Shown piece after piece: positions 1-51,869 of a stretch of DNA of 51,869 nt. Origin of the DNA: a virus. The stretch lies in the IMG/VR virus record IMGVR_UViG_3300020577_002236, positions 1 to 51,869 of that record; one strand, given 5' to 3'. Below the pieces are notes generated by a model. It was not told the origin of the DNA. It did no database searches and was given only the letters and a program-made list of their open reading frames with translations. How positions within the stretch are numbered: position 1 is the first letter of the stretch; every line of letters begins with the position of its first letter. The position numbers were made by a program, and so were the translations under genes.

Positions 1-77
1 AAACCAGTCCGCCAACAACGGCAGCAGATTTCACCACAGCGATGACATGGGTTGTTCATCAAACGCAGATGACGGAG
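1..77. repeat. Terminal direct repeat, copy 1 (identical to 51793-51869)
   Basis: Read directly: aaaccagtccgccaacaacggcagc...aaacgcagatgacggag occurs at both ends. A 77-nt exact overlap is typical of a circular contig closed by a k-mer assembler, or of a short terminal redundancy. Confidence 0.95.
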
Positions 78-85
78 GATGGTTT

Positions 86-2845
86 TCATGGAGCGATTTT
101 GTTGGTCGCAGTCCATGTGTTTCCAACGGACGTGAGTAAATAAATCACTCCATTCGAGTTTCCAAAATAGCAAGCTCCGGATGTCTGTGGCGCAGTTGGC
201 CAAGTTGAAAGCGCGTTTGAACTAATCTGAAATCCTCCGCTGGCGTGAATCGACGCCAAGACATTTCCGGATGAGTTTACAACCTCAAAAGCGTTTGTGC
301 TTTGCCCAGATGCCGACTGAATCCTGATAACAGGTGTGGCAGTCTGAGTTCCAACCACCAACAGAGATGGGTCGGTTGCGCCGCCATTGACAAATGATTC
401 CGGTGTTGAAGATTGTCGATTACCGCGAATCGTGATTCCCCAATACGCCCCAATGTTAAATCGTGAGCCTGCCGAAGCCTGCAAATACTCAGTTAATGAA
501 GCATGCAACCGCGTTGCGCTGCCAACATAGTTGGGCGTTGCACCCATCAGCAACGGACTAGATGTTGTTGATGTCGAGTTTGTAACGAGCATTGAATTTA
601 AGATGGTCGGGCTTGTGATTGTCGGGGTGTTGCTCAACACCACCATGCCGCTTCCGGTTGTTGGGATGTTTGTTCCGATGCCGCTTGCATCAAACCCCAG
701 CACCCGGCTAGCCGTCCCGACAATGTTGGTCGCTTGGATGTTGGTGTAGCTGCTGCCATCGCTGAATGAGCTATCCCAAAACGTGTTGGTCCACGTCATG
801 TTCCGCAGGCGATTGCCAGTGAGCCATGTGTTCCCAGCAACCGCGCCACTGCCTCCGATGTAATTCAGAAGTTCAAATCTGTTGTCGGCGAACTCGTTCC
901 CGTAGCACACCCCGCTGAATGTCAGTTTGCCAAATTTATTCCCAGCAATCGTGTTGGAGTTGGCGGAAGTGAGGAAAATGCTATGAACCGAACCCGAGTT
1001 GACCGGCATGATGTTGTCGCGGATTTCGTTGAACTGCGCACTGGTGATGCGGGTAGATGCCGTCCCCATCATAGTGTTGTTGGCGACGATACTATTCGTG
1101 CCGCCAGTGATGAGGATGTTGCGGTCCACGCTGGTATTGTTTTCAATCCGCGCAAAACTCACCGAGCTATCAATCGCAGTCGCCGACCCGCCAAGGAAAT
1201 CAGTCAGGGCGATCTTGCTGCCCCATGCAAGAGAGGCGGTCCCTCTCATTGTGATGCCGGCACTGACGCTGTTGGCTAGTTTGCACATCGACACAGTGAG
1301 TTTGGAGTCGTTGGCCCAAATCGCATCTTTTGAGTAGAAAACTCCGTTAATCACGCTGACTGTCGAGTTCGTGAAATAGATGTAGTTGCTCGAAGTGGTT
1401 GAGCCTGCGCCGTAGAACGTGCAATCACTGAATGATCCAACCGCACCCGCAATAATGATCGGGGCTTGGCCACCATTGGTGGGATAGAAATAGCAGTTAT
1501 TAAACGAGAATTGACCACCCGCAAAAACGCCGACGGAATACAAGTTCTTCGGGCCACCAATATCCACGTTGTCGCACGCGATGGAGACATTGTTTAGGAC
1601 TTGAATGGTTGGAGCAGATGCCGCCGAACTATTGTCAACGAAATCGCATCCAACAATGATTCCCTGGGCGGTGGCGCTCGTGGACGCTTTGGTTTGAAAC
1701 GCTGAGCCGATGGCGTTGGAGACGTAACAGTTGATTGCCGTGGTGTTCACGGATTCCGTATCAATAAAGTCTGCACCCGAGTTTAGCGAACGCATGTTGA
1801 TGAACTTAAACGTATGTCCGCCGTAGAACTGCGTTTGGTCGCCGCCGTTCTGTTGGCTGTCCAATGTGAAATCCATGAAAGTAGCATTATATGTCCCTTG
1901 CCAGTTAACACGCCCGCCACCGCTGGCAATGGAGTCGCCCGAGCCAAAGACGTTGCGCGAGGCTAGAGTGCCCAAATCCACAATGATCTTGCTGGCTGGG
2001 CCGACGCCTTTGACGGTCACATTCGTGCCGATGATGACCAGCATGGATTCGAGGTTTTCAGATGAGAGCGTCGGGTAGAAGCTAGAGTTGGTGATATACC
2101 AGTTCCCGGCAGGGATAAAACACACGCCGCCGCCGCCATTGTTCGTCCCCGCTTTGTCTAGGCAGATTTGGAGAGCCTTGTGCGCATTAGTCAGCGCACC
2201 ATAATCAATAATGTTAAACACACTTTGATTAGTCTGAATAGTTTGACGAATAGCTAGTTCAACCTCAACTGCTGAAACGCCACCGCCAGAGCTGCTATTC
2301 GTTCCATCGCCTGAACCAAAGTAAACAAGACGAGTCCCGTTAGGAGCATTGTCGTAGATAGAAGCAGTAGTGCCCGAAGCGTAGTAACGGAATGCAGCAT
2401 AAGCTGGCACATAACCACCTAAACTTTGCACATTGTCTTCTGTGGCAGTAGTTGTAGCAAACGCGTATTTAGAAGCATTGCCAAACTCATTCCATTCAGC
2501 AGAGCCAGGTAAGTAGCCAATCACCGCACTGTTCGTGTCTTTCACGCTGAACAACATGAGAGCAGAGCTATTCGGCAATTCAATCTGCGCTTCGACAACT
2601 AGAGGATACTGACCATTAGTATACCAAATGCGTTCAATCAACTGGACTATAGTATTGCTAACTACTCCACCACCACCATACTGTTCAATCAAAGCGATAA
2701 CAGCATTAGTGTCTACGCCGCCAGAACTTGAGTTAGTACTGCCGCCAGTAGCACTAAGCGTAGGCCCACCAAGTGTAGGTGCAGCAGAACTGCTGAACAG
2801 TCCGCCCAAACAAATTAAACTAGCGATTAGTGCTTTCTTTAACAT
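86..2845 (-). CDS. Tailspike/tail fibre with right-handed beta-helix (pectate-lyase-like) depolymerase domain
   Basis: 919-aa ORF. The segment 'NIIDYGALTNAHKALQICLDKAGTNNGGGGVCFIPAGNWYI' resembles the N-cap of pectate_lyase_3/tailspike beta-helices, followed by many N/G/S/T-rich rung-like repeats. The N-terminus MLKKALIASLICLGGLFSSSAAP looks like a signal peptide. Confidence 0.7.
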   Translation of the reverse strand: MLKKALIASLICLGGLFSSSAAPTLGGPTLSATGGSTNSSSGGVDTNAVIALIEQYGGGGVVSNTIVQLIERIWYTNGQYPLVVEAQIELPNSSALMLFSVKDTNSAVIGYLPGSAEWNEFGNASKYAFATTTATEDNVQSLGGYVPAYAAFRYYASGTTASIYDNAPNGTRLVYFGSGDGTNSSSGGGVSAVEVELAIRQTIQTNQSVFNIIDYGALTNAHKALQICLDKAGTNNGGGGVCFIPAGNWYITNSSFYPTLSSENLESMLVIIGTNVTVKGVGPASKIIVDLGTLASRNVFGSGDSIASGGGRVNWQGTYNATFMDFTLDSQQNGGDQTQFYGGHTFKFINMRSLNSGADFIDTESVNTTAINCYVSNAIGSAFQTKASTSATAQGIIVGCDFVDNSSAASAPTIQVLNNVSIACDNVDIGGPKNLYSVGVFAGGQFSFNNCYFYPTNGGQAPIIIAGAVGSFSDCTFYGAGSTTSSNYIYFTNSTVSVINGVFYSKDAIWANDSKLTVSMCKLANSVSAGITMRGTASLAWGSKIALTDFLGGSATAIDSSVSFARIENNTSVDRNILITGGTNSIVANNTMMGTASTRITSAQFNEIRDNIMPVNSGSVHSIFLTSANSNTIAGNKFGKLTFSGVCYGNEFADNRFELLNYIGGSGAVAGNTWLTGNRLRNMTWTNTFWDSSFSDGSSYTNIQATNIVGTASRVLGFDASGIGTNIPTTGSGMVVLSNTPTITSPTILNSMLVTNSTSTTSSPLLMGATPNYVGSATRLHASLTEYLQASAGSRFNIGAYWGITIRGNRQSSTPESFVNGGATDPSLLVVGTQTATPVIRIQSASGQSTNAFEVVNSSGNVLASIHASGGFQISSNALSTWPTAPQTSGACYFGNSNGVIYLLTSVGNTWTATNKIAP

Positions 2846-2858
2846 AAGATGGAGAGGG

Positions 2859-3233
2859 TTAGTTGCGGTGAGTCATGTCAGTCCGGCGAACTACAGTAGT
2901 GCTGATAGATGTGCCACCAACTGAGAAGACAGAGACACAGTGACGATGAATAGAACAGTCAAGTTGTTGACCGGGTTCCATGTAACCATGAAAGTTAGCA
3001 ACGCTGTCGCAGACAGGAGTAATGACACCATCAACACCAGTCTTCTGATACATACCCCAAGAGTAGTAAGCACGATTAGCGCCTACATTTTGAATAGTGC
3101 GTTGAGCAATCTCCCCGCGCCCATACTCATTAGGAAGAACTAGAGTAGCTGTATTTGCAGCAGCTGCCACAATGTTGGGAGCATCAATGTCAACATTGCG
3201 CTCACTATAACCAACAACACGAGAAGATAACAT
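2859..3233 (-). CDS. Hypothetical virion-module protein (124 aa)
   Basis: Intact ORF co-oriented with the capsid and tailspike genes. No recognisable motif. Confidence 0.6.
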   Translation of the reverse strand: MLSSRVVGYSERNVDIDAPNIVAAAANTATLVLPNEYGRGEIAQRTIQNVGANRAYYSWGMYQKTGVDGVITPVCDSVANFHGYMEPGQQLDCSIHRHCVSVFSVGGTSISTTVVRRTDMTHRN

Positions 3234-3270
3234 AAGAAATTAAGAGGTTGAGAAGTTTACTTAATGAGAA

Positions 3271-3313
3271 GGCAGTTGGACGAGGAACTATCACATAACT
3301 CTATCCAACTGCC
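3271..3313 (-). terminator. Hairpin between 3331..3846 and 2859..3233 (terminator or processing site candidate)
   Basis: GGCAGTTGGA (3271-80) pairs with TCCAACTGCC (3304-13) for a 10-bp stem. The minus-strand RNA continues UUCUCAUU. Confidence 0.4.
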
Positions 3314-3330
3314 CACCCAAACCCGGCGAA

Positions 3331-3846
3331 CTATTGCTGTCCAGTAATAGTCACCGTTACCGTGCCACCAACAGACTCATTGGTAGCCCAAAGACCGTTG
3401 ATGAACGTATAAGCACCATCATACACAGTGGAAGTGTTCGTAGGACTGATACCAGTAAACCGGACTGGATACAAGTTCGTAGAAGCTGCCACAGTGGTGG
3501 TAGTGTCAATGATTGCTACGTTAGTGAAACTATTGGTCACACCGAAGTAGTTAGTCCAGATAGTGACATAGTTCGTAGCGTAGGTGAAAGGAATAGTATA
3601 GGACGCATTGCTATACGTCATGCTATTCGTCGGAGTATCAAACACACGAATACGACTTGCATTCGTAGTTGTGCTGGTGATGGTGAACTGTGTAATCAGT
3701 GCTCCACCATTTACAGGTAGAGTGCTCAGCAAGTTAGTGAACCCGCTAGGCAAGATTGTTACAGTACGATTAAGCGGAGCGGCACTTACAGTAGTAATAC
3801 TGAGAGATGCGAGCAACGCAATGAGGATGTTCTTGATGTTCTTCAT
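3331..3846 (-). CDS. Signal-peptide-bearing T/N/S-rich protein (171 aa) next to the capsid gene
   Basis: N-terminus MKNIKNILIALLASLSITTVSAAP has a basic n-region, a hydrophobic core and an A-x-A-like cleavage site. The rest is Thr/Asn/Ser-rich and beta-rich. Confidence 0.6.
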   Translation of the reverse strand: MKNIKNILIALLASLSITTVSAAPLNRTVTILPSGFTNLLSTLPVNGGALITQFTITSTTTNASRIRVFDTPTNSMTYSNASYTIPFTYATNYVTIWTNYFGVTNSFTNVAIIDTTTTVAASTNLYPVRFTGISPTNTSTVYDGAYTFINGLWATNESVGGTVTVTITGQQ

Positions 3847-3883
3847 ATGTGTTTCAGTTCTTCTTTGTTTCAGTTGTGTTAGC

Positions 3884-5179
3884 TTAGTTCACAAGAATCA
3901 CCGGACGGCGACGCTCATAAACACAAGAGATGGAGAACCGACGTTCACCGGGCAGATAACCGAATGTGCACTCGGAGATGAACTTCAACTGTTTGCCATA
4001 GCTATTCAAATCAAGAGAACCATCAGGACGCTTGATGAGAACTTGGTCAGTCAACCGGACTTCACCATTCCATTTCATGCTGTAGAACTTCTCAGCAGAC
4101 ATGTTAACAGTTGCGAACTCCTTTGGAGGAGGACCAACCTTAACAGTCCGTGCTACGGAATCACCCAACAAGTGAGCAATCTCAAACGGAGCAGAAACCA
4201 ATGAAGTGTAGTAGGGATTCGGTTTACGCTTCTTGTCAGTAGCGTCGTAGATTTCAGGGTCAATCGGTTGACCAGCTGCCCACAGAACGTTACCAGCACC
4301 ATCGACGATATCAACAGTATTGAACCGGAGAGGGTACGGATTGATCTTGGTGGTAGTGGTTCCGAACAGGAGACCTTTGAAGTCATTGAACAAGAGGTCC
4401 AATTGGAGAGGCTTCAAAGTCTGAACATCCGGGTCAAACGTCCAACCAGCAAATGCCTCAGAACTGATGATGAACACATAACGGTTCTTAAGACCTTCAT
4501 TGTCCTTAGCCATGTTCTTCACATTCATGAATCCGGGAGCACCCATATCTTCTTGAAGGTTCAGAACAGCACAATAGACATCACGAAGCGTCATGTTCTG
4601 GAGAACATTAGCTTGAGTTTGTGCTACAAGCCATGCACGTGTCTTGGAGTTAGCAGCTGTACCAGCAGCATTACCCATCGCAGTAGGAGCTTGGATAAGA
4701 CCAGTCCCAGCGAAGTAGACGTTCGGAGTGAGATGCCACAAGTTCGTCTCAATGAATTGATTGTTACGAATAGCAATCTTTTCAACGATGTCCCGAGAAG
4801 CGAATTGCAGATAGTTCTTCCAGAAAGCAGTGAAGCTAGGAAGGAAGTTGAACTGGAAGGACTCAAAGTCATGAGTCTTGACGCGAGCTTCTTCTGTACT
4901 TTCGCTAACTTGATAGACGTCCTTGAGAGGAACTTCTGTCACATTGTTAGGGAAGAAGAATGGAGCACCAACAGGCGAACCTTGAGGCGTAGTCCCACGC
5001 ATCACATTACCTTCATTGGCCTGCCAATCAATATCTCCGAGAAGCTGATCGAAGATATTCTTACGTTGGAATACTGCAACCTCATTCATGACGAGGTAGA
5101 AATCCAACTGTTGGAAACGGTTTGTGTCTTCTACATCATACTGTGCGAAGACTGCTGGTTTATCATATAACGCTGGCAT
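3884..5179 (-). CDS. Putative major capsid protein
   Basis: 431-aa ORF immediately downstream of the scaffold-like gene and portal, in the canonical portal-scaffold-capsid order. It is preceded by a 215-nt intergenic region with its own -24/-12 promoter motif. The call is positional. Confidence 0.6.
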   Translation of the reverse strand: MPALYDKPAVFAQYDVEDTNRFQQLDFYLVMNEVAVFQRKNIFDQLLGDIDWQANEGNVMRGTTPQGSPVGAPFFFPNNVTEVPLKDVYQVSESTEEARVKTHDFESFQFNFLPSFTAFWKNYLQFASRDIVEKIAIRNNQFIETNLWHLTPNVYFAGTGLIQAPTAMGNAAGTAANSKTRAWLVAQTQANVLQNMTLRDVYCAVLNLQEDMGAPGFMNVKNMAKDNEGLKNRYVFIISSEAFAGWTFDPDVQTLKPLQLDLLFNDFKGLLFGTTTTKINPYPLRFNTVDIVDGAGNVLWAAGQPIDPEIYDATDKKRKPNPYYTSLVSAPFEIAHLLGDSVARTVKVGPPPKEFATVNMSAEKFYSMKWNGEVRLTDQVLIKRPDGSLDLNSYGKQLKFISECTFGYLPGERRFSISCVYERRRPVILVN

Positions 5180-5338
5180 AAAAACAGTTCTGTTGATTTG
5201 TTAAAGTTTACCGACAATCGAGAGATGCAACATGCACTTCTCACCTACATTGTCAATGCCCTTTGACTATCAGCAGCACCGTGGTCTATGCCCTTAGACA
5301 TTAGCAGCAAGTCAGACAAGAAGATTGCCTGAACAATA

Positions 5339-5382
5339 GGACTGTAGCAGAAAGTATGCCAAGCACAATTCTACTACAGTCC
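5339..5382 (-). terminator. Hairpin after the scaffold gene (terminator/attenuator candidate)
   Basis: GGACTGTAG (5339-47) pairs with CTACAGTCC (5374-82) for a 9-bp stem with a 26-nt loop. The minus-strand RNA continues UAUUGUU. Confidence 0.4.
5346..5361 (-). promoter_or_regulatory. sigma54-type -24/-12 promoter candidate upstream of the capsid gene (TGGCATACTTTCTGCT)
   Basis: Exact motif match in the 215-nt scaffold-capsid intergenic region, co-oriented. It is embedded in the 5339-5382 inverted repeat. Confidence 0.6.
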
Positions 5383-5395
5383 ACACCCAACAAAC

Positions 5396-6679
5396 TTAAT
5401 GAATCCCGAGGGCTACTCCATTGAGAGAAAACTCTTTCACACCATTAACTACTTTCCCTGGAGTCTGTCCTGCACCACCTCCACGAGTAGTTGTAGGCTC
5501 AGCTCGGACAGTGTCAGCTACTTTCTGCTGAACTACAGCATCAGTAGTTTTAGCTTCACGCAACTCTTGCTGGATGATTTGGAATGCAGCAAACAAGTCA
5601 GCAGCCACTTGAACACCAGTCTCCTTACGCATGTAGGGCGGGAACAAGTTAATGAGAGTGTTCCGCACTTGAGCAACTGTCTGTTCAGAACCATCCTCTA
5701 CAACTAGAGTACTCTCCATAATCTTAGGGTCAGCAACCCATCCAAACCTACGAGCACGTTCTGATTGGATAGCATTGGTGTCAGCTTGGATACGTTGCTT
5801 GTAGTTGTGAGCAAACATCTGCAACTCATTGCGCTTATTGTCAGCGAAGATGTTGCACTTGTTCATATACATCCGCATCTGCTCGATAGCTTGCACTGTA
5901 GGCATCTGTTCAGCACCAAGCACCGGATTACCTTTAGCATCCCACTTTTCAACAGGTCGCCACTTCTCACCATTCTGTGCCTTAATAAGCTGCTCTTGCC
6001 AATGCATTGCTTCCTTCTCAGCATAGCTGACATCTTCATTGAGCGCATTGAACTGTGGGTCAAGGACATATGCATCTGGATGTTGCAAATATGTTCCACC
6101 AGTCTGACTCGCAAGTTCTTTCCTTTCCTTAAGAATCTTGATAGTGAAATCTCTTGCTCCTGTAGACATCTGTTTCAGAGCGGAAGCCTCTTCTTGACTG
6201 TAACCAGAGTAATCAAACTCTTGTGCAGCAACCTTAGATTTCGGAACAAGAGGTCCTTTCGGGACAACTTCCTCAGTCTTGGAAACAGCTGGTTCTGCTT
6301 TAGCTGGTGCTGGTTCAACTTTAGGAGTTTTCTCCTCAACTTTAGGCTTCTCAGCAAGCAATTGATTGGCTACATCTAGCGGAGTTTCCGCCTTTGGCGG
6401 AACTGTATTTGGCTTGTCAGTCTTAATCTCTGGCATCAGTGAGCCATCTTCATCACTCAACAATGAGGGGTCTTCAATCTTAAATTGAAAGCCTTTCGAT
6501 GCCTCAGGCAGTGCTTTGGCGGGCGTCTCTACACCTACTGATTTTGGTGAGAGAGTTCTAGGTTGTGATGGTGCAACTGGTGCTACAGGAGCAGCTGATG
6601 TGCCTTGAGGAATAGTGTTTCCTCCACCACCATCACTTGGAGTTGGGTCTAGTAGCATTAATGAACGTTTCAGTAACAT
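5396..6679 (-). CDS. Putative scaffolding protein
   Basis: 427 aa. It has a low-complexity P/A/K/E-rich N-terminal half (PKVEEKTPKVEPAPAKAEPAVSKTEE) and a helical C-terminal half, and lies between portal and capsid. An alternative start is at 6658. Confidence 0.5.
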   Translation of the reverse strand: MLLKRSLMLLDPTPSDGGGGNTIPQGTSAAPVAPVAPSQPRTLSPKSVGVETPAKALPEASKGFQFKIEDPSLLSDEDGSLMPEIKTDKPNTVPPKAETPLDVANQLLAEKPKVEEKTPKVEPAPAKAEPAVSKTEEVVPKGPLVPKSKVAAQEFDYSGYSQEEASALKQMSTGARDFTIKILKERKELASQTGGTYLQHPDAYVLDPQFNALNEDVSYAEKEAMHWQEQLIKAQNGEKWRPVEKWDAKGNPVLGAEQMPTVQAIEQMRMYMNKCNIFADNKRNELQMFAHNYKQRIQADTNAIQSERARRFGWVADPKIMESTLVVEDGSEQTVAQVRNTLINLFPPYMRKETGVQVAADLFAAFQIIQQELREAKTTDAVVQQKVADTVRAEPTTTRGGGAGQTPGKVVNGVKEFSLNGVALGIH

Positions 6680-6899
6680 ATAGGTCTTTCTGTGTTAGTT
6701 TTAGTATTCGGATTTGGGCTGCATACTGACGGATTTCCGCATCCGTAGTATTCTTATCATTGGCTCTATCTGCAATGAAATCTGTGAGCTTATCAATACG
6801 CTGTTGTATGATTTGCTGTGTAGCATGTGTTACAGGGTGTTGTAACCATGCTTGGTGGTTTGAGATGTGCAAGTCTCTAGAGACAGTTTCAACATTCAT
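6633..6899 (-). CDS. Hypothetical protein (88 aa)
   Basis: ORF with a 4-nt start/stop overlap to the portal gene. Co-oriented. Confidence 0.5.
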   Translation of the reverse strand: MNVETVSRDLHISNHQAWLQHPVTHATQQIIQQRIDKLTDFIADRANDKNTTDAEIRQYAAQIRILKLTQKDLYVTETFINATRPNSK

Positions 6900-8737
6900 C
6901 CTACATCCTCCGGTTGGACAAATTCAGATAGGCGAGCTGCTGTCTGCTCAATGATAGGGAGAGCATGAATCTTACCAGTCTCAGAGAACATCTCAGGACG
7001 TTTAGAGAGTTCAATGATGTTCTTGCCAACACCTTGAGCCATCTGTAACATAGCTTGCTGCTGTTGTGCTTGTTGACTGGCTTGAGCAGCTTGTGCATCA
7101 GTGAATATCTTGATGTATTTTGGAGCACTATCAGGGAACATCTTACTAAGTAAGTCACTCAGGAATGCCATAGCAGCTGGTGTATTCTGCATCACAGGCC
7201 ATGCTTGCATCATAGCGTTGATCATCTGCTGTCTCTCAATGACATCAACATCACCACTAGGGCGAACAGAATAGTCGAGAGCATACAGTGCTTTCAATTC
7301 CTCAGAAACCATTATGAGACCCGCAGCTACCCTAGATTTGATGACTAGAAAGGCGGAAGTATACAGTTTCTTAAGTGCAGTACTGAACAAAACAACTTGA
7401 ACTGTGCTGAGAGAGGCAGCTTCCTGTGTGCTAGCATTGATTTCAGCAGCAGTCTTACGACTGTCTTTCCGGTTGTTGGCAGCGAAATTGACCTTAGATG
7501 TCTCAGACTGGTTGGATGTGACTAGTGCCTGAATAGCACCTAGCATGGATGGGTCAGGATAATTTAGCTGGAACTGTTTCAGTTTAGCATCAAGAATAGC
7601 TCCGTTTTTGAATTGAACATTCTTCTGCATCCCAATATCAGCATTAGGGTCTTCTGTTTCCCTGCTGAACAGCATCATTGATGCGCGACGCATAGCACTA
7701 CAAACAGCAGACATCATTGAGGTCACAGCAGTCTGTGTATCTTGGTCAAGATAGACTCGACCTTTCAATTTGTCGATAGTGTTGTTCTCAGAGATTAGAT
7801 ATGGGAATATCACATAGGGATACTCAGTCTCAAATACATCCTCGAAAGTAGTAGTCATCGCCGGCTGTCTAGGTGCACCAGGAGGCATAATTAAAGGATT
7901 CACTGCAATCGGAACTTGCACAGCCCGCTTTTTACCAATGAACAATGGGCGAGGTTCACGAATCCAGTCAGAGCATTTATCTTGACATGACCATGCAACT
8001 TGCACAATACCATTCACCCGGAACATCACTTTCTGAATCCTATACAGCGATCTTTCGGTGCTGCTAGTGCTGACATCCTCTGTTGAGGATGGTTCACTAT
8101 TGATCACAGTCATTACTTGTTCCCGATTGAACTTCCAAGGACTGTCAGGTTGAGACATCTCAAGGAGTTCTGTCTTAGAGAAGTAGTGATTCCTGCTGAC
8201 AAGCTCTTCTTGCTGGACATCTTTAGTGTCAACAGCTACCCCAAAATCACCAAGCTGGACTTCTTCAAAACACACATTCCCAGGTTTAGCTTCATCAAAG
8301 CAAAGTTCCACTACAGAATAGCCATTCTGCTGAAACCCATCCACTGCTGCAAACATGGGAATCTGCCAATCATTGTACCTCAGTCGGTTCGTCAAATCTT
8401 TCTCTAGAGCTGTGCAATCCATAGCAACATCATTGATGTTCTGTAGAATGCAGGCCCTATTAGATTGGGTCAGATATTGGACATAGGAAGCTTGCTCCCG
8501 ACGGATATTTGTGTCAATGATGTGCTGTGGAACAAACACTTCATCAGCACCAATCTTACCTGCTGCCCGTTCTTTCTCAATGTCAATCTCAGTGTAACGT
8601 AAGCGGCGACTGTCAACGTTCCGCTTCATGTTCGTCTCCATCACTGATACGCGCTCTTTCAGCTTATACGACCAATTGTCGTAGTCTAGACTATTGATGT
8701 AGTCTGTATCATTGTCGGGCTGTTGTGGTGCTGGCAT
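6896..8737 (-). CDS. Putative portal protein
   Basis: 613-aa ORF downstream of the large terminase and upstream of scaffold and capsid. Size and position fit a portal. Confidence 0.65.
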   Translation of the reverse strand: MPAPQQPDNDTDYINSLDYDNWSYKLKERVSVMETNMKRNVDSRRLRYTEIDIEKERAAGKIGADEVFVPQHIIDTNIRREQASYVQYLTQSNRACILQNINDVAMDCTALEKDLTNRLRYNDWQIPMFAAVDGFQQNGYSVVELCFDEAKPGNVCFEEVQLGDFGVAVDTKDVQQEELVSRNHYFSKTELLEMSQPDSPWKFNREQVMTVINSEPSSTEDVSTSSTERSLYRIQKVMFRVNGIVQVAWSCQDKCSDWIREPRPLFIGKKRAVQVPIAVNPLIMPPGAPRQPAMTTTFEDVFETEYPYVIFPYLISENNTIDKLKGRVYLDQDTQTAVTSMMSAVCSAMRRASMMLFSRETEDPNADIGMQKNVQFKNGAILDAKLKQFQLNYPDPSMLGAIQALVTSNQSETSKVNFAANNRKDSRKTAAEINASTQEAASLSTVQVVLFSTALKKLYTSAFLVIKSRVAAGLIMVSEELKALYALDYSVRPSGDVDVIERQQMINAMMQAWPVMQNTPAAMAFLSDLLSKMFPDSAPKYIKIFTDAQAAQASQQAQQQQAMLQMAQGVGKNIIELSKRPEMFSETGKIHALPIIEQTAARLSEFVQPEDVG

Positions 8738-8774
8738 AGGCTTGTATCAGTGATGGAGTTAATGAGAGAAACAA

Positions 8775-8978
8775 TTACTTAGCAGGAGTGCTGGGCGGAA
8801 GTGGGCCAGTTGGCAAAGTAGGAATCTTTGCAGCAGGCACAATGGTTTTCTTCACATCCACTCGGGTGAATTCAGTAGGTTTCCCGCCCTGGTCAGTAGG
8901 CTTGTCAAGAATTGTAATCTTGTCTTCCTTCCGATTCACAACTACTTTGCGACCATCTTTATCAGCGTATACGTTCAT
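8775..8978 (-). CDS. Hypothetical protein (67 aa)
   Basis: Small co-oriented ORF between terminase and portal. Confidence 0.45.
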   Translation of the reverse strand: MNVYADKDGRKVVVNRKEDKITILDKPTDQGGKPTEFTRVDVKKTIVPAAKIPTLPTGPLPPSTPAK

Positions 8979-8984
8979 AAGTTA

Positions 8985-10886
8985 CTAATTGTTGTTCTGA
9001 GCCTCTAATTGTTTATTGAACTGCGCAACGGCTCTTTGTAGCACAGTAAAATCTCTACCTCTTGATGGATTTGGAAGTTGATTGGAATCACCTTCTTTCG
9101 CCCAGACACGAACGTCGAAATCTGTGACTGGTTTAGGAGGTTCAGCCACTGTGAATGGAACTTTATGCGTCTCTTGGACTTCGACATATGTTGACTTGTA
9201 GTTCCAGAAACATAAGTTGAAAGCGTCAGCTCTATCTGGAGATGGGTAACCTTTAGACTTCTGCTCCAGCTTAGTTAACATTTGGTGAACTCGCCCATCT
9301 ACAATTTTGTAGTAGCGAGTAGTTAACTGTTTAGTCTGGACATCATCTCTCAGCGGTATGATTTCTTTCCGCTCAAACAGAATCCGAGTATGAAACCAGA
9401 CTTCACTGTTCCTGTTCTTGTAAACTTTAGGCTGATAAGCCTTCTGCCTATTATCTACAAAGCGAATATTGTGCCAACCCATCTTCTTCAACCGATTCAA
9501 CATAGGCTTACCTAAGCCACCTACGTCAGCAAATATGAGTGCATCCGGGTGGTCTAAGTTATTTTCTCGGAATTTCTCATCTAGGAAATCAATCGTATCC
9601 TCAGTGTTATCGAAGCGAAATGGAATCATCTTCAACTGTTTATTGCCGTTCCGAATGCACAGTGAGGTCTCATCACCACCATCAGACAAGTCTAATCCAG
9701 CTGTATTGTGAGGTTCTGGGATATAGTTAGCTGGACTATTTAGTGCTTGCCAGATATAGGTATAGGGAATAACTACCATCTCATCTGTAGTCCCAAACTC
9801 AGCTAACACCTGAGACTTATAAGCCGCTCCGTTTTCCCCACCCGGCAAGTCTCGTTTGCACTGCTCGATGTAATTACGTGATAGATGAGAACACTGAAAC
9901 GCAGTGATATGATACTGTATGTAATCAATCGGGTTAATATCATAGACATCCTTGAATGTTTCCCTTCGAACTGACATGTTGCAGTAATCGAAGAAGTGAC
10001 CTAGAGGTAAACCGGGCGTGCTGACGTGTACGCGGTGAGTGTAACCTGTGCACTTATTGATAGCTACATTGATCGTGTCAGGGATAGATTTAGCTTCTGA
10101 CATGAAGATAGCCATCTTCTTCCCATTTCCTAGAGGATGGTAACCTTCCGCTTTTCCAGGTTCATCAGTAGCGAATAGCTTCATCGGTGACTGAGTTTCT
10201 AGACACTCATAGTACCGATAATTGAGCTTCCAGACATTAGGATGAATCTTCCGGTTAGCTGCTAGACAGAGTTGGTAGATATATGCGTCAGTTTGGTTGT
10301 CTAGCTGGTCACCTGATGCACTAGTTATCACGCACCGAGACATGCAGTAACGCATGCAGAGCCACACTGCACATGGAGCTATCACGTACTTATCTTTCCC
10401 AGAACCATTGCAAGCCCGAACTAATGCTTGGAACGGGAACTCATCCGTAATCCCACCCTTAGCGAAGTCCATCATAATCTGGATTTGCCAAGGATGCAAA
10501 TCTACACCACCATTCTTCTTCCCCTTTGCTACGTCATCATCCAGGAACAGTAGGAGTTCAAATGGGTCTTCAAAGTCAAAACCATCAGGTTTCAGAATCT
10601 TAGTTACATCGGGGCGGAAGTTTCTGAACTTCTGTTCACCATCATTGTCCGCCTTTACTTTCTCTTCTTCGCTAAGAGGTGGTTGCTTAATCTCAATAAT
10701 CTGAGGTGGCGCAATGGTCTGTATGGCAGCAGGCTCTACTGTTGGGCAAGGGACTGAATCAACATCTTCGGGAGAGGGGAGGGGTTTAGGTTCTTCAACC
10801 AGACTACTCGACAGTTCTTTAGCAATCTCATCTGGAGATTTGCCTGAACTATTTATGAGATGTTCTAGTCGAGATAGGTCGCTCAT
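8985..10886 (-). CDS. terL: Terminase large subunit
   Basis: 633 aa. It has 'LHPWQIQIM', a Walker-A-like 'ACNGSGKDK', a Walker-B-like 'KKMAIFMSEA' and a C-terminal nuclease-like half. A Pro-rich N-terminal extension of about 100 aa is present. Confidence 0.75.
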   Translation of the reverse strand: MSDLSRLEHLINSSGKSPDEIAKELSSSLVEEPKPLPSPEDVDSVPCPTVEPAAIQTIAPPQIIEIKQPPLSEEEKVKADNDGEQKFRNFRPDVTKILKPDGFDFEDPFELLLFLDDDVAKGKKNGGVDLHPWQIQIMMDFAKGGITDEFPFQALVRACNGSGKDKYVIAPCAVWLCMRYCMSRCVITSASGDQLDNQTDAYIYQLCLAANRKIHPNVWKLNYRYYECLETQSPMKLFATDEPGKAEGYHPLGNGKKMAIFMSEAKSIPDTINVAINKCTGYTHRVHVSTPGLPLGHFFDYCNMSVRRETFKDVYDINPIDYIQYHITAFQCSHLSRNYIEQCKRDLPGGENGAAYKSQVLAEFGTTDEMVVIPYTYIWQALNSPANYIPEPHNTAGLDLSDGGDETSLCIRNGNKQLKMIPFRFDNTEDTIDFLDEKFRENNLDHPDALIFADVGGLGKPMLNRLKKMGWHNIRFVDNRQKAYQPKVYKNRNSEVWFHTRILFERKEIIPLRDDVQTKQLTTRYYKIVDGRVHQMLTKLEQKSKGYPSPDRADAFNLCFWNYKSTYVEVQETHKVPFTVAEPPKPVTDFDVRVWAKEGDSNQLPNPSRGRDFTVLQRAVAQFNKQLEAQNNN

Positions 10887-11098
10887 TCGTCATTCCTAGC
10901 ATCGTTACGAACATATTCATGTTGACGTTCTAGCCACTCTGTGACTTGTCCAACTTGACTATAGAAGTTACCTTTACCAGAAGTGTAAGCTTTAGACAAA
11001 TCGTTATCATGAGTTACTACGAAGATGCGAACAGAATCACAATGTTCTGATAAATCTTGTGCTGCTTTATCAACTAAACGTTGTAATTCTTCACTCAT
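10883..11098 (-). CDS. Hypothetical protein (71 aa)
   Basis: ORF with 4-nt overlaps to both neighbours, consistent with translational coupling. Confidence 0.5.
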   Translation of the reverse strand: MSEELQRLVDKAAQDLSEHCDSVRIFVVTHDNDLSKAYTSGKGNFYSQVGQVTEWLERQHEYVRNDARNDE

Positions 11099-11547
11099 GA
11101 AGGTTGTGCTATTCCACCAATTTCAGTGATGATTCGGGATTTAGCTTCTCTCATCTGTTTAATGGACTCATTGAACGAAAAGATGTTGAACTGATTACCC
11201 ATCTGCTTCACCGGGTTTTTCCGCCCTTTCTTGTCGTCCCGAATGTAAGTAGCTGCTGCTAACCTTGTGCGGTAGTCAGGTGTCCCGTCACTTAGAGTAG
11301 CTTCTTTAGCACACTCCTTAATGATCTGATTAACATCTCTGAGTTCTTCATCCGTGAAATCAAGTTCCCGGGATTCATCATTGTCAACCGAGGTGACACC
11401 GATATCCTTACGATACTTCGCAGATGCACTCATCAGAGCAGCTTTCACAGCTGTAACAGTAAGTCCATCTTGCGCCTCAGAGATTTGCTCAGGAGTTAAC
11501 CCTAGAATTTCATAGGCGGTTTTGATTGTGTCAACTTGGCAGGACAT
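11095..11547 (-). CDS. Putative terminase small subunit / first gene of the packaging operon
   Basis: Start adjusted to ATG 11547 (MSCQVDTIKTAYEILG...), because the ORF-track start 11586 is a GTG. It lies directly upstream of terL. The function is positional only. Confidence 0.4.
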   Translation of the reverse strand: MSCQVDTIKTAYEILGLTPEQISEAQDGLTVTAVKAALMSASAKYRKDIGVTSVDNDESRELDFTDEELRDVNQIIKECAKEATLSDGTPDYRTRLAAATYIRDDKKGRKNPVKQMGNQFNIFSFNESIKQMREAKSRIITEIGGIAQPS

Positions 11548-11695
11548 AAGTCTGAACGTTATCGTTGGTCCTAGTGTCAGTAACACTAAGCAACCAGTAC
11601 TCTTTCGGGATGAAGGAGATAACTTGTATCATATAAGGAAGTGTCTCCCCGAACCTTCCACCAATGTAATATTTCTTTAACATACCATAGAGGTA

Positions 11696-11711
11696 AGCAT
11701 CTTCTGTGCCA
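11696..11711 (-). promoter_or_regulatory. sigma54-type -24/-12 promoter candidate (TGGCACAGAAGATGCT)
   Basis: The minus-strand sequence TGGCAC-N5-ATGCT has the GG and GC doublets at canonical spacing. It is intergenic, about 150 nt upstream of the first leftward gene. Confidence 0.6.
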
Positions 11712-11872
11712 CCTACTTACTAACTATTCACTTCTCTAATCTCCGCAACAGTTATATCATGAACTTCAAATTGTGGGAAATTGCCATTTTGGGAGATAGG
11801 TACTGTTCCGTTCCTTCAACTCTTTTCTGGGGGACTGCCCCTGTGGTCATTAGTTTGTGTGATGCTGCTGCA

Positions 11873-11892
11873 TTAGGTATTAGAATACCTAA
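11873..11892. promoter_or_regulatory. Perfect 9-2-9 palindrome TTAGGTATT-AG-AATACCTAA (operator-like)
   Basis: Read directly in the divergent control region. The symmetry fits a dimeric DNA-binding protein site. Confidence 0.4.
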
Positions 11893-12039
11893 CTAGTTTA
11901 GAGAACATTAGCGAAGTATCTCAATAGACTTGCTAGAGTAGCTGGCATAATTCTTGTTGCTCCGAGTAGCAGCATAGTGATATAACTAATCACCCTGCTA
12001 CTATATAAACTGGAGTTATATCTACTAGGCAAAAATTTC

Positions 12040-12180
12040 CTATTTCGGAAAGTTTATCAAGTTATATATAGCTATATAACCTTATACACTCTTATACACT
12101 ATTATATAATATTATATATTATATATCTATAAGATATATTTACATATAATATATAACACCAAGTTATATTAGAGTTGATA
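12040..12180. repeat. AT-rich repeat cluster (TATATA-type motifs; CTTATACACT x2 at 12081-12100)
   Basis: The block gttatatatagctatataaccttatacactcttatacactattatataatattatatattatatatc... lies between the two divergent arms. It is a candidate origin or early-promoter region. Confidence 0.5.
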
Positions 12181-12251
12181 ATGGCACGATAGGGAAGGGG
12201 AGCACTATTAGTTGTGCTGATAGAGCCTATACGGGTAGTTCTTTGAAAGCC

Positions 12252-12346
12252 GATTCAGTGGTGTAGTGGTAGAATTTCCCAGTCAGCGGGCACGAGATGC
12301 CTGTGAACCATTAAGGGACTGGGGGAAAGGTGAGTCCACTAGAATC
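12252..12346 (+). ncRNA. Structured RNA element candidate closed by a 10-bp helix
   Basis: GATTCAGTGG (12252-61) pairs with CCACT-A-GAATC (12336-46). Nested inside are TCCCAGTC/GACTGGGG (12277-84/12317-24) and GGGCA/TGCCT (12288-12302). The class is unknown. Confidence 0.3.
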
Positions 12347-12644
12347 CTGACTTGTGTCTTGCGAACAAGTAGCACACAAGCTGCGTCCGAATTAGTTGTG
12401 ATTTAAGAAGTCTCTAGGGAATTAACCCTAGCTTACGAGTTGCGAACTGTTTAGTCCCTCGTAATGAAGTTATGTTACCTTGCAAAGTAGCAAACATTCA
12501 CTTGTAGCAACTTAGGGACATGCCGATACACAACACACGTATCATTTGCGAATCCGCCAAGCTAGAATAATGAGCTAGCCACTGGTGAGTAGCAAGGCAC
12601 ACGTCAGGATTCTAAGTAGAGTTCACATGTTAGGAGATACAGTT

Positions 12645-13244
12645 ATGAGCAAAACTACACTCGAATCCCAAGCACCGTCAAATTCTGTCGCTATCTCAAC
12701 TCCAAAAGAGTTGAACTACGTCGCTATCGTGCGGCGTAATGCAAAGCGCAAAGTGGATAATGGCGCACAGTTCTCTAGCGTGAAGGGTAAAACTTCCCTC
12801 TTGAATTGCTGTATTGACGATGTTCGCTCCGAACTTGGCATTGCTAAGTTCAACGAGCAGAATCAACGCAACGCCATCCCGGAGAATGACTTCAAAGAGC
12901 TGAAAATCGCTCTTGAATCGTTCTGGCGCAATGAAGCGAAAGATATTGTGGATATGGCAATCCAGAAAGATGCCAAACTCACTGTGCGCCGGGGTGTTTT
13001 GATGACACGTTTTGGTAAGGAGGACAAATTGGTCCGGTCCAAAACTGATACAATCAAAGCGGTCCACATTGCAGAAGCTAAGGAGCATCGCCTTTGCGAC
13101 ATGTTCGGATTGTCCGCTTTGCAAGCGAAGCTGGACAACATGTCTGACAATCCCGGAAAATATGACCGGGAACAATTCGCCACTGTGAAGCGGCAAATTG
13201 AGATTCTGGAACGTGAGATTGACGGTAGCAAGGCTAGTGAATAG
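12645..13244 (+). CDS. Hypothetical early protein (199 aa)
   Basis: Start adjusted to ATG 12645, which is preceded by AGGAGA 8 nt upstream, the only clear Shine-Dalgarno sequence in the genome. It is followed by a terminator hairpin. Confidence 0.65.
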   Translation: MSKTTLESQAPSNSVAISTPKELNYVAIVRRNAKRKVDNGAQFSSVKGKTSLLNCCIDDVRSELGIAKFNEQNQRNAIPENDFKELKIALESFWRNEAKDIVDMAIQKDAKLTVRRGVLMTRFGKEDKLVRSKTDTIKAVHIAEAKEHRLCDMFGLSALQAKLDNMSDNPGKYDREQFATVKRQIEILEREIDGSKASE

Positions 13245-13253
13245 TCAAAGCAC

Positions 13254-13297
13254 GAACACAGTAGCAAGCTGAATAAGCACTACTGTGTTCCTCTTTG
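13254..13297 (+). terminator. Intrinsic-terminator-like hairpin
   Basis: GAACACAGTAG (13254-64) pairs with CTACTGTGTTC (13280-90) for an 11-bp stem, followed by CTCTTTGCC. Confidence 0.6.
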
Positions 13298-13776
13298 CCT
13301 ATATTCTAGAACACAAAGCTAAAGTTAGGTAGGCACAAATAACAGAACAGCACAAGTAATCGATTCTAAGCGAACTCCGACAGGATGATTCATTAGAACA
13401 ACTCGTGCATATTCTAATAGGATGGCGATAAACCGATCAGCAGCACATTAAATCGGTTGTGACTATCGCTAGGAAACTAGACTATCCCTAAGATGCGGAC
13501 GGGTTCAATAGTCTGGTCACACTGAGTAACAGCCTTTGAAACGGGCATCTATACCGTTGTAGCGCTTGCCTCAGCATCACCTAGCTATCACGTAAAATTT
13601 CAAGTAATGTCCCGGGAAGTAGTCAGCTAGATTGTGCAATAGCACAGTGACAAATCACGCTGGGGAAGTAATCATCGGGACAGTAACACACTTGATTGAA
13701 AACACTGCCATGTCAGGGCAGTAGTTCAAGGTTAACTAGGAGATTACCTCCTGACCTATCTTACTACTGTCCTGAC

Positions 13777-13792
13777 TGGCATCTTTAATGCT
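13777..13792 (+). promoter_or_regulatory. sigma54-type -24/-12 promoter candidate (TGGCATCTTTAATGCT)
   Basis: Exact TGGCAY-N5-hTGCT match. It is intergenic, about 105 nt upstream of ORF 13898. Confidence 0.6.
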
Positions 13793-13897
13793 AACAAGCT
13801 ATGACTAGCGAGCGAAGCGAGCTTAGTATGTTAGAATAGCGAGAGCACTAATAACAACGATGGTGACAGTAAACAATTTCACGGTTAATAATTTCCT

Positions 13898-14092
13898 ATG
13901 ACAATAAACTCACCATTCAAAGTAGATTGGAACAATCGAGAAGATGTTATAGCTTACGCTAAATCATTAAGGCACAATCAAGTTGTATTTAAACACCCTG
14001 AGCGTACTAACTACAACATAACTCATGCAGATAGATTCTTTACACCTAACTCTAAATATTCTATAAGTTGGTTAGTGTTTAGAACAGAATAA
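13898..14092 (+). CDS. Hypothetical protein (64 aa)
   Basis: First ORF after the 13777 promoter motif. Confidence 0.5.
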   Translation: MTINSPFKVDWNNREDVIAYAKSLRHNQVVFKHPERTNYNITHADRFFTPNSKYSISWLVFRTE

Positions 14093-14274
14093 TTCTCGAC
14101 TGCTGAGGTCGAAAGTTGATGTTGTTCATCAATTTCTCCATTCTTTCCTCGCCTGCCAAGGCGAAAAGCCCTAGCTAGAATGTGAGTCTGTTATGTCCAA
14201 AACTTACCGCAAAGTCATCAAACGGAAACGTGACAAGTGACACTAACTTTCGGCGCAGATGTTGTAGCAACCTA

Positions 14275-14292
14275 CAGCGACAGCGACAGCGA
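14275..14292. repeat. Tandem hexamer (CAGCGA)x3
   Basis: Read directly. It is non-coding and lies just upstream of the 14325 terminator. Confidence 0.8.
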
Positions 14293-14324
14293 CAAAATTT
14301 GATTCCTGCGGGAATCTAACACAA

Positions 14325-14375
14325 GAGCAGCTAGAGTTAGCGCTTAGGCGCACAATACTCTAGCTGCTCTTTTTG
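14325..14375 (+). terminator. Rho-independent terminator
   Basis: GAGCAGCTAGAG (14325-36) pairs with CTCTAGCTGCTC (14358-69) for a 12-bp stem, followed by TTTTTG. Confidence 0.75.
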
Positions 14376-14390
14376 TGCCCATATCGCGCA

Positions 14391-14600
14391 ATGAAATCCA
14401 TAGGCAAAGTTCTATTCGTTACAGCACATGCTAAGACAGGCAAACAGCATGTCTTTCTATTCAATTTCGCAGACGCTAAAGTGTCGCGCCCAGATTTCGT
14501 GCTGCTCTGTTTAGTTCGCTGCATAGAATGTGATTGCATCACACCGGGCATCAACAATTTCCTCAACGACATATACGCCAACTACCATAAATCATCATGA
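14391..14600 (+). CDS. Hypothetical small Cys-containing protein (69 aa)
   Basis: Start adjusted to ATG 14391 (MKSIGKVLFV...). It has a 4-nt overlap with the next ORF. Confidence 0.5.
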   Translation: MKSIGKVLFVTAHAKTGKQHVFLFNFADAKVSRPDFVLLCLVRCIECDCITPGINNFLNDIYANYHKSS

Positions 14601-14809
14601 AATACTTCGAACCTCGCGGCAATCCAGCACCGCGCAGCGTAGCTAAAGACTACCGCAAACTGCGCAGAGGCACACTGTTGCGCAAAACAGATAAAGTATA
14701 TATATCATGGCTACACGAACTCTACTGCACAGCATACGCGGGTGAACGCGTATGTGCAATCGGCGCTACTGCCGGCCACTATTACAGGCGCAAAAGCGCT
14801 GAGCGCTAA
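14597..14809 (+). CDS. Hypothetical basic protein (70 aa)
   Basis: ORF coupled to the upstream ORF by an ATGA overlap. Confidence 0.5.
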   Translation: MKYFEPRGNPAPRSVAKDYRKLRRGTLLRKTDKVYISWLHELYCTAYAGERVCAIGATAGHYYRRKSAER

Positions 14810-14840
14810 TTCGGCGACGAACCTACTCCATACGTATCAT

Positions 14841-14957
14841 ATGCCCAAACTAATTAATAGCACAACACGACAAGAAATCAAACCCGGTGACGAAGTATTC
14901 ACGTTCCGAGGCGAGAAAGCAACATTGTTCGTTTATCTCCCGCTTGCTCACATTTAG
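14841..14957 (+). CDS. Hypothetical small protein (38 aa)
   Basis: An internal ATG of track ORF 14742..14957 avoids overlap with 14597..14809. The call is weak. Confidence 0.3.
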   Translation: MPKLINSTTRQEIKPGDEVFTFRGEKATLFVYLPLAHI

Positions 14958-14972
14958 TTACTAAAATCTGAA

Positions 14973-14988
14973 CGGCACAAAACTTGCT
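14973..14988 (+). promoter_or_regulatory. sigma54-type -24/-12 promoter candidate (CGGCACAAAACTTGCT)
   Basis: GGCAC-N5-TTGCT has canonical spacing and a textbook -12 TTGC. Only the first T is replaced by C. It is intergenic, 30 nt upstream of ATG 15018. Confidence 0.55.
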
Positions 14989-15017
14989 ACTAAGTAGCTA
15001 AACCAGAGACTCCCTCT

Positions 15018-15182
15018 ATGACAACTGTAACAGCACTAACTATTGTCGGCCTTCTAACATTTCTTCTGCTCTGCATATTCGCTCAACGTGCAGGCAAGAA
15101 ATGTCCCACATGTGACACGCGCCAAGACAAGAATGGTGATTGCCGCAATGGATGTAGACACAGAGAAGATATCAATTACTAA
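15018..15182 (+). CDS. Small membrane protein with Cys-rich tail (54 aa)
   Basis: MTTVTALTIVGLLTFLLLCIFAQRAGKKCPTCDTRQDKNGDCRNGCRHREDINY. It is below the track cutoff and has one TM segment plus CxxC...C...C. Confidence 0.4.
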   Translation: MTTVTALTIVGLLTFLLLCIFAQRAGKKCPTCDTRQDKNGDCRNGCRHREDINY

Positions 15183-15192
15183 CAAACCAAAA

Positions 15193-15522
15193 ATGAAAAC
15201 TGAACTTCAACTACGGGCTTTGTGCGAATTAGACGGTGTTCCAGAACCACATACCCCCTCAAGTGACGAGATTAAGAGCGGCTCTTACTATCAATTTGAG
15301 CCTGCTTATTTAACTAGCTACGACGCCATCATTCCGCTGATACAGAAGCAGTCACACTTAATGCAAACACAGTTGATTGATTTTCTATGCGAGCAAGCAA
15401 TAGAAGAATACGATGGCAGCGATTACGTAAAACAATCTGACTTACCGTTATTGTTATTCAAACAATCTCCCGCTCAACTAAGTGAAGCACTCCTTCGCGC
15501 AACCAATAGGTGGACAGAATGA
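15193..15522 (+). CDS. Hypothetical protein (109 aa)
   Basis: Start adjusted to ATG 15193 (MKTELQLRALCELDG...). The track version starting at 15088 overlaps the small TM ORF. Confidence 0.55.
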   Translation: MKTELQLRALCELDGVPEPHTPSSDEIKSGSYYQFEPAYLTSYDAIIPLIQKQSHLMQTQLIDFLCEQAIEEYDGSDYVKQSDLPLLLFKQSPAQLSEALLRATNRWTE

Positions 15523-15791
15523 AAACAGCAGAAGAGTGGATTAAAGATACACGGGACTATTCTAAGTTAGATATTCCACTGTGTGAGGATTTGTCACCCA
15601 ACCTAGTAAGGCAAATCCAACTCGACGCCATGAAAGAAGGTATGCGGAGGGCGGCTAAAATAGCAGAAGGAGAAACATTTGCAGTTGGTGGTATTCGCAC
15701 TGATTTGGAAGTTGCTTACGACCAAGGCTGTAATGACTGTGAGAAAGCCATCCTCACCGCAGCCGAACAACTAACAGAGAAGGATTTGTGA
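15519..15791 (+). CDS. Hypothetical protein (90 aa)
   Basis: ATG 15519 overlaps the upstream stop (ATGA). Confidence 0.55.
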   Translation: MKTAEEWIKDTRDYSKLDIPLCEDLSPNLVRQIQLDAMKEGMRRAAKIAEGETFAVGGIRTDLEVAYDQGCNDCEKAILTAAEQLTEKDL

Positions 15792-15988
15792 AACTTTGCG
15801 TTATCTGTGGTGCTTCGGTAAAAAATCATAACCCAAAAACTACAACTTGCCAACCACTTTGCACTCGTGCTAAACATAATAAACGTTCACATCAAGAACA
15901 AGTAGCTTACGAACTGGCTCATCCTGATTTTGATTTTGATACGCCGATCAATGCAAATAACTGGGATGAGCCAGTTGAATCTTTATGA
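15788..15988 (+). CDS. Small zinc-ribbon-like protein (66 aa)
   Basis: It has a GTG start and two Cys pairs (CVIC...C...C). Confidence 0.45.
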   Translation: MKLCVICGASVKNHNPKTTTCQPLCTRAKHNKRSHQEQVAYELAHPDFDFDTPINANNWDEPVESL

Positions 15989-16028
15989 CAACTAATATCC
16001 TCATCGCAACCATAACCGCATAACTAAT

Positions 16029-16433
16029 ATGGGAATGTATACTGAACTTGTTTTAGGTTGTTCAATTAAAAACAATCCAGAAATAATCACAGCAATTCAC
16101 TGGTTGCTGGACAATAGCAAGAATAAAACTAATTGTCCTTCTATCTTGCCACAAGGTGGACGTATAGACTGGATGTTTAACTCTAGTGGTAGCTGTTATT
16201 TCGGCGGACCATCGGGCATACATCATTTTAAATACGACACGATCAGTGACTGCTATCGTTTTTCTGCCCGTTTTAATATCAAAAATTACGATGAAGAAAT
16301 TCAAAAATTTCTTGAATGGTTGCGACCGTTCATTGACCAAGGTTCAGGTAGTCGCGGATGGTATGCAGCCGTAACTTACGAAGAAGCTGATGAGCCAACA
16401 CTATTTTATCTTGACGCCAAAGATGATAACTAA
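16029..16433 (+). CDS. Hypothetical protein (134 aa)
   Basis: Intact ORF with no recognisable motif. Confidence 0.55.
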   Translation: MGMYTELVLGCSIKNNPEIITAIHWLLDNSKNKTNCPSILPQGGRIDWMFNSSGSCYFGGPSGIHHFKYDTISDCYRFSARFNIKNYDEEIQKFLEWLRPFIDQGSGSRGWYAAVTYEEADEPTLFYLDAKDDN

Positions 16434-16728
16434 CATCCTCACTAACATCACATTGACGGCGTATTGTAGCTGCACGGCAATTTGTTGTCCAGCGACATCG
16501 AAAGGACTAACAGCAAATGGAACAAGACCAATCCAAGGAATTACAGTGGCAGCCCCAAGGAGATTGCCATTCAACTCCGACGTTATTTTTAATGGACGAA
16601 CTTACAAGGTCCAAGACCGTCTCGCAAAACACTACGACTCCCGCTTCGACATCTATTTCACCAAGCACTCCGACGCTAAGAAGTTCGGAATCAAAACCAA
16701 TCAAACAGTCCAAGTGATAACTAAATGA
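16423..16728 (+). CDS. 3D-domain (MltA/RlpA-like double-psi beta-barrel) protein, possible cell-wall-active enzyme
   Basis: 'TLTAYCSCTAICC..TSKGLTANGT....GITVAAPRRLPF...V..NGRTY.VQDR......RFDIYF' matches the 3D-domain pattern TAYC.C..C..G.TA.G....G.VA....P.....G..Y.V.DR....R.DIY. Start adjusted to ATG 16423. Confidence 0.65.
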   Translation: MITNILTNITLTAYCSCTAICCPATSKGLTANGTRPIQGITVAAPRRLPFNSDVIFNGRTYKVQDRLAKHYDSRFDIYFTKHSDAKKFGIKTNQTVQVITK

Positions 16729-17093
16729 ACAAGCCAATCTCCCAACTCATGTCCGATATAGCAGCATTTCGGAACATGATTCTGTACTATGAGAACCGCA
16801 TACTACAGAAAGAGATAGCCATACGAGAATTGCTCAACTCTGAGGATGTAGTTAAGGAGAATCCAATTGACACATCACCTCCTCCCGAACTCACAGTGCG
16901 TGATATTGTGATGGCAGTTCTTGCTGAGACATCCGATACGCAAGAATTTACCGCTAAACATTTAACTGCTGAATGTACTCGCCGTTATCCACTATATGCA
17001 GACAAGCTGCGTGATGGTGTGCGTGTGCTACTCTACACGCTAGAACGAGAGAACATTGTAAATAGTTCACCGGCAGGATGGAGAAAACTATAA
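16725..17093 (+). CDS. Hypothetical protein (122 aa), possibly winged-helix
   Basis: Coupled ORF. The C-terminal half has an HTH-like appearance, with no firm motif. Confidence 0.5.
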   Translation: MNKPISQLMSDIAAFRNMILYYENRILQKEIAIRELLNSEDVVKENPIDTSPPPELTVRDIVMAVLAETSDTQEFTAKHLTAECTRRYPLYADKLRDGVRVLLYTLERENIVNSSPAGWRKL

Positions 17094-24851: not shown

Positions 24852-25478
24852 ATGCCCGACGAAAACGAACAACTTAAGACTGTCCTGAAAGACCCTACCA
24901 TGCAGGCTAAAGCTGTGGACCTCCTCGTGAGGAAGCGCCCAATGGGATGGGGTCGCCGCAGCATTGCACCTTACTTCAAAGAATGTTTTGGGATGGAAGC
25001 AAAGGCTGTGCTTGATGAGATGATGAAGTCTCGACAAGACCAAGTCTATGACTACCACACATTCAAAACGAAGTTCGGTATCAATGAGAATACCCTCTAC
25101 TTGCGAGTCAATCAGTCCATCATGTATGTGTGTGAGATGATGGACGATGCACAGCGCACCTATGGTAGGTTCTGTGAGATGTTTACTGTGAAGCGGAAGC
25201 GTGGTATTGGTGTAGTCCTTGAGTTCCGCCCTGAGTCACGTGAAGGTGCAGTGTCTGATTTCAAACCTAAGCCGATTGACCCTCAAGAAGAAGTGCCGAA
25301 GTGGAAGCAACGTATGCACAAGTTCCTTGAAGAGGGTGACATTGGTGAGACGTTCCTTCAAGAACGATTGGTGTTGACGAGAGATGAGATTAAAGCTCTT
25401 GAAGATTCACTGAAAGTTCCTGGGGTTATGTGCAACATTACTTCATACTCCGTCAAGATTCTAAAGGTTCAGCCATGA
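24852..25478 (+). CDS. Hypothetical protein (208 aa)
   Basis: First intact ORF after the 24481 promoter motif. No recognisable motif. Confidence 0.6.
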   Translation: MPDENEQLKTVLKDPTMQAKAVDLLVRKRPMGWGRRSIAPYFKECFGMEAKAVLDEMMKSRQDQVYDYHTFKTKFGINENTLYLRVNQSIMYVCEMMDDAQRTYGRFCEMFTVKRKRGIGVVLEFRPESREGAVSDFKPKPIDPQEEVPKWKQRMHKFLEEGDIGETFLQERLVLTRDEIKALEDSLKVPGVMCNITSYSVKILKVQP

Positions 25479-25708
25479 CATTAGAGCAGCTTCTTGATTG
25501 TTCAGCAGAGAAGTTGAAGGCAATGACAGACAAAGAACTAGAAGAGTTCTTCATGCCTTACTTCAATGTAACTAGGCCAGAGCAAGCAGCTAAACGTGTA
25601 GCTGTTACTGTTGCCGCTGTCTCGCCTGAGATGCAACAGAAGCTCAAATTGGCTGCGAGTATGGGTATTGATATTTCTGCTCTAAAGAAGAAACTTGGTA
25701 AAAAATAA
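25475..25708 (+). CDS. Hypothetical protein (77 aa)
   Basis: Start adjusted to ATG 25475 (ATGA overlap). Confidence 0.5.
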   Translation: MTLEQLLDCSAEKLKAMTDKELEEFFMPYFNVTRPEQAAKRVAVTVAAVSPEMQQKLKLAASMGIDISALKKKLGKK

Positions 25709-25709
25709 T

Positions 25710-25925
25710 ATGAAAACAAAACTATCATTCTGGCAATGGCTCATTGTTATTCCATTTGCAATCATCGTTGCAGTTGGGATTATATTGTTAATTAATTTTG
25801 TTCCATTCTTAATTTGGAACAAAGCAATTGCTCCAATGTTTGAGTGGCGTCTGATTACGTATTGGCAATGTCTTGGAATTTGTATGGCCATTTCATTTGT
25901 TGGCCGTCTTTTGTTTGGACGCTAA
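25710..25925 (+). CDS. Small integral membrane protein (71 aa)
   Basis: MKTKLSFWQWLIVIPFAIIVAVGIILLINFVPFLIW...CLGICMAISFVGRLLFG has 2-3 hydrophobic spans. Start adjusted to ATG 25710. Confidence 0.55.
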   Translation: MKTKLSFWQWLIVIPFAIIVAVGIILLINFVPFLIWNKAIAPMFEWRLITYWQCLGICMAISFVGRLLFGR

Positions 25926-25929
25926 GCTT

Positions 25930-26877
25930 ATGAGCAAAGTAATACTCAAACTCAACGCTACCGGTCTCAAGACTTCTGTCTGTGACTACAGAGCATGGCT
26001 CACTATGGTGCAAGGTTACTATAGTGGGACGCTGTCCAGCAAGATTATCTACGGTGTCGCTCTACACAAATACTTCGATACAATGTATCAAGAGCGTGGT
26101 CATATCGGAAAAGCTAGAGACGCAGCACTGAAAGCTTTCAATAGACCGATGACTCACGACAAGAAAGCTATGCATTACAGTGATAGCACTCACATGCTAG
26201 CTTCCGCCTATGATGCATGGGAGTTTCATATCAGCAAAGACCAAGAGTTCCAGACTATCATGCTGCCTGATGGCAAGCCAGCCACAGAAGTGACATTTTC
26301 CATCGGCGGGTATTATGAGGATGAGTTCTTGCGAGTAGACTTAGAAGGAACTATAGACCGCCTAGGTAAGATAACTGGTGGAGTCTATGCAATCAACGAC
26401 TTCAAATCTACTGGCACTTGGGACCAGATAGGTTACTTGAAGAAGTATGCCTTAGCACAGCAGATGAGGTTCTACATCTTAGCGATTAAGCTGATGGCAG
26501 AATCTGAACCTGACTCAGTGCTTGGACAGATTGGAAAGACTGATGTTGGGTATTGCATTGATGGCATCTTCATTAAGCCGAAACCTTGTGACAATGTCTA
26601 TAAGCGTTCCGAGGTGTTCATGGTTAAAGACTTGCCTGAGTTTCGTGAGTCACTTGACAGTAAGATTCAAGACTTGTCTCGCATGTTAGCTCGTGTCCGG
26701 GAAGGTAAGTTACCCCTTAAGACAGGCATAGTGAATGGTGGATGCGAAGGCAAGTGGGGGATGTGCAACTTCTGGAACATCTGTAAGTCGCAAGACCCTG
26801 CTATTGCTGCGATGCTGTTAGAGCGTGATTTCAAACAGAAACCTTATAATCCATTAGCACACAATGAAGAAGTATGA
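25930..26877 (+). CDS. PD-(D/E)XK exonuclease, Cas4/RecB-like with a 4-Cys cluster
   Basis: 'VDLEGTIDRL', 'YAINDFKST' (D..D/ExK core), 'QQMRFY' (QxxxY), one N-terminal Cys (TSVCDY) and a C-terminal 'CEGKWGMCNFWNIC'. Start adjusted to ATG 25930. Confidence 0.7.
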   Translation: MSKVILKLNATGLKTSVCDYRAWLTMVQGYYSGTLSSKIIYGVALHKYFDTMYQERGHIGKARDAALKAFNRPMTHDKKAMHYSDSTHMLASAYDAWEFHISKDQEFQTIMLPDGKPATEVTFSIGGYYEDEFLRVDLEGTIDRLGKITGGVYAINDFKSTGTWDQIGYLKKYALAQQMRFYILAIKLMAESEPDSVLGQIGKTDVGYCIDGIFIKPKPCDNVYKRSEVFMVKDLPEFRESLDSKIQDLSRMLARVREGKLPLKTGIVNGGCEGKWGMCNFWNICKSQDPAIAAMLLERDFKQKPYNPLAHNEEV

Positions 26878-27404
26878 TAACTGTAATAGGAATCTCCGGG
26901 AAGAAAACCACAGGGAAAGATACTCTTTGTCAACTGATGCTCAAGAACGCAGCAGTTAAAGGGTGCAGAGTAGGATTTGCTGATGCATTGAAAGATGAAG
27001 TAGCTAAAGCTGTCGGTAAGACTTCTCAATTCATTGAAGCAAACAAAGCACAGTTTCGTGATATATTGCAGTGGTGGGGAACTGACTTCCGCAGATACTA
27101 CGAGGGTGAGAACTATTGGGTTGACCAAGCAATCATTAAGATTGACCAAAAGGTTAGACAGGGATTTCAGTTAATCATCATTCCTGATGTCCGATTTCTT
27201 TCAGAAGCTGAGTCACTCAGGGAACTTGGTGCTCACCTTATTCGGGTGTCTCGTCCCATTGTAAGCAATGATACTCATAGCTCCGAAACAGAACTTGACT
27301 CCTACGATAAGTTCAACCACATAGTTCTGAACTCTGGTTCACTTTCTCTCCTTGAAGAAGAAGCTCGCTTATTGCTTTCCTCTTGTAATATTCCACTAAA
27401 ATAA
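26874..27404 (+). CDS. Deoxynucleoside monophosphate kinase-like P-loop protein
   Basis: The N-terminal 'MITVIGISGKKTTGKDT' P-loop and the 176-aa size fit the phage dNMP-kinase family. Confidence 0.6.
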   Translation: MITVIGISGKKTTGKDTLCQLMLKNAAVKGCRVGFADALKDEVAKAVGKTSQFIEANKAQFRDILQWWGTDFRRYYEGENYWVDQAIIKIDQKVRQGFQLIIIPDVRFLSEAESLRELGAHLIRVSRPIVSNDTHSSETELDSYDKFNHIVLNSGSLSLLEEEARLLLSSCNIPLK

Positions 27405-27416
27405 ACTATCACAAAT

Positions 27417-28298
27417 ATGTCATCTGAACTATACATTCCACCGGGATGCACTCGTCTGTCTGAACTCAAAGATATCCCACAAATCCGCCTCGGGATTCAA
27501 GGCTTACCTGACAAAGGTAAAACATGGGCTGCTCTCACATTTCCAAACCCAGTAGTAGCTAACTTAGACAGAGGTCTGGGTGCTCACTTTGGTAGGTCTG
27601 ATGTCATTGAGATACCTTTTCATGATGAAGCTTTCTGCAAGAAGATTGACCCGAACTACACCATCCATCGTAAGAAAGATATGCTCCTCACTTGGTTGAT
27701 GCAGTATGGGGCTAAGCTCCAGCCGAATCAGACTCTTGTTTGGGATGGTAACACTAGTACACAGAACGCTTACCATGTTTGGTATGAGGAGAACAAGCAT
27801 CGCTTCCTAACGAAGGATGGCAAAGTCAATGACTTCGCTGAGTGGAATCAGAAGGTAGCTTACTTCTCTGCTCTGTTCGATATCCTCGTTACTCTTAAGT
27901 GTCACGTTGTGTATCTCTGTCATGAAGTAGACATGGCTGACAAAGTAGGCATCGGGGAAGCTAAGCGTTACTCCGGGAAGATTCGCCCACTGATGACAGG
28001 CCAGATGGGTGATGAGATGGTTGGTCACTTTACTGATTGGTTTCGCCAACACAAAACACTAAAGCCTGCTGACTACAACAAGGTAGACAGTGATATACTC
28101 CGCCACTGGAGAATGACAAGTGCGGAGTTCAAAGCTATGTGTGAGTCGTTCACTGGTGACTATGTGTATTATTGGCAAGTACAAACAGATGACATTTTTG
28201 ACTCTAAGTCATCGTCATTATATTTGCCCCCAAGATTTATTCCTGCTAATTATAGTTCTTTTATAAAACATCGTCGTGAAATTACTCCAAATAAATAA
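27417..28298 (+). CDS. AAA_24 / Sak4-like RecA-fold ATPase (recombination or replication accessory)
   Basis: The P-loop 'GIQGLPDKGKTWAALTF' is followed by 'NLDRGL', and a Walker-B-like 'VVYLCHE' is present. It sits between the nuclease and the SSB-like gene. Confidence 0.5.
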   Translation: MSSELYIPPGCTRLSELKDIPQIRLGIQGLPDKGKTWAALTFPNPVVANLDRGLGAHFGRSDVIEIPFHDEAFCKKIDPNYTIHRKKDMLLTWLMQYGAKLQPNQTLVWDGNTSTQNAYHVWYEENKHRFLTKDGKVNDFAEWNQKVAYFSALFDILVTLKCHVVYLCHEVDMADKVGIGEAKRYSGKIRPLMTGQMGDEMVGHFTDWFRQHKTLKPADYNKVDSDILRHWRMTSAEFKAMCESFTGDYVYYWQVQTDDIFDSKSSSLYLPPRFIPANYSSFIKHRREITPNK

Positions 28299-28743
28299 AT
28301 CTGACAAACTTGCTATAGTTGATGATGAAGATGCATCAAGACTTAGCAAGTTCATTTGGTGGTTTAATGGTACTGTCTCACGTGTTGAACATAGACATTA
28401 TAAAACTTATCATTACAGTATGGCAAATACGGTAATGAATAATTATGATGTGATGTTTGATCATAAAGATAGAAATCCATTGAACAATCAAAAGAATAAT
28501 TTGAGAGTAGCAACATACTCACAAAATTGTAGGAATGTTGCAAAGAAGCCGAATACAATTTCAAAATATAAAGGTGTATCCTTTCATAAAACAAAGAAGA
28601 AGTGGATTGCTTCTATAAGAAAAGATAGAACTTTAATCCATCTTGGGTATTTCGAATTAGAAACAGATGCAGCTAAAGCATATGATGCAAAGGCAAAAGA
28701 AATAGACAAAGATTTTGCAGTATTGAATTTCTCTGTAGCATAA
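28276..28743 (+). CDS. Free-standing HNH-AP2 homing endonuclease (copy 2)
   Basis: 'IVDDEDASRL', 'DHKDRNPLNNQKNNLRVATYSQN' and 'YKGVSFHKTKKKWIASI...IHLGYFELETDAAKAYDAKAKE..KDFAVLNF'. It has a GTG start overlapping the upstream gene. Confidence 0.8.
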   Translation: MKLLQINKSDKLAIVDDEDASRLSKFIWWFNGTVSRVEHRHYKTYHYSMANTVMNNYDVMFDHKDRNPLNNQKNNLRVATYSQNCRNVAKKPNTISKYKGVSFHKTKKKWIASIRKDRTLIHLGYFELETDAAKAYDAKAKEIDKDFAVLNFSVA

Positions 28744-28807
28744 ACTGTAGTGTTATGGAGATTGTTAGAAAACAACATGGCTGGTATCCTATCTACCAAC
28801 AAAACAA

Positions 28808-29347
28808 ATGAGTACTAAATACAATAAGTCACTGAAACTCCCTACCGATAACTACATCCTCCGTGTGATTGAGGAGTCTTTCGCTCCTTCGAAGACCTCT
28901 GGTAATCCGATGATTACTTTGAAGACTGAGATTCAATCACCCAGTGAGATCAAGATCGGTGAAGAAGATGTGACTGTAGCTGGGGTTACTATTCCTTACT
29001 ACATCACCACAATGAACTTGCAAGATGCAGAGAAATCTGAGGCTTGCCGTAAGCGTTGTGTGGTTGGGACGAAAGAACAACCGGGTCTGTATCAGATGTT
29101 CGGACTTGACCCTGCTACATTCAATCCTGAAAACCCGGGACTTGGGTTCAAGGGTAAATTGTTCCATGCTCGCTTGAGCTGTGACACGCAGGCAGCACGG
29201 AAAGACCCAACTCCTGAACAAGTCAAGAAAGGTGAGCAGGGTGACATCATCAAGAACCCTGTGACTGGGAACGAGGTTGTGTTCTATCAGCCGAAGATTG
29301 CTGAAATCTACGGGCTGGCGAAAGATAATGTTGGCGGAACATTCTAA
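28808..29347 (+). CDS. Putative ssDNA-binding protein
   Basis: 179 aa, positioned between recombination genes and the polymerase. It is OB-fold-like and beta-rich with a Gly-rich tail. Assigned by context, not by a firm motif. Confidence 0.4.
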   Translation: MSTKYNKSLKLPTDNYILRVIEESFAPSKTSGNPMITLKTEIQSPSEIKIGEEDVTVAGVTIPYYITTMNLQDAEKSEACRKRCVVGTKEQPGLYQMFGLDPATFNPENPGLGFKGKLFHARLSCDTQAARKDPTPEQVKKGEQGDIIKNPVTGNEVVFYQPKIAEIYGLAKDNVGGTF

Positions 29348-29351
29348 TCAT

Positions 29352-29585
29352 ATGAGCCGCAACACTTCTGAAATGACCGGCGGTGAGCAAGCCTCATTCA
29401 AAGAGACACTCATCTTAAACTTGCAACGCAACAAGGAAATCTTGAAACAGAACATTGCTGCTATCAATCGCGGTATTGTTCTGTGTGACGAGCTTGTTGA
29501 CATTCTCGAAGAAGATGGGTCTGCCTCCATCTTTGCTGAGAAGATGCAAGAACTGCAATCAATCAACCTGCCACAGGGACGTTGA
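29352..29585 (+). CDS. Hypothetical protein (77 aa)
   Basis: Start adjusted to ATG 29352. Confidence 0.5.
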   Translation: MSRNTSEMTGGEQASFKETLILNLQRNKEILKQNIAAINRGIVLCDELVDILEEDGSASIFAEKMQELQSINLPQGR

Positions 29586-29586
29586 T

Positions 29587-29784
29587 ATGGACCTGAACTA
29601 CTACGATAGTCCTAAACCCTGCGCTGAGGTTTGTACTGATAGTGGCAGACCCTCAGTCAAAGCTCGTCTTGAACGTCAAAAAGTTGAACTTGAAACTCAA
29701 CTTAAACGTGTCAACGAAGCTCTTGATGCTCTCAACGCTAATCCAGAAGTTGCTCGTGTTCTGGAATTAGTGAGCAAAGTGTAA
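29587..29784 (+). CDS. Hypothetical coiled-coil protein (65 aa)
   Basis: Start adjusted to ATG 29587 (MDLNYYDSPKPC...). Confidence 0.5.
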   Translation: MDLNYYDSPKPCAEVCTDSGRPSVKARLERQKVELETQLKRVNEALDALNANPEVARVLELVSKV

Positions 29785-29796
29785 TGAACTAGCCGC

Positions 29797-29820
29797 TGGC
29801 ATACCGGTTAATGTATGCCA
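29797..29820 (+). terminator. Hairpin (weak terminator or processing site)
   Basis: TGGCATAC (29797-804) pairs with GTATGCCA (29813-20) for an 8-bp stem. The downstream T-tract is poor. Confidence 0.35.
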
Positions 29821-29945
29821 ACCATTTAACTTTATGCGCATAACAATCCTGTTCATAGCTCTTCTGTTCTGGCAAAAAGATGTTCCACCTATTGCATATC
29901 TAGCTGTGTTGTGGTCTTTCATTTGTGACTTAGCTGAACTGAATT

Positions 29946-32405
29946 ATGACATATCTCAGAACTAAACCATCACTCACTTACAGTGGGCTTACTGTAGTTC
30001 TATCTAATCCTAGCCGCTTCGACAAAGTTCGATTGTTGACTGCTGGTGGTGGACATGTCCTTAATGATTTCTGCTTGCGGCCTGAACTTAATGTAATGCA
30101 GTGTGATGTCCGGGTAGCTGATGACCCTTCTCCACTGTTGCCTAATACTAAGTGCCTTATAGTTCTAGGCGAATATGCAATGCACAAACTGTTGCCAGCT
30201 ACTAGGCAGAACACTCTTAATGAGATGCGAGGCTCACTACAGCAGTATCAAGGCTTGCCAGCTATTCCTTCATTCTACCCACAAGATGCAGCAGACCCTA
30301 AGAATTTCGAGAAAGATTACAATGAAGCACACATGGTGTTTGCTGATGAAGATGAAGGTTCAGAGAACGACGAGGAAGATGGGAAGACACATGGTAGGAC
30401 TGACCGAAAGAACTATGCTTTCTGGATGCGAGCTGACATTAAGAAAGCAAAGTGGATATTGAAGAATGGACTTCCGCCTATAGAACCTGAACCACAATAT
30501 GTGAACAATCCTTCGTCACAGGACTTGATAGAAGTCTTGTCGACAACTAAGGATTGTTTCATGGACTTCGATATTGAGACTGACTATGAAGAACAGAATC
30601 TGCAATGCTTCTCTTTCACCTTTGATGGTAGGGTTGTTTATAACGTGCCAGTGCTGGACTACAACTACAAGCCTGCATATGGTGCGTTGCCACAGATACT
30701 TCGTGCGCTTTCTTGTGCAATCAAGAACAATACTTTAGTCGCACATAACGGTGCTTGCTTTGACTTCCTAGTCTTGCCTTATAAATATCGTATCCCTGTC
30801 TACAACGTCTTCGACACAATGTGCGCAATGCACAGATGCTTCCCGACAGTAGAGAAATCCTTGGGACATTGTTTTACTGGAGAATCCTTAGTTGATACTT
30901 TGTGTGGAAAAGTTGCGATAAAAGATCTTGTTGGTAAAAAAGATTTTACAGTTTGGTCATGGAAAAATGGAAATCCTTTTCCAGCAAAAGTTAATAACGT
31001 TTTTAAGACCAAAGAAAAAACGAGTATTGTTAGAGTTCATTTGTGGAGAAAGACTAATAATGGCGAAGGATTTAATTATGAAAAAACTTACATTGATTGT
31101 ACACCAGAACATTTGTTTTTAGTGGATGATAAATGGGTTAAGGCAGAAGACTTAAGTAATGGTGTTAAGTTAACACGTCTTCGTATTCATTATGGAAAAG
31201 AATATAAACAATATGATCGCATTGTTTATAAAAATTCTAATGGAGAAGATGTCAGAGAACGTGTTCATAAATATGTTTTTGAATGTTTGTTTTGGAAAAC
31301 AAACAAATATGTACATCATGTTGATGAGGATAAACATAACAATGAGCCAAACAATTTAAAAGAGCTGACTGAAAAAGAGCATAATACATTACACATGTCT
31401 TTATTGCACAAGAAAAAAGATATTACAAGTTGTGTTGTAGGTACATTTAAAAATGGTATTACTGGTCAATGGGACATCTTAAAAAAAGAAACATTAGAAA
31501 AATTGTATAATTCAGGAATGTCTCAAGCGGAAATCGCAAAAATATACAACACGACTCAAGCATCAATTAGATTGTTGCTGAAAAAACATGAGATTAAAAT
31601 TAGATCACAGAAAGAAGGACAAAGACTTTTTTATGCAAAAAATAAAAATTGTACTGTGTTGGGTGTTGAATATTTAAAAGATCTTCAAGATGTTTACTGT
31701 ATGGAGGTGGAGGATACTCATTGTTTTTCTGTAAACAATGTGATAGTTCATAATTGCACTTCTTACTGGACATGGCAACAGTTCCATAAAGATGAGGACA
31801 GCCGAGGTTACAGAACCCCTGAGCAGATGAAGCAACGCATGGCTTATTGTGGGAAGGATGTCTTTACGATGCACCTTATCCGAAAAGCTATCATGGCTTA
31901 CGCTAAGACTGTCCCTGGGCTGGAGCACTCCATTGCTACAGTGATGAAGCAGATTGTCCCGTATATTGCCACTACTCTCCAAGGTATAGGTTATGATGAA
32001 ACTCTGAGGCAGAGTATGAGAGCGGAGAATGACGCGCTGATGGAACAATACTTGCGTATGATTCGGATACTGATAGGCGAGACTGGGTTACTTGAAGTGC
32101 AATCTTGCTTGAAGGGTAAAGCTAAAGCATTCCCCGGTAGCAATAAGCAGTGCGTCCAATATTTCCATAACATACTCGGTTACCCTATTGTGCATCGCTC
32201 TAAGCCAGATAAGAATGGTGTGAGGAATCCGTCACTAGCTAAGCAAGCAATGTTCAAACTCCGCCTTAAACATAACAACCCTGTGATTGATATCTGTAAC
32301 TTGTATCGTGGGGTGAAGTTGGAGACTACTACCCCTCTTGGGTTCTATCCTTGGAAAGATGACAACAATAAAATAATGCCATATGAAACAAATACAATTA
32401 TCTAA
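29946..32405 (+). CDS. Family-A DNA polymerase, N-terminal piece (UDG-like N-domain + 3'-5' exonuclease + thumb), carrying an intein
   Basis: Exo I 'FDIETD', Exo II 'AHNGACFDFLVL' and Exo III 'YCGKDV'. The intein is inserted between Exo II and Exo III. The reading frame ends 22 nt inside the HNH-AP2 ORF, with no polymerase motifs A-C in this piece. Confidence 0.8.
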   Translation: MTYLRTKPSLTYSGLTVVLSNPSRFDKVRLLTAGGGHVLNDFCLRPELNVMQCDVRVADDPSPLLPNTKCLIVLGEYAMHKLLPATRQNTLNEMRGSLQQYQGLPAIPSFYPQDAADPKNFEKDYNEAHMVFADEDEGSENDEEDGKTHGRTDRKNYAFWMRADIKKAKWILKNGLPPIEPEPQYVNNPSSQDLIEVLSTTKDCFMDFDIETDYEEQNLQCFSFTFDGRVVYNVPVLDYNYKPAYGALPQILRALSCAIKNNTLVAHNGACFDFLVLPYKYRIPVYNVFDTMCAMHRCFPTVEKSLGHCFTGESLVDTLCGKVAIKDLVGKKDFTVWSWKNGNPFPAKVNNVFKTKEKTSIVRVHLWRKTNNGEGFNYEKTYIDCTPEHLFLVDDKWVKAEDLSNGVKLTRLRIHYGKEYKQYDRIVYKNSNGEDVRERVHKYVFECLFWKTNKYVHHVDEDKHNNEPNNLKELTEKEHNTLHMSLLHKKKDITSCVVGTFKNGITGQWDILKKETLEKLYNSGMSQAEIAKIYNTTQASIRLLLKKHEIKIRSQKEGQRLFYAKNKNCTVLGVEYLKDLQDVYCMEVEDTHCFSVNNVIVHNCTSYWTWQQFHKDEDSRGYRTPEQMKQRMAYCGKDVFTMHLIRKAIMAYAKTVPGLEHSIATVMKQIVPYIATTLQGIGYDETLRQSMRAENDALMEQYLRMIRILIGETGLLEVQSCLKGKAKAFPGSNKQCVQYFHNILGYPIVHRSKPDKNGVRNPSLAKQAMFKLRLKHNNPVIDICNLYRGVKLETTTPLGFYPWKDDNNKIMPYETNTII
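30870..31754 (+). mobile_element. Intein (295 aa) with HNH endonuclease and HTH domains
   Basis: Junctions are ...SLGH|CFTGESLVDT (block A, Cys1 at 30870) and ...NNVIVHN|CTSYW (block G, +1 Cys at 31755). Block B is 'TPEH' and block F is 'CMEVEDTHCFSV'. Internally it has 'HHVDEDKHNNEPNNL.ELTEKEHNTLH' (HNH) and 'GMSQAEIAKIYNTTQASIRLLLKK' (HTH). Confidence 0.85.
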
Positions 32406-32889
32406 TTCAACTGCAATTGCACTAGTTGATGATGAAGATTATCATTATGTCATGAGCCATAATACAGTCTGGACTCACATGGCAAGTGGTGCAGCAGCTA
32501 GAAGCAAGTTAAAGTTTTCAAAAACCGAACCTGGTAAAGGTAGAAAAATGTCAATGCACAGATTAGTGTTAAGAATGTTTGATTCTGCAGACGGTTGGGA
32601 TGTTGACCATATAAACAGAAATAATTTAGATAACAGAAAAGAAAATTTAAGAGTGTGTGAGCATTATAAAAACCTACATAATGTAGAAAAATCTAAGAGA
32701 GATTTAACATCTAAATATAAGGGAGTTTCATGGCATAAAAAAGGTCGTAAATGGCAAGTTCATTTGTCTGTTGGTGGTAGGAGAATTTATGGTGGATTGT
32801 TTGAAAATGAAAATGACGCAGCATTGATGGCTAATGAGATGATGTCTAAATATGTTGGAGAGTTTGCATATTTGAATACAATCTCATGA
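32383..32889 (+). CDS. HNH-AP2 homing endonuclease (copy 3) inserted inside the DNA polymerase gene
   Basis: 'IALVDDEDYHY', 'DHINRNNLDNRKENLRVCEH' and 'YKGVSWHKKGRKWQV...GGLFENENDAA...YVGEFAYLN'. It overlaps the pol N-piece by 23 nt and the pol C-piece start by 4 nt. Confidence 0.8.
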   Translation: MKQIQLSNSTAIALVDDEDYHYVMSHNTVWTHMASGAAARSKLKFSKTEPGKGRKMSMHRLVLRMFDSADGWDVDHINRNNLDNRKENLRVCEHYKNLHNVEKSKRDLTSKYKGVSWHKKGRKWQVHLSVGGRRIYGGLFENENDAALMANEMMSKYVGEFAYLNTIS

Positions 32890-33917
32890 GAAATTCATGC
32901 AATTATAAATGTGCTGGAACGAATACATTTAGATTGTCATCTACAAAAATTTTTGGTAGATTCGGCAGTAACCTACAGAACATTGAGAAGTCACTCAGGA
33001 AAATCTATAAACCTGACCCAGGTTACGTGTTTGTTCAGGTAGATCAGTCTGGTGCGGAGGCACTCATCGTTGCTTATTGCTGTGTTGCTGGTCAATATAG
33101 GCAGTTGTTTATCAACAATGTGAAGCCACACAGCTACTTAGCGATGTCACTATTTAAGCACATCTGGCCGAAGAAGATGCTTGAATATAGGTTGATATCT
33201 TCTGCTTCTGAATTCAACATAGAGGATGTAATCAGGACACCAATCGCTGACTTGAAGAACAATCCGCACTGGAAAAATCTAGCTAACCTAATCAAGGAAT
33301 CTGACGATTGGTCTCTCCAAGAACGTTACTATTATCTAGCAAAGCAAACTGAACACAGTAGTAACTATGACATCCGTCCTCCCACATTCCGAATGAATGT
33401 GTTGGAGAAATCTGGTGGCAAGATTGTGATTAGTGAGCAGGACTCAATCAACTTCTTACAAACTAAGCATGGGTTGTTCCCAGAGATTAAGGGCAGCTAT
33501 CACCGCTATGTGGAACGGTGTGCTAAAGACACCAGAACGTTGTTCAATCTGCACGGTCACCCATATCAAATCTCTGAATTTGAGATTGACGATAACGCAC
33601 TGAAAGAACTGTATGCGTGGATACCTCAGAGCACAGTGGGTGAGATTACGAACATAGCTTATGCTAGAATGTATGAGCATATTGTTCAATACAATTTGAA
33701 GTGGGACTTGTTAGCCAATACTCATGACAGCTATTTGATACAGTGTCCAGAAGGCGAGGTAGCTGAGTGTGTTGAGAGAGCTAGAGAGTTCATGAACCAA
33801 GAACTTACTTCTCCGATAGATGGAGTGAAGTTCTCAATGAAATCAGAAGCCGCAGTTGGCTATAATTGGGGAGCTTATAAGAAAGACAGCAACCCGAATG
33901 GATTAAAAGGACTATGA
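32886..33917 (+). CDS. Family-A DNA polymerase, C-terminal piece (fingers/palm, motifs A-C)
   Basis: 'GTNTFRLSS....GSNLQNI' (T-G-R-L-S/NLQNIP region), motif A 'VQVDQSGAEALIVAY', motif B-like 'YYLAKQTEHSSNYD' and motif C 'NTHDSYLIQ'. Confidence 0.8.
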   Translation: MRNSCNYKCAGTNTFRLSSTKIFGRFGSNLQNIEKSLRKIYKPDPGYVFVQVDQSGAEALIVAYCCVAGQYRQLFINNVKPHSYLAMSLFKHIWPKKMLEYRLISSASEFNIEDVIRTPIADLKNNPHWKNLANLIKESDDWSLQERYYYLAKQTEHSSNYDIRPPTFRMNVLEKSGGKIVISEQDSINFLQTKHGLFPEIKGSYHRYVERCAKDTRTLFNLHGHPYQISEFEIDDNALKELYAWIPQSTVGEITNIAYARMYEHIVQYNLKWDLLANTHDSYLIQCPEGEVAECVERAREFMNQELTSPIDGVKFSMKSEAAVGYNWGAYKKDSNPNGLKGL

Positions 33918-35269
33918 CCAACGCTGAGAAATGGTTACAATTTACGGACGGTTTGCCATCACCAGATAATTTCATCAGGTGGAGTTACCGGTATATGATA
34001 GCTGCTGCCTTACAGAGGCGAGTGTGGTCTCCTCCAGACCATGACCGCATTTACCCCAATATGTATGTCGCCCTAGTAGGCCCTCCCGGGACAGGTAAAG
34101 GTGGCCCAATCAGAGCGGTCAATTCAATCATCACTGAGCACAAGTTGAAAGATGTCAAGCACTCAGCTAAGTTCGAGGGGGAGAATAAGAACTTAGCCAA
34201 GGCTGCCGAAGATTATACTTATAAGGAAGCCTCCGAAGAAATGATGCAGGGGAGAGGGAAGTCCTCGATACCTGATGAACCTTTAGTCATACCTGTAGCT
34301 GCTGATGCTGTGACCTATGAGGCACTTGTCAAGTCAATGGCTACCTGCGTAAGGTCCATTAACTATGAATCTGTAGCGGATGATGGAACTAAGAAGATGC
34401 GCATCTACATGCACGCATCTCAGTGTTTCATCCTAGAGGAAATGGCTTCTCTGTTCCGTGACCATCAGAAGACATTGATCAACTTCTTGATTCAAGCTTA
34501 TGATTGCTCTGACACCTATGAGTATAGAACTAAGAACTCAGGTCGTGACCGCATCCTTAAGATGTGTTTGAACTTTATAGCTGGCACTACCCCGGAGTTC
34601 ATGCAAGAATCATTCGATGATGCTATCATTCGGAATGGTTACTCATCTCGAACATTCTTCATCTACGCAGCTAAGAACAGGAAAGAGATATTCTTCCGCC
34701 CTGAACTTACTGAGGCACAAAAGAAATACAGAGCTGAGATTAGCGCTCATGTGAAAGCTCTCACTTCGCTGTATGGACCAATCCAGTTTAAGCCTGAGAC
34801 TGCCCAATTCTTACAAAGCTGGCTAGAGAAATTCAGGGCGGGAGCTTCTGCACGGTTAGCTAGAGCACCTAAGATGGCTAGCTTTGAAGCTCGCATCAAT
34901 ATTCATATCATGAAGGTAGCAATGGCTAATCACTTTGGTGAGTCTACTGACATGTTCATCCCGCAGTCCACATTTGAGCAGGCTATTGAGGACATCTTGA
35001 AAGAGATGCCTAACATGTCCCTTGCTCTCACGGTGGGTGGTGATAACCCGCTCTCGAAAGTCTCCATGAAAGTAGTGGAGCATTTGAAGGTAGCAGGTCG
35101 GAAGACTTTCAACGAATTGCTGGTGCAGTTCTGGGAACACTGTCAGAACGGGAAGCAAGGTCTCGAAGAGATTCTTACTTACTTGCAGCAGACAGACCAA
35201 ATCATCTTCGAGACCAAGGTGGACGAAACTACAGGGAAGCAGACCATTTACTACAGTGCTAAGGAATAA
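33914..35269 (+). CDS. P-loop NTPase, putative replicative helicase (SF3/AAA+-like)
   Basis: Walker A 'VALVGPPGTGKGGP' and Walker-B-like 'CFILEEM'. It is 451 aa and is the last gene of the replication arm. No primase motif was recognised. Confidence 0.5.
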   Translation: MTNAEKWLQFTDGLPSPDNFIRWSYRYMIAAALQRRVWSPPDHDRIYPNMYVALVGPPGTGKGGPIRAVNSIITEHKLKDVKHSAKFEGENKNLAKAAEDYTYKEASEEMMQGRGKSSIPDEPLVIPVAADAVTYEALVKSMATCVRSINYESVADDGTKKMRIYMHASQCFILEEMASLFRDHQKTLINFLIQAYDCSDTYEYRTKNSGRDRILKMCLNFIAGTTPEFMQESFDDAIIRNGYSSRTFFIYAAKNRKEIFFRPELTEAQKKYRAEISAHVKALTSLYGPIQFKPETAQFLQSWLEKFRAGASARLARAPKMASFEARINIHIMKVAMANHFGESTDMFIPQSTFEQAIEDILKEMPNMSLALTVGGDNPLSKVSMKVVEHLKVAGRKTFNELLVQFWEHCQNGKQGLEEILTYLQQTDQIIFETKVDETTGKQTIYYSAKE

Positions 35270-38200
35270 GTCTTGACTTCATCTTGTTGAGAGCTGATTG
35301 CTTAACGTAGTCTTCAATCCGGCGGTCAGCTTCTTCTTGTCCTTGTGTATCAATCAGGAACTTGTAGTAACGAGCAAACTCTACAGGATTCTCTTGAGGA
35401 TTAGGGACAGTCTGATAACTGTTCCCCTTCAACGAACGTAAGTTCTTCTTCGCTTCCGATGGGTTGCTTTCTGCCTTCTCAATAGCCTTCTTCACAATTC
35501 CTGGTGCTAATTCAGCAGCTTTCCCAATGTCAGCAGTTCTCTTAAACTTCTTCTCATCCATGTTCAAGTAAGGATTCGTCGGTGTGAAGTCCTTAGTTGG
35601 TTTTCCTTCTAATTCATTAAAGATACGACGGTCACGGAACTTGTCTGAGCGTTCCAAGTCTTCTTCTTTCCAAGTGTGATTAGCCAGTATCCGAGCTGAC
35701 TGCACATTGTTCACTGCTGTGTCAATAGTGAACGCCTTCAACACTTCCCAAGGGTCTTCTCCCTGTCTCAGTGCCTCTAACATATCACTAACAGATTCCG
35801 CTGTGCGAACAGCAGCAGTGGCTGTCGGGAAACTCACTACATTCCGTGGTGTTTTCCCACGAATACCCATGTCAGCGAGAGTCTTTAATCCGTCAGACAT
35901 GATGCCTGCATGTGAGCCAAGTTGCATCAGTGTAGCTAGCTCATGAGTAATGCTTGCTGCATCACCCTTCGCTAGCGCTTCCTTAACAGTTGGGTCACTG
36001 GCTTTTCTACCGGACATCAGTGTGTTCAACTGCTGAATAGCTGCACCTGTCATCAATGACCCAAGAGTATAAGTCAAGAGAGGTAAGCGATTCTCACCGG
36101 TGATAAACGGTTTGTAGACATCTTTGTATATGACGTTTGATTTCTCAATAGACCATTTCTGCAAACTTAGAAATGGTGCAAATTGAGAATCGACAACACC
36201 CAATGGCAATCCTCGCCCACCATAAGTTCCCTGATTCCTATCAGTGAAATTCTTCCCAATCTGGTTCAGTGCTGCTTCCAGTTCTTCGCCTTGCAGTTGA
36301 GTGACATCTCCCTTCACTAAGTCACTGAACTTACTGAGCCAGTTCTTCGCTTTAACATCTCCCGCTTTTGCAGCTAGCACGTTGTTTCTGCCTAGTTCTT
36401 TACCCATTGAGAAGGCGATATCTCTAGAGAGATTCTCCAAGTATTCACGTCCCTGATATTTCCGGAGTGCATCAGCTACTTTCCCAACAATGGTAGAGAA
36501 TCTGTCTGGTGCATTCAGGACTTCACCGAACTGAACACGATCAATGCTAGGTTGACGAGCGGCAAACCTCAAGGCATCATTGCTATTCTTCCGGACATCC
36601 ATCAACCCCCGCCAAGCTGCACCAAGGTCAGAGAACCTGTCAATGTAAGGTAAGCTGTTCACAGGAACAGAGGCTAAATCTCTCACACCAGTAGCAGGTC
36701 CGAGTAGAGCGTTATTGATGAGGCGGACTATGCTGCTGAGCTTAGGCTGCTTATGTGTTTTTCCGCTGACATTCCCAGTAATCCATTGCATCATGTTCTG
36801 AATTAAAGGAGACTGTGGCAGTTGGCTGTCCTTGTAACCTGGGATAATCCCACCGTGCTGATTCTTCACAAGCAGTGGTCCAGCAATCTCAGGTTTGCTC
36901 TGGATTTCTTGGAAGAAAGCTAGGTCAGCAGCTGCTCTACGATTGTAGCGAGCTAGTGCATTGATAGCATCAGGGTCACGCATACTCTCCGGTAAGCCAT
37001 AACCAGCTGCTCTCCGGATAGCACCGAACTCTAGTGAGAGGTAGTTGTTGTCACCACCATTCAGCGCTCTGACATACTCATTGATGTCCTCTTTAGCTTT
37101 CGCCAAGGTGACTTTCCCATCAGACTGGTCAACAACATATTGTGCCCATTCATTCTTGCGGAACATGGTTTCAGGAGCAGTAGGCTTATTGATGAACATG
37201 TCCAGAGTTTCAGCGTTCAGCATGTCCGGAACGTAATATTCATTCTTGCCAGCTTCTCGACCACCAATCCGGATGCCTAAATTACGACGGATATCAGCAA
37301 TAGTTCCGTAGTAGTCCTTCAATGTCTGGCTAATTGCTTGGTCTTCCGCTCCTGTCAGGACAGGTTCAACTCCATCACGATAAGCTCTACGATGTTCAGC
37401 GATAACTTTGTTCACTGCGTCTCTGTCAAACCCAGACAACTTATCAAGTGCTACATTCCCTAACCCAGTATACTGGTCTTTCCGAGCCTCATAATTTCTA
37501 GCTGCTTGGGCATGTGGAACACTAATCCGCTCGACCTTGTCAAACGTAGATTCCATGGGGCGGAAGAATGACTTCCGACTGTTGTCTACAGGAAATGGTT
37601 GAACTTCACCTTCTTCTTGTTGAAGGCCTCTGTCTGCTTCACTGTTGCGCTTCTCAAAATAGCTGAACGGTTCTGTCTTACCACCTTTCACTGATTCAAG
37701 AGGGAAGGACAATGCGCTGACATCTGTTTTAGGTGTGCCATCTGGGTTCTTGAAGATGAGGTCACGTCTTGGTGTTTTTGCTCTTGTAGCTAGTGGACCT
37801 GCTCCACCTCCTTCAACCGCCATCTTATGCTCACCAAATGAAACCTTCTCTCCTTCACTGCCAGTCAACTCCCTCAACATCTTAGGTAGGATTTGGTCGT
37901 AGTGAAGACGCATGCCTTTTTCTTGTTCTGGACGTGCTTTACGAACATGCCAAGAATTATTTACATGTTTTATATCAAATAAAGAAGGATTTTGATCGTC
38001 GTTTTCTAGCCATTTAATTACATCTTCCCTTGTAACAGGTTCTCCTGTTCTTGGATTGGTGTCACTAAGTGTTTCTGTTTGACGCATGTCAGGGTGTCTA
38101 TCATGCCCCTCCATCAACATCGCACTCTCTGCATCTTGTATTGCAATACGTTTTGCACCATTAGCACGTGCGTGTTCAATAGCTGACTTCAAAGCTAGAC

Positions 38201-41200
38201 GTTCGTAGTGGGCAAGGAGGGGGTCGTCACTACGTTTTATGTTTTCTCGGTTAATTCGTTGGTTTTCAACAGGGTCTAAATCATAGACATTTTTATTCTG
38301 CTCTAGTTTACGTTGTTGCTGCGCCCAATCACTCTGCACTTCAATGATGTGGAAAGTATCCCCTTCCATGTAACCACGAACAAAGCCGAGAGTGTTAGGA
38401 GGGAAGTTGTGGGAGGAGGGGAATTGCGGATAGATATTAGGAACACGTTTATTCCCCTGAGAGTCTTCAAACGAGTGAGGATTAGTTTTGTCTTTTGGTA
38501 TAATTCGACTGCCCATAGGCTTCACCACCGCAATCTCCACATAATCCTTCATTTCGGATTCTGGTTTGGGTGCGACGGATTGCCAGTGAGATTCTTGGCC
38601 AAAATCTATTCTGTCCCATCCTTCAATGTTACGACTATTTGCAAAACGTTCATTTTGTAAATCATTATACCGCTTGATTAGCTCTTGAACTCGACCACGT
38701 GTGATGCCTTGTGGTGCTTCTATTTGTTGGTAGTGTGGAAATCTATCATTACCTCCAGCATCCATACGATAAAGTTCATGCCAATTTCCACTTATAGTGT
38801 CAAGTTCATGTTCAATATCAACTTGTTTTTCAACTAAACTATTTTCTAGTTCTTCTGCAGCAGATTTTGTTTTTAACTTTGGCTTGTTGCCGAATGTCTT
38901 AACCTCCACCTTTGGTTCACTCTCCCGGAGCCACTTAGTCAGTGCCTCTGGCTTTACAATCTCTCCTTTGGGAAATGCAGTTTCGATACCTATCTCTTGT
39001 AACATAGCCCACTCACCAGGAGGAACCTTATTCTTGATGGTGTTCAAAGCTTGCACACTATTCTGTGCGCCCTTCATTGTGTCACGGACGACACGCTCTG
39101 CTGAGAGCATGAATGGGCGAGTATCATCACGCTGAATACCGCGGTCTGATTCAGAGTTCCTAGAAGTAGGTTTAATATTAGTGGCATTTCCGTCTTCATC
39201 AGCAACATAACTATAAACAGGAATGTCGCTAGGAAGTTTAAGAGATTTCACATAATCATCAGCAGTGAATCCAGGAAGTGAACTAACTCCCTCTTTTTCC
39301 ATCTTGTCAAGTTGTTCAAATAGCTGGTCAATTTCAGCGTCATATTTACGAGACTTGCGCCAATCACTAGTTAAACGGTTATAATCAAGAGGATTTTTCT
39401 CATTGAGGTATGTTTCAGCAAAGTGCTCTTTAGCCCGTTGAATTAAGTTGTCTGCATCTTTTACTGACATGTGTGTTCTGTCATGCACAAGCCAAGGTTT
39501 ACCATTAAATTCAGTGACAGAGTACTCTTTTGTGATGCCAGGTTTTGTGTTAGTCTGTTCAGGACTGTAACCTTTTAGGGGATTGTAAACACCACGGACA
39601 GTTGATTGCTGGTCTAAGGTGCTTAAGATCAATTTATCGCCAGCTTTATTTACAATGATTGAATCAAGAATCTTATTGTAGTTTTCTGTGATTTTCTTTT
39701 GTGCTTCTTTGGTGTTGTTTCTTTCTTGTTCTTGGAGAGCTTGAAGTTTATTTAGCCGATCAAGCGCTTGTTCAGAAGTAATTGGGGGTTGCTCAATTAA
39801 ATCACCTACTTCAACAAGAATTGCTTTTGGTTTTATTTTGGTCTGTCTATCAACTAATCCATCCCCAGGATTATAGCCTTTTTCAGATGCAATAATATCT
39901 CCTTTATTGTAGACTAACGTAACACCACTACCTAAACTTTGATTAGGTTGGTCACCATTTAGAGACACATTTGTACCACGACGAAGGCCATTTTTCAAAA
40001 TGTCTGGGATATCTTCTTCACTACGAACAGTGTGCAGAACAGTGTCGCGGAGTATGCCACGACCATCTTCACTGTTCCGAGATAAGAGCATCTCTTTAGC
40101 TTGCTTGAGAGTATATTGGCCATTGGGCAATGTCTTCAACTCCTTAGTAGAAGGCATCTTATACCCAATCTTATTCATACTCTCCGGATTAGAGGAGAAT
40201 GTATTGCCAAGTTTAGGATGAAACTCATCAACTTGCACATATCCCGCCTCAGGAATCTCCTTAATGTTATTGACAGTAACTCTGACAGACTCATCGTTGA
40301 GGAAAGGTAACCGGTTCTTAGCCAACTTCTCTCCAGGAGTTAGGTTGGTCAAATCGCGAACTTCGATATCCTCATTGCTGCTTAGAACATCATCACCTTC
40401 TTTAGTGTTGAATCCTTCATCACGAGGGATGCCACGATTAGGTTCTGAACCACGTTGAAAGATGGTAGTCTCATCAACCTGTGAGCCAACAGGCATCTTC
40501 CGAACCTTCTCAAGTGCTCTTTCTACAGCACTAATCTTCACCTCATGAGCATCAGGATTCTCAAAGTCATCTGAAGCCATCAGTGTGTCGAGAGCTTCTT
40601 CCAACTTCCTAATAGCATCCTCACGAGTAAATCCTTTATTAGTGTCAATAGTGTCAGCAGTCTTATCTTGTGCTGTCTGACCACCCTCTTCACCAACTGT
40701 AGCATCAAGTGAACGAGCACCAGTTTCAGTGCGCTTCATCTTCATGTATTCACGAACCTTCCGCCCAGCTATACGTTGAACAGTAGCGACAATCCCATCC
40801 TCATCTAATCCCTTTGTAGCAATCTCATTGTAGATGTCCAGAGAAATATCACCTTTCACTTCCTCAGTGAGAAATGGCATCTTATCTGTCCCAGCACGAA
40901 CACGCTTAAGCACATTCCCAATGCTCTGTTTCGCGTAGTGTAGAATGTCTTTAGCTTGAGCCTCAGTAATGTTGTTGAGTGGTTGTTTTCTGCCCGGTGG
41001 AGTAACCATTGTCAGCTCCTGCCCTTTCGGAAACCCTAAAGCAGCACGTTCAGCAGCTGCAGCAGCACGACGTTTCTTCCAGTAGTCTTCACGATTAGTA
41101 GCTTCTCGCTCAAATGGAACATTAGCGGCAGCAGCCCCAGCCATATTAGGGTTAGCAACATTTCCAAGTGGACCATACTTCCCGATAGTTCCCATTTCAC

Positions 41201-42764
41201 CAGTACGGTTAACGAACCTGTAATTCAGAGCCCTCTGTAAGTCATCAGTAGAAGGGATAGTTCCGAATCGCTGTGACCAGAGAGCCTTAGTATCGTTCCA
41301 CCACTTCCGCCAAGGGCCTTCCTTGTTCAAATTCAACTGTTGTTTCAGGAACTCAGCACCCTGCTCTGTAGTAGCAAATTCATGTGCATCAACAGGCTGT
41401 TCGCCAGCTTCTATAAGCTTCTTATTGTAAGCGTCCAGTGATTCCTTTTGCTTACCGTATAGATCACTGAGAAACTTCTTAGCTCTACTGTCGCCATCAG
41501 CAGCCGCCTTTTCAATCTCAGTAATCTCATAGTGCTGTCCTTCATGTGCGATGGTGTCAGAAGTAGATTTTTCTGGGTTGATGATAACTTTCCGTTCTTC
41601 ACCACCTAGCCGAGCAACGCCTTTCTCCGGGATATTAGTTGATTGTTCAACATTAATATTCTTAGAGCGGAGCAAATCACTAGTAACTTCACTGAACTGC
41701 TTAGAAGGAGTCCTAGGAATTTTCTGCTCTTGCATTGCAGTGTTGACTTCTGCTTCCTTAGGAGTCATCAACGCTTCACGGCTGTAACGAGCTTCCTCAA
41801 GTGCAGCAGCTGTAGCATCAGCCAATTCAGCTTGTGTCTGTTTGACACGTTCCAACTCAGCATTCAAAGCTTCTTGCTTAGCAATAGACTCTTGAGCCAG
41901 TGCAATAGCAGACTCATTGAATTGCTGCTGACCAGCTAACGACTGTCTGTAAGCCTCAACGTGTGCATCAGCAGGAGGAGCAGGAGGGACAACTCTTCCC
42001 ATAGTCTGCCTCAAAGCCTCTGGATTGTCAATGGTGCGAGCAGGAGCCTCTACTGGTAAGCGCATCACCTTCCGCCCCAGCGCTGTAGGTTTGTTAAGTG
42101 CTGCACTAATAAGTGTTTCAGTAGCTAGACGGCCAGGGTCAATCTCACCTGTCTCAGCTAGCTGCAAACCAGCATCTGTAGCTCCAGAAATACCAGCACC
42201 CAAACCTACGTTTGCAAGAGCGGAACGATAAGCTGGGTTCAATGTGTTGATGGCTTTGCTACCTGCAACTGAGGCAGCTGGTAATTGTGCAATGCCTTTA
42301 ATTGCATCCTTGGTCACACTAAGTGACGGACGCATCGTCAACAGAGAAGCTCCAATTTCACCGGCTCTAGCAATAACAGGCCGTTCTAATTGATCTTGTG
42401 CTAAACGATCAAGAGCTGCTTGTGGTGTTAGAGCGTCTTGAACTTTACGAGTTGCACCAGATGCTAACATGCCACCAATAAGACCACCACCAATGACAGC
42501 AGCTGGAACAGTTACTGGTGCAAATGGACCACCGGCCAAACCAAGTTCAGCACCAAGTGCTGCTCCACCTGTCATACCTGCTGAAAATCCAGCAGCACCA
42601 GCAGTAGACGGGAGCAAGTTAGCCAGAGCAGCCCGCCCAGCAACTGCACCAACTGATGCTTTAGGCGGGTCTGGAAATTCAACCAGCTCACCTTTGTAGC
42701 TAGATGTATCGTAACCTTCCGACTCTAGCTGATTCAATTCGTCTGGTGTTAATTTGCGTAACAT
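35259..42764 (-). CDS. Giant (2501 aa) multidomain virion/internal protein, polyvalent-protein-like
   Basis: It is a single uninterrupted ORF. The N-terminal Gly/Ala-rich hydrophobic segment is glycine-zipper-like (GAAGFSAGMTGGAALGAELGLAGG...GGGLIGGMLASGA). It has an HExxH motif 'IAHEGQHYE' and several distinct globular regions, and it is the last gene of the structural arm. Confidence 0.6.
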   Translation of the reverse strand: MLRKLTPDELNQLESEGYDTSSYKGELVEFPDPPKASVGAVAGRAALANLLPSTAGAAGFSAGMTGGAALGAELGLAGGPFAPVTVPAAVIGGGLIGGMLASGATRKVQDALTPQAALDRLAQDQLERPVIARAGEIGASLLTMRPSLSVTKDAIKGIAQLPAASVAGSKAINTLNPAYRSALANVGLGAGISGATDAGLQLAETGEIDPGRLATETLISAALNKPTALGRKVMRLPVEAPARTIDNPEALRQTMGRVVPPAPPADAHVEAYRQSLAGQQQFNESAIALAQESIAKQEALNAELERVKQTQAELADATAAALEEARYSREALMTPKEAEVNTAMQEQKIPRTPSKQFSEVTSDLLRSKNINVEQSTNIPEKGVARLGGEERKVIINPEKSTSDTIAHEGQHYEITEIEKAAADGDSRAKKFLSDLYGKQKESLDAYNKKLIEAGEQPVDAHEFATTEQGAEFLKQQLNLNKEGPWRKWWNDTKALWSQRFGTIPSTDDLQRALNYRFVNRTGEMGTIGKYGPLGNVANPNMAGAAAANVPFEREATNREDYWKKRRAAAAAERAALGFPKGQELTMVTPPGRKQPLNNITEAQAKDILHYAKQSIGNVLKRVRAGTDKMPFLTEEVKGDISLDIYNEIATKGLDEDGIVATVQRIAGRKVREYMKMKRTETGARSLDATVGEEGGQTAQDKTADTIDTNKGFTREDAIRKLEEALDTLMASDDFENPDAHEVKISAVERALEKVRKMPVGSQVDETTIFQRGSEPNRGIPRDEGFNTKEGDDVLSSNEDIEVRDLTNLTPGEKLAKNRLPFLNDESVRVTVNNIKEIPEAGYVQVDEFHPKLGNTFSSNPESMNKIGYKMPSTKELKTLPNGQYTLKQAKEMLLSRNSEDGRGILRDTVLHTVRSEEDIPDILKNGLRRGTNVSLNGDQPNQSLGSGVTLVYNKGDIIASEKGYNPGDGLVDRQTKIKPKAILVEVGDLIEQPPITSEQALDRLNKLQALQEQERNNTKEAQKKITENYNKILDSIIVNKAGDKLILSTLDQQSTVRGVYNPLKGYSPEQTNTKPGITKEYSVTEFNGKPWLVHDRTHMSVKDADNLIQRAKEHFAETYLNEKNPLDYNRLTSDWRKSRKYDAEIDQLFEQLDKMEKEGVSSLPGFTADDYVKSLKLPSDIPVYSYVADEDGNATNIKPTSRNSESDRGIQRDDTRPFMLSAERVVRDTMKGAQNSVQALNTIKNKVPPGEWAMLQEIGIETAFPKGEIVKPEALTKWLRESEPKVEVKTFGNKPKLKTKSAAEELENSLVEKQVDIEHELDTISGNWHELYRMDAGGNDRFPHYQQIEAPQGITRGRVQELIKRYNDLQNERFANSRNIEGWDRIDFGQESHWQSVAPKPESEMKDYVEIAVVKPMGSRIIPKDKTNPHSFEDSQGNKRVPNIYPQFPSSHNFPPNTLGFVRGYMEGDTFHIIEVQSDWAQQQRKLEQNKNVYDLDPVENQRINRENIKRSDDPLLAHYERLALKSAIEHARANGAKRIAIQDAESAMLMEGHDRHPDMRQTETLSDTNPRTGEPVTREDVIKWLENDDQNPSLFDIKHVNNSWHVRKARPEQEKGMRLHYDQILPKMLRELTGSEGEKVSFGEHKMAVEGGGAGPLATRAKTPRRDLIFKNPDGTPKTDVSALSFPLESVKGGKTEPFSYFEKRNSEADRGLQQEEGEVQPFPVDNSRKSFFRPMESTFDKVERISVPHAQAARNYEARKDQYTGLGNVALDKLSGFDRDAVNKVIAEHRRAYRDGVEPVLTGAEDQAISQTLKDYYGTIADIRRNLGIRIGGREAGKNEYYVPDMLNAETLDMFINKPTAPETMFRKNEWAQYVVDQSDGKVTLAKAKEDINEYVRALNGGDNNYLSLEFGAIRRAAGYGLPESMRDPDAINALARYNRRAAADLAFFQEIQSKPEIAGPLLVKNQHGGIIPGYKDSQLPQSPLIQNMMQWITGNVSGKTHKQPKLSSIVRLINNALLGPATGVRDLASVPVNSLPYIDRFSDLGAAWRGLMDVRKNSNDALRFAARQPSIDRVQFGEVLNAPDRFSTIVGKVADALRKYQGREYLENLSRDIAFSMGKELGRNNVLAAKAGDVKAKNWLSKFSDLVKGDVTQLQGEELEAALNQIGKNFTDRNQGTYGGRGLPLGVVDSQFAPFLSLQKWSIEKSNVIYKDVYKPFITGENRLPLLTYTLGSLMTGAAIQQLNTLMSGRKASDPTVKEALAKGDAASITHELATLMQLGSHAGIMSDGLKTLADMGIRGKTPRNVVSFPTATAAVRTAESVSDMLEALRQGEDPWEVLKAFTIDTAVNNVQSARILANHTWKEEDLERSDKFRDRRIFNELEGKPTKDFTPTNPYLNMDEKKFKRTADIGKAAELAPGIVKKAIEKAESNPSEAKKNLRSLKGNSYQTVPNPQENPVEFARYYKFLIDTQGQEEADRRIEDYVKQSALNKMKSRLIP

Positions 42765-42768
42765 AAAA

Positions 42769-44040
42769 TTAGTAGACTTTATTGAGCACTTTGCGAGCTT
42801 TCTGACGTTCTAATTCTTTCTCTTCCTCAGTGAGTTGTCTCGTCCCTGTGACATAAGCATCACCAATACCCATACCCTGTGACCCATAGATTCGGTTCAC
42901 AATATTGTACGGGGAATTGGGGTTCACTAAGTTAACCATACCAGAGAATCCTGAGTCATGATTAGAAAAGCCGAGTGGGGCTCTCTCTTTCTTAGGAGCA
43001 CTAATTGTTCCATCCTTGTTCACAATCAAACCTTGTGCTTTAAGAGCTTCCTCAGGAGTAATTTTTCCGTAGTTGATAACTTCATCTGAGCCTACAGCTA
43101 AATTGCCTCCGAACAATGAGTCACGTTTTGCTTTCTCAGCAGCAGGTGTAGCTGTAGCGGGACGTTTCCGTTGAACTAAGTTGCCTTGAGCATCCTGTTC
43201 CCAAGGATACTTTGGTAAGCCTAACTGTGTTGCTACATTCTTGAGCATGTTATTTCCACTAACCATCCCACCTAACACAGAAGCAGAATCATCAGTAGGG
43301 GCAATAGGATTCTCACGAATAGTGTAACCACCAGTAGTCGGATTCTTTACTACACTCATTCTGTCATTCACAGCTTGCCAAGGCTCTCTACCACCACGAA
43401 GTGCTGTCTGTGTAGACAAGTTGAGGGCCTCGCGCTCCGCCCCAACACGTTGTGCAGGTAAACCTTGTCGGATACCTTCCAGTGCAGTAGTAGCTGCTAG
43501 CCCTTCCGTGGCGCTACGGTTAGGGTAAAGAATAGCTACTTGTTCATCAGTCAATTCTTTAGGTGCACCAATAGCATCACGAACAATCTTTGCCTCTTCT
43601 GTTGCTTGCTTAACAGCTATACTGTAACGCTGCTTCGACTCAATAGGTGAAGCTTGTGCATTAAGGTTAGCAGCTTGCATCGCTTGTGCGATAGCAGGTC
43701 GGTGTAAGTAGTCGTCAGCTGTAGGATTAAAGATTTGACCAGTCTCTTGATACTTCTCCCAAGAATTAGCTTTAATGGGAACTCGTGAATTGTAACCAGC
43801 AGCTTCTAACTCTCGGACAGTCTGCTCATCTTTAGTCTCTTTGATTTTCTTCTCAGAGTAGCGACGTCCCTCTTCTTCTCGCCCTTCATTATATTTGCGA
43901 CGGTCAGTCTCTTTCGCTCCCTCATAAGAGCGCTCTTGTTCTATCTGCTGTTCACGATACTTACGATCTTCTTCTTTCTCTTTCTCGCGATCATAATCGC
44001 TCATCCACTTAGTTACGAAATTCATCAATGAGGCATTCAT
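42769..44040 (-). CDS. Putative internal virion protein (423 aa)
   Basis: It has a charged coiled-coil N-terminus (EKEKEEDRKYREQQIEQER...) and lies adjacent to the giant protein. Confidence 0.5.
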   Translation of the reverse strand: MNASLMNFVTKWMSDYDREKEKEEDRKYREQQIEQERSYEGAKETDRRKYNEGREEEGRRYSEKKIKETKDEQTVRELEAAGYNSRVPIKANSWEKYQETGQIFNPTADDYLHRPAIAQAMQAANLNAQASPIESKQRYSIAVKQATEEAKIVRDAIGAPKELTDEQVAILYPNRSATEGLAATTALEGIRQGLPAQRVGAEREALNLSTQTALRGGREPWQAVNDRMSVVKNPTTGGYTIRENPIAPTDDSASVLGGMVSGNNMLKNVATQLGLPKYPWEQDAQGNLVQRKRPATATPAAEKAKRDSLFGGNLAVGSDEVINYGKITPEEALKAQGLIVNKDGTISAPKKERAPLGFSNHDSGFSGMVNLVNPNSPYNIVNRIYGSQGMGIGDAYVTGTRQLTEEEKELERQKARKVLNKVY

Positions 44041-44483
44041 AGCTCAATATCCTTTAAATGTAAACGGTGTGCATGTTCACGAAACTTCAATGAGAATTTG
44101 TCCAGAATATCTTGACCAAACTCCAACAAAATGACAGCAAAAACCATGTTAACAGCAGCATGGCTAAGAGCTTTGCTGTCTCTTCTTTTCCAATCTTCAT
44201 CAGCGCGCTCCCACATAGCGCTGTCAAAATACTGACAATGAATAATGCGGTCAACCAAGTAAAGCATCTGGCCATATTTTCTCCAGTATTCAGTGTTGTA
44301 AACGCAGGCTGCTAATGAAGTCAATTTACGTTTCCGTTCCTCATCGAACGGTTCATCCATGTCATCATCGACTGTTTCATAGTATTCACAAGACAGCTTA
44401 AGGTATTCCCAAGCTTCCTCATGTCCTTTGAACATTTCCTCATATTCTCTGTAGAGGTCTTGGTCGATGAATTTCAGGTTCAT
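44037..44483 (-). CDS. Hypothetical protein (148 aa)
   Basis: Coupled ORF in the structural arm. Confidence 0.55.
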   Translation of the reverse strand: MNLKFIDQDLYREYEEMFKGHEEAWEYLKLSCEYYETVDDDMDEPFDEERKRKLTSLAACVYNTEYWRKYGQMLYLVDRIIHCQYFDSAMWERADEDWKRRDSKALSHAAVNMVFAVILLEFGQDILDKFSLKFREHAHRLHLKDIEL

Positions 44484-45295
44484 TAGGAGTTAGCTCCGAT
44501 TTGGTCCATCGCGTAACGATTACTGTTCTTCCAATTATACTCAGCAGTGAGTGCATTTTGTGCGCCAGTAGCACTAGCAATATTGCCCATAGTGCCTTGA
44601 CCAAACTGAAACGCATTGTTAGAGGAAGGCATTGGAGTAGTGCCCTGAGTAAGAGCAGTACTAACTGGGTTGAATGTAGTGTTCTTGCCTTGCATAAACC
44701 CAGATGCATTATTTACAATGTTCCCAAGTTCAGCACGTTTCTGTGCTAGACGGTCACCATACTGCATAGCATTACTGACTGCTGTAGTGGCATTATCAAG
44801 TCCTAGTGTGCCTGTAGCATAATTGCTCTTAGCAAGCTCACGCTCAACTTCCGCCCTTTCACCACCAGACAAGCCATTCAAGTTAATGCTGTTCAGCAAG
44901 TTACCAGTCTGTGTAGCAGCCTTTTCACGAATAGCTGCATACTCAGGATTGACTCGGTCATCAAGCTGCTTGGCGGCTACAGCTACATCTCCGCCAGAAC
45001 CAGCTAGCATTCCAGCAGCAATCCTGTTCTGCTCCTCTGTGTTAGAAGCATTAAGTGCAGTATAGCCGGGCGCTACAGCTTTAGCTGCTTCAAGGTCAGC
45101 TTGTGCTAGAGGTACAGACTGTGAAGAAGTCGCTCTAAGGATGTTCGGAATATGAGTCGCATAAGCGCTCAAAATCTGGTCAGTAGTTTCTCGGGACGCT
45201 TGTGGTGCTGTTCCAGCTGTTGGTAGGCTCATATCAGATGCTTCGTTAATTCCTATGCCCGTCAAGAGCATTGAATCCATTGTTGGTTCTCCCAT
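44483..45295 (-). CDS. Putative internal virion protein (270 aa)
   Basis: A/G/N/T-rich and low in aromatic residues. Assigned by structural-arm context. Confidence 0.5.
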   Translation of the reverse strand: MGEPTMDSMLLTGIGINEASDMSLPTAGTAPQASRETTDQILSAYATHIPNILRATSSQSVPLAQADLEAAKAVAPGYTALNASNTEEQNRIAAGMLAGSGGDVAVAAKQLDDRVNPEYAAIREKAATQTGNLLNSINLNGLSGGERAEVERELAKSNYATGTLGLDNATTAVSNAMQYGDRLAQKRAELGNIVNNASGFMQGKNTTFNPVSTALTQGTTPMPSSNNAFQFGQGTMGNIASATGAQNALTAEYNWKNSNRYAMDQIGANS

Positions 45296-45638
45296 AAATC
45301 TTCCTTACGAGATGGTTTGTATTGTATCGAACAAACTTGCCCCGTCTGTGTGCTGTTAAATTGAGTGTTGGGTATGTTCGTTCAAAGTAACCTATTAAGT
45401 TCCTCAGCACACCCTTCTCAGTTGTGATTGCGTTAGAGACATACAGTGTTCCTCTACAGTAATCTGCAACACCCCATGCTAATCCGTTAAGTTCCCCTGC
45501 CTCATTCAAACTGTACGTTAAAGTGCGCTGTTTCAAGGAGTTCATTATGGAGAAAGTGATCTCTATGAGAGACCAATCCTTGCACACTTTACCTTTTCTG
45601 TTCTTGAGGACATACTTAACTAAATCTTTAACTGTCAT
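45246..45638 (-). CDS. Hypothetical protein (130 aa)
   Basis: It has a 4-nt overlap with the upstream gene and a 50-nt overlap with the downstream ORF. Confidence 0.5.
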   Translation of the reverse strand: MTVKDLVKYVLKNRKGKVCKDWSLIEITFSIMNSLKQRTLTYSLNEAGELNGLAWGVADYCRGTLYVSNAITTEKGVLRNLIGYFERTYPTLNLTAHRRGKFVRYNTNHLVRKIYGRTNNGFNALDGHRN

Positions 45639-47356
45639 GTCTGTGACCTTAGAGAGTTGATAGGTTTCATGTCAACTACATCAACACTGAACCCCATGAG
45701 TTCCGCTTGGCTAGTCCAAGTGATAATGTTGTATGCTTGACTGCCTTGTTCACAGTTCGGTGTAGGGAAATTCTCTGTCCGAATGTTGGTGTTCACATCA
45801 TTGAGCTGTCCTAGCCCACTGTATACTTGCACTGGTGCTTGATACCGGATGCTCTTTGTGATAGTGCCAACTTTACTAGGCTGCCCTATTACGAACGGTG
45901 TAACTGATGCAGTCATGTCCTTTGTAATGTCAGAGAATACACACTTAGTCATCTGCAATTTGTGCTCCCAATTCGGAGGAACACCATCAGAACCTACTCG
46001 AAGCACTTTCGGAGAAAAGCTAAGAGTTCTAATTAGAGGAGCATATGTTGTGCCACGGTAGAATGTGTACAACTTGTCGTCACTAGTGATACCATACAAG
46101 CGTTGGACAGTCAGCTCAATCTTAGCGAACATTTTCACTAGAGAACCACCTGTCTGTAATAAATCAAACCCCACCCAACTCTGAGTGAGCGTGTCATAGA
46201 CTGCAACTGCTGGACCTAGGATAGTGTTCACTGCATAATTCTCATAATTGTCATAGAGAATTGCAGCGGCGGAAGTTGCTGACTGAGTGATGTTCTCCTT
46301 GGCAGCAGTCAAGAAGATAGACTGAATCATCAGTGAGAACACTGAGTTCCGTCCTTCGTTCTGTGTCTGTAAGATAGCATTGAAAGAGCGAATCCCTGTC
46401 AAATCAATGAATCGAGTGTCACCTAGCGAATCAATGATAGCTCGGTCAGATAAGCAAGTAGCATTGAACAGAAATGTCCTGATGAATGTGAACTCACCCC
46501 ACACTCTAGGAGCATTGGGGTTCTGGTTCTTCGTCACTACGAAGTTAGCGTTACCAGCAGCGACAAATAGTCCGCCTGTGGACATTTGCCTTAAACAGCT
46601 AATCCCACCAACCCCTACAGAATGGTCAGAAGTTGTAGCGTCGCCACCCTTGTCACCATTCTTATCAATATTGACAACGAAATCAAGTGGCCTGCCTTCA
46701 ACTGACCTGTAAATCCGGCTGTAGTCCTGTGATACTACATGCAGAATTCCGTCAACCCATGCCATAGCATTACCAATGGGGACATATTCACGATTATCTC
46801 CAGAAATAACAGTGGAACTGTCCTCAGTCCATGACCACTGACTGTAAGTCTGCAAAACTCGTGATGTAGGTAGGCCAGTATTGACATCAATGTATACAAA
46901 CTGTGGTTGATTGATGTTATCTTGCACCACTAACCCAGAAAGATTGCCTGCACTAGCTCCAGAAACCACATTCAGCGTCACAGAAGCGTTCGCATTGCCA
47001 GCTGTAGCTAATTTTCTGAGGTATTTGGAGCTCAAAACAGGGACTACTTCTGTCCAAAAACGGGGAGCGTCCTTAGACATCTGGAATCCAAGGATACGTT
47101 TCCATCCTGTAGCGGTGTAATGTCTATAATAGCAGAGTCCAGCACAGAAAAGGATGATGAACTCACCGAATGTCCTAATCTCTTGCTTCACACCAGCAGG
47201 AGCATGGATGTCTAAGACACCATTTGCTACAGGGCTGAGCTTCCCAAACCTATTTCGAACATTCAACCCTAGACGGTATTGATTCTCTTTCAGATTTGTG
47301 TCATCTGCGAGGAGATTCATCCCACCATTGAATGCTTGTTGTGTAAAGGAGGACAT
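45635..47356 (-). CDS. Large virion structural protein (573 aa; possible tail tube/nozzle)
   Basis: Assigned by size and position between the adaptor-like and internal-protein genes. No motif. Confidence 0.5.
   Translation of the reverse strand: MSSFTQQAFNGGMNLLADDTNLKENQYRLGLNVRNRFGKLSPVANGVLDIHAPAGVKQEIRTFGEFIILFCAGLCYYRHYTATGWKRILGFQMSKDAPRFWTEVVPVLSSKYLRKLATAGNANASVTLNVVSGASAGNLSGLVVQDNINQPQFVYIDVNTGLPTSRVLQTYSQWSWTEDSSTVISGDNREYVPIGNAMAWVDGILHVVSQDYSRIYRSVEGRPLDFVVNIDKNGDKGGDATTSDHSVGVGGISCLRQMSTGGLFVAAGNANFVVTKNQNPNAPRVWGEFTFIRTFLFNATCLSDRAIIDSLGDTRFIDLTGIRSFNAILQTQNEGRNSVFSLMIQSIFLTAAKENITQSATSAAAILYDNYENYAVNTILGPAVAVYDTLTQSWVGFDLLQTGGSLVKMFAKIELTVQRLYGITSDDKLYTFYRGTTYAPLIRTLSFSPKVLRVGSDGVPPNWEHKLQMTKCVFSDITKDMTASVTPFVIGQPSKVGTITKSIRYQAPVQVYSGLGQLNDVNTNIRTENFPTPNCEQGSQAYNIITWTSQAELMGFSVDVVDMKPINSLRSQT
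46040..46055 (-). promoter_or_regulatory. sigma54-type -24/-12 motif, intragenic (TGGCACAACATATGCT)
   Basis: Exact motif match, co-oriented with the genes, but inside ORF 45635..47356 and about 400 nt upstream of the next start. Confidence 0.35.
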
Positions 47357-47358
47357 AT

Positions 47359-48333
47359 TTAGACGTTAGGCAAGTTTGGAAACCAACCTGGACGATAAGG
47401 ACGAATCTGATACAGGAGTGAATCGTGAGGATTAGGGACTAGAGCAATCACATCCTCAGTAGCTCTGTTCTCATTGTTATGGATTCGGCCTAGGGTGCGA
47501 GTAGCTTTCTGGTCATAGGCCAGAGCTAAGTCAGTTTTCTCAGCTTCTTGGTAGTAGAGCTGTAGAGCCTTGTTGACTACAACCTCATCATAACCCATAG
47601 CTGGGAACTCATCTGAATCTACAGACAGTAGAGCAAGCCGCTTTTTGTAAAGCACCTCAATCCAATGTGCTTGAATTGACCCACCATCATTGTTAGACCA
47701 AGGTAGAGAGCTGACATCGATGTGTAAATATTCAGACTGTAGTTGATTGTTCGGGATAGTGGCCATCTCAAGACCATCAACATCAGTGAGAACTGCATTG
47801 TAAGTGTTGTAGCGATTCTTTGTGAAAGAAACTACATCATTGAACACATTCGTAGTGGTCTTAGTGACTTCATCCATCACCAATGTTTCACTGATGCGGT
47901 CAGAGAAATCATTAGACCCAACTACTGTGACTTCAATAGGCGGATTTTCTACAGCATAAACAGTCACAGTGAATGTAGACTGGTTACGGATAGATGTGTG
48001 CAAGGCATGCTTGTTCTTGATGCGATAGTTTCGCCACATCTCAGGCCAATTCACTACATTGTAGCGAGGACGCATCTGAGTGATGTGAATCGGAACTTGT
48101 GTATCAAATGGACGAGCCGCTCGGAGGTCACCAAAGTAGCTAGGAAATGCTACAGTTTGATCACCATTGATCTTAAACAGCTGCTCGACAAGTGAACCAG
48201 CCATGTCAGATTCATCATAGAGTTCTTTAGCACCCTCATTGATGAACCTGAGCGCCACGCTACGTTGATTCTCTTGGGCCTGGTCAAGACCAATCTTATT
48301 ACAGAATTGGTCCAGTATGTATTTGAGAGGCAT
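47359..48333 (-). CDS. Virion structural protein (324 aa; possible adaptor/tail tubular A)
   Basis: Positional call. Confidence 0.45.
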   Translation of the reverse strand: MPLKYILDQFCNKIGLDQAQENQRSVALRFINEGAKELYDESDMAGSLVEQLFKINGDQTVAFPSYFGDLRAARPFDTQVPIHITQMRPRYNVVNWPEMWRNYRIKNKHALHTSIRNQSTFTVTVYAVENPPIEVTVVGSNDFSDRISETLVMDEVTKTTTNVFNDVVSFTKNRYNTYNAVLTDVDGLEMATIPNNQLQSEYLHIDVSSLPWSNNDGGSIQAHWIEVLYKKRLALLSVDSDEFPAMGYDEVVVNKALQLYYQEAEKTDLALAYDQKATRTLGRIHNNENRATEDVIALVPNPHDSLLYQIRPYRPGWFPNLPNV

Positions 48334-48338
48334 AAGAC

Positions 48339-49538
48339 TTAAGTCAAAGTTCCAGAGATTTCTTCTACTGACATAAATGCGTTAGCAGATGCTCCAAATG
48401 TATTGGCAACACCATTAACCATGTTGAAGTTAGCATTGCCACCACCAACTGAGCCAATACCAAATTGGATAGAGTATGTTCGTGCTATTAACGAAGCTGC
48501 GGACACACAGAAGTCAATAGACATGTTAGCTGTATTTCCGTTTGTACCAATCATCACAGACCTAGTTTGGAGAGCATTAGCTGACTCACTACTAAACAAT
48601 GCTACAACTATATGACCACCTGCTGTACTTTGAGAGAACATTGCATTAAATCTTACACGAATAATGCTAGCAGCATTTAATGGTGTAATAGCAATAGCTG
48701 CACCTGTAAGTGCAACACCATCAGCAGTGGTTGGAACTGCATTGCTTATTGTAAATGTAGTAGTGGTAGTTTGTGTCCCAGTGAGTGCTTTCACCAATGT
48801 CTGGAGTGCTGCACCACTAGTAGCTAACTCGAATCCATTGGTGTAAGGACTAGCTACACGAACCACTTTCCCGACATCAGCTGCACTAGCAGGATTAGCC
48901 AGCTGAGTAATCTTAGCATCAACCCATTCTGCAGCAGTTGCTCCTGCATTAGTTCGAAGGACAGCATAACCAACACCAGACGGGTCAATCTTAGCAAGAG
49001 TCACTGCCTCAGCTGCCAACTTGTCAGTAGTCACGTTGAGGTCAGCAATCTTAGCAGTAGTGATTGCACCAGTAGCCACTGATGGATTCGGGTAGACACC
49101 AGTAAGGTCACCACTAGCTGCACCGCCAGGAGCAAAGGTGAGAGGAACACCAGTGAGCTTAGAGTAGTCAAGGTCAACAATCTTGGAATCAGTGATAGTG
49201 TTGTCAGCAATCATGCTGTTCACAATAACACCAGTTCCGAGAGCAGCAATATTGATGGAGACCCACTTCAAATATGTGGGGTCAGATGTTGCTGTATCGT
49301 TCCACAAGTATGCACCAACAGATGAAGCACTATTGCGCTTCCAAAGGAAACGCTTGAGTTCTGGATAAGTGTTGGCGTCAGGCACAACTGGAACACCAAG
49401 CACATCAGTGGTGCTATATGTGAAACCAGTATCAGCTCCCGGCTCAAGACCTGTCCCATATTGGTAGAGTTGCGCTCCAGACAACGTAGGATAAGCAGTC
49501 GGGTCAAACGGAGGATTGATGTATTGAGGCTGTGGCAT
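48339..49538 (-). CDS. Tail fibre-like protein
   Basis: It has repeated 'I.D..IT..KI.DL......KL' heptad-like units (NTITDSKIVDLDYSKLTG, ITTAKIADLNVTTDKLAAEAVTLAKI) and a T/A/G-rich C-terminal domain. Confidence 0.55.
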   Translation of the reverse strand: MPQPQYINPPFDPTAYPTLSGAQLYQYGTGLEPGADTGFTYSTTDVLGVPVVPDANTYPELKRFLWKRNSASSVGAYLWNDTATSDPTYLKWVSINIAALGTGVIVNSMIADNTITDSKIVDLDYSKLTGVPLTFAPGGAASGDLTGVYPNPSVATGAITTAKIADLNVTTDKLAAEAVTLAKIDPSGVGYAVLRTNAGATAAEWVDAKITQLANPASAADVGKVVRVASPYTNGFELATSGAALQTLVKALTGTQTTTTTFTISNAVPTTADGVALTGAAIAITPLNAASIIRVRFNAMFSQSTAGGHIVVALFSSESANALQTRSVMIGTNGNTANMSIDFCVSAASLIARTYSIQFGIGSVGGGNANFNMVNGVANTFGASANAFMSVEEISGTLT

Positions 49539-49546
49539 AAATGTTC

Positions 49547-50380
49547 TTAGCTGTTGAGTGTTGGATAACTACCAGCCGGCCAACTAATCGGTAAGTTGGC
49601 AGGAAGTGCTACAGTCAAGTCAGTAACTATAGCTGAATTTGCGATGAGCAAAGTATCGTTGGCATACCTATAATCATAGACACCCAACTTGGAAGTGTAT
49701 AGAGTGATGTCAGTAGCTTGTGAAACAGTGGTAGCTATTGTAGCAAATGGAGCAGTCCCAGTTCCAACATTGAATGTCCAATTCCCTACAGGTGTCACAA
49801 TGCCAGGGGAAAGAATCTGGTTAAGCCCAAACACTACTGACCACTGGTGGCCAATAGTGAGCACTGCATTGTAAGTTGACCCATTCCACAATCCTGTTCC
49901 TGAGTTGTATACGTATAGAGAATTTACCGCTGCCGTGTCACATCCAGCAAGCGTGAAACTTGCTAGTGCATCAAACGGAGGTTCTACATTCCAAATCTCA
50001 ATGCGGAAATTCTTACCAATCTTCTGCTTAGTGTAGAGTGGAATCTCAGCAAAGAACAGTTCACCAACTCCTTCCCAAAGACGATACCTGTGAACATTGT
50101 ATTGTGAGTCAACCCACATCACACAAGCAACGTAATTTGGATTCGTCGGAGCAGTGAATGCTTTCAGCGAAAAGTTATTAGCAGCCCCATAGTTGAAGAT
50201 TGCAACAATCTCAGAGTAACCTTTCCACTGAGTCGCCACGGAGAAAGCTGGCAGAGTGATGTAAGACTTAGTCCTCGTCAACACAGGGACTGGATTGCAG
50301 TCAAGCCACCGTTGTAATTGACGAGGATTAGTAATCGCTCCAGCTTCGTTGCTGGGAGGAGGAGCTACTGGTTGAGGCAT
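49547..50380 (-). CDS. Virion structural protein (277 aa)
   Basis: First ORF downstream of the tandem -24/-12 motifs. It is beta-rich. Confidence 0.5.
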   Translation of the reverse strand: MPQPVAPPPSNEAGAITNPRQLQRWLDCNPVPVLTRTKSYITLPAFSVATQWKGYSEIVAIFNYGAANNFSLKAFTAPTNPNYVACVMWVDSQYNVHRYRLWEGVGELFFAEIPLYTKQKIGKNFRIEIWNVEPPFDALASFTLAGCDTAAVNSLYVYNSGTGLWNGSTYNAVLTIGHQWSVVFGLNQILSPGIVTPVGNWTFNVGTGTAPFATIATTVSQATDITLYTSKLGVYDYRYANDTLLIANSAIVTDLTVALPANLPISWPAGSYPTLNS

Positions 50381-50385
50381 ATCAC

Positions 50386-50559
50386 TTAAGATTGGTGTTC
50401 TCTCTTATAGTCCTCAGCAGTTATGCCTTGAGCTTTATGGAGAGCTGTGATAGCTTCATCTACAGTTTTAGCATTTTTGATGCCATCGAGAATGCTAATA
50501 GCAGCAGGTATGCCAACTTTAGCTACGAGTGATAGCCAGAGGAATTGTTCAGGTGTCAT
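50386..50559 (-). CDS. Small protein (57 aa)
   Basis: MTPEQFLWLSLVAKVGIPAAISILDGIKNAKTVDEAITALHKAQGITAEDYKREHQS. Its ATG overlaps the upstream stop (ATGA). It is below the track cutoff and contains the two promoter motifs. Confidence 0.45.
   Translation of the reverse strand: MTPEQFLWLSLVAKVGIPAAISILDGIKNAKTVDEAITALHKAQGITAEDYKREHQS
50470..50485 (-). promoter_or_regulatory. sigma54-type -24/-12 promoter candidate (TGGCATCAAAAATGCT)
   Basis: Exact motif match, about 90 nt upstream of ATG 50380. Confidence 0.55.
50500..50515 (-). promoter_or_regulatory. sigma54-type -24/-12 promoter candidate (TGGCATACCTGCTGCT)
   Basis: Exact motif match, 30 nt upstream of the previous one. It shares TGGCATAC...CTGCTA with the capsid-gene site. 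Confidence 0.55.
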
Positions 50560-50933
50560 AGTTTTGTTGCTGTTGCGAGTTGATTCTGGAACTTAGCGGT
50601 CTGCTGGACTACAATGTAGGGTTCAATGAGTGTTAGAATAGATGCGATAGCTAACTTGACCTCAGTCAGTTTCTTCTGAACATCTGCATCAGTTGCAGTC
50701 CCAGCTTTGTAGTGAACTAAGACAACCTCCATAGCAGCCGCTGCCGCTCGGAATTGTTCGTCCGCCTTTGTAATTTTGTAGTCGACTTCTGGTCGAATCA
50801 TATTAGCACGATATAGCTCACCATACTGGTTCATGATGTTGTGGCGGAGCTGAGTGAGTGTGACAATGCTACTGTAAAGTGTGGTGCAGCCACAGATGGC
50901 TACAATGAGTAGAGCACTAATTAGTTTTTTCAT
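50556..50933 (-). CDS. Lipoprotein (125 aa)
   Basis: MKKLISALLIVAICGC has a signal peptide with a lipobox-like L-I-V-A-I-C-G-C. The rest is helical. Confidence 0.6.
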   Translation of the reverse strand: MKKLISALLIVAICGCTTLYSSIVTLTQLRHNIMNQYGELYRANMIRPEVDYKITKADEQFRAAAAAMEVVLVHYKAGTATDADVQKKLTEVKLAIASILTLIEPYIVVQQTAKFQNQLATATKL

Positions 50934-51193
50934 GGCGTAGGTTTGTTGATGATTTCGGTGTTACCTGTAGCTTCTTGTGGAAGCGGAGATTGTTTCAGAA
51001 AGAAGAATAAATGAAGCAAAGTCGAAGTAACGACAACAATGCCAAGTTCTTTTAAGTTTAAAGGCTGAACTGTATTGTCAACTTGATTGCCTACTAGCAT
51101 ACCAAGCCATGCAGCACCAGATGATGCTACACCGCCGATGACAGTTTGACCTAGGGTGTATAGCCACTTATCCCATTTCAGTTTGATGCTCAT
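50930..51193 (-). CDS. Two-TM membrane protein (holin-like)
   Basis: The hydrophobic spans are TVIGGVASSGAAWLGMLVG and LGIVVVTSTLLHLFFFL. It is 87 aa. Confidence 0.45.
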   Translation of the reverse strand: MSIKLKWDKWLYTLGQTVIGGVASSGAAWLGMLVGNQVDNTVQPLNLKELGIVVVTSTLLHLFFFLKQSPLPQEATGNTEIINKPTP

Positions 51194-51202
51194 ATGTTTC
51201 TT

Positions 51203-51385
51203 TCAGTGTGTTCCGCCAAACTTTAACCAAAGTGTGGCTAGTGTTTGTAGTAGTGTTAAACCGCCCATGATTTGCCACAGTGTCCTCTGTATTTTGTTTA
51301 GTTCGAGTTTGATTTCGGTGATGGTTTGTTCCATAATTTCAACTTTAGCTTCTAGCGTTGCTATGCGTTCCCCTAGTTCACTCAT
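51203..51385 (-). CDS. Coiled-coil protein with C-terminal TM segment (60 aa)
   Basis: Start adjusted to ATG 51385 (MSELGERIATLEAKVEIMEQ...GGLTLLQTLATLWL). Confidence 0.45.
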   Translation of the reverse strand: MSELGERIATLEAKVEIMEQTITEIKLELNKIQRTLWQIMGGLTLLQTLATLWLKFGGTH

Positions 51386-51854
51386 AATGTGATAATTCCT
51401 GTCTGATTCGCAGATATAACTGCGGTGGTTCAACCGTGATGTTTGTTCCTAACACAAATGCGTCTTTGAACTGACCTACTACAGCAGTGTTCGTTTGAAC
51501 TACCGTTTTGAAAACCATGTTGCTTGGCCACAAAGCTACTGGTCCTTCTATATCACTTGACGATATAGCAGCTATCCCGTAGTGCCGACCTTTAACTAGT
51601 GGCAAAGACTTGTTAGTAATGACGTAATTTGTTTGCCAATCTAGCCGATAATTGCCTTCATAGACACGGAACTTACTCTCATCGGAATACCAGCTCAACA
51701 CATAGTGAGTCGGAACAGGCGGAACAGCCGCTACTTTAGGCATTGGTTGGGCTGCTACTTTGACAGCTAGAATCAGTAATATAAAGAACAATAAACCAGT
51801 CCGCCAACAACGGCAGCAGATTTCACCACAGCGATGACATGGGTTGTTCATCAA
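51378..51854 (-). CDS. Membrane-anchored protein with Cys-rich N-terminus and beta-sandwich-like ectodomain (158 aa)
   Basis: The 'NPCHRCGEICCRCW' cluster is followed by the TM segment 'LLFFILLILAVKVAA'. The start codon lies in the terminal repeat, and in the circle it follows the tailspike gene by 23 nt. Confidence 0.55.
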   Translation of the reverse strand: MMNNPCHRCGEICCRCWRTGLLFFILLILAVKVAAQPMPKVAAVPPVPTHYVLSWYSDESKFRVYEGNYRLDWQTNYVITNKSLPLVKGRHYGIAAISSSDIEGPVALWPSNMVFKTVVQTNTAVVGQFKDAFVLGTNITVEPPQLYLRIRQELSHYE

Positions 51855-51869
51855 ACGCAGATGACGGAG
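51793..51869. repeat. Terminal direct repeat, copy 2 (identical to 1-77)
   Basis: Exact 77-nt match to the window start. It contains the start codon (51854) of the ORF 51378..51854. Confidence 0.95.

Follow-up and report, generated by a model that had tools for sequence, protein, structure and literature searches.

The question raised by IMGVR_UViG_3300020577_002236, a circular, complete phage genome of 51,792 bp, is whether a virus might run much of its gene expression through the sigma-54 of its host. The genome is laid out in two divergent arms, with packaging and structural genes on the minus strand of one and a plus-strand arm opposite. In the window (the whole stretch of DNA analysed, 51,869 nt), a first-pass annotation had noted seven exact copies of TGGCAY-N5-HTGCT, two near matches, and an activator gene, and had read these together as a sigma-54-driven phage transcription programme. 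Our analysis of the sequence predicts approximately 10 host-type sigma-54 promoters in this phage, ahead of packaging, capsid, and replication genes.

Enrichment and placement of the motif

All seven exact matches were recovered, each at the position and on the strand first assigned to it, as were both near matches (Table 1). These seven compare with a mean of 0.37 and a maximum of 2 in 100 dinucleotide-preserving shuffles of the window, none of which reached seven; the earlier chance estimate of approximately 0.2 was thus of the correct order of magnitude. When the spacer was varied (TGGCAY-N(k)-HTGCT, k = 0 to 20), k = 5 yielded 7 matches in the window and each of the 20 other spacings yielded 0 or 1. 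As enrichment occurs at N5 alone, oligonucleotide or codon bias does not account for it. The sites all run in the direction of their local genes, as had been proposed. Four of the exact matches (5361, 11711, 13777, and 17557) and both near matches (24481 and 14973) are indeed intergenic, and intergenic DNA, estimated at under 10% of the genome, was measured at 8.1% (stretches of at least 30 nt, summing to 4,213 nt).

Related phages provide an independent description of the same element. With a PWM trained on relatives alone, the window being excluded, the nine sites first reported all fall among the top 11 matches of the window, of which 11/11 are co-oriented with genes and 7/11 are intergenic; matches of at least 14 bits number 10, vs 1.0 expected. 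An unbiased count of 4-mer-gap-4-mer dyads across seven related loci placed GGCA-N7-TGCT and TGGC-N8-TGCT at the top of the ranking (31 and 33 occurrences vs 4.5 and 5.2 expected). The consensus of the relatives (YTGGCAYG-N4-TTGCT / T-TGGCAYGR-N4-TGCT, with GG-N10-GC) is the canonical sigma-54 -24/-12 element. Both features of this promoter class are thus present, i.e., GG and GC doublets 10 nt apart and co-oriented placement upstream of genes. The base at -15 in the seven exact sites of the window is A or C (A/C-TGCT), never the usual T; relatives mostly carry TTGCT. Strand bias extends to the wider sample, with 142 motifs co-oriented vs 30 opposite in bEBP-centred viral loci, and 97 vs 28 in capsid-centred loci.

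Table 1. Predicted promoters, leader hairpins, and principal genes in the window
Feature	Position	Strand	Sequence or match	PWM score (bits)	Remarks
Major capsid protein gene, 431 aa	3884..5179	-	Top-50 PDB fold matches all HK97-type phage capsid		
Tandem leader hairpins of capsid mRNA	5284-5299; 5252-5267 (within 5252..5299)	-	GTCTA(AGGGCA)TAGAC; GTCAA(AGGGCA)TTGAC		Loop in parentheses
Predicted capsid gene promoter	5346..5361	-	TGGCATACTTTCTGCT	20.5	Exact match
Weak extra candidate	6962..6977	-	TGGTAAGATTCATGCT	14.2	63 nt upstream of 88-aa gene
Large terminase (TerL), 633 aa	8985..10886	-	tblastn		
Predicted packaging/structural arm-head promoter	11696..11711	-	TGGCACAGAAGATGCT	14.6	Exact match
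Weak extra candidate	11943..11958	+	TGGCATAATTCTTGTT	15.8	Divergent region, intergenic
Predicted plus-arm-head promoter	13777..13792	+	TGGCATCTTTAATGCT	12.6	Exact match
Predicted promoter before small ORFs 15018/15088	14973..14988	+	CGGCACAAAACTTGCT	16.1	Near match; intergenic, co-oriented
Predicted promoter of 188-aa gene (17656-18222)	17557..17572	+	TGGCATGAGTTATGCT	20.0	Exact match
bEBP (sigma-54 activator), 289 aa	23592..24461	+	PF00158		163.9 bits (cut-off 20.2), 3.5e-48, for the Pfam match
Predicted post-bEBP promoter	24481..24496	+	TGGCACGATTATAGCT	18.3	Near match; 20 nt past stop codon
Intragenic motif in 573-aa gene	46040..46055	-	TGGCACAACATATGCT	15.6	Exact match
Two tandem motifs	50515-50500; 50485-50470	-	Exact matches	17.4; 19.2	90-120 nt upstream of 277-aa gene

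Individual sites and their conservation

For the capsid promoter, transcription is predicted to begin near 5335, with a 5' leader of approximately 156 nt. In 30/30 IMG/VR capsid loci (at least 50% identity), and in the related loci L004-L007 as well, the capsid gene is preceded at 107-210 nt by the canonical TGGCAYG-N4-TTGCT. The motif holds approximately 2 bits per position and its flanks approximately 0 bits in these relatives, and the phylogenetic footprint shows no conserved element at constant spacing ahead of the capsid promoter.

Arm-head motifs are found in 4/4 close relatives. Downstream of 11711, the first ATG is at 11683, with TerL further along, and a motif occupies the equivalent place in L004 (2033), L005 (3373), L006 (122), and L007 (2960). 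Divergently oriented counterparts of 13777 are found in L004 (1775), L005 (842), and L007 (2450/2186/1056). The orthologue of the 188-aa gene has a motif scoring 17 bits or more 48-171 nt upstream in 10/10 non-redundant loci, and the 24481 site heads genes for a nuclease, a kinase, a polymerase, and a primase. The assignment of sites to functional blocks therefore stands for packaging (TerL), capsid, the 17656 gene, and replication; for the tail genes that had also been named, only weak tail-fibre matches were obtained, and calling the genes after 13777 "early" is an assumption. Of the genes behind these assignments, TerL shows 25-27% identity over approximately 70% of its length (E down to 7e-30) to TerL proteins annotated in Akkermansia and Clostridium phages, and the capsid model is moderate (pLDDT 59.6, pTM 0.61). 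Most structural-arm proteins, including one of 2,501 aa, have no detectable homologues; the N-terminus of the latter contains hydrophobic Gly/Ala-rich segments, which we take to be typical of internal/ejection proteins.

The remaining exact matches lie inside genes, with conservation limited to close relatives. Those at 50515 and 50485 are within a 57-aa ORF (50386-50559), as first described; this is more than the mere ORF it was taken for, being a conserved gene 49% identical to an L006 ORF, and these sites are therefore truly intragenic. With counterparts (at least 13 bits) in only 3/21 relatives, they are probably lineage-specific internal promoters. The motif at 46055, possibly also an internal promoter, is retained only together with the peptide GT(E/T)YAP (L004, L006) and is gone in farther relatives. 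As for the two weak extra candidates, that at 11943 is without a -12 GC and so fails the GG-N10-GC rule.

A hairpin element in the capsid leader

Between the predicted start and the capsid gene lie two tandem hairpins, each preceded by GCTGCT, which are the only AGGGCA-loop hairpins in the window. The element is found in 46/46 related leaders, with 85 copies there vs 2 elsewhere in 797 kb. Its stems are paired in 86% of cells vs 50% in shuffles, and they covary (score 0.89 vs 0.17 in shuffles, with 0/500 shuffles reaching it). As a separate, new RNA motif, the hairpin is thus a well-supported prediction from the aligned leaders. It persists even where the sigma-54 motif is missing and is confined to the capsid leader.

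The activator protein and its linkage to the motif

The activator gene proposed in the first pass is borne out by a Pfam Sigma54_activat match, a GAFTGA loop (starting at nt 23979), and GETGTGK. The AAA+ domain spans residues 60-225 of the bEBP. Across 43 family members, G130, F132, and T133 are invariant, G134 and A135 are at least 90% conserved, and Walker A (GETGTGKE), Walker B (FLDE), and sensor II (NVRSL) are conserved. The structural model (pLDDT 92) has as its best PDB folds the AAA+ domains of FleQ, NtrC1, FlrC, and PspF (E down to 1.6e-22), and terminates in the AAA+ lid helix. With the protein ending approximately 15 aa past NVRSL, and no Pfam match to HTH_8 or a C-terminal Fis-type HTH in its 289 aa, it is without a DNA-binding domain, placing it in a minority bEBP class; a separate HTH_8 gene occurs in the related locus L001 only and is absent from the window. 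Residues 1-59 matched no Pfam family at all, sensory or receiver domains included, even at E<=10. This segment of approximately 59 aa is conserved in the clade and absent from farther viral homologues of 241-257 aa. It might contact DNA or a regulatory partner, in which case the activator would be less "naked" than its architecture suggests.

To our knowledge, sigma-54 is the sole partner of GAFTGA bEBPs. None of the approximately 60 phage ORFs searched showed a sigma-54 factor or an RNA polymerase domain, and neither an RpoN box nor a DxDGD motif was seen; the sigma factor must therefore be that of the host. Host assignment was attempted and identified no host, hence no host rpoN. Sigma-54 is distributed across many phyla, including Bacteroidota, and is effectively absent from Actinomycetota (PMC12316311).

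Activator and motif are linked well beyond this genome, with at least 192 IMG/VR viral stretches encoding relatives of the bEBP. Of 64 non-redundant viral loci with a short bEBP, 48 carry a motif scoring 14 bits or more no further than 250 nt past the stop codon, and in 45 of these it is within 70 nt. None followed the long viral bEBPs (0/4). In a control of 80 cellular bEBP loci (835 kb), there were 22 motif matches, and 0/21 loci checked carried a motif after the gene. No short viral-type bEBP was found in the 50,697 GenBank phage records searched.

Proposed mechanism and alternatives

The sigma-54 reading is supported by the motif, its spacing and placement, the GAFTGA bEBP, and recurrence at orthologous positions with free flanks. 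We accordingly put at approximately 0.8 the probability that the motifs are genuine sigma-54 promoters at which host E-sigma54 waits and the enhancer-independent phage bEBP fires. We infer E-sigma54 binding, phage-bEBP dependence, enhancer independence, and timing; the motif, its statistics, placement, and orthologous conservation, as well as the architecture and conservation of the bEBP, were observed directly.

Under this model, host RNA polymerase carrying host sigma-54 would occupy the motifs as a silent closed complex. The phage bEBP would be little beyond an AAA+ ring with a GAFTGA loop that touches sigma-54. Lacking receiver, known sensory, and DNA-binding domains, it would work from solution, without an enhancer or obvious input signal, on any sigma-54 closed complex; the absence of a fixed-distance element at the capsid promoter fits such an activator. 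Once accumulated, the bEBP would jointly turn on 11711, 5361, 17557, 24481, 13777, and 14973, probably also firing the internal promoters at 50515/50485, and possibly that at 46055. Several points sit less easily with this model, among them the absence of T at -15 and the conserved N-terminal segment of the bEBP. The model does not account for how the bEBP is first made, since its gene is downstream of sigma-54 motifs (17557 lies upstream) and the DNA ahead of the bEBP operon (19376-24461) showed no recognisable promoter of another type. AAA+-only activators are weaker than tethered ones, which would sit awkwardly with driving a capsid gene. Moreover, only six of the nine sites are intergenic, and the other three show poor conservation inside genes.

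The missing first promoter bears on an unlikely alternative, in which the sigma-54 promoters are real and host bEBPs fire or start them, leaving the phage bEBP to reprogramme host regulons or to amplify expression via positive feedback. Since the bEBP operon is without a recognisable sigma-54-independent promoter, some initial activator seems needed, and a bEBP without a DNA-binding domain would fire host sigma-54 promoters as well (PMC3844500). Host bEBPs, however, are normally enhancer-tethered and signal-specific (PMC3844500), and the capsid promoter is without an enhancer-like element at a fixed distance. The bEBP-then-promoter module also recurs across the viral loci (48/64), pointing to phage promoters as the targets of the phage activator.

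Firing by the phage bEBP also presupposes that the motifs are promoters at all. Many sigma-54 sites of E. coli are intragenic and transcriptionally inactive (PMC4591121), and the three intragenic, poorly conserved sites of the window could be of this kind. That the whole set is a chance or compositional artefact, or a set of silent binding sites, is nevertheless very improbable given seven matches against 0.37 expected (0/100 shuffles), enrichment of the correct spacing alone, and intergenic, co-oriented sites whose positions are kept while the proteins share only 31-60% identity and the flanks vary freely. At the six intergenic sites, statistics, spacing, and conservation refute the artefact or silent-site reading. 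We give equally little credence to an unrecognised phage factor, such as a divergent sigma or RNA polymerase within the 2,501-aa protein, that reads the motif and mimics the sigma-54 consensus. Room for one exists among structural-arm proteins that mostly lack homologues, that of 2,501 aa included, and N4-like phages, known for their virion RNA polymerases, are among the fold matches of the capsid. Against this, the consensus of the relatives is exactly canonical (GG-N10-GC), the motif co-occurs with a GAFTGA bEBP, neither RpoN box, DxDGD, nor polymerase domain was found, and the N-terminus of the 2,501-aa protein looks like that of an internal/ejection protein.

Taking firing by the phage bEBP as the preferred reading, a broader picture has about an even chance of being correct. 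A large uncultured lineage of tailed phages of approximately 40-55 kb would run its middle/late programme, including the capsid gene, on host sigma-54 by means of a minimal, constitutive, enhancer-free activator, a natural counterpart of DctD250. Timing would be set by activator accumulation, all host sigma-54 promoters would be fired as well, and the AGGGCA leader hairpin would add a second layer of control on the capsid mRNA. If true, rpoN would be a host dependency factor, and hence a resistance route; the question would also arise as to how a usually low-abundance sigma factor sustains capsid-level expression. Natural minimal activators without a DNA-binding domain could serve to map sigma-54 regulons and to build orthogonal expression systems.

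Comparison with known systems

Known phage transcription takeovers rely on own sigma factors, anti-sigma factors, polymerase-modifying proteins, or polymerases; supplying only an ATPase to exploit host sigma-54 would, if true, be a different strategy. In T4 late transcription (gp55/gp33/gp45), host core polymerase is redirected to a distinct, activator-needing promoter class in an enhancer-like manner (PMC2988020). T4 brings its own sigma-like factor and sliding clamp, whereas the present phage appears to borrow host sigma-54 and to supply the ATPase only.

A promoter assigned to host sigma-54 in a phage genome is shared with Pseudomonas phage YuA, for which ONT-cappable-seq identified one sigma-54-like promoter region, P015 (PMC10914365). 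YuA displays one sigma-54-like promoter (attributed to Ceyssens et al. 2008, as cited in PMC10914365), one sigma-70-like promoter, and a separate conserved phage-specific motif at nine promoter regions (PMC10914365). That account mentions no phage-encoded bEBP (PMC10914365), whereas here sigma-54 motifs precede most units and are accompanied by an activator gene. Beyond this one YuA promoter, no description of a comparable arrangement in a cultured phage was found in the searchable literature.

For the capsid leader, our working analogy is lambda nut (boxA/boxB) and HK022 put, in that a hairpin whose loop is invariant and whose stem covaries comes after a short linear element (GCTTCT/GCTACT), the whole being duplicated and just past the promoter. 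Unlike in nut and put, the AGGGCA loop is of unrelated sequence; with no N-like antiterminator protein recognised in the phage, the element was not filed under nut/put. Translational control or RNA processing would be just as likely as an antitermination-type role.

Among activators, PspF resembles the phage bEBP in having no N-terminal sensory domain and is a structural match (TM-score 0.77-0.80 on target). PspF has a C-terminal HTH, binds enhancers, and is restrained by PspA; the phage, by contrast, is without an evident PspA-like partner. Helicobacter pylori FlgR and Chlamydia CtcC are natural bEBPs without a DNA-binding domain that activate E-sigma54 enhancer-free. Unlike the phage protein, they are cellular, keep a kinase-controlled N-terminal receiver, and serve few promoters. 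DctD250, a truncated AAA+-only bEBP, has been found experimentally to be constitutive, promiscuous, and enhancer-independent, with activity approximately 10-fold weaker than that of an enhancer-tethered activator (PMC3844500). The phage bEBP is DctD250-like as an AAA+ core without receiver or DNA-binding domain, with viral relatives of approximately 241-257 aa being of similar size. However, DctD250 is a laboratory construct, whereas the phage bEBP is natural, occurs in many divergent clusters, and carries a clade-specific extra N-terminal domain of 59 aa.

Conservation and spacing of the sigma-54-type promoter motifs

All seven exact TGGCAY-N5-HTGCT matches claimed by the first-pass annotation (sites 5361, 11711, 13777, 17557, 46055, 50485, and 50515) were recovered with identical coordinates and strands, and both of its near matches (14973 and 24481) are present; in dinucleotide-preserving shuffles of the window, matches averaged 0.37 and never exceeded 2, against the 7 observed. 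Whether oligonucleotide or codon bias could account for this enrichment was checked by varying the spacer from 0 to 20 nt: from 50 TGGCAY and 572 HTGCT half-sites on both strands, 7 matches were obtained at N5 and 0 or 1 at each other spacing. The claimed placement also holds: intergenic DNA (stretches of at least 30 nt under a simple gene model; 8.1% of the genome) harbours four of the seven exact matches as well as both near matches, and every site is co-oriented with its neighbouring genes. Moreover, a PWM trained on relatives only (consensus T-TGGCAYGR-N4-TGCT) and then scanned across the window placed all nine sites within its top 11 matches, with 10 matches of at least 14 bits compared to 1.0 expected.

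Seven related loci, three centred on the phage sigma-54 activator (bEBP; 57-66% identity) and four on the capsid gene (65-81% identity), share a conserved gene order and carry the motif at equivalent places, i.e., directly after the bEBP stop codon, 5' of a 181-191-aa gene, approximately 150 nt 5' of the capsid gene, and at the heads of both arms. With the window left out, an unbiased 4-mer-gap-4-mer dyad count across these loci ranked GGCA-N7-TGCT (31 vs 4.5 expected) and TGGC-N8-TGCT (33 vs 5.2 expected) at the top. Capsid relatives were found on 43 IMG/VR viral contigs, and in 30 of 30 contigs at 50% identity or more, a canonical motif lies 107-210 nt 5' of the capsid start. When 31 non-redundant capsid upstream regions were aligned on the motif, the TGGCA and TTGCT positions carried ~2 bits of information and the flanks ~0, constituting a clean phylogenetic footprint; no enhancer or upstream activating sequence was conserved at a fixed distance from the promoter in these regions, and the inverted repeats near 13777 encountered during this search are not common to the other sites.

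At least 192 viral stretches in IMG/VR matched a bEBP profile, and 80 of them were retained. Among non-redundant viral loci with a short bEBP, 48/64 have a motif scoring 14 bits or more no further than 250 nt past the stop codon (45 of these within 70 nt), compared with 0/4 where the viral-contig bEBP is long (355-654 aa). The orthologue of the 188-aa gene that follows site 17557 has the motif 5' in 10/10 loci despite 31-60% protein identity, and motifs are predominantly co-oriented with genes at both bEBP-centred (142 vs 30 opposite) and capsid-centred loci (97 vs 28). As a control, 80 cellular bEBP loci in GTDB genomes (835 kb) contained only 22 motif matches; the 21 cellular bEBP genes examined were all long (332-1,038 aa), and in none was the motif found right after the gene.

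The octamer GACCCTGA, also enriched in relatives, was set aside as it occupies equivalent positions inside the capsid gene and is thus probably conserved coding sequence. The first ATG of the structural arm follows the arm-head motif by 11-13 nt in the window (11683-11711, minus strand) and in the capsid-centred locus L004 (2033-2059), which places it at or beside the predicted transcription start; this arrangement is inconsistent across relatives, and it suggests that the first structural-arm mRNA would be leaderless or nearly so in some members.

Sites within genes

Site 46055 lies inside a 573-aa gene and is kept only where the peptide GT(E/T)YAP is kept (capsid-centred loci L004 and L006), being lost in farther relatives; coding constraint thus suffices as an explanation for its conservation. 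The tandem sites 50515 and 50485 lie inside a real, conserved 57-aa gene, and motifs of at least 13 bits precede the 277-aa gene in only 3/21 relatives, such that this pair is lineage-specific. An accidental origin for the pair is nonetheless unlikely, as the genome-wide expectation of 0.37 argues against it. In E. coli, sigma-54 promoters located inside genes and having long leaders have been described (PMC4591121).

A short activator and its first expression

The 289-aa bEBP contains a Sigma54_activat domain (163.9 bits) with Walker A sequence GETGTGKE and an intact GAFTGA loop, and the AAA+ domains of FleQ, NtrC1, FlrC, and PspF can be superposed on its AlphaFold model (pLDDT 92). Homologues are numerous: the best 120 clusters (at 90% identity) are 49-95% identical, with almost all members measuring 270-320 aa, and often reside on 48-55 kb contigs, while farther viral homologues of just 241-257 aa are essentially bare AAA+ domains. 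Catalytic and sigma-54-contacting residues are invariant in a 43-member alignment. The protein ends ~15 residues past the sensor II motif NVRSL, with neither a C-terminal HTH nor a receiver, GAF, or PAS domain detected; its N-terminal 59 residues are conserved in the clade and match no known family. Among the best 30 of 55 tblastn matches to GenBank phages, only bacterial or unverified records were found, and the three "Bacteriophage sp." matches checked encode 490-537-aa bEBPs at 58-62% GC. Fis-type HTH_8 is the usual DNA-binding tail of bEBPs. A separate 104-aa HTH_8 protein is encoded in the bEBP-centred locus L001 (13793-14107); neither the window nor any other bEBP-centred locus encodes it, and a split activator with an HTH_8 partner was rejected given its presence in L001 only.

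How the bEBP would first be expressed was approached through the sequence ahead of its operon. The 630-nt non-coding stretch 5' of the operon holds no sigma-54 motif, and no sigma-54-independent promoter was recognised for it: sites of the E. coli sigma-70 type show no enrichment (30 vs 24.8 expected), and correctly oriented copies of the Bacteroidota -7 motif TAnnTTTG are missing from the intergenic DNA. Read-through from 17557 or 13777 may supply the bEBP, in a positive-feedback loop that would need a spark; alternatively, its first synthesis would depend on a promoter of unrecognised type. The same stretch contains a long-range hairpin, in a block conserved in the bEBP-centred locus L002, followed by a tRNA-like element (see table).

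Features of the window
Feature	Position	Strand	Remarks
Terminal repeat	1-77 and 51793-51869		77 nt, identical
Plus arm	13.9-35.3 kb	+	small ORFs, helicase, ligase, bEBP, PD-(D/E)XK nuclease, dNMP kinase, AAA_24 protein, DNA polymerase, primase
Minus arm	11.7 kb down through junction to 35.3 kb	-	packaging/structural genes
Large terminase	minus arm	-	633 aa; 25-27% identity to annotated TerL proteins
613-aa and 427-aa proteins	minus arm	-	
Capsid protein	minus arm	-	431 aa; model has only HK97-type capsid proteins among top 50 PDB matches
399-aa protein	minus arm	-	weakly tail-fibre-like
2,501-aa protein	minus arm	-	without detectable relatives
Terminator-like hairpin	3234-3330		
Capsid-leader hairpins, tandem	5284-5299 and 5252-5267	-	invariant AGGGCA loop
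Weak extra PWM candidate	6962	-	
Weak extra PWM candidate	11943	+	lacks GC
AT-rich tract	12000-12200		between arm-head promoters; repeated GTTATAT / TATATAA units, overlapping palindromes
Stand-alone 199-aa gene	12645-13244	+	between divergent promoters; Shine-Dalgarno-like AGGAG 9 nt before ATG
Terminator-like hairpin	13255-13295		3' of 199-aa gene; CACAGTAG...CTACTGTG, then T-rich run
Non-coding stretch	18746-19375		5' of helicase-to-bEBP operon
Long-range hairpin	18790-18900	+	18 bp, round perfect repeat CAGTTGAGTAGTGA...TCACTACTCAACTG; fold z-score -3.7
tRNA-like element	18909-18965	+	Rfam tRNA 25.8 bits (below threshold 29); perfect T-arm GGTTCGAATCC; no ARAGORN tRNA call
bEBP	23592-24461	+	289 aa
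Decayed AP2/HNH homing-endonuclease remnant	24700-24851		...YDIAAIKAFKEFANLNFK; within long leader after 24481 promoter
Family-A DNA polymerase	29946-33917	+	split by intein and HNH insertions
Octamer GGCGGAAG	962, 7352, 8794, 10613, 22735, 37559, 46268	+	
Octamer GGCGGAAG	26201, 30471, 34693, 40758, 41304, 42069, 44848	-	

A candidate RNA element in the capsid leader

One or two hairpins are present in the capsid mRNA leader; their loop, A[AGGGCA]T, is invariant, their stems span 4-7 bp, and each hairpin is preceded by GCTTCT, GCTACT, or GCTGCT (the last in the window). These hairpins occur in 46/46 related capsid leaders, with 85 leader copies and 2 elsewhere in 797 kb. The stems covary, with all four Watson-Crick pair types seen at three positions and 86% of cells paired compared to 50% in shuffles; the covariation score of 0.89 (vs 0.17; 0/500 shuffles as high) carries some ascertainment bias since at least 4 pairs were required, with only one AGGGCA-like loop in the leaders failing this filter. 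Support is comparative only, as single-sequence folding of the capsid leader did not recover the hairpins, and no Rfam match was obtained. They are kept in a distant subclade without a sigma-54 motif 5' of the capsid gene, and thus act independently of promoter type. The hairpin is a candidate for a new cis-regulatory RNA, likely serving as an operator for a bound protein, as a nut/put-like signal, or as an element for RNA processing or stability.

Genome layout and host

The repeat shared by both ends shows that the window is a complete genome, circular (or terminally redundant), with a unit length of 51,792 bp; a minus-strand ORF continues across the end junction. Two divergent arms both start from a 2-kb control region (11.7-13.8 kb), within which the AT-rich tract possibly serves as a replication origin or as a site of DNA bending. 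The 199-aa gene located there is among the few in the window with a Shine-Dalgarno-like sequence, and no Pfam homologues of it were found. The polymerase is encoded, in order, by an 819-aa ORF with the intein and an HNH region, a free-standing HNH gene, and a 343-aa ORF for the polymerase C-terminus. For structural-arm proteins, sequence searches of PHROG, Pfam, and PDB yielded next to nothing. Against GenBank phages, neither megablast of the whole window nor tblastn of the capsid protein gave a match; no cultured GenBank phage resembles this genome at the DNA or capsid level. The octamer GGCGGAAG is present in 14 window copies against ~1.15 expected from 4-mer frequencies, every copy being within a gene (sense and antisense mixed), with at most one copy per relative; the preferred strand seems to change around 23-26 kb, and a Chi-like or a modification/restriction-related signal are possibilities for its role.

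Searches for the host gave no confirmed capsid-profile match in GTDB genomes and, for the bEBP profile in cellular genomes, only long bEBPs of at most 46% identity from many phyla. A 99% identical capsid protein was located on an NCBI contig belonging to a bulk metagenome assembly, and the window contains no tRNA genes. Shine-Dalgarno sequences are nearly absent (SD-like 4-mer at 9/62 genes), a scarcity typical of Bacteroidota; this weakly hints at a host from that phylum. Bacteroidota do have sigma-54 (PMC12316311).

A proposed mechanism and its precedents

No sigma-54 factor or RNA polymerase domain was found in any phage ORF, nor was an RpoN box or DxDGD motif; the sigma factor must thus be that of the host. 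Sigma-54 is the only known partner of GAFTGA-bearing AAA+ proteins. In the best-supported model, E-sigma54 would silently occupy the phage promoters while the phage bEBP builds up, after which the latter would remodel all closed complexes together. The recurrent promoter directly after the bEBP gene fits with a switch at the operon boundary.

In the searchable literature, the coverage of which is incomplete such that earlier descriptions are possible, no account was found of phage sigma-54 promoters driven by a bEBP from the phage itself, and term checks of a jumbo-phage genomics review revealed no such system. DctD250, a bEBP reduced to its AAA+ core, is constitutive and promiscuous; acting from solution, it needs no enhancer to activate sigma-54 promoters, albeit with ~10-fold lower efficiency than a tethered activator (PMC3844500). 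Among phages, the nearest precedent is YuA, which has one sigma-54-like promoter (PMC10914365).
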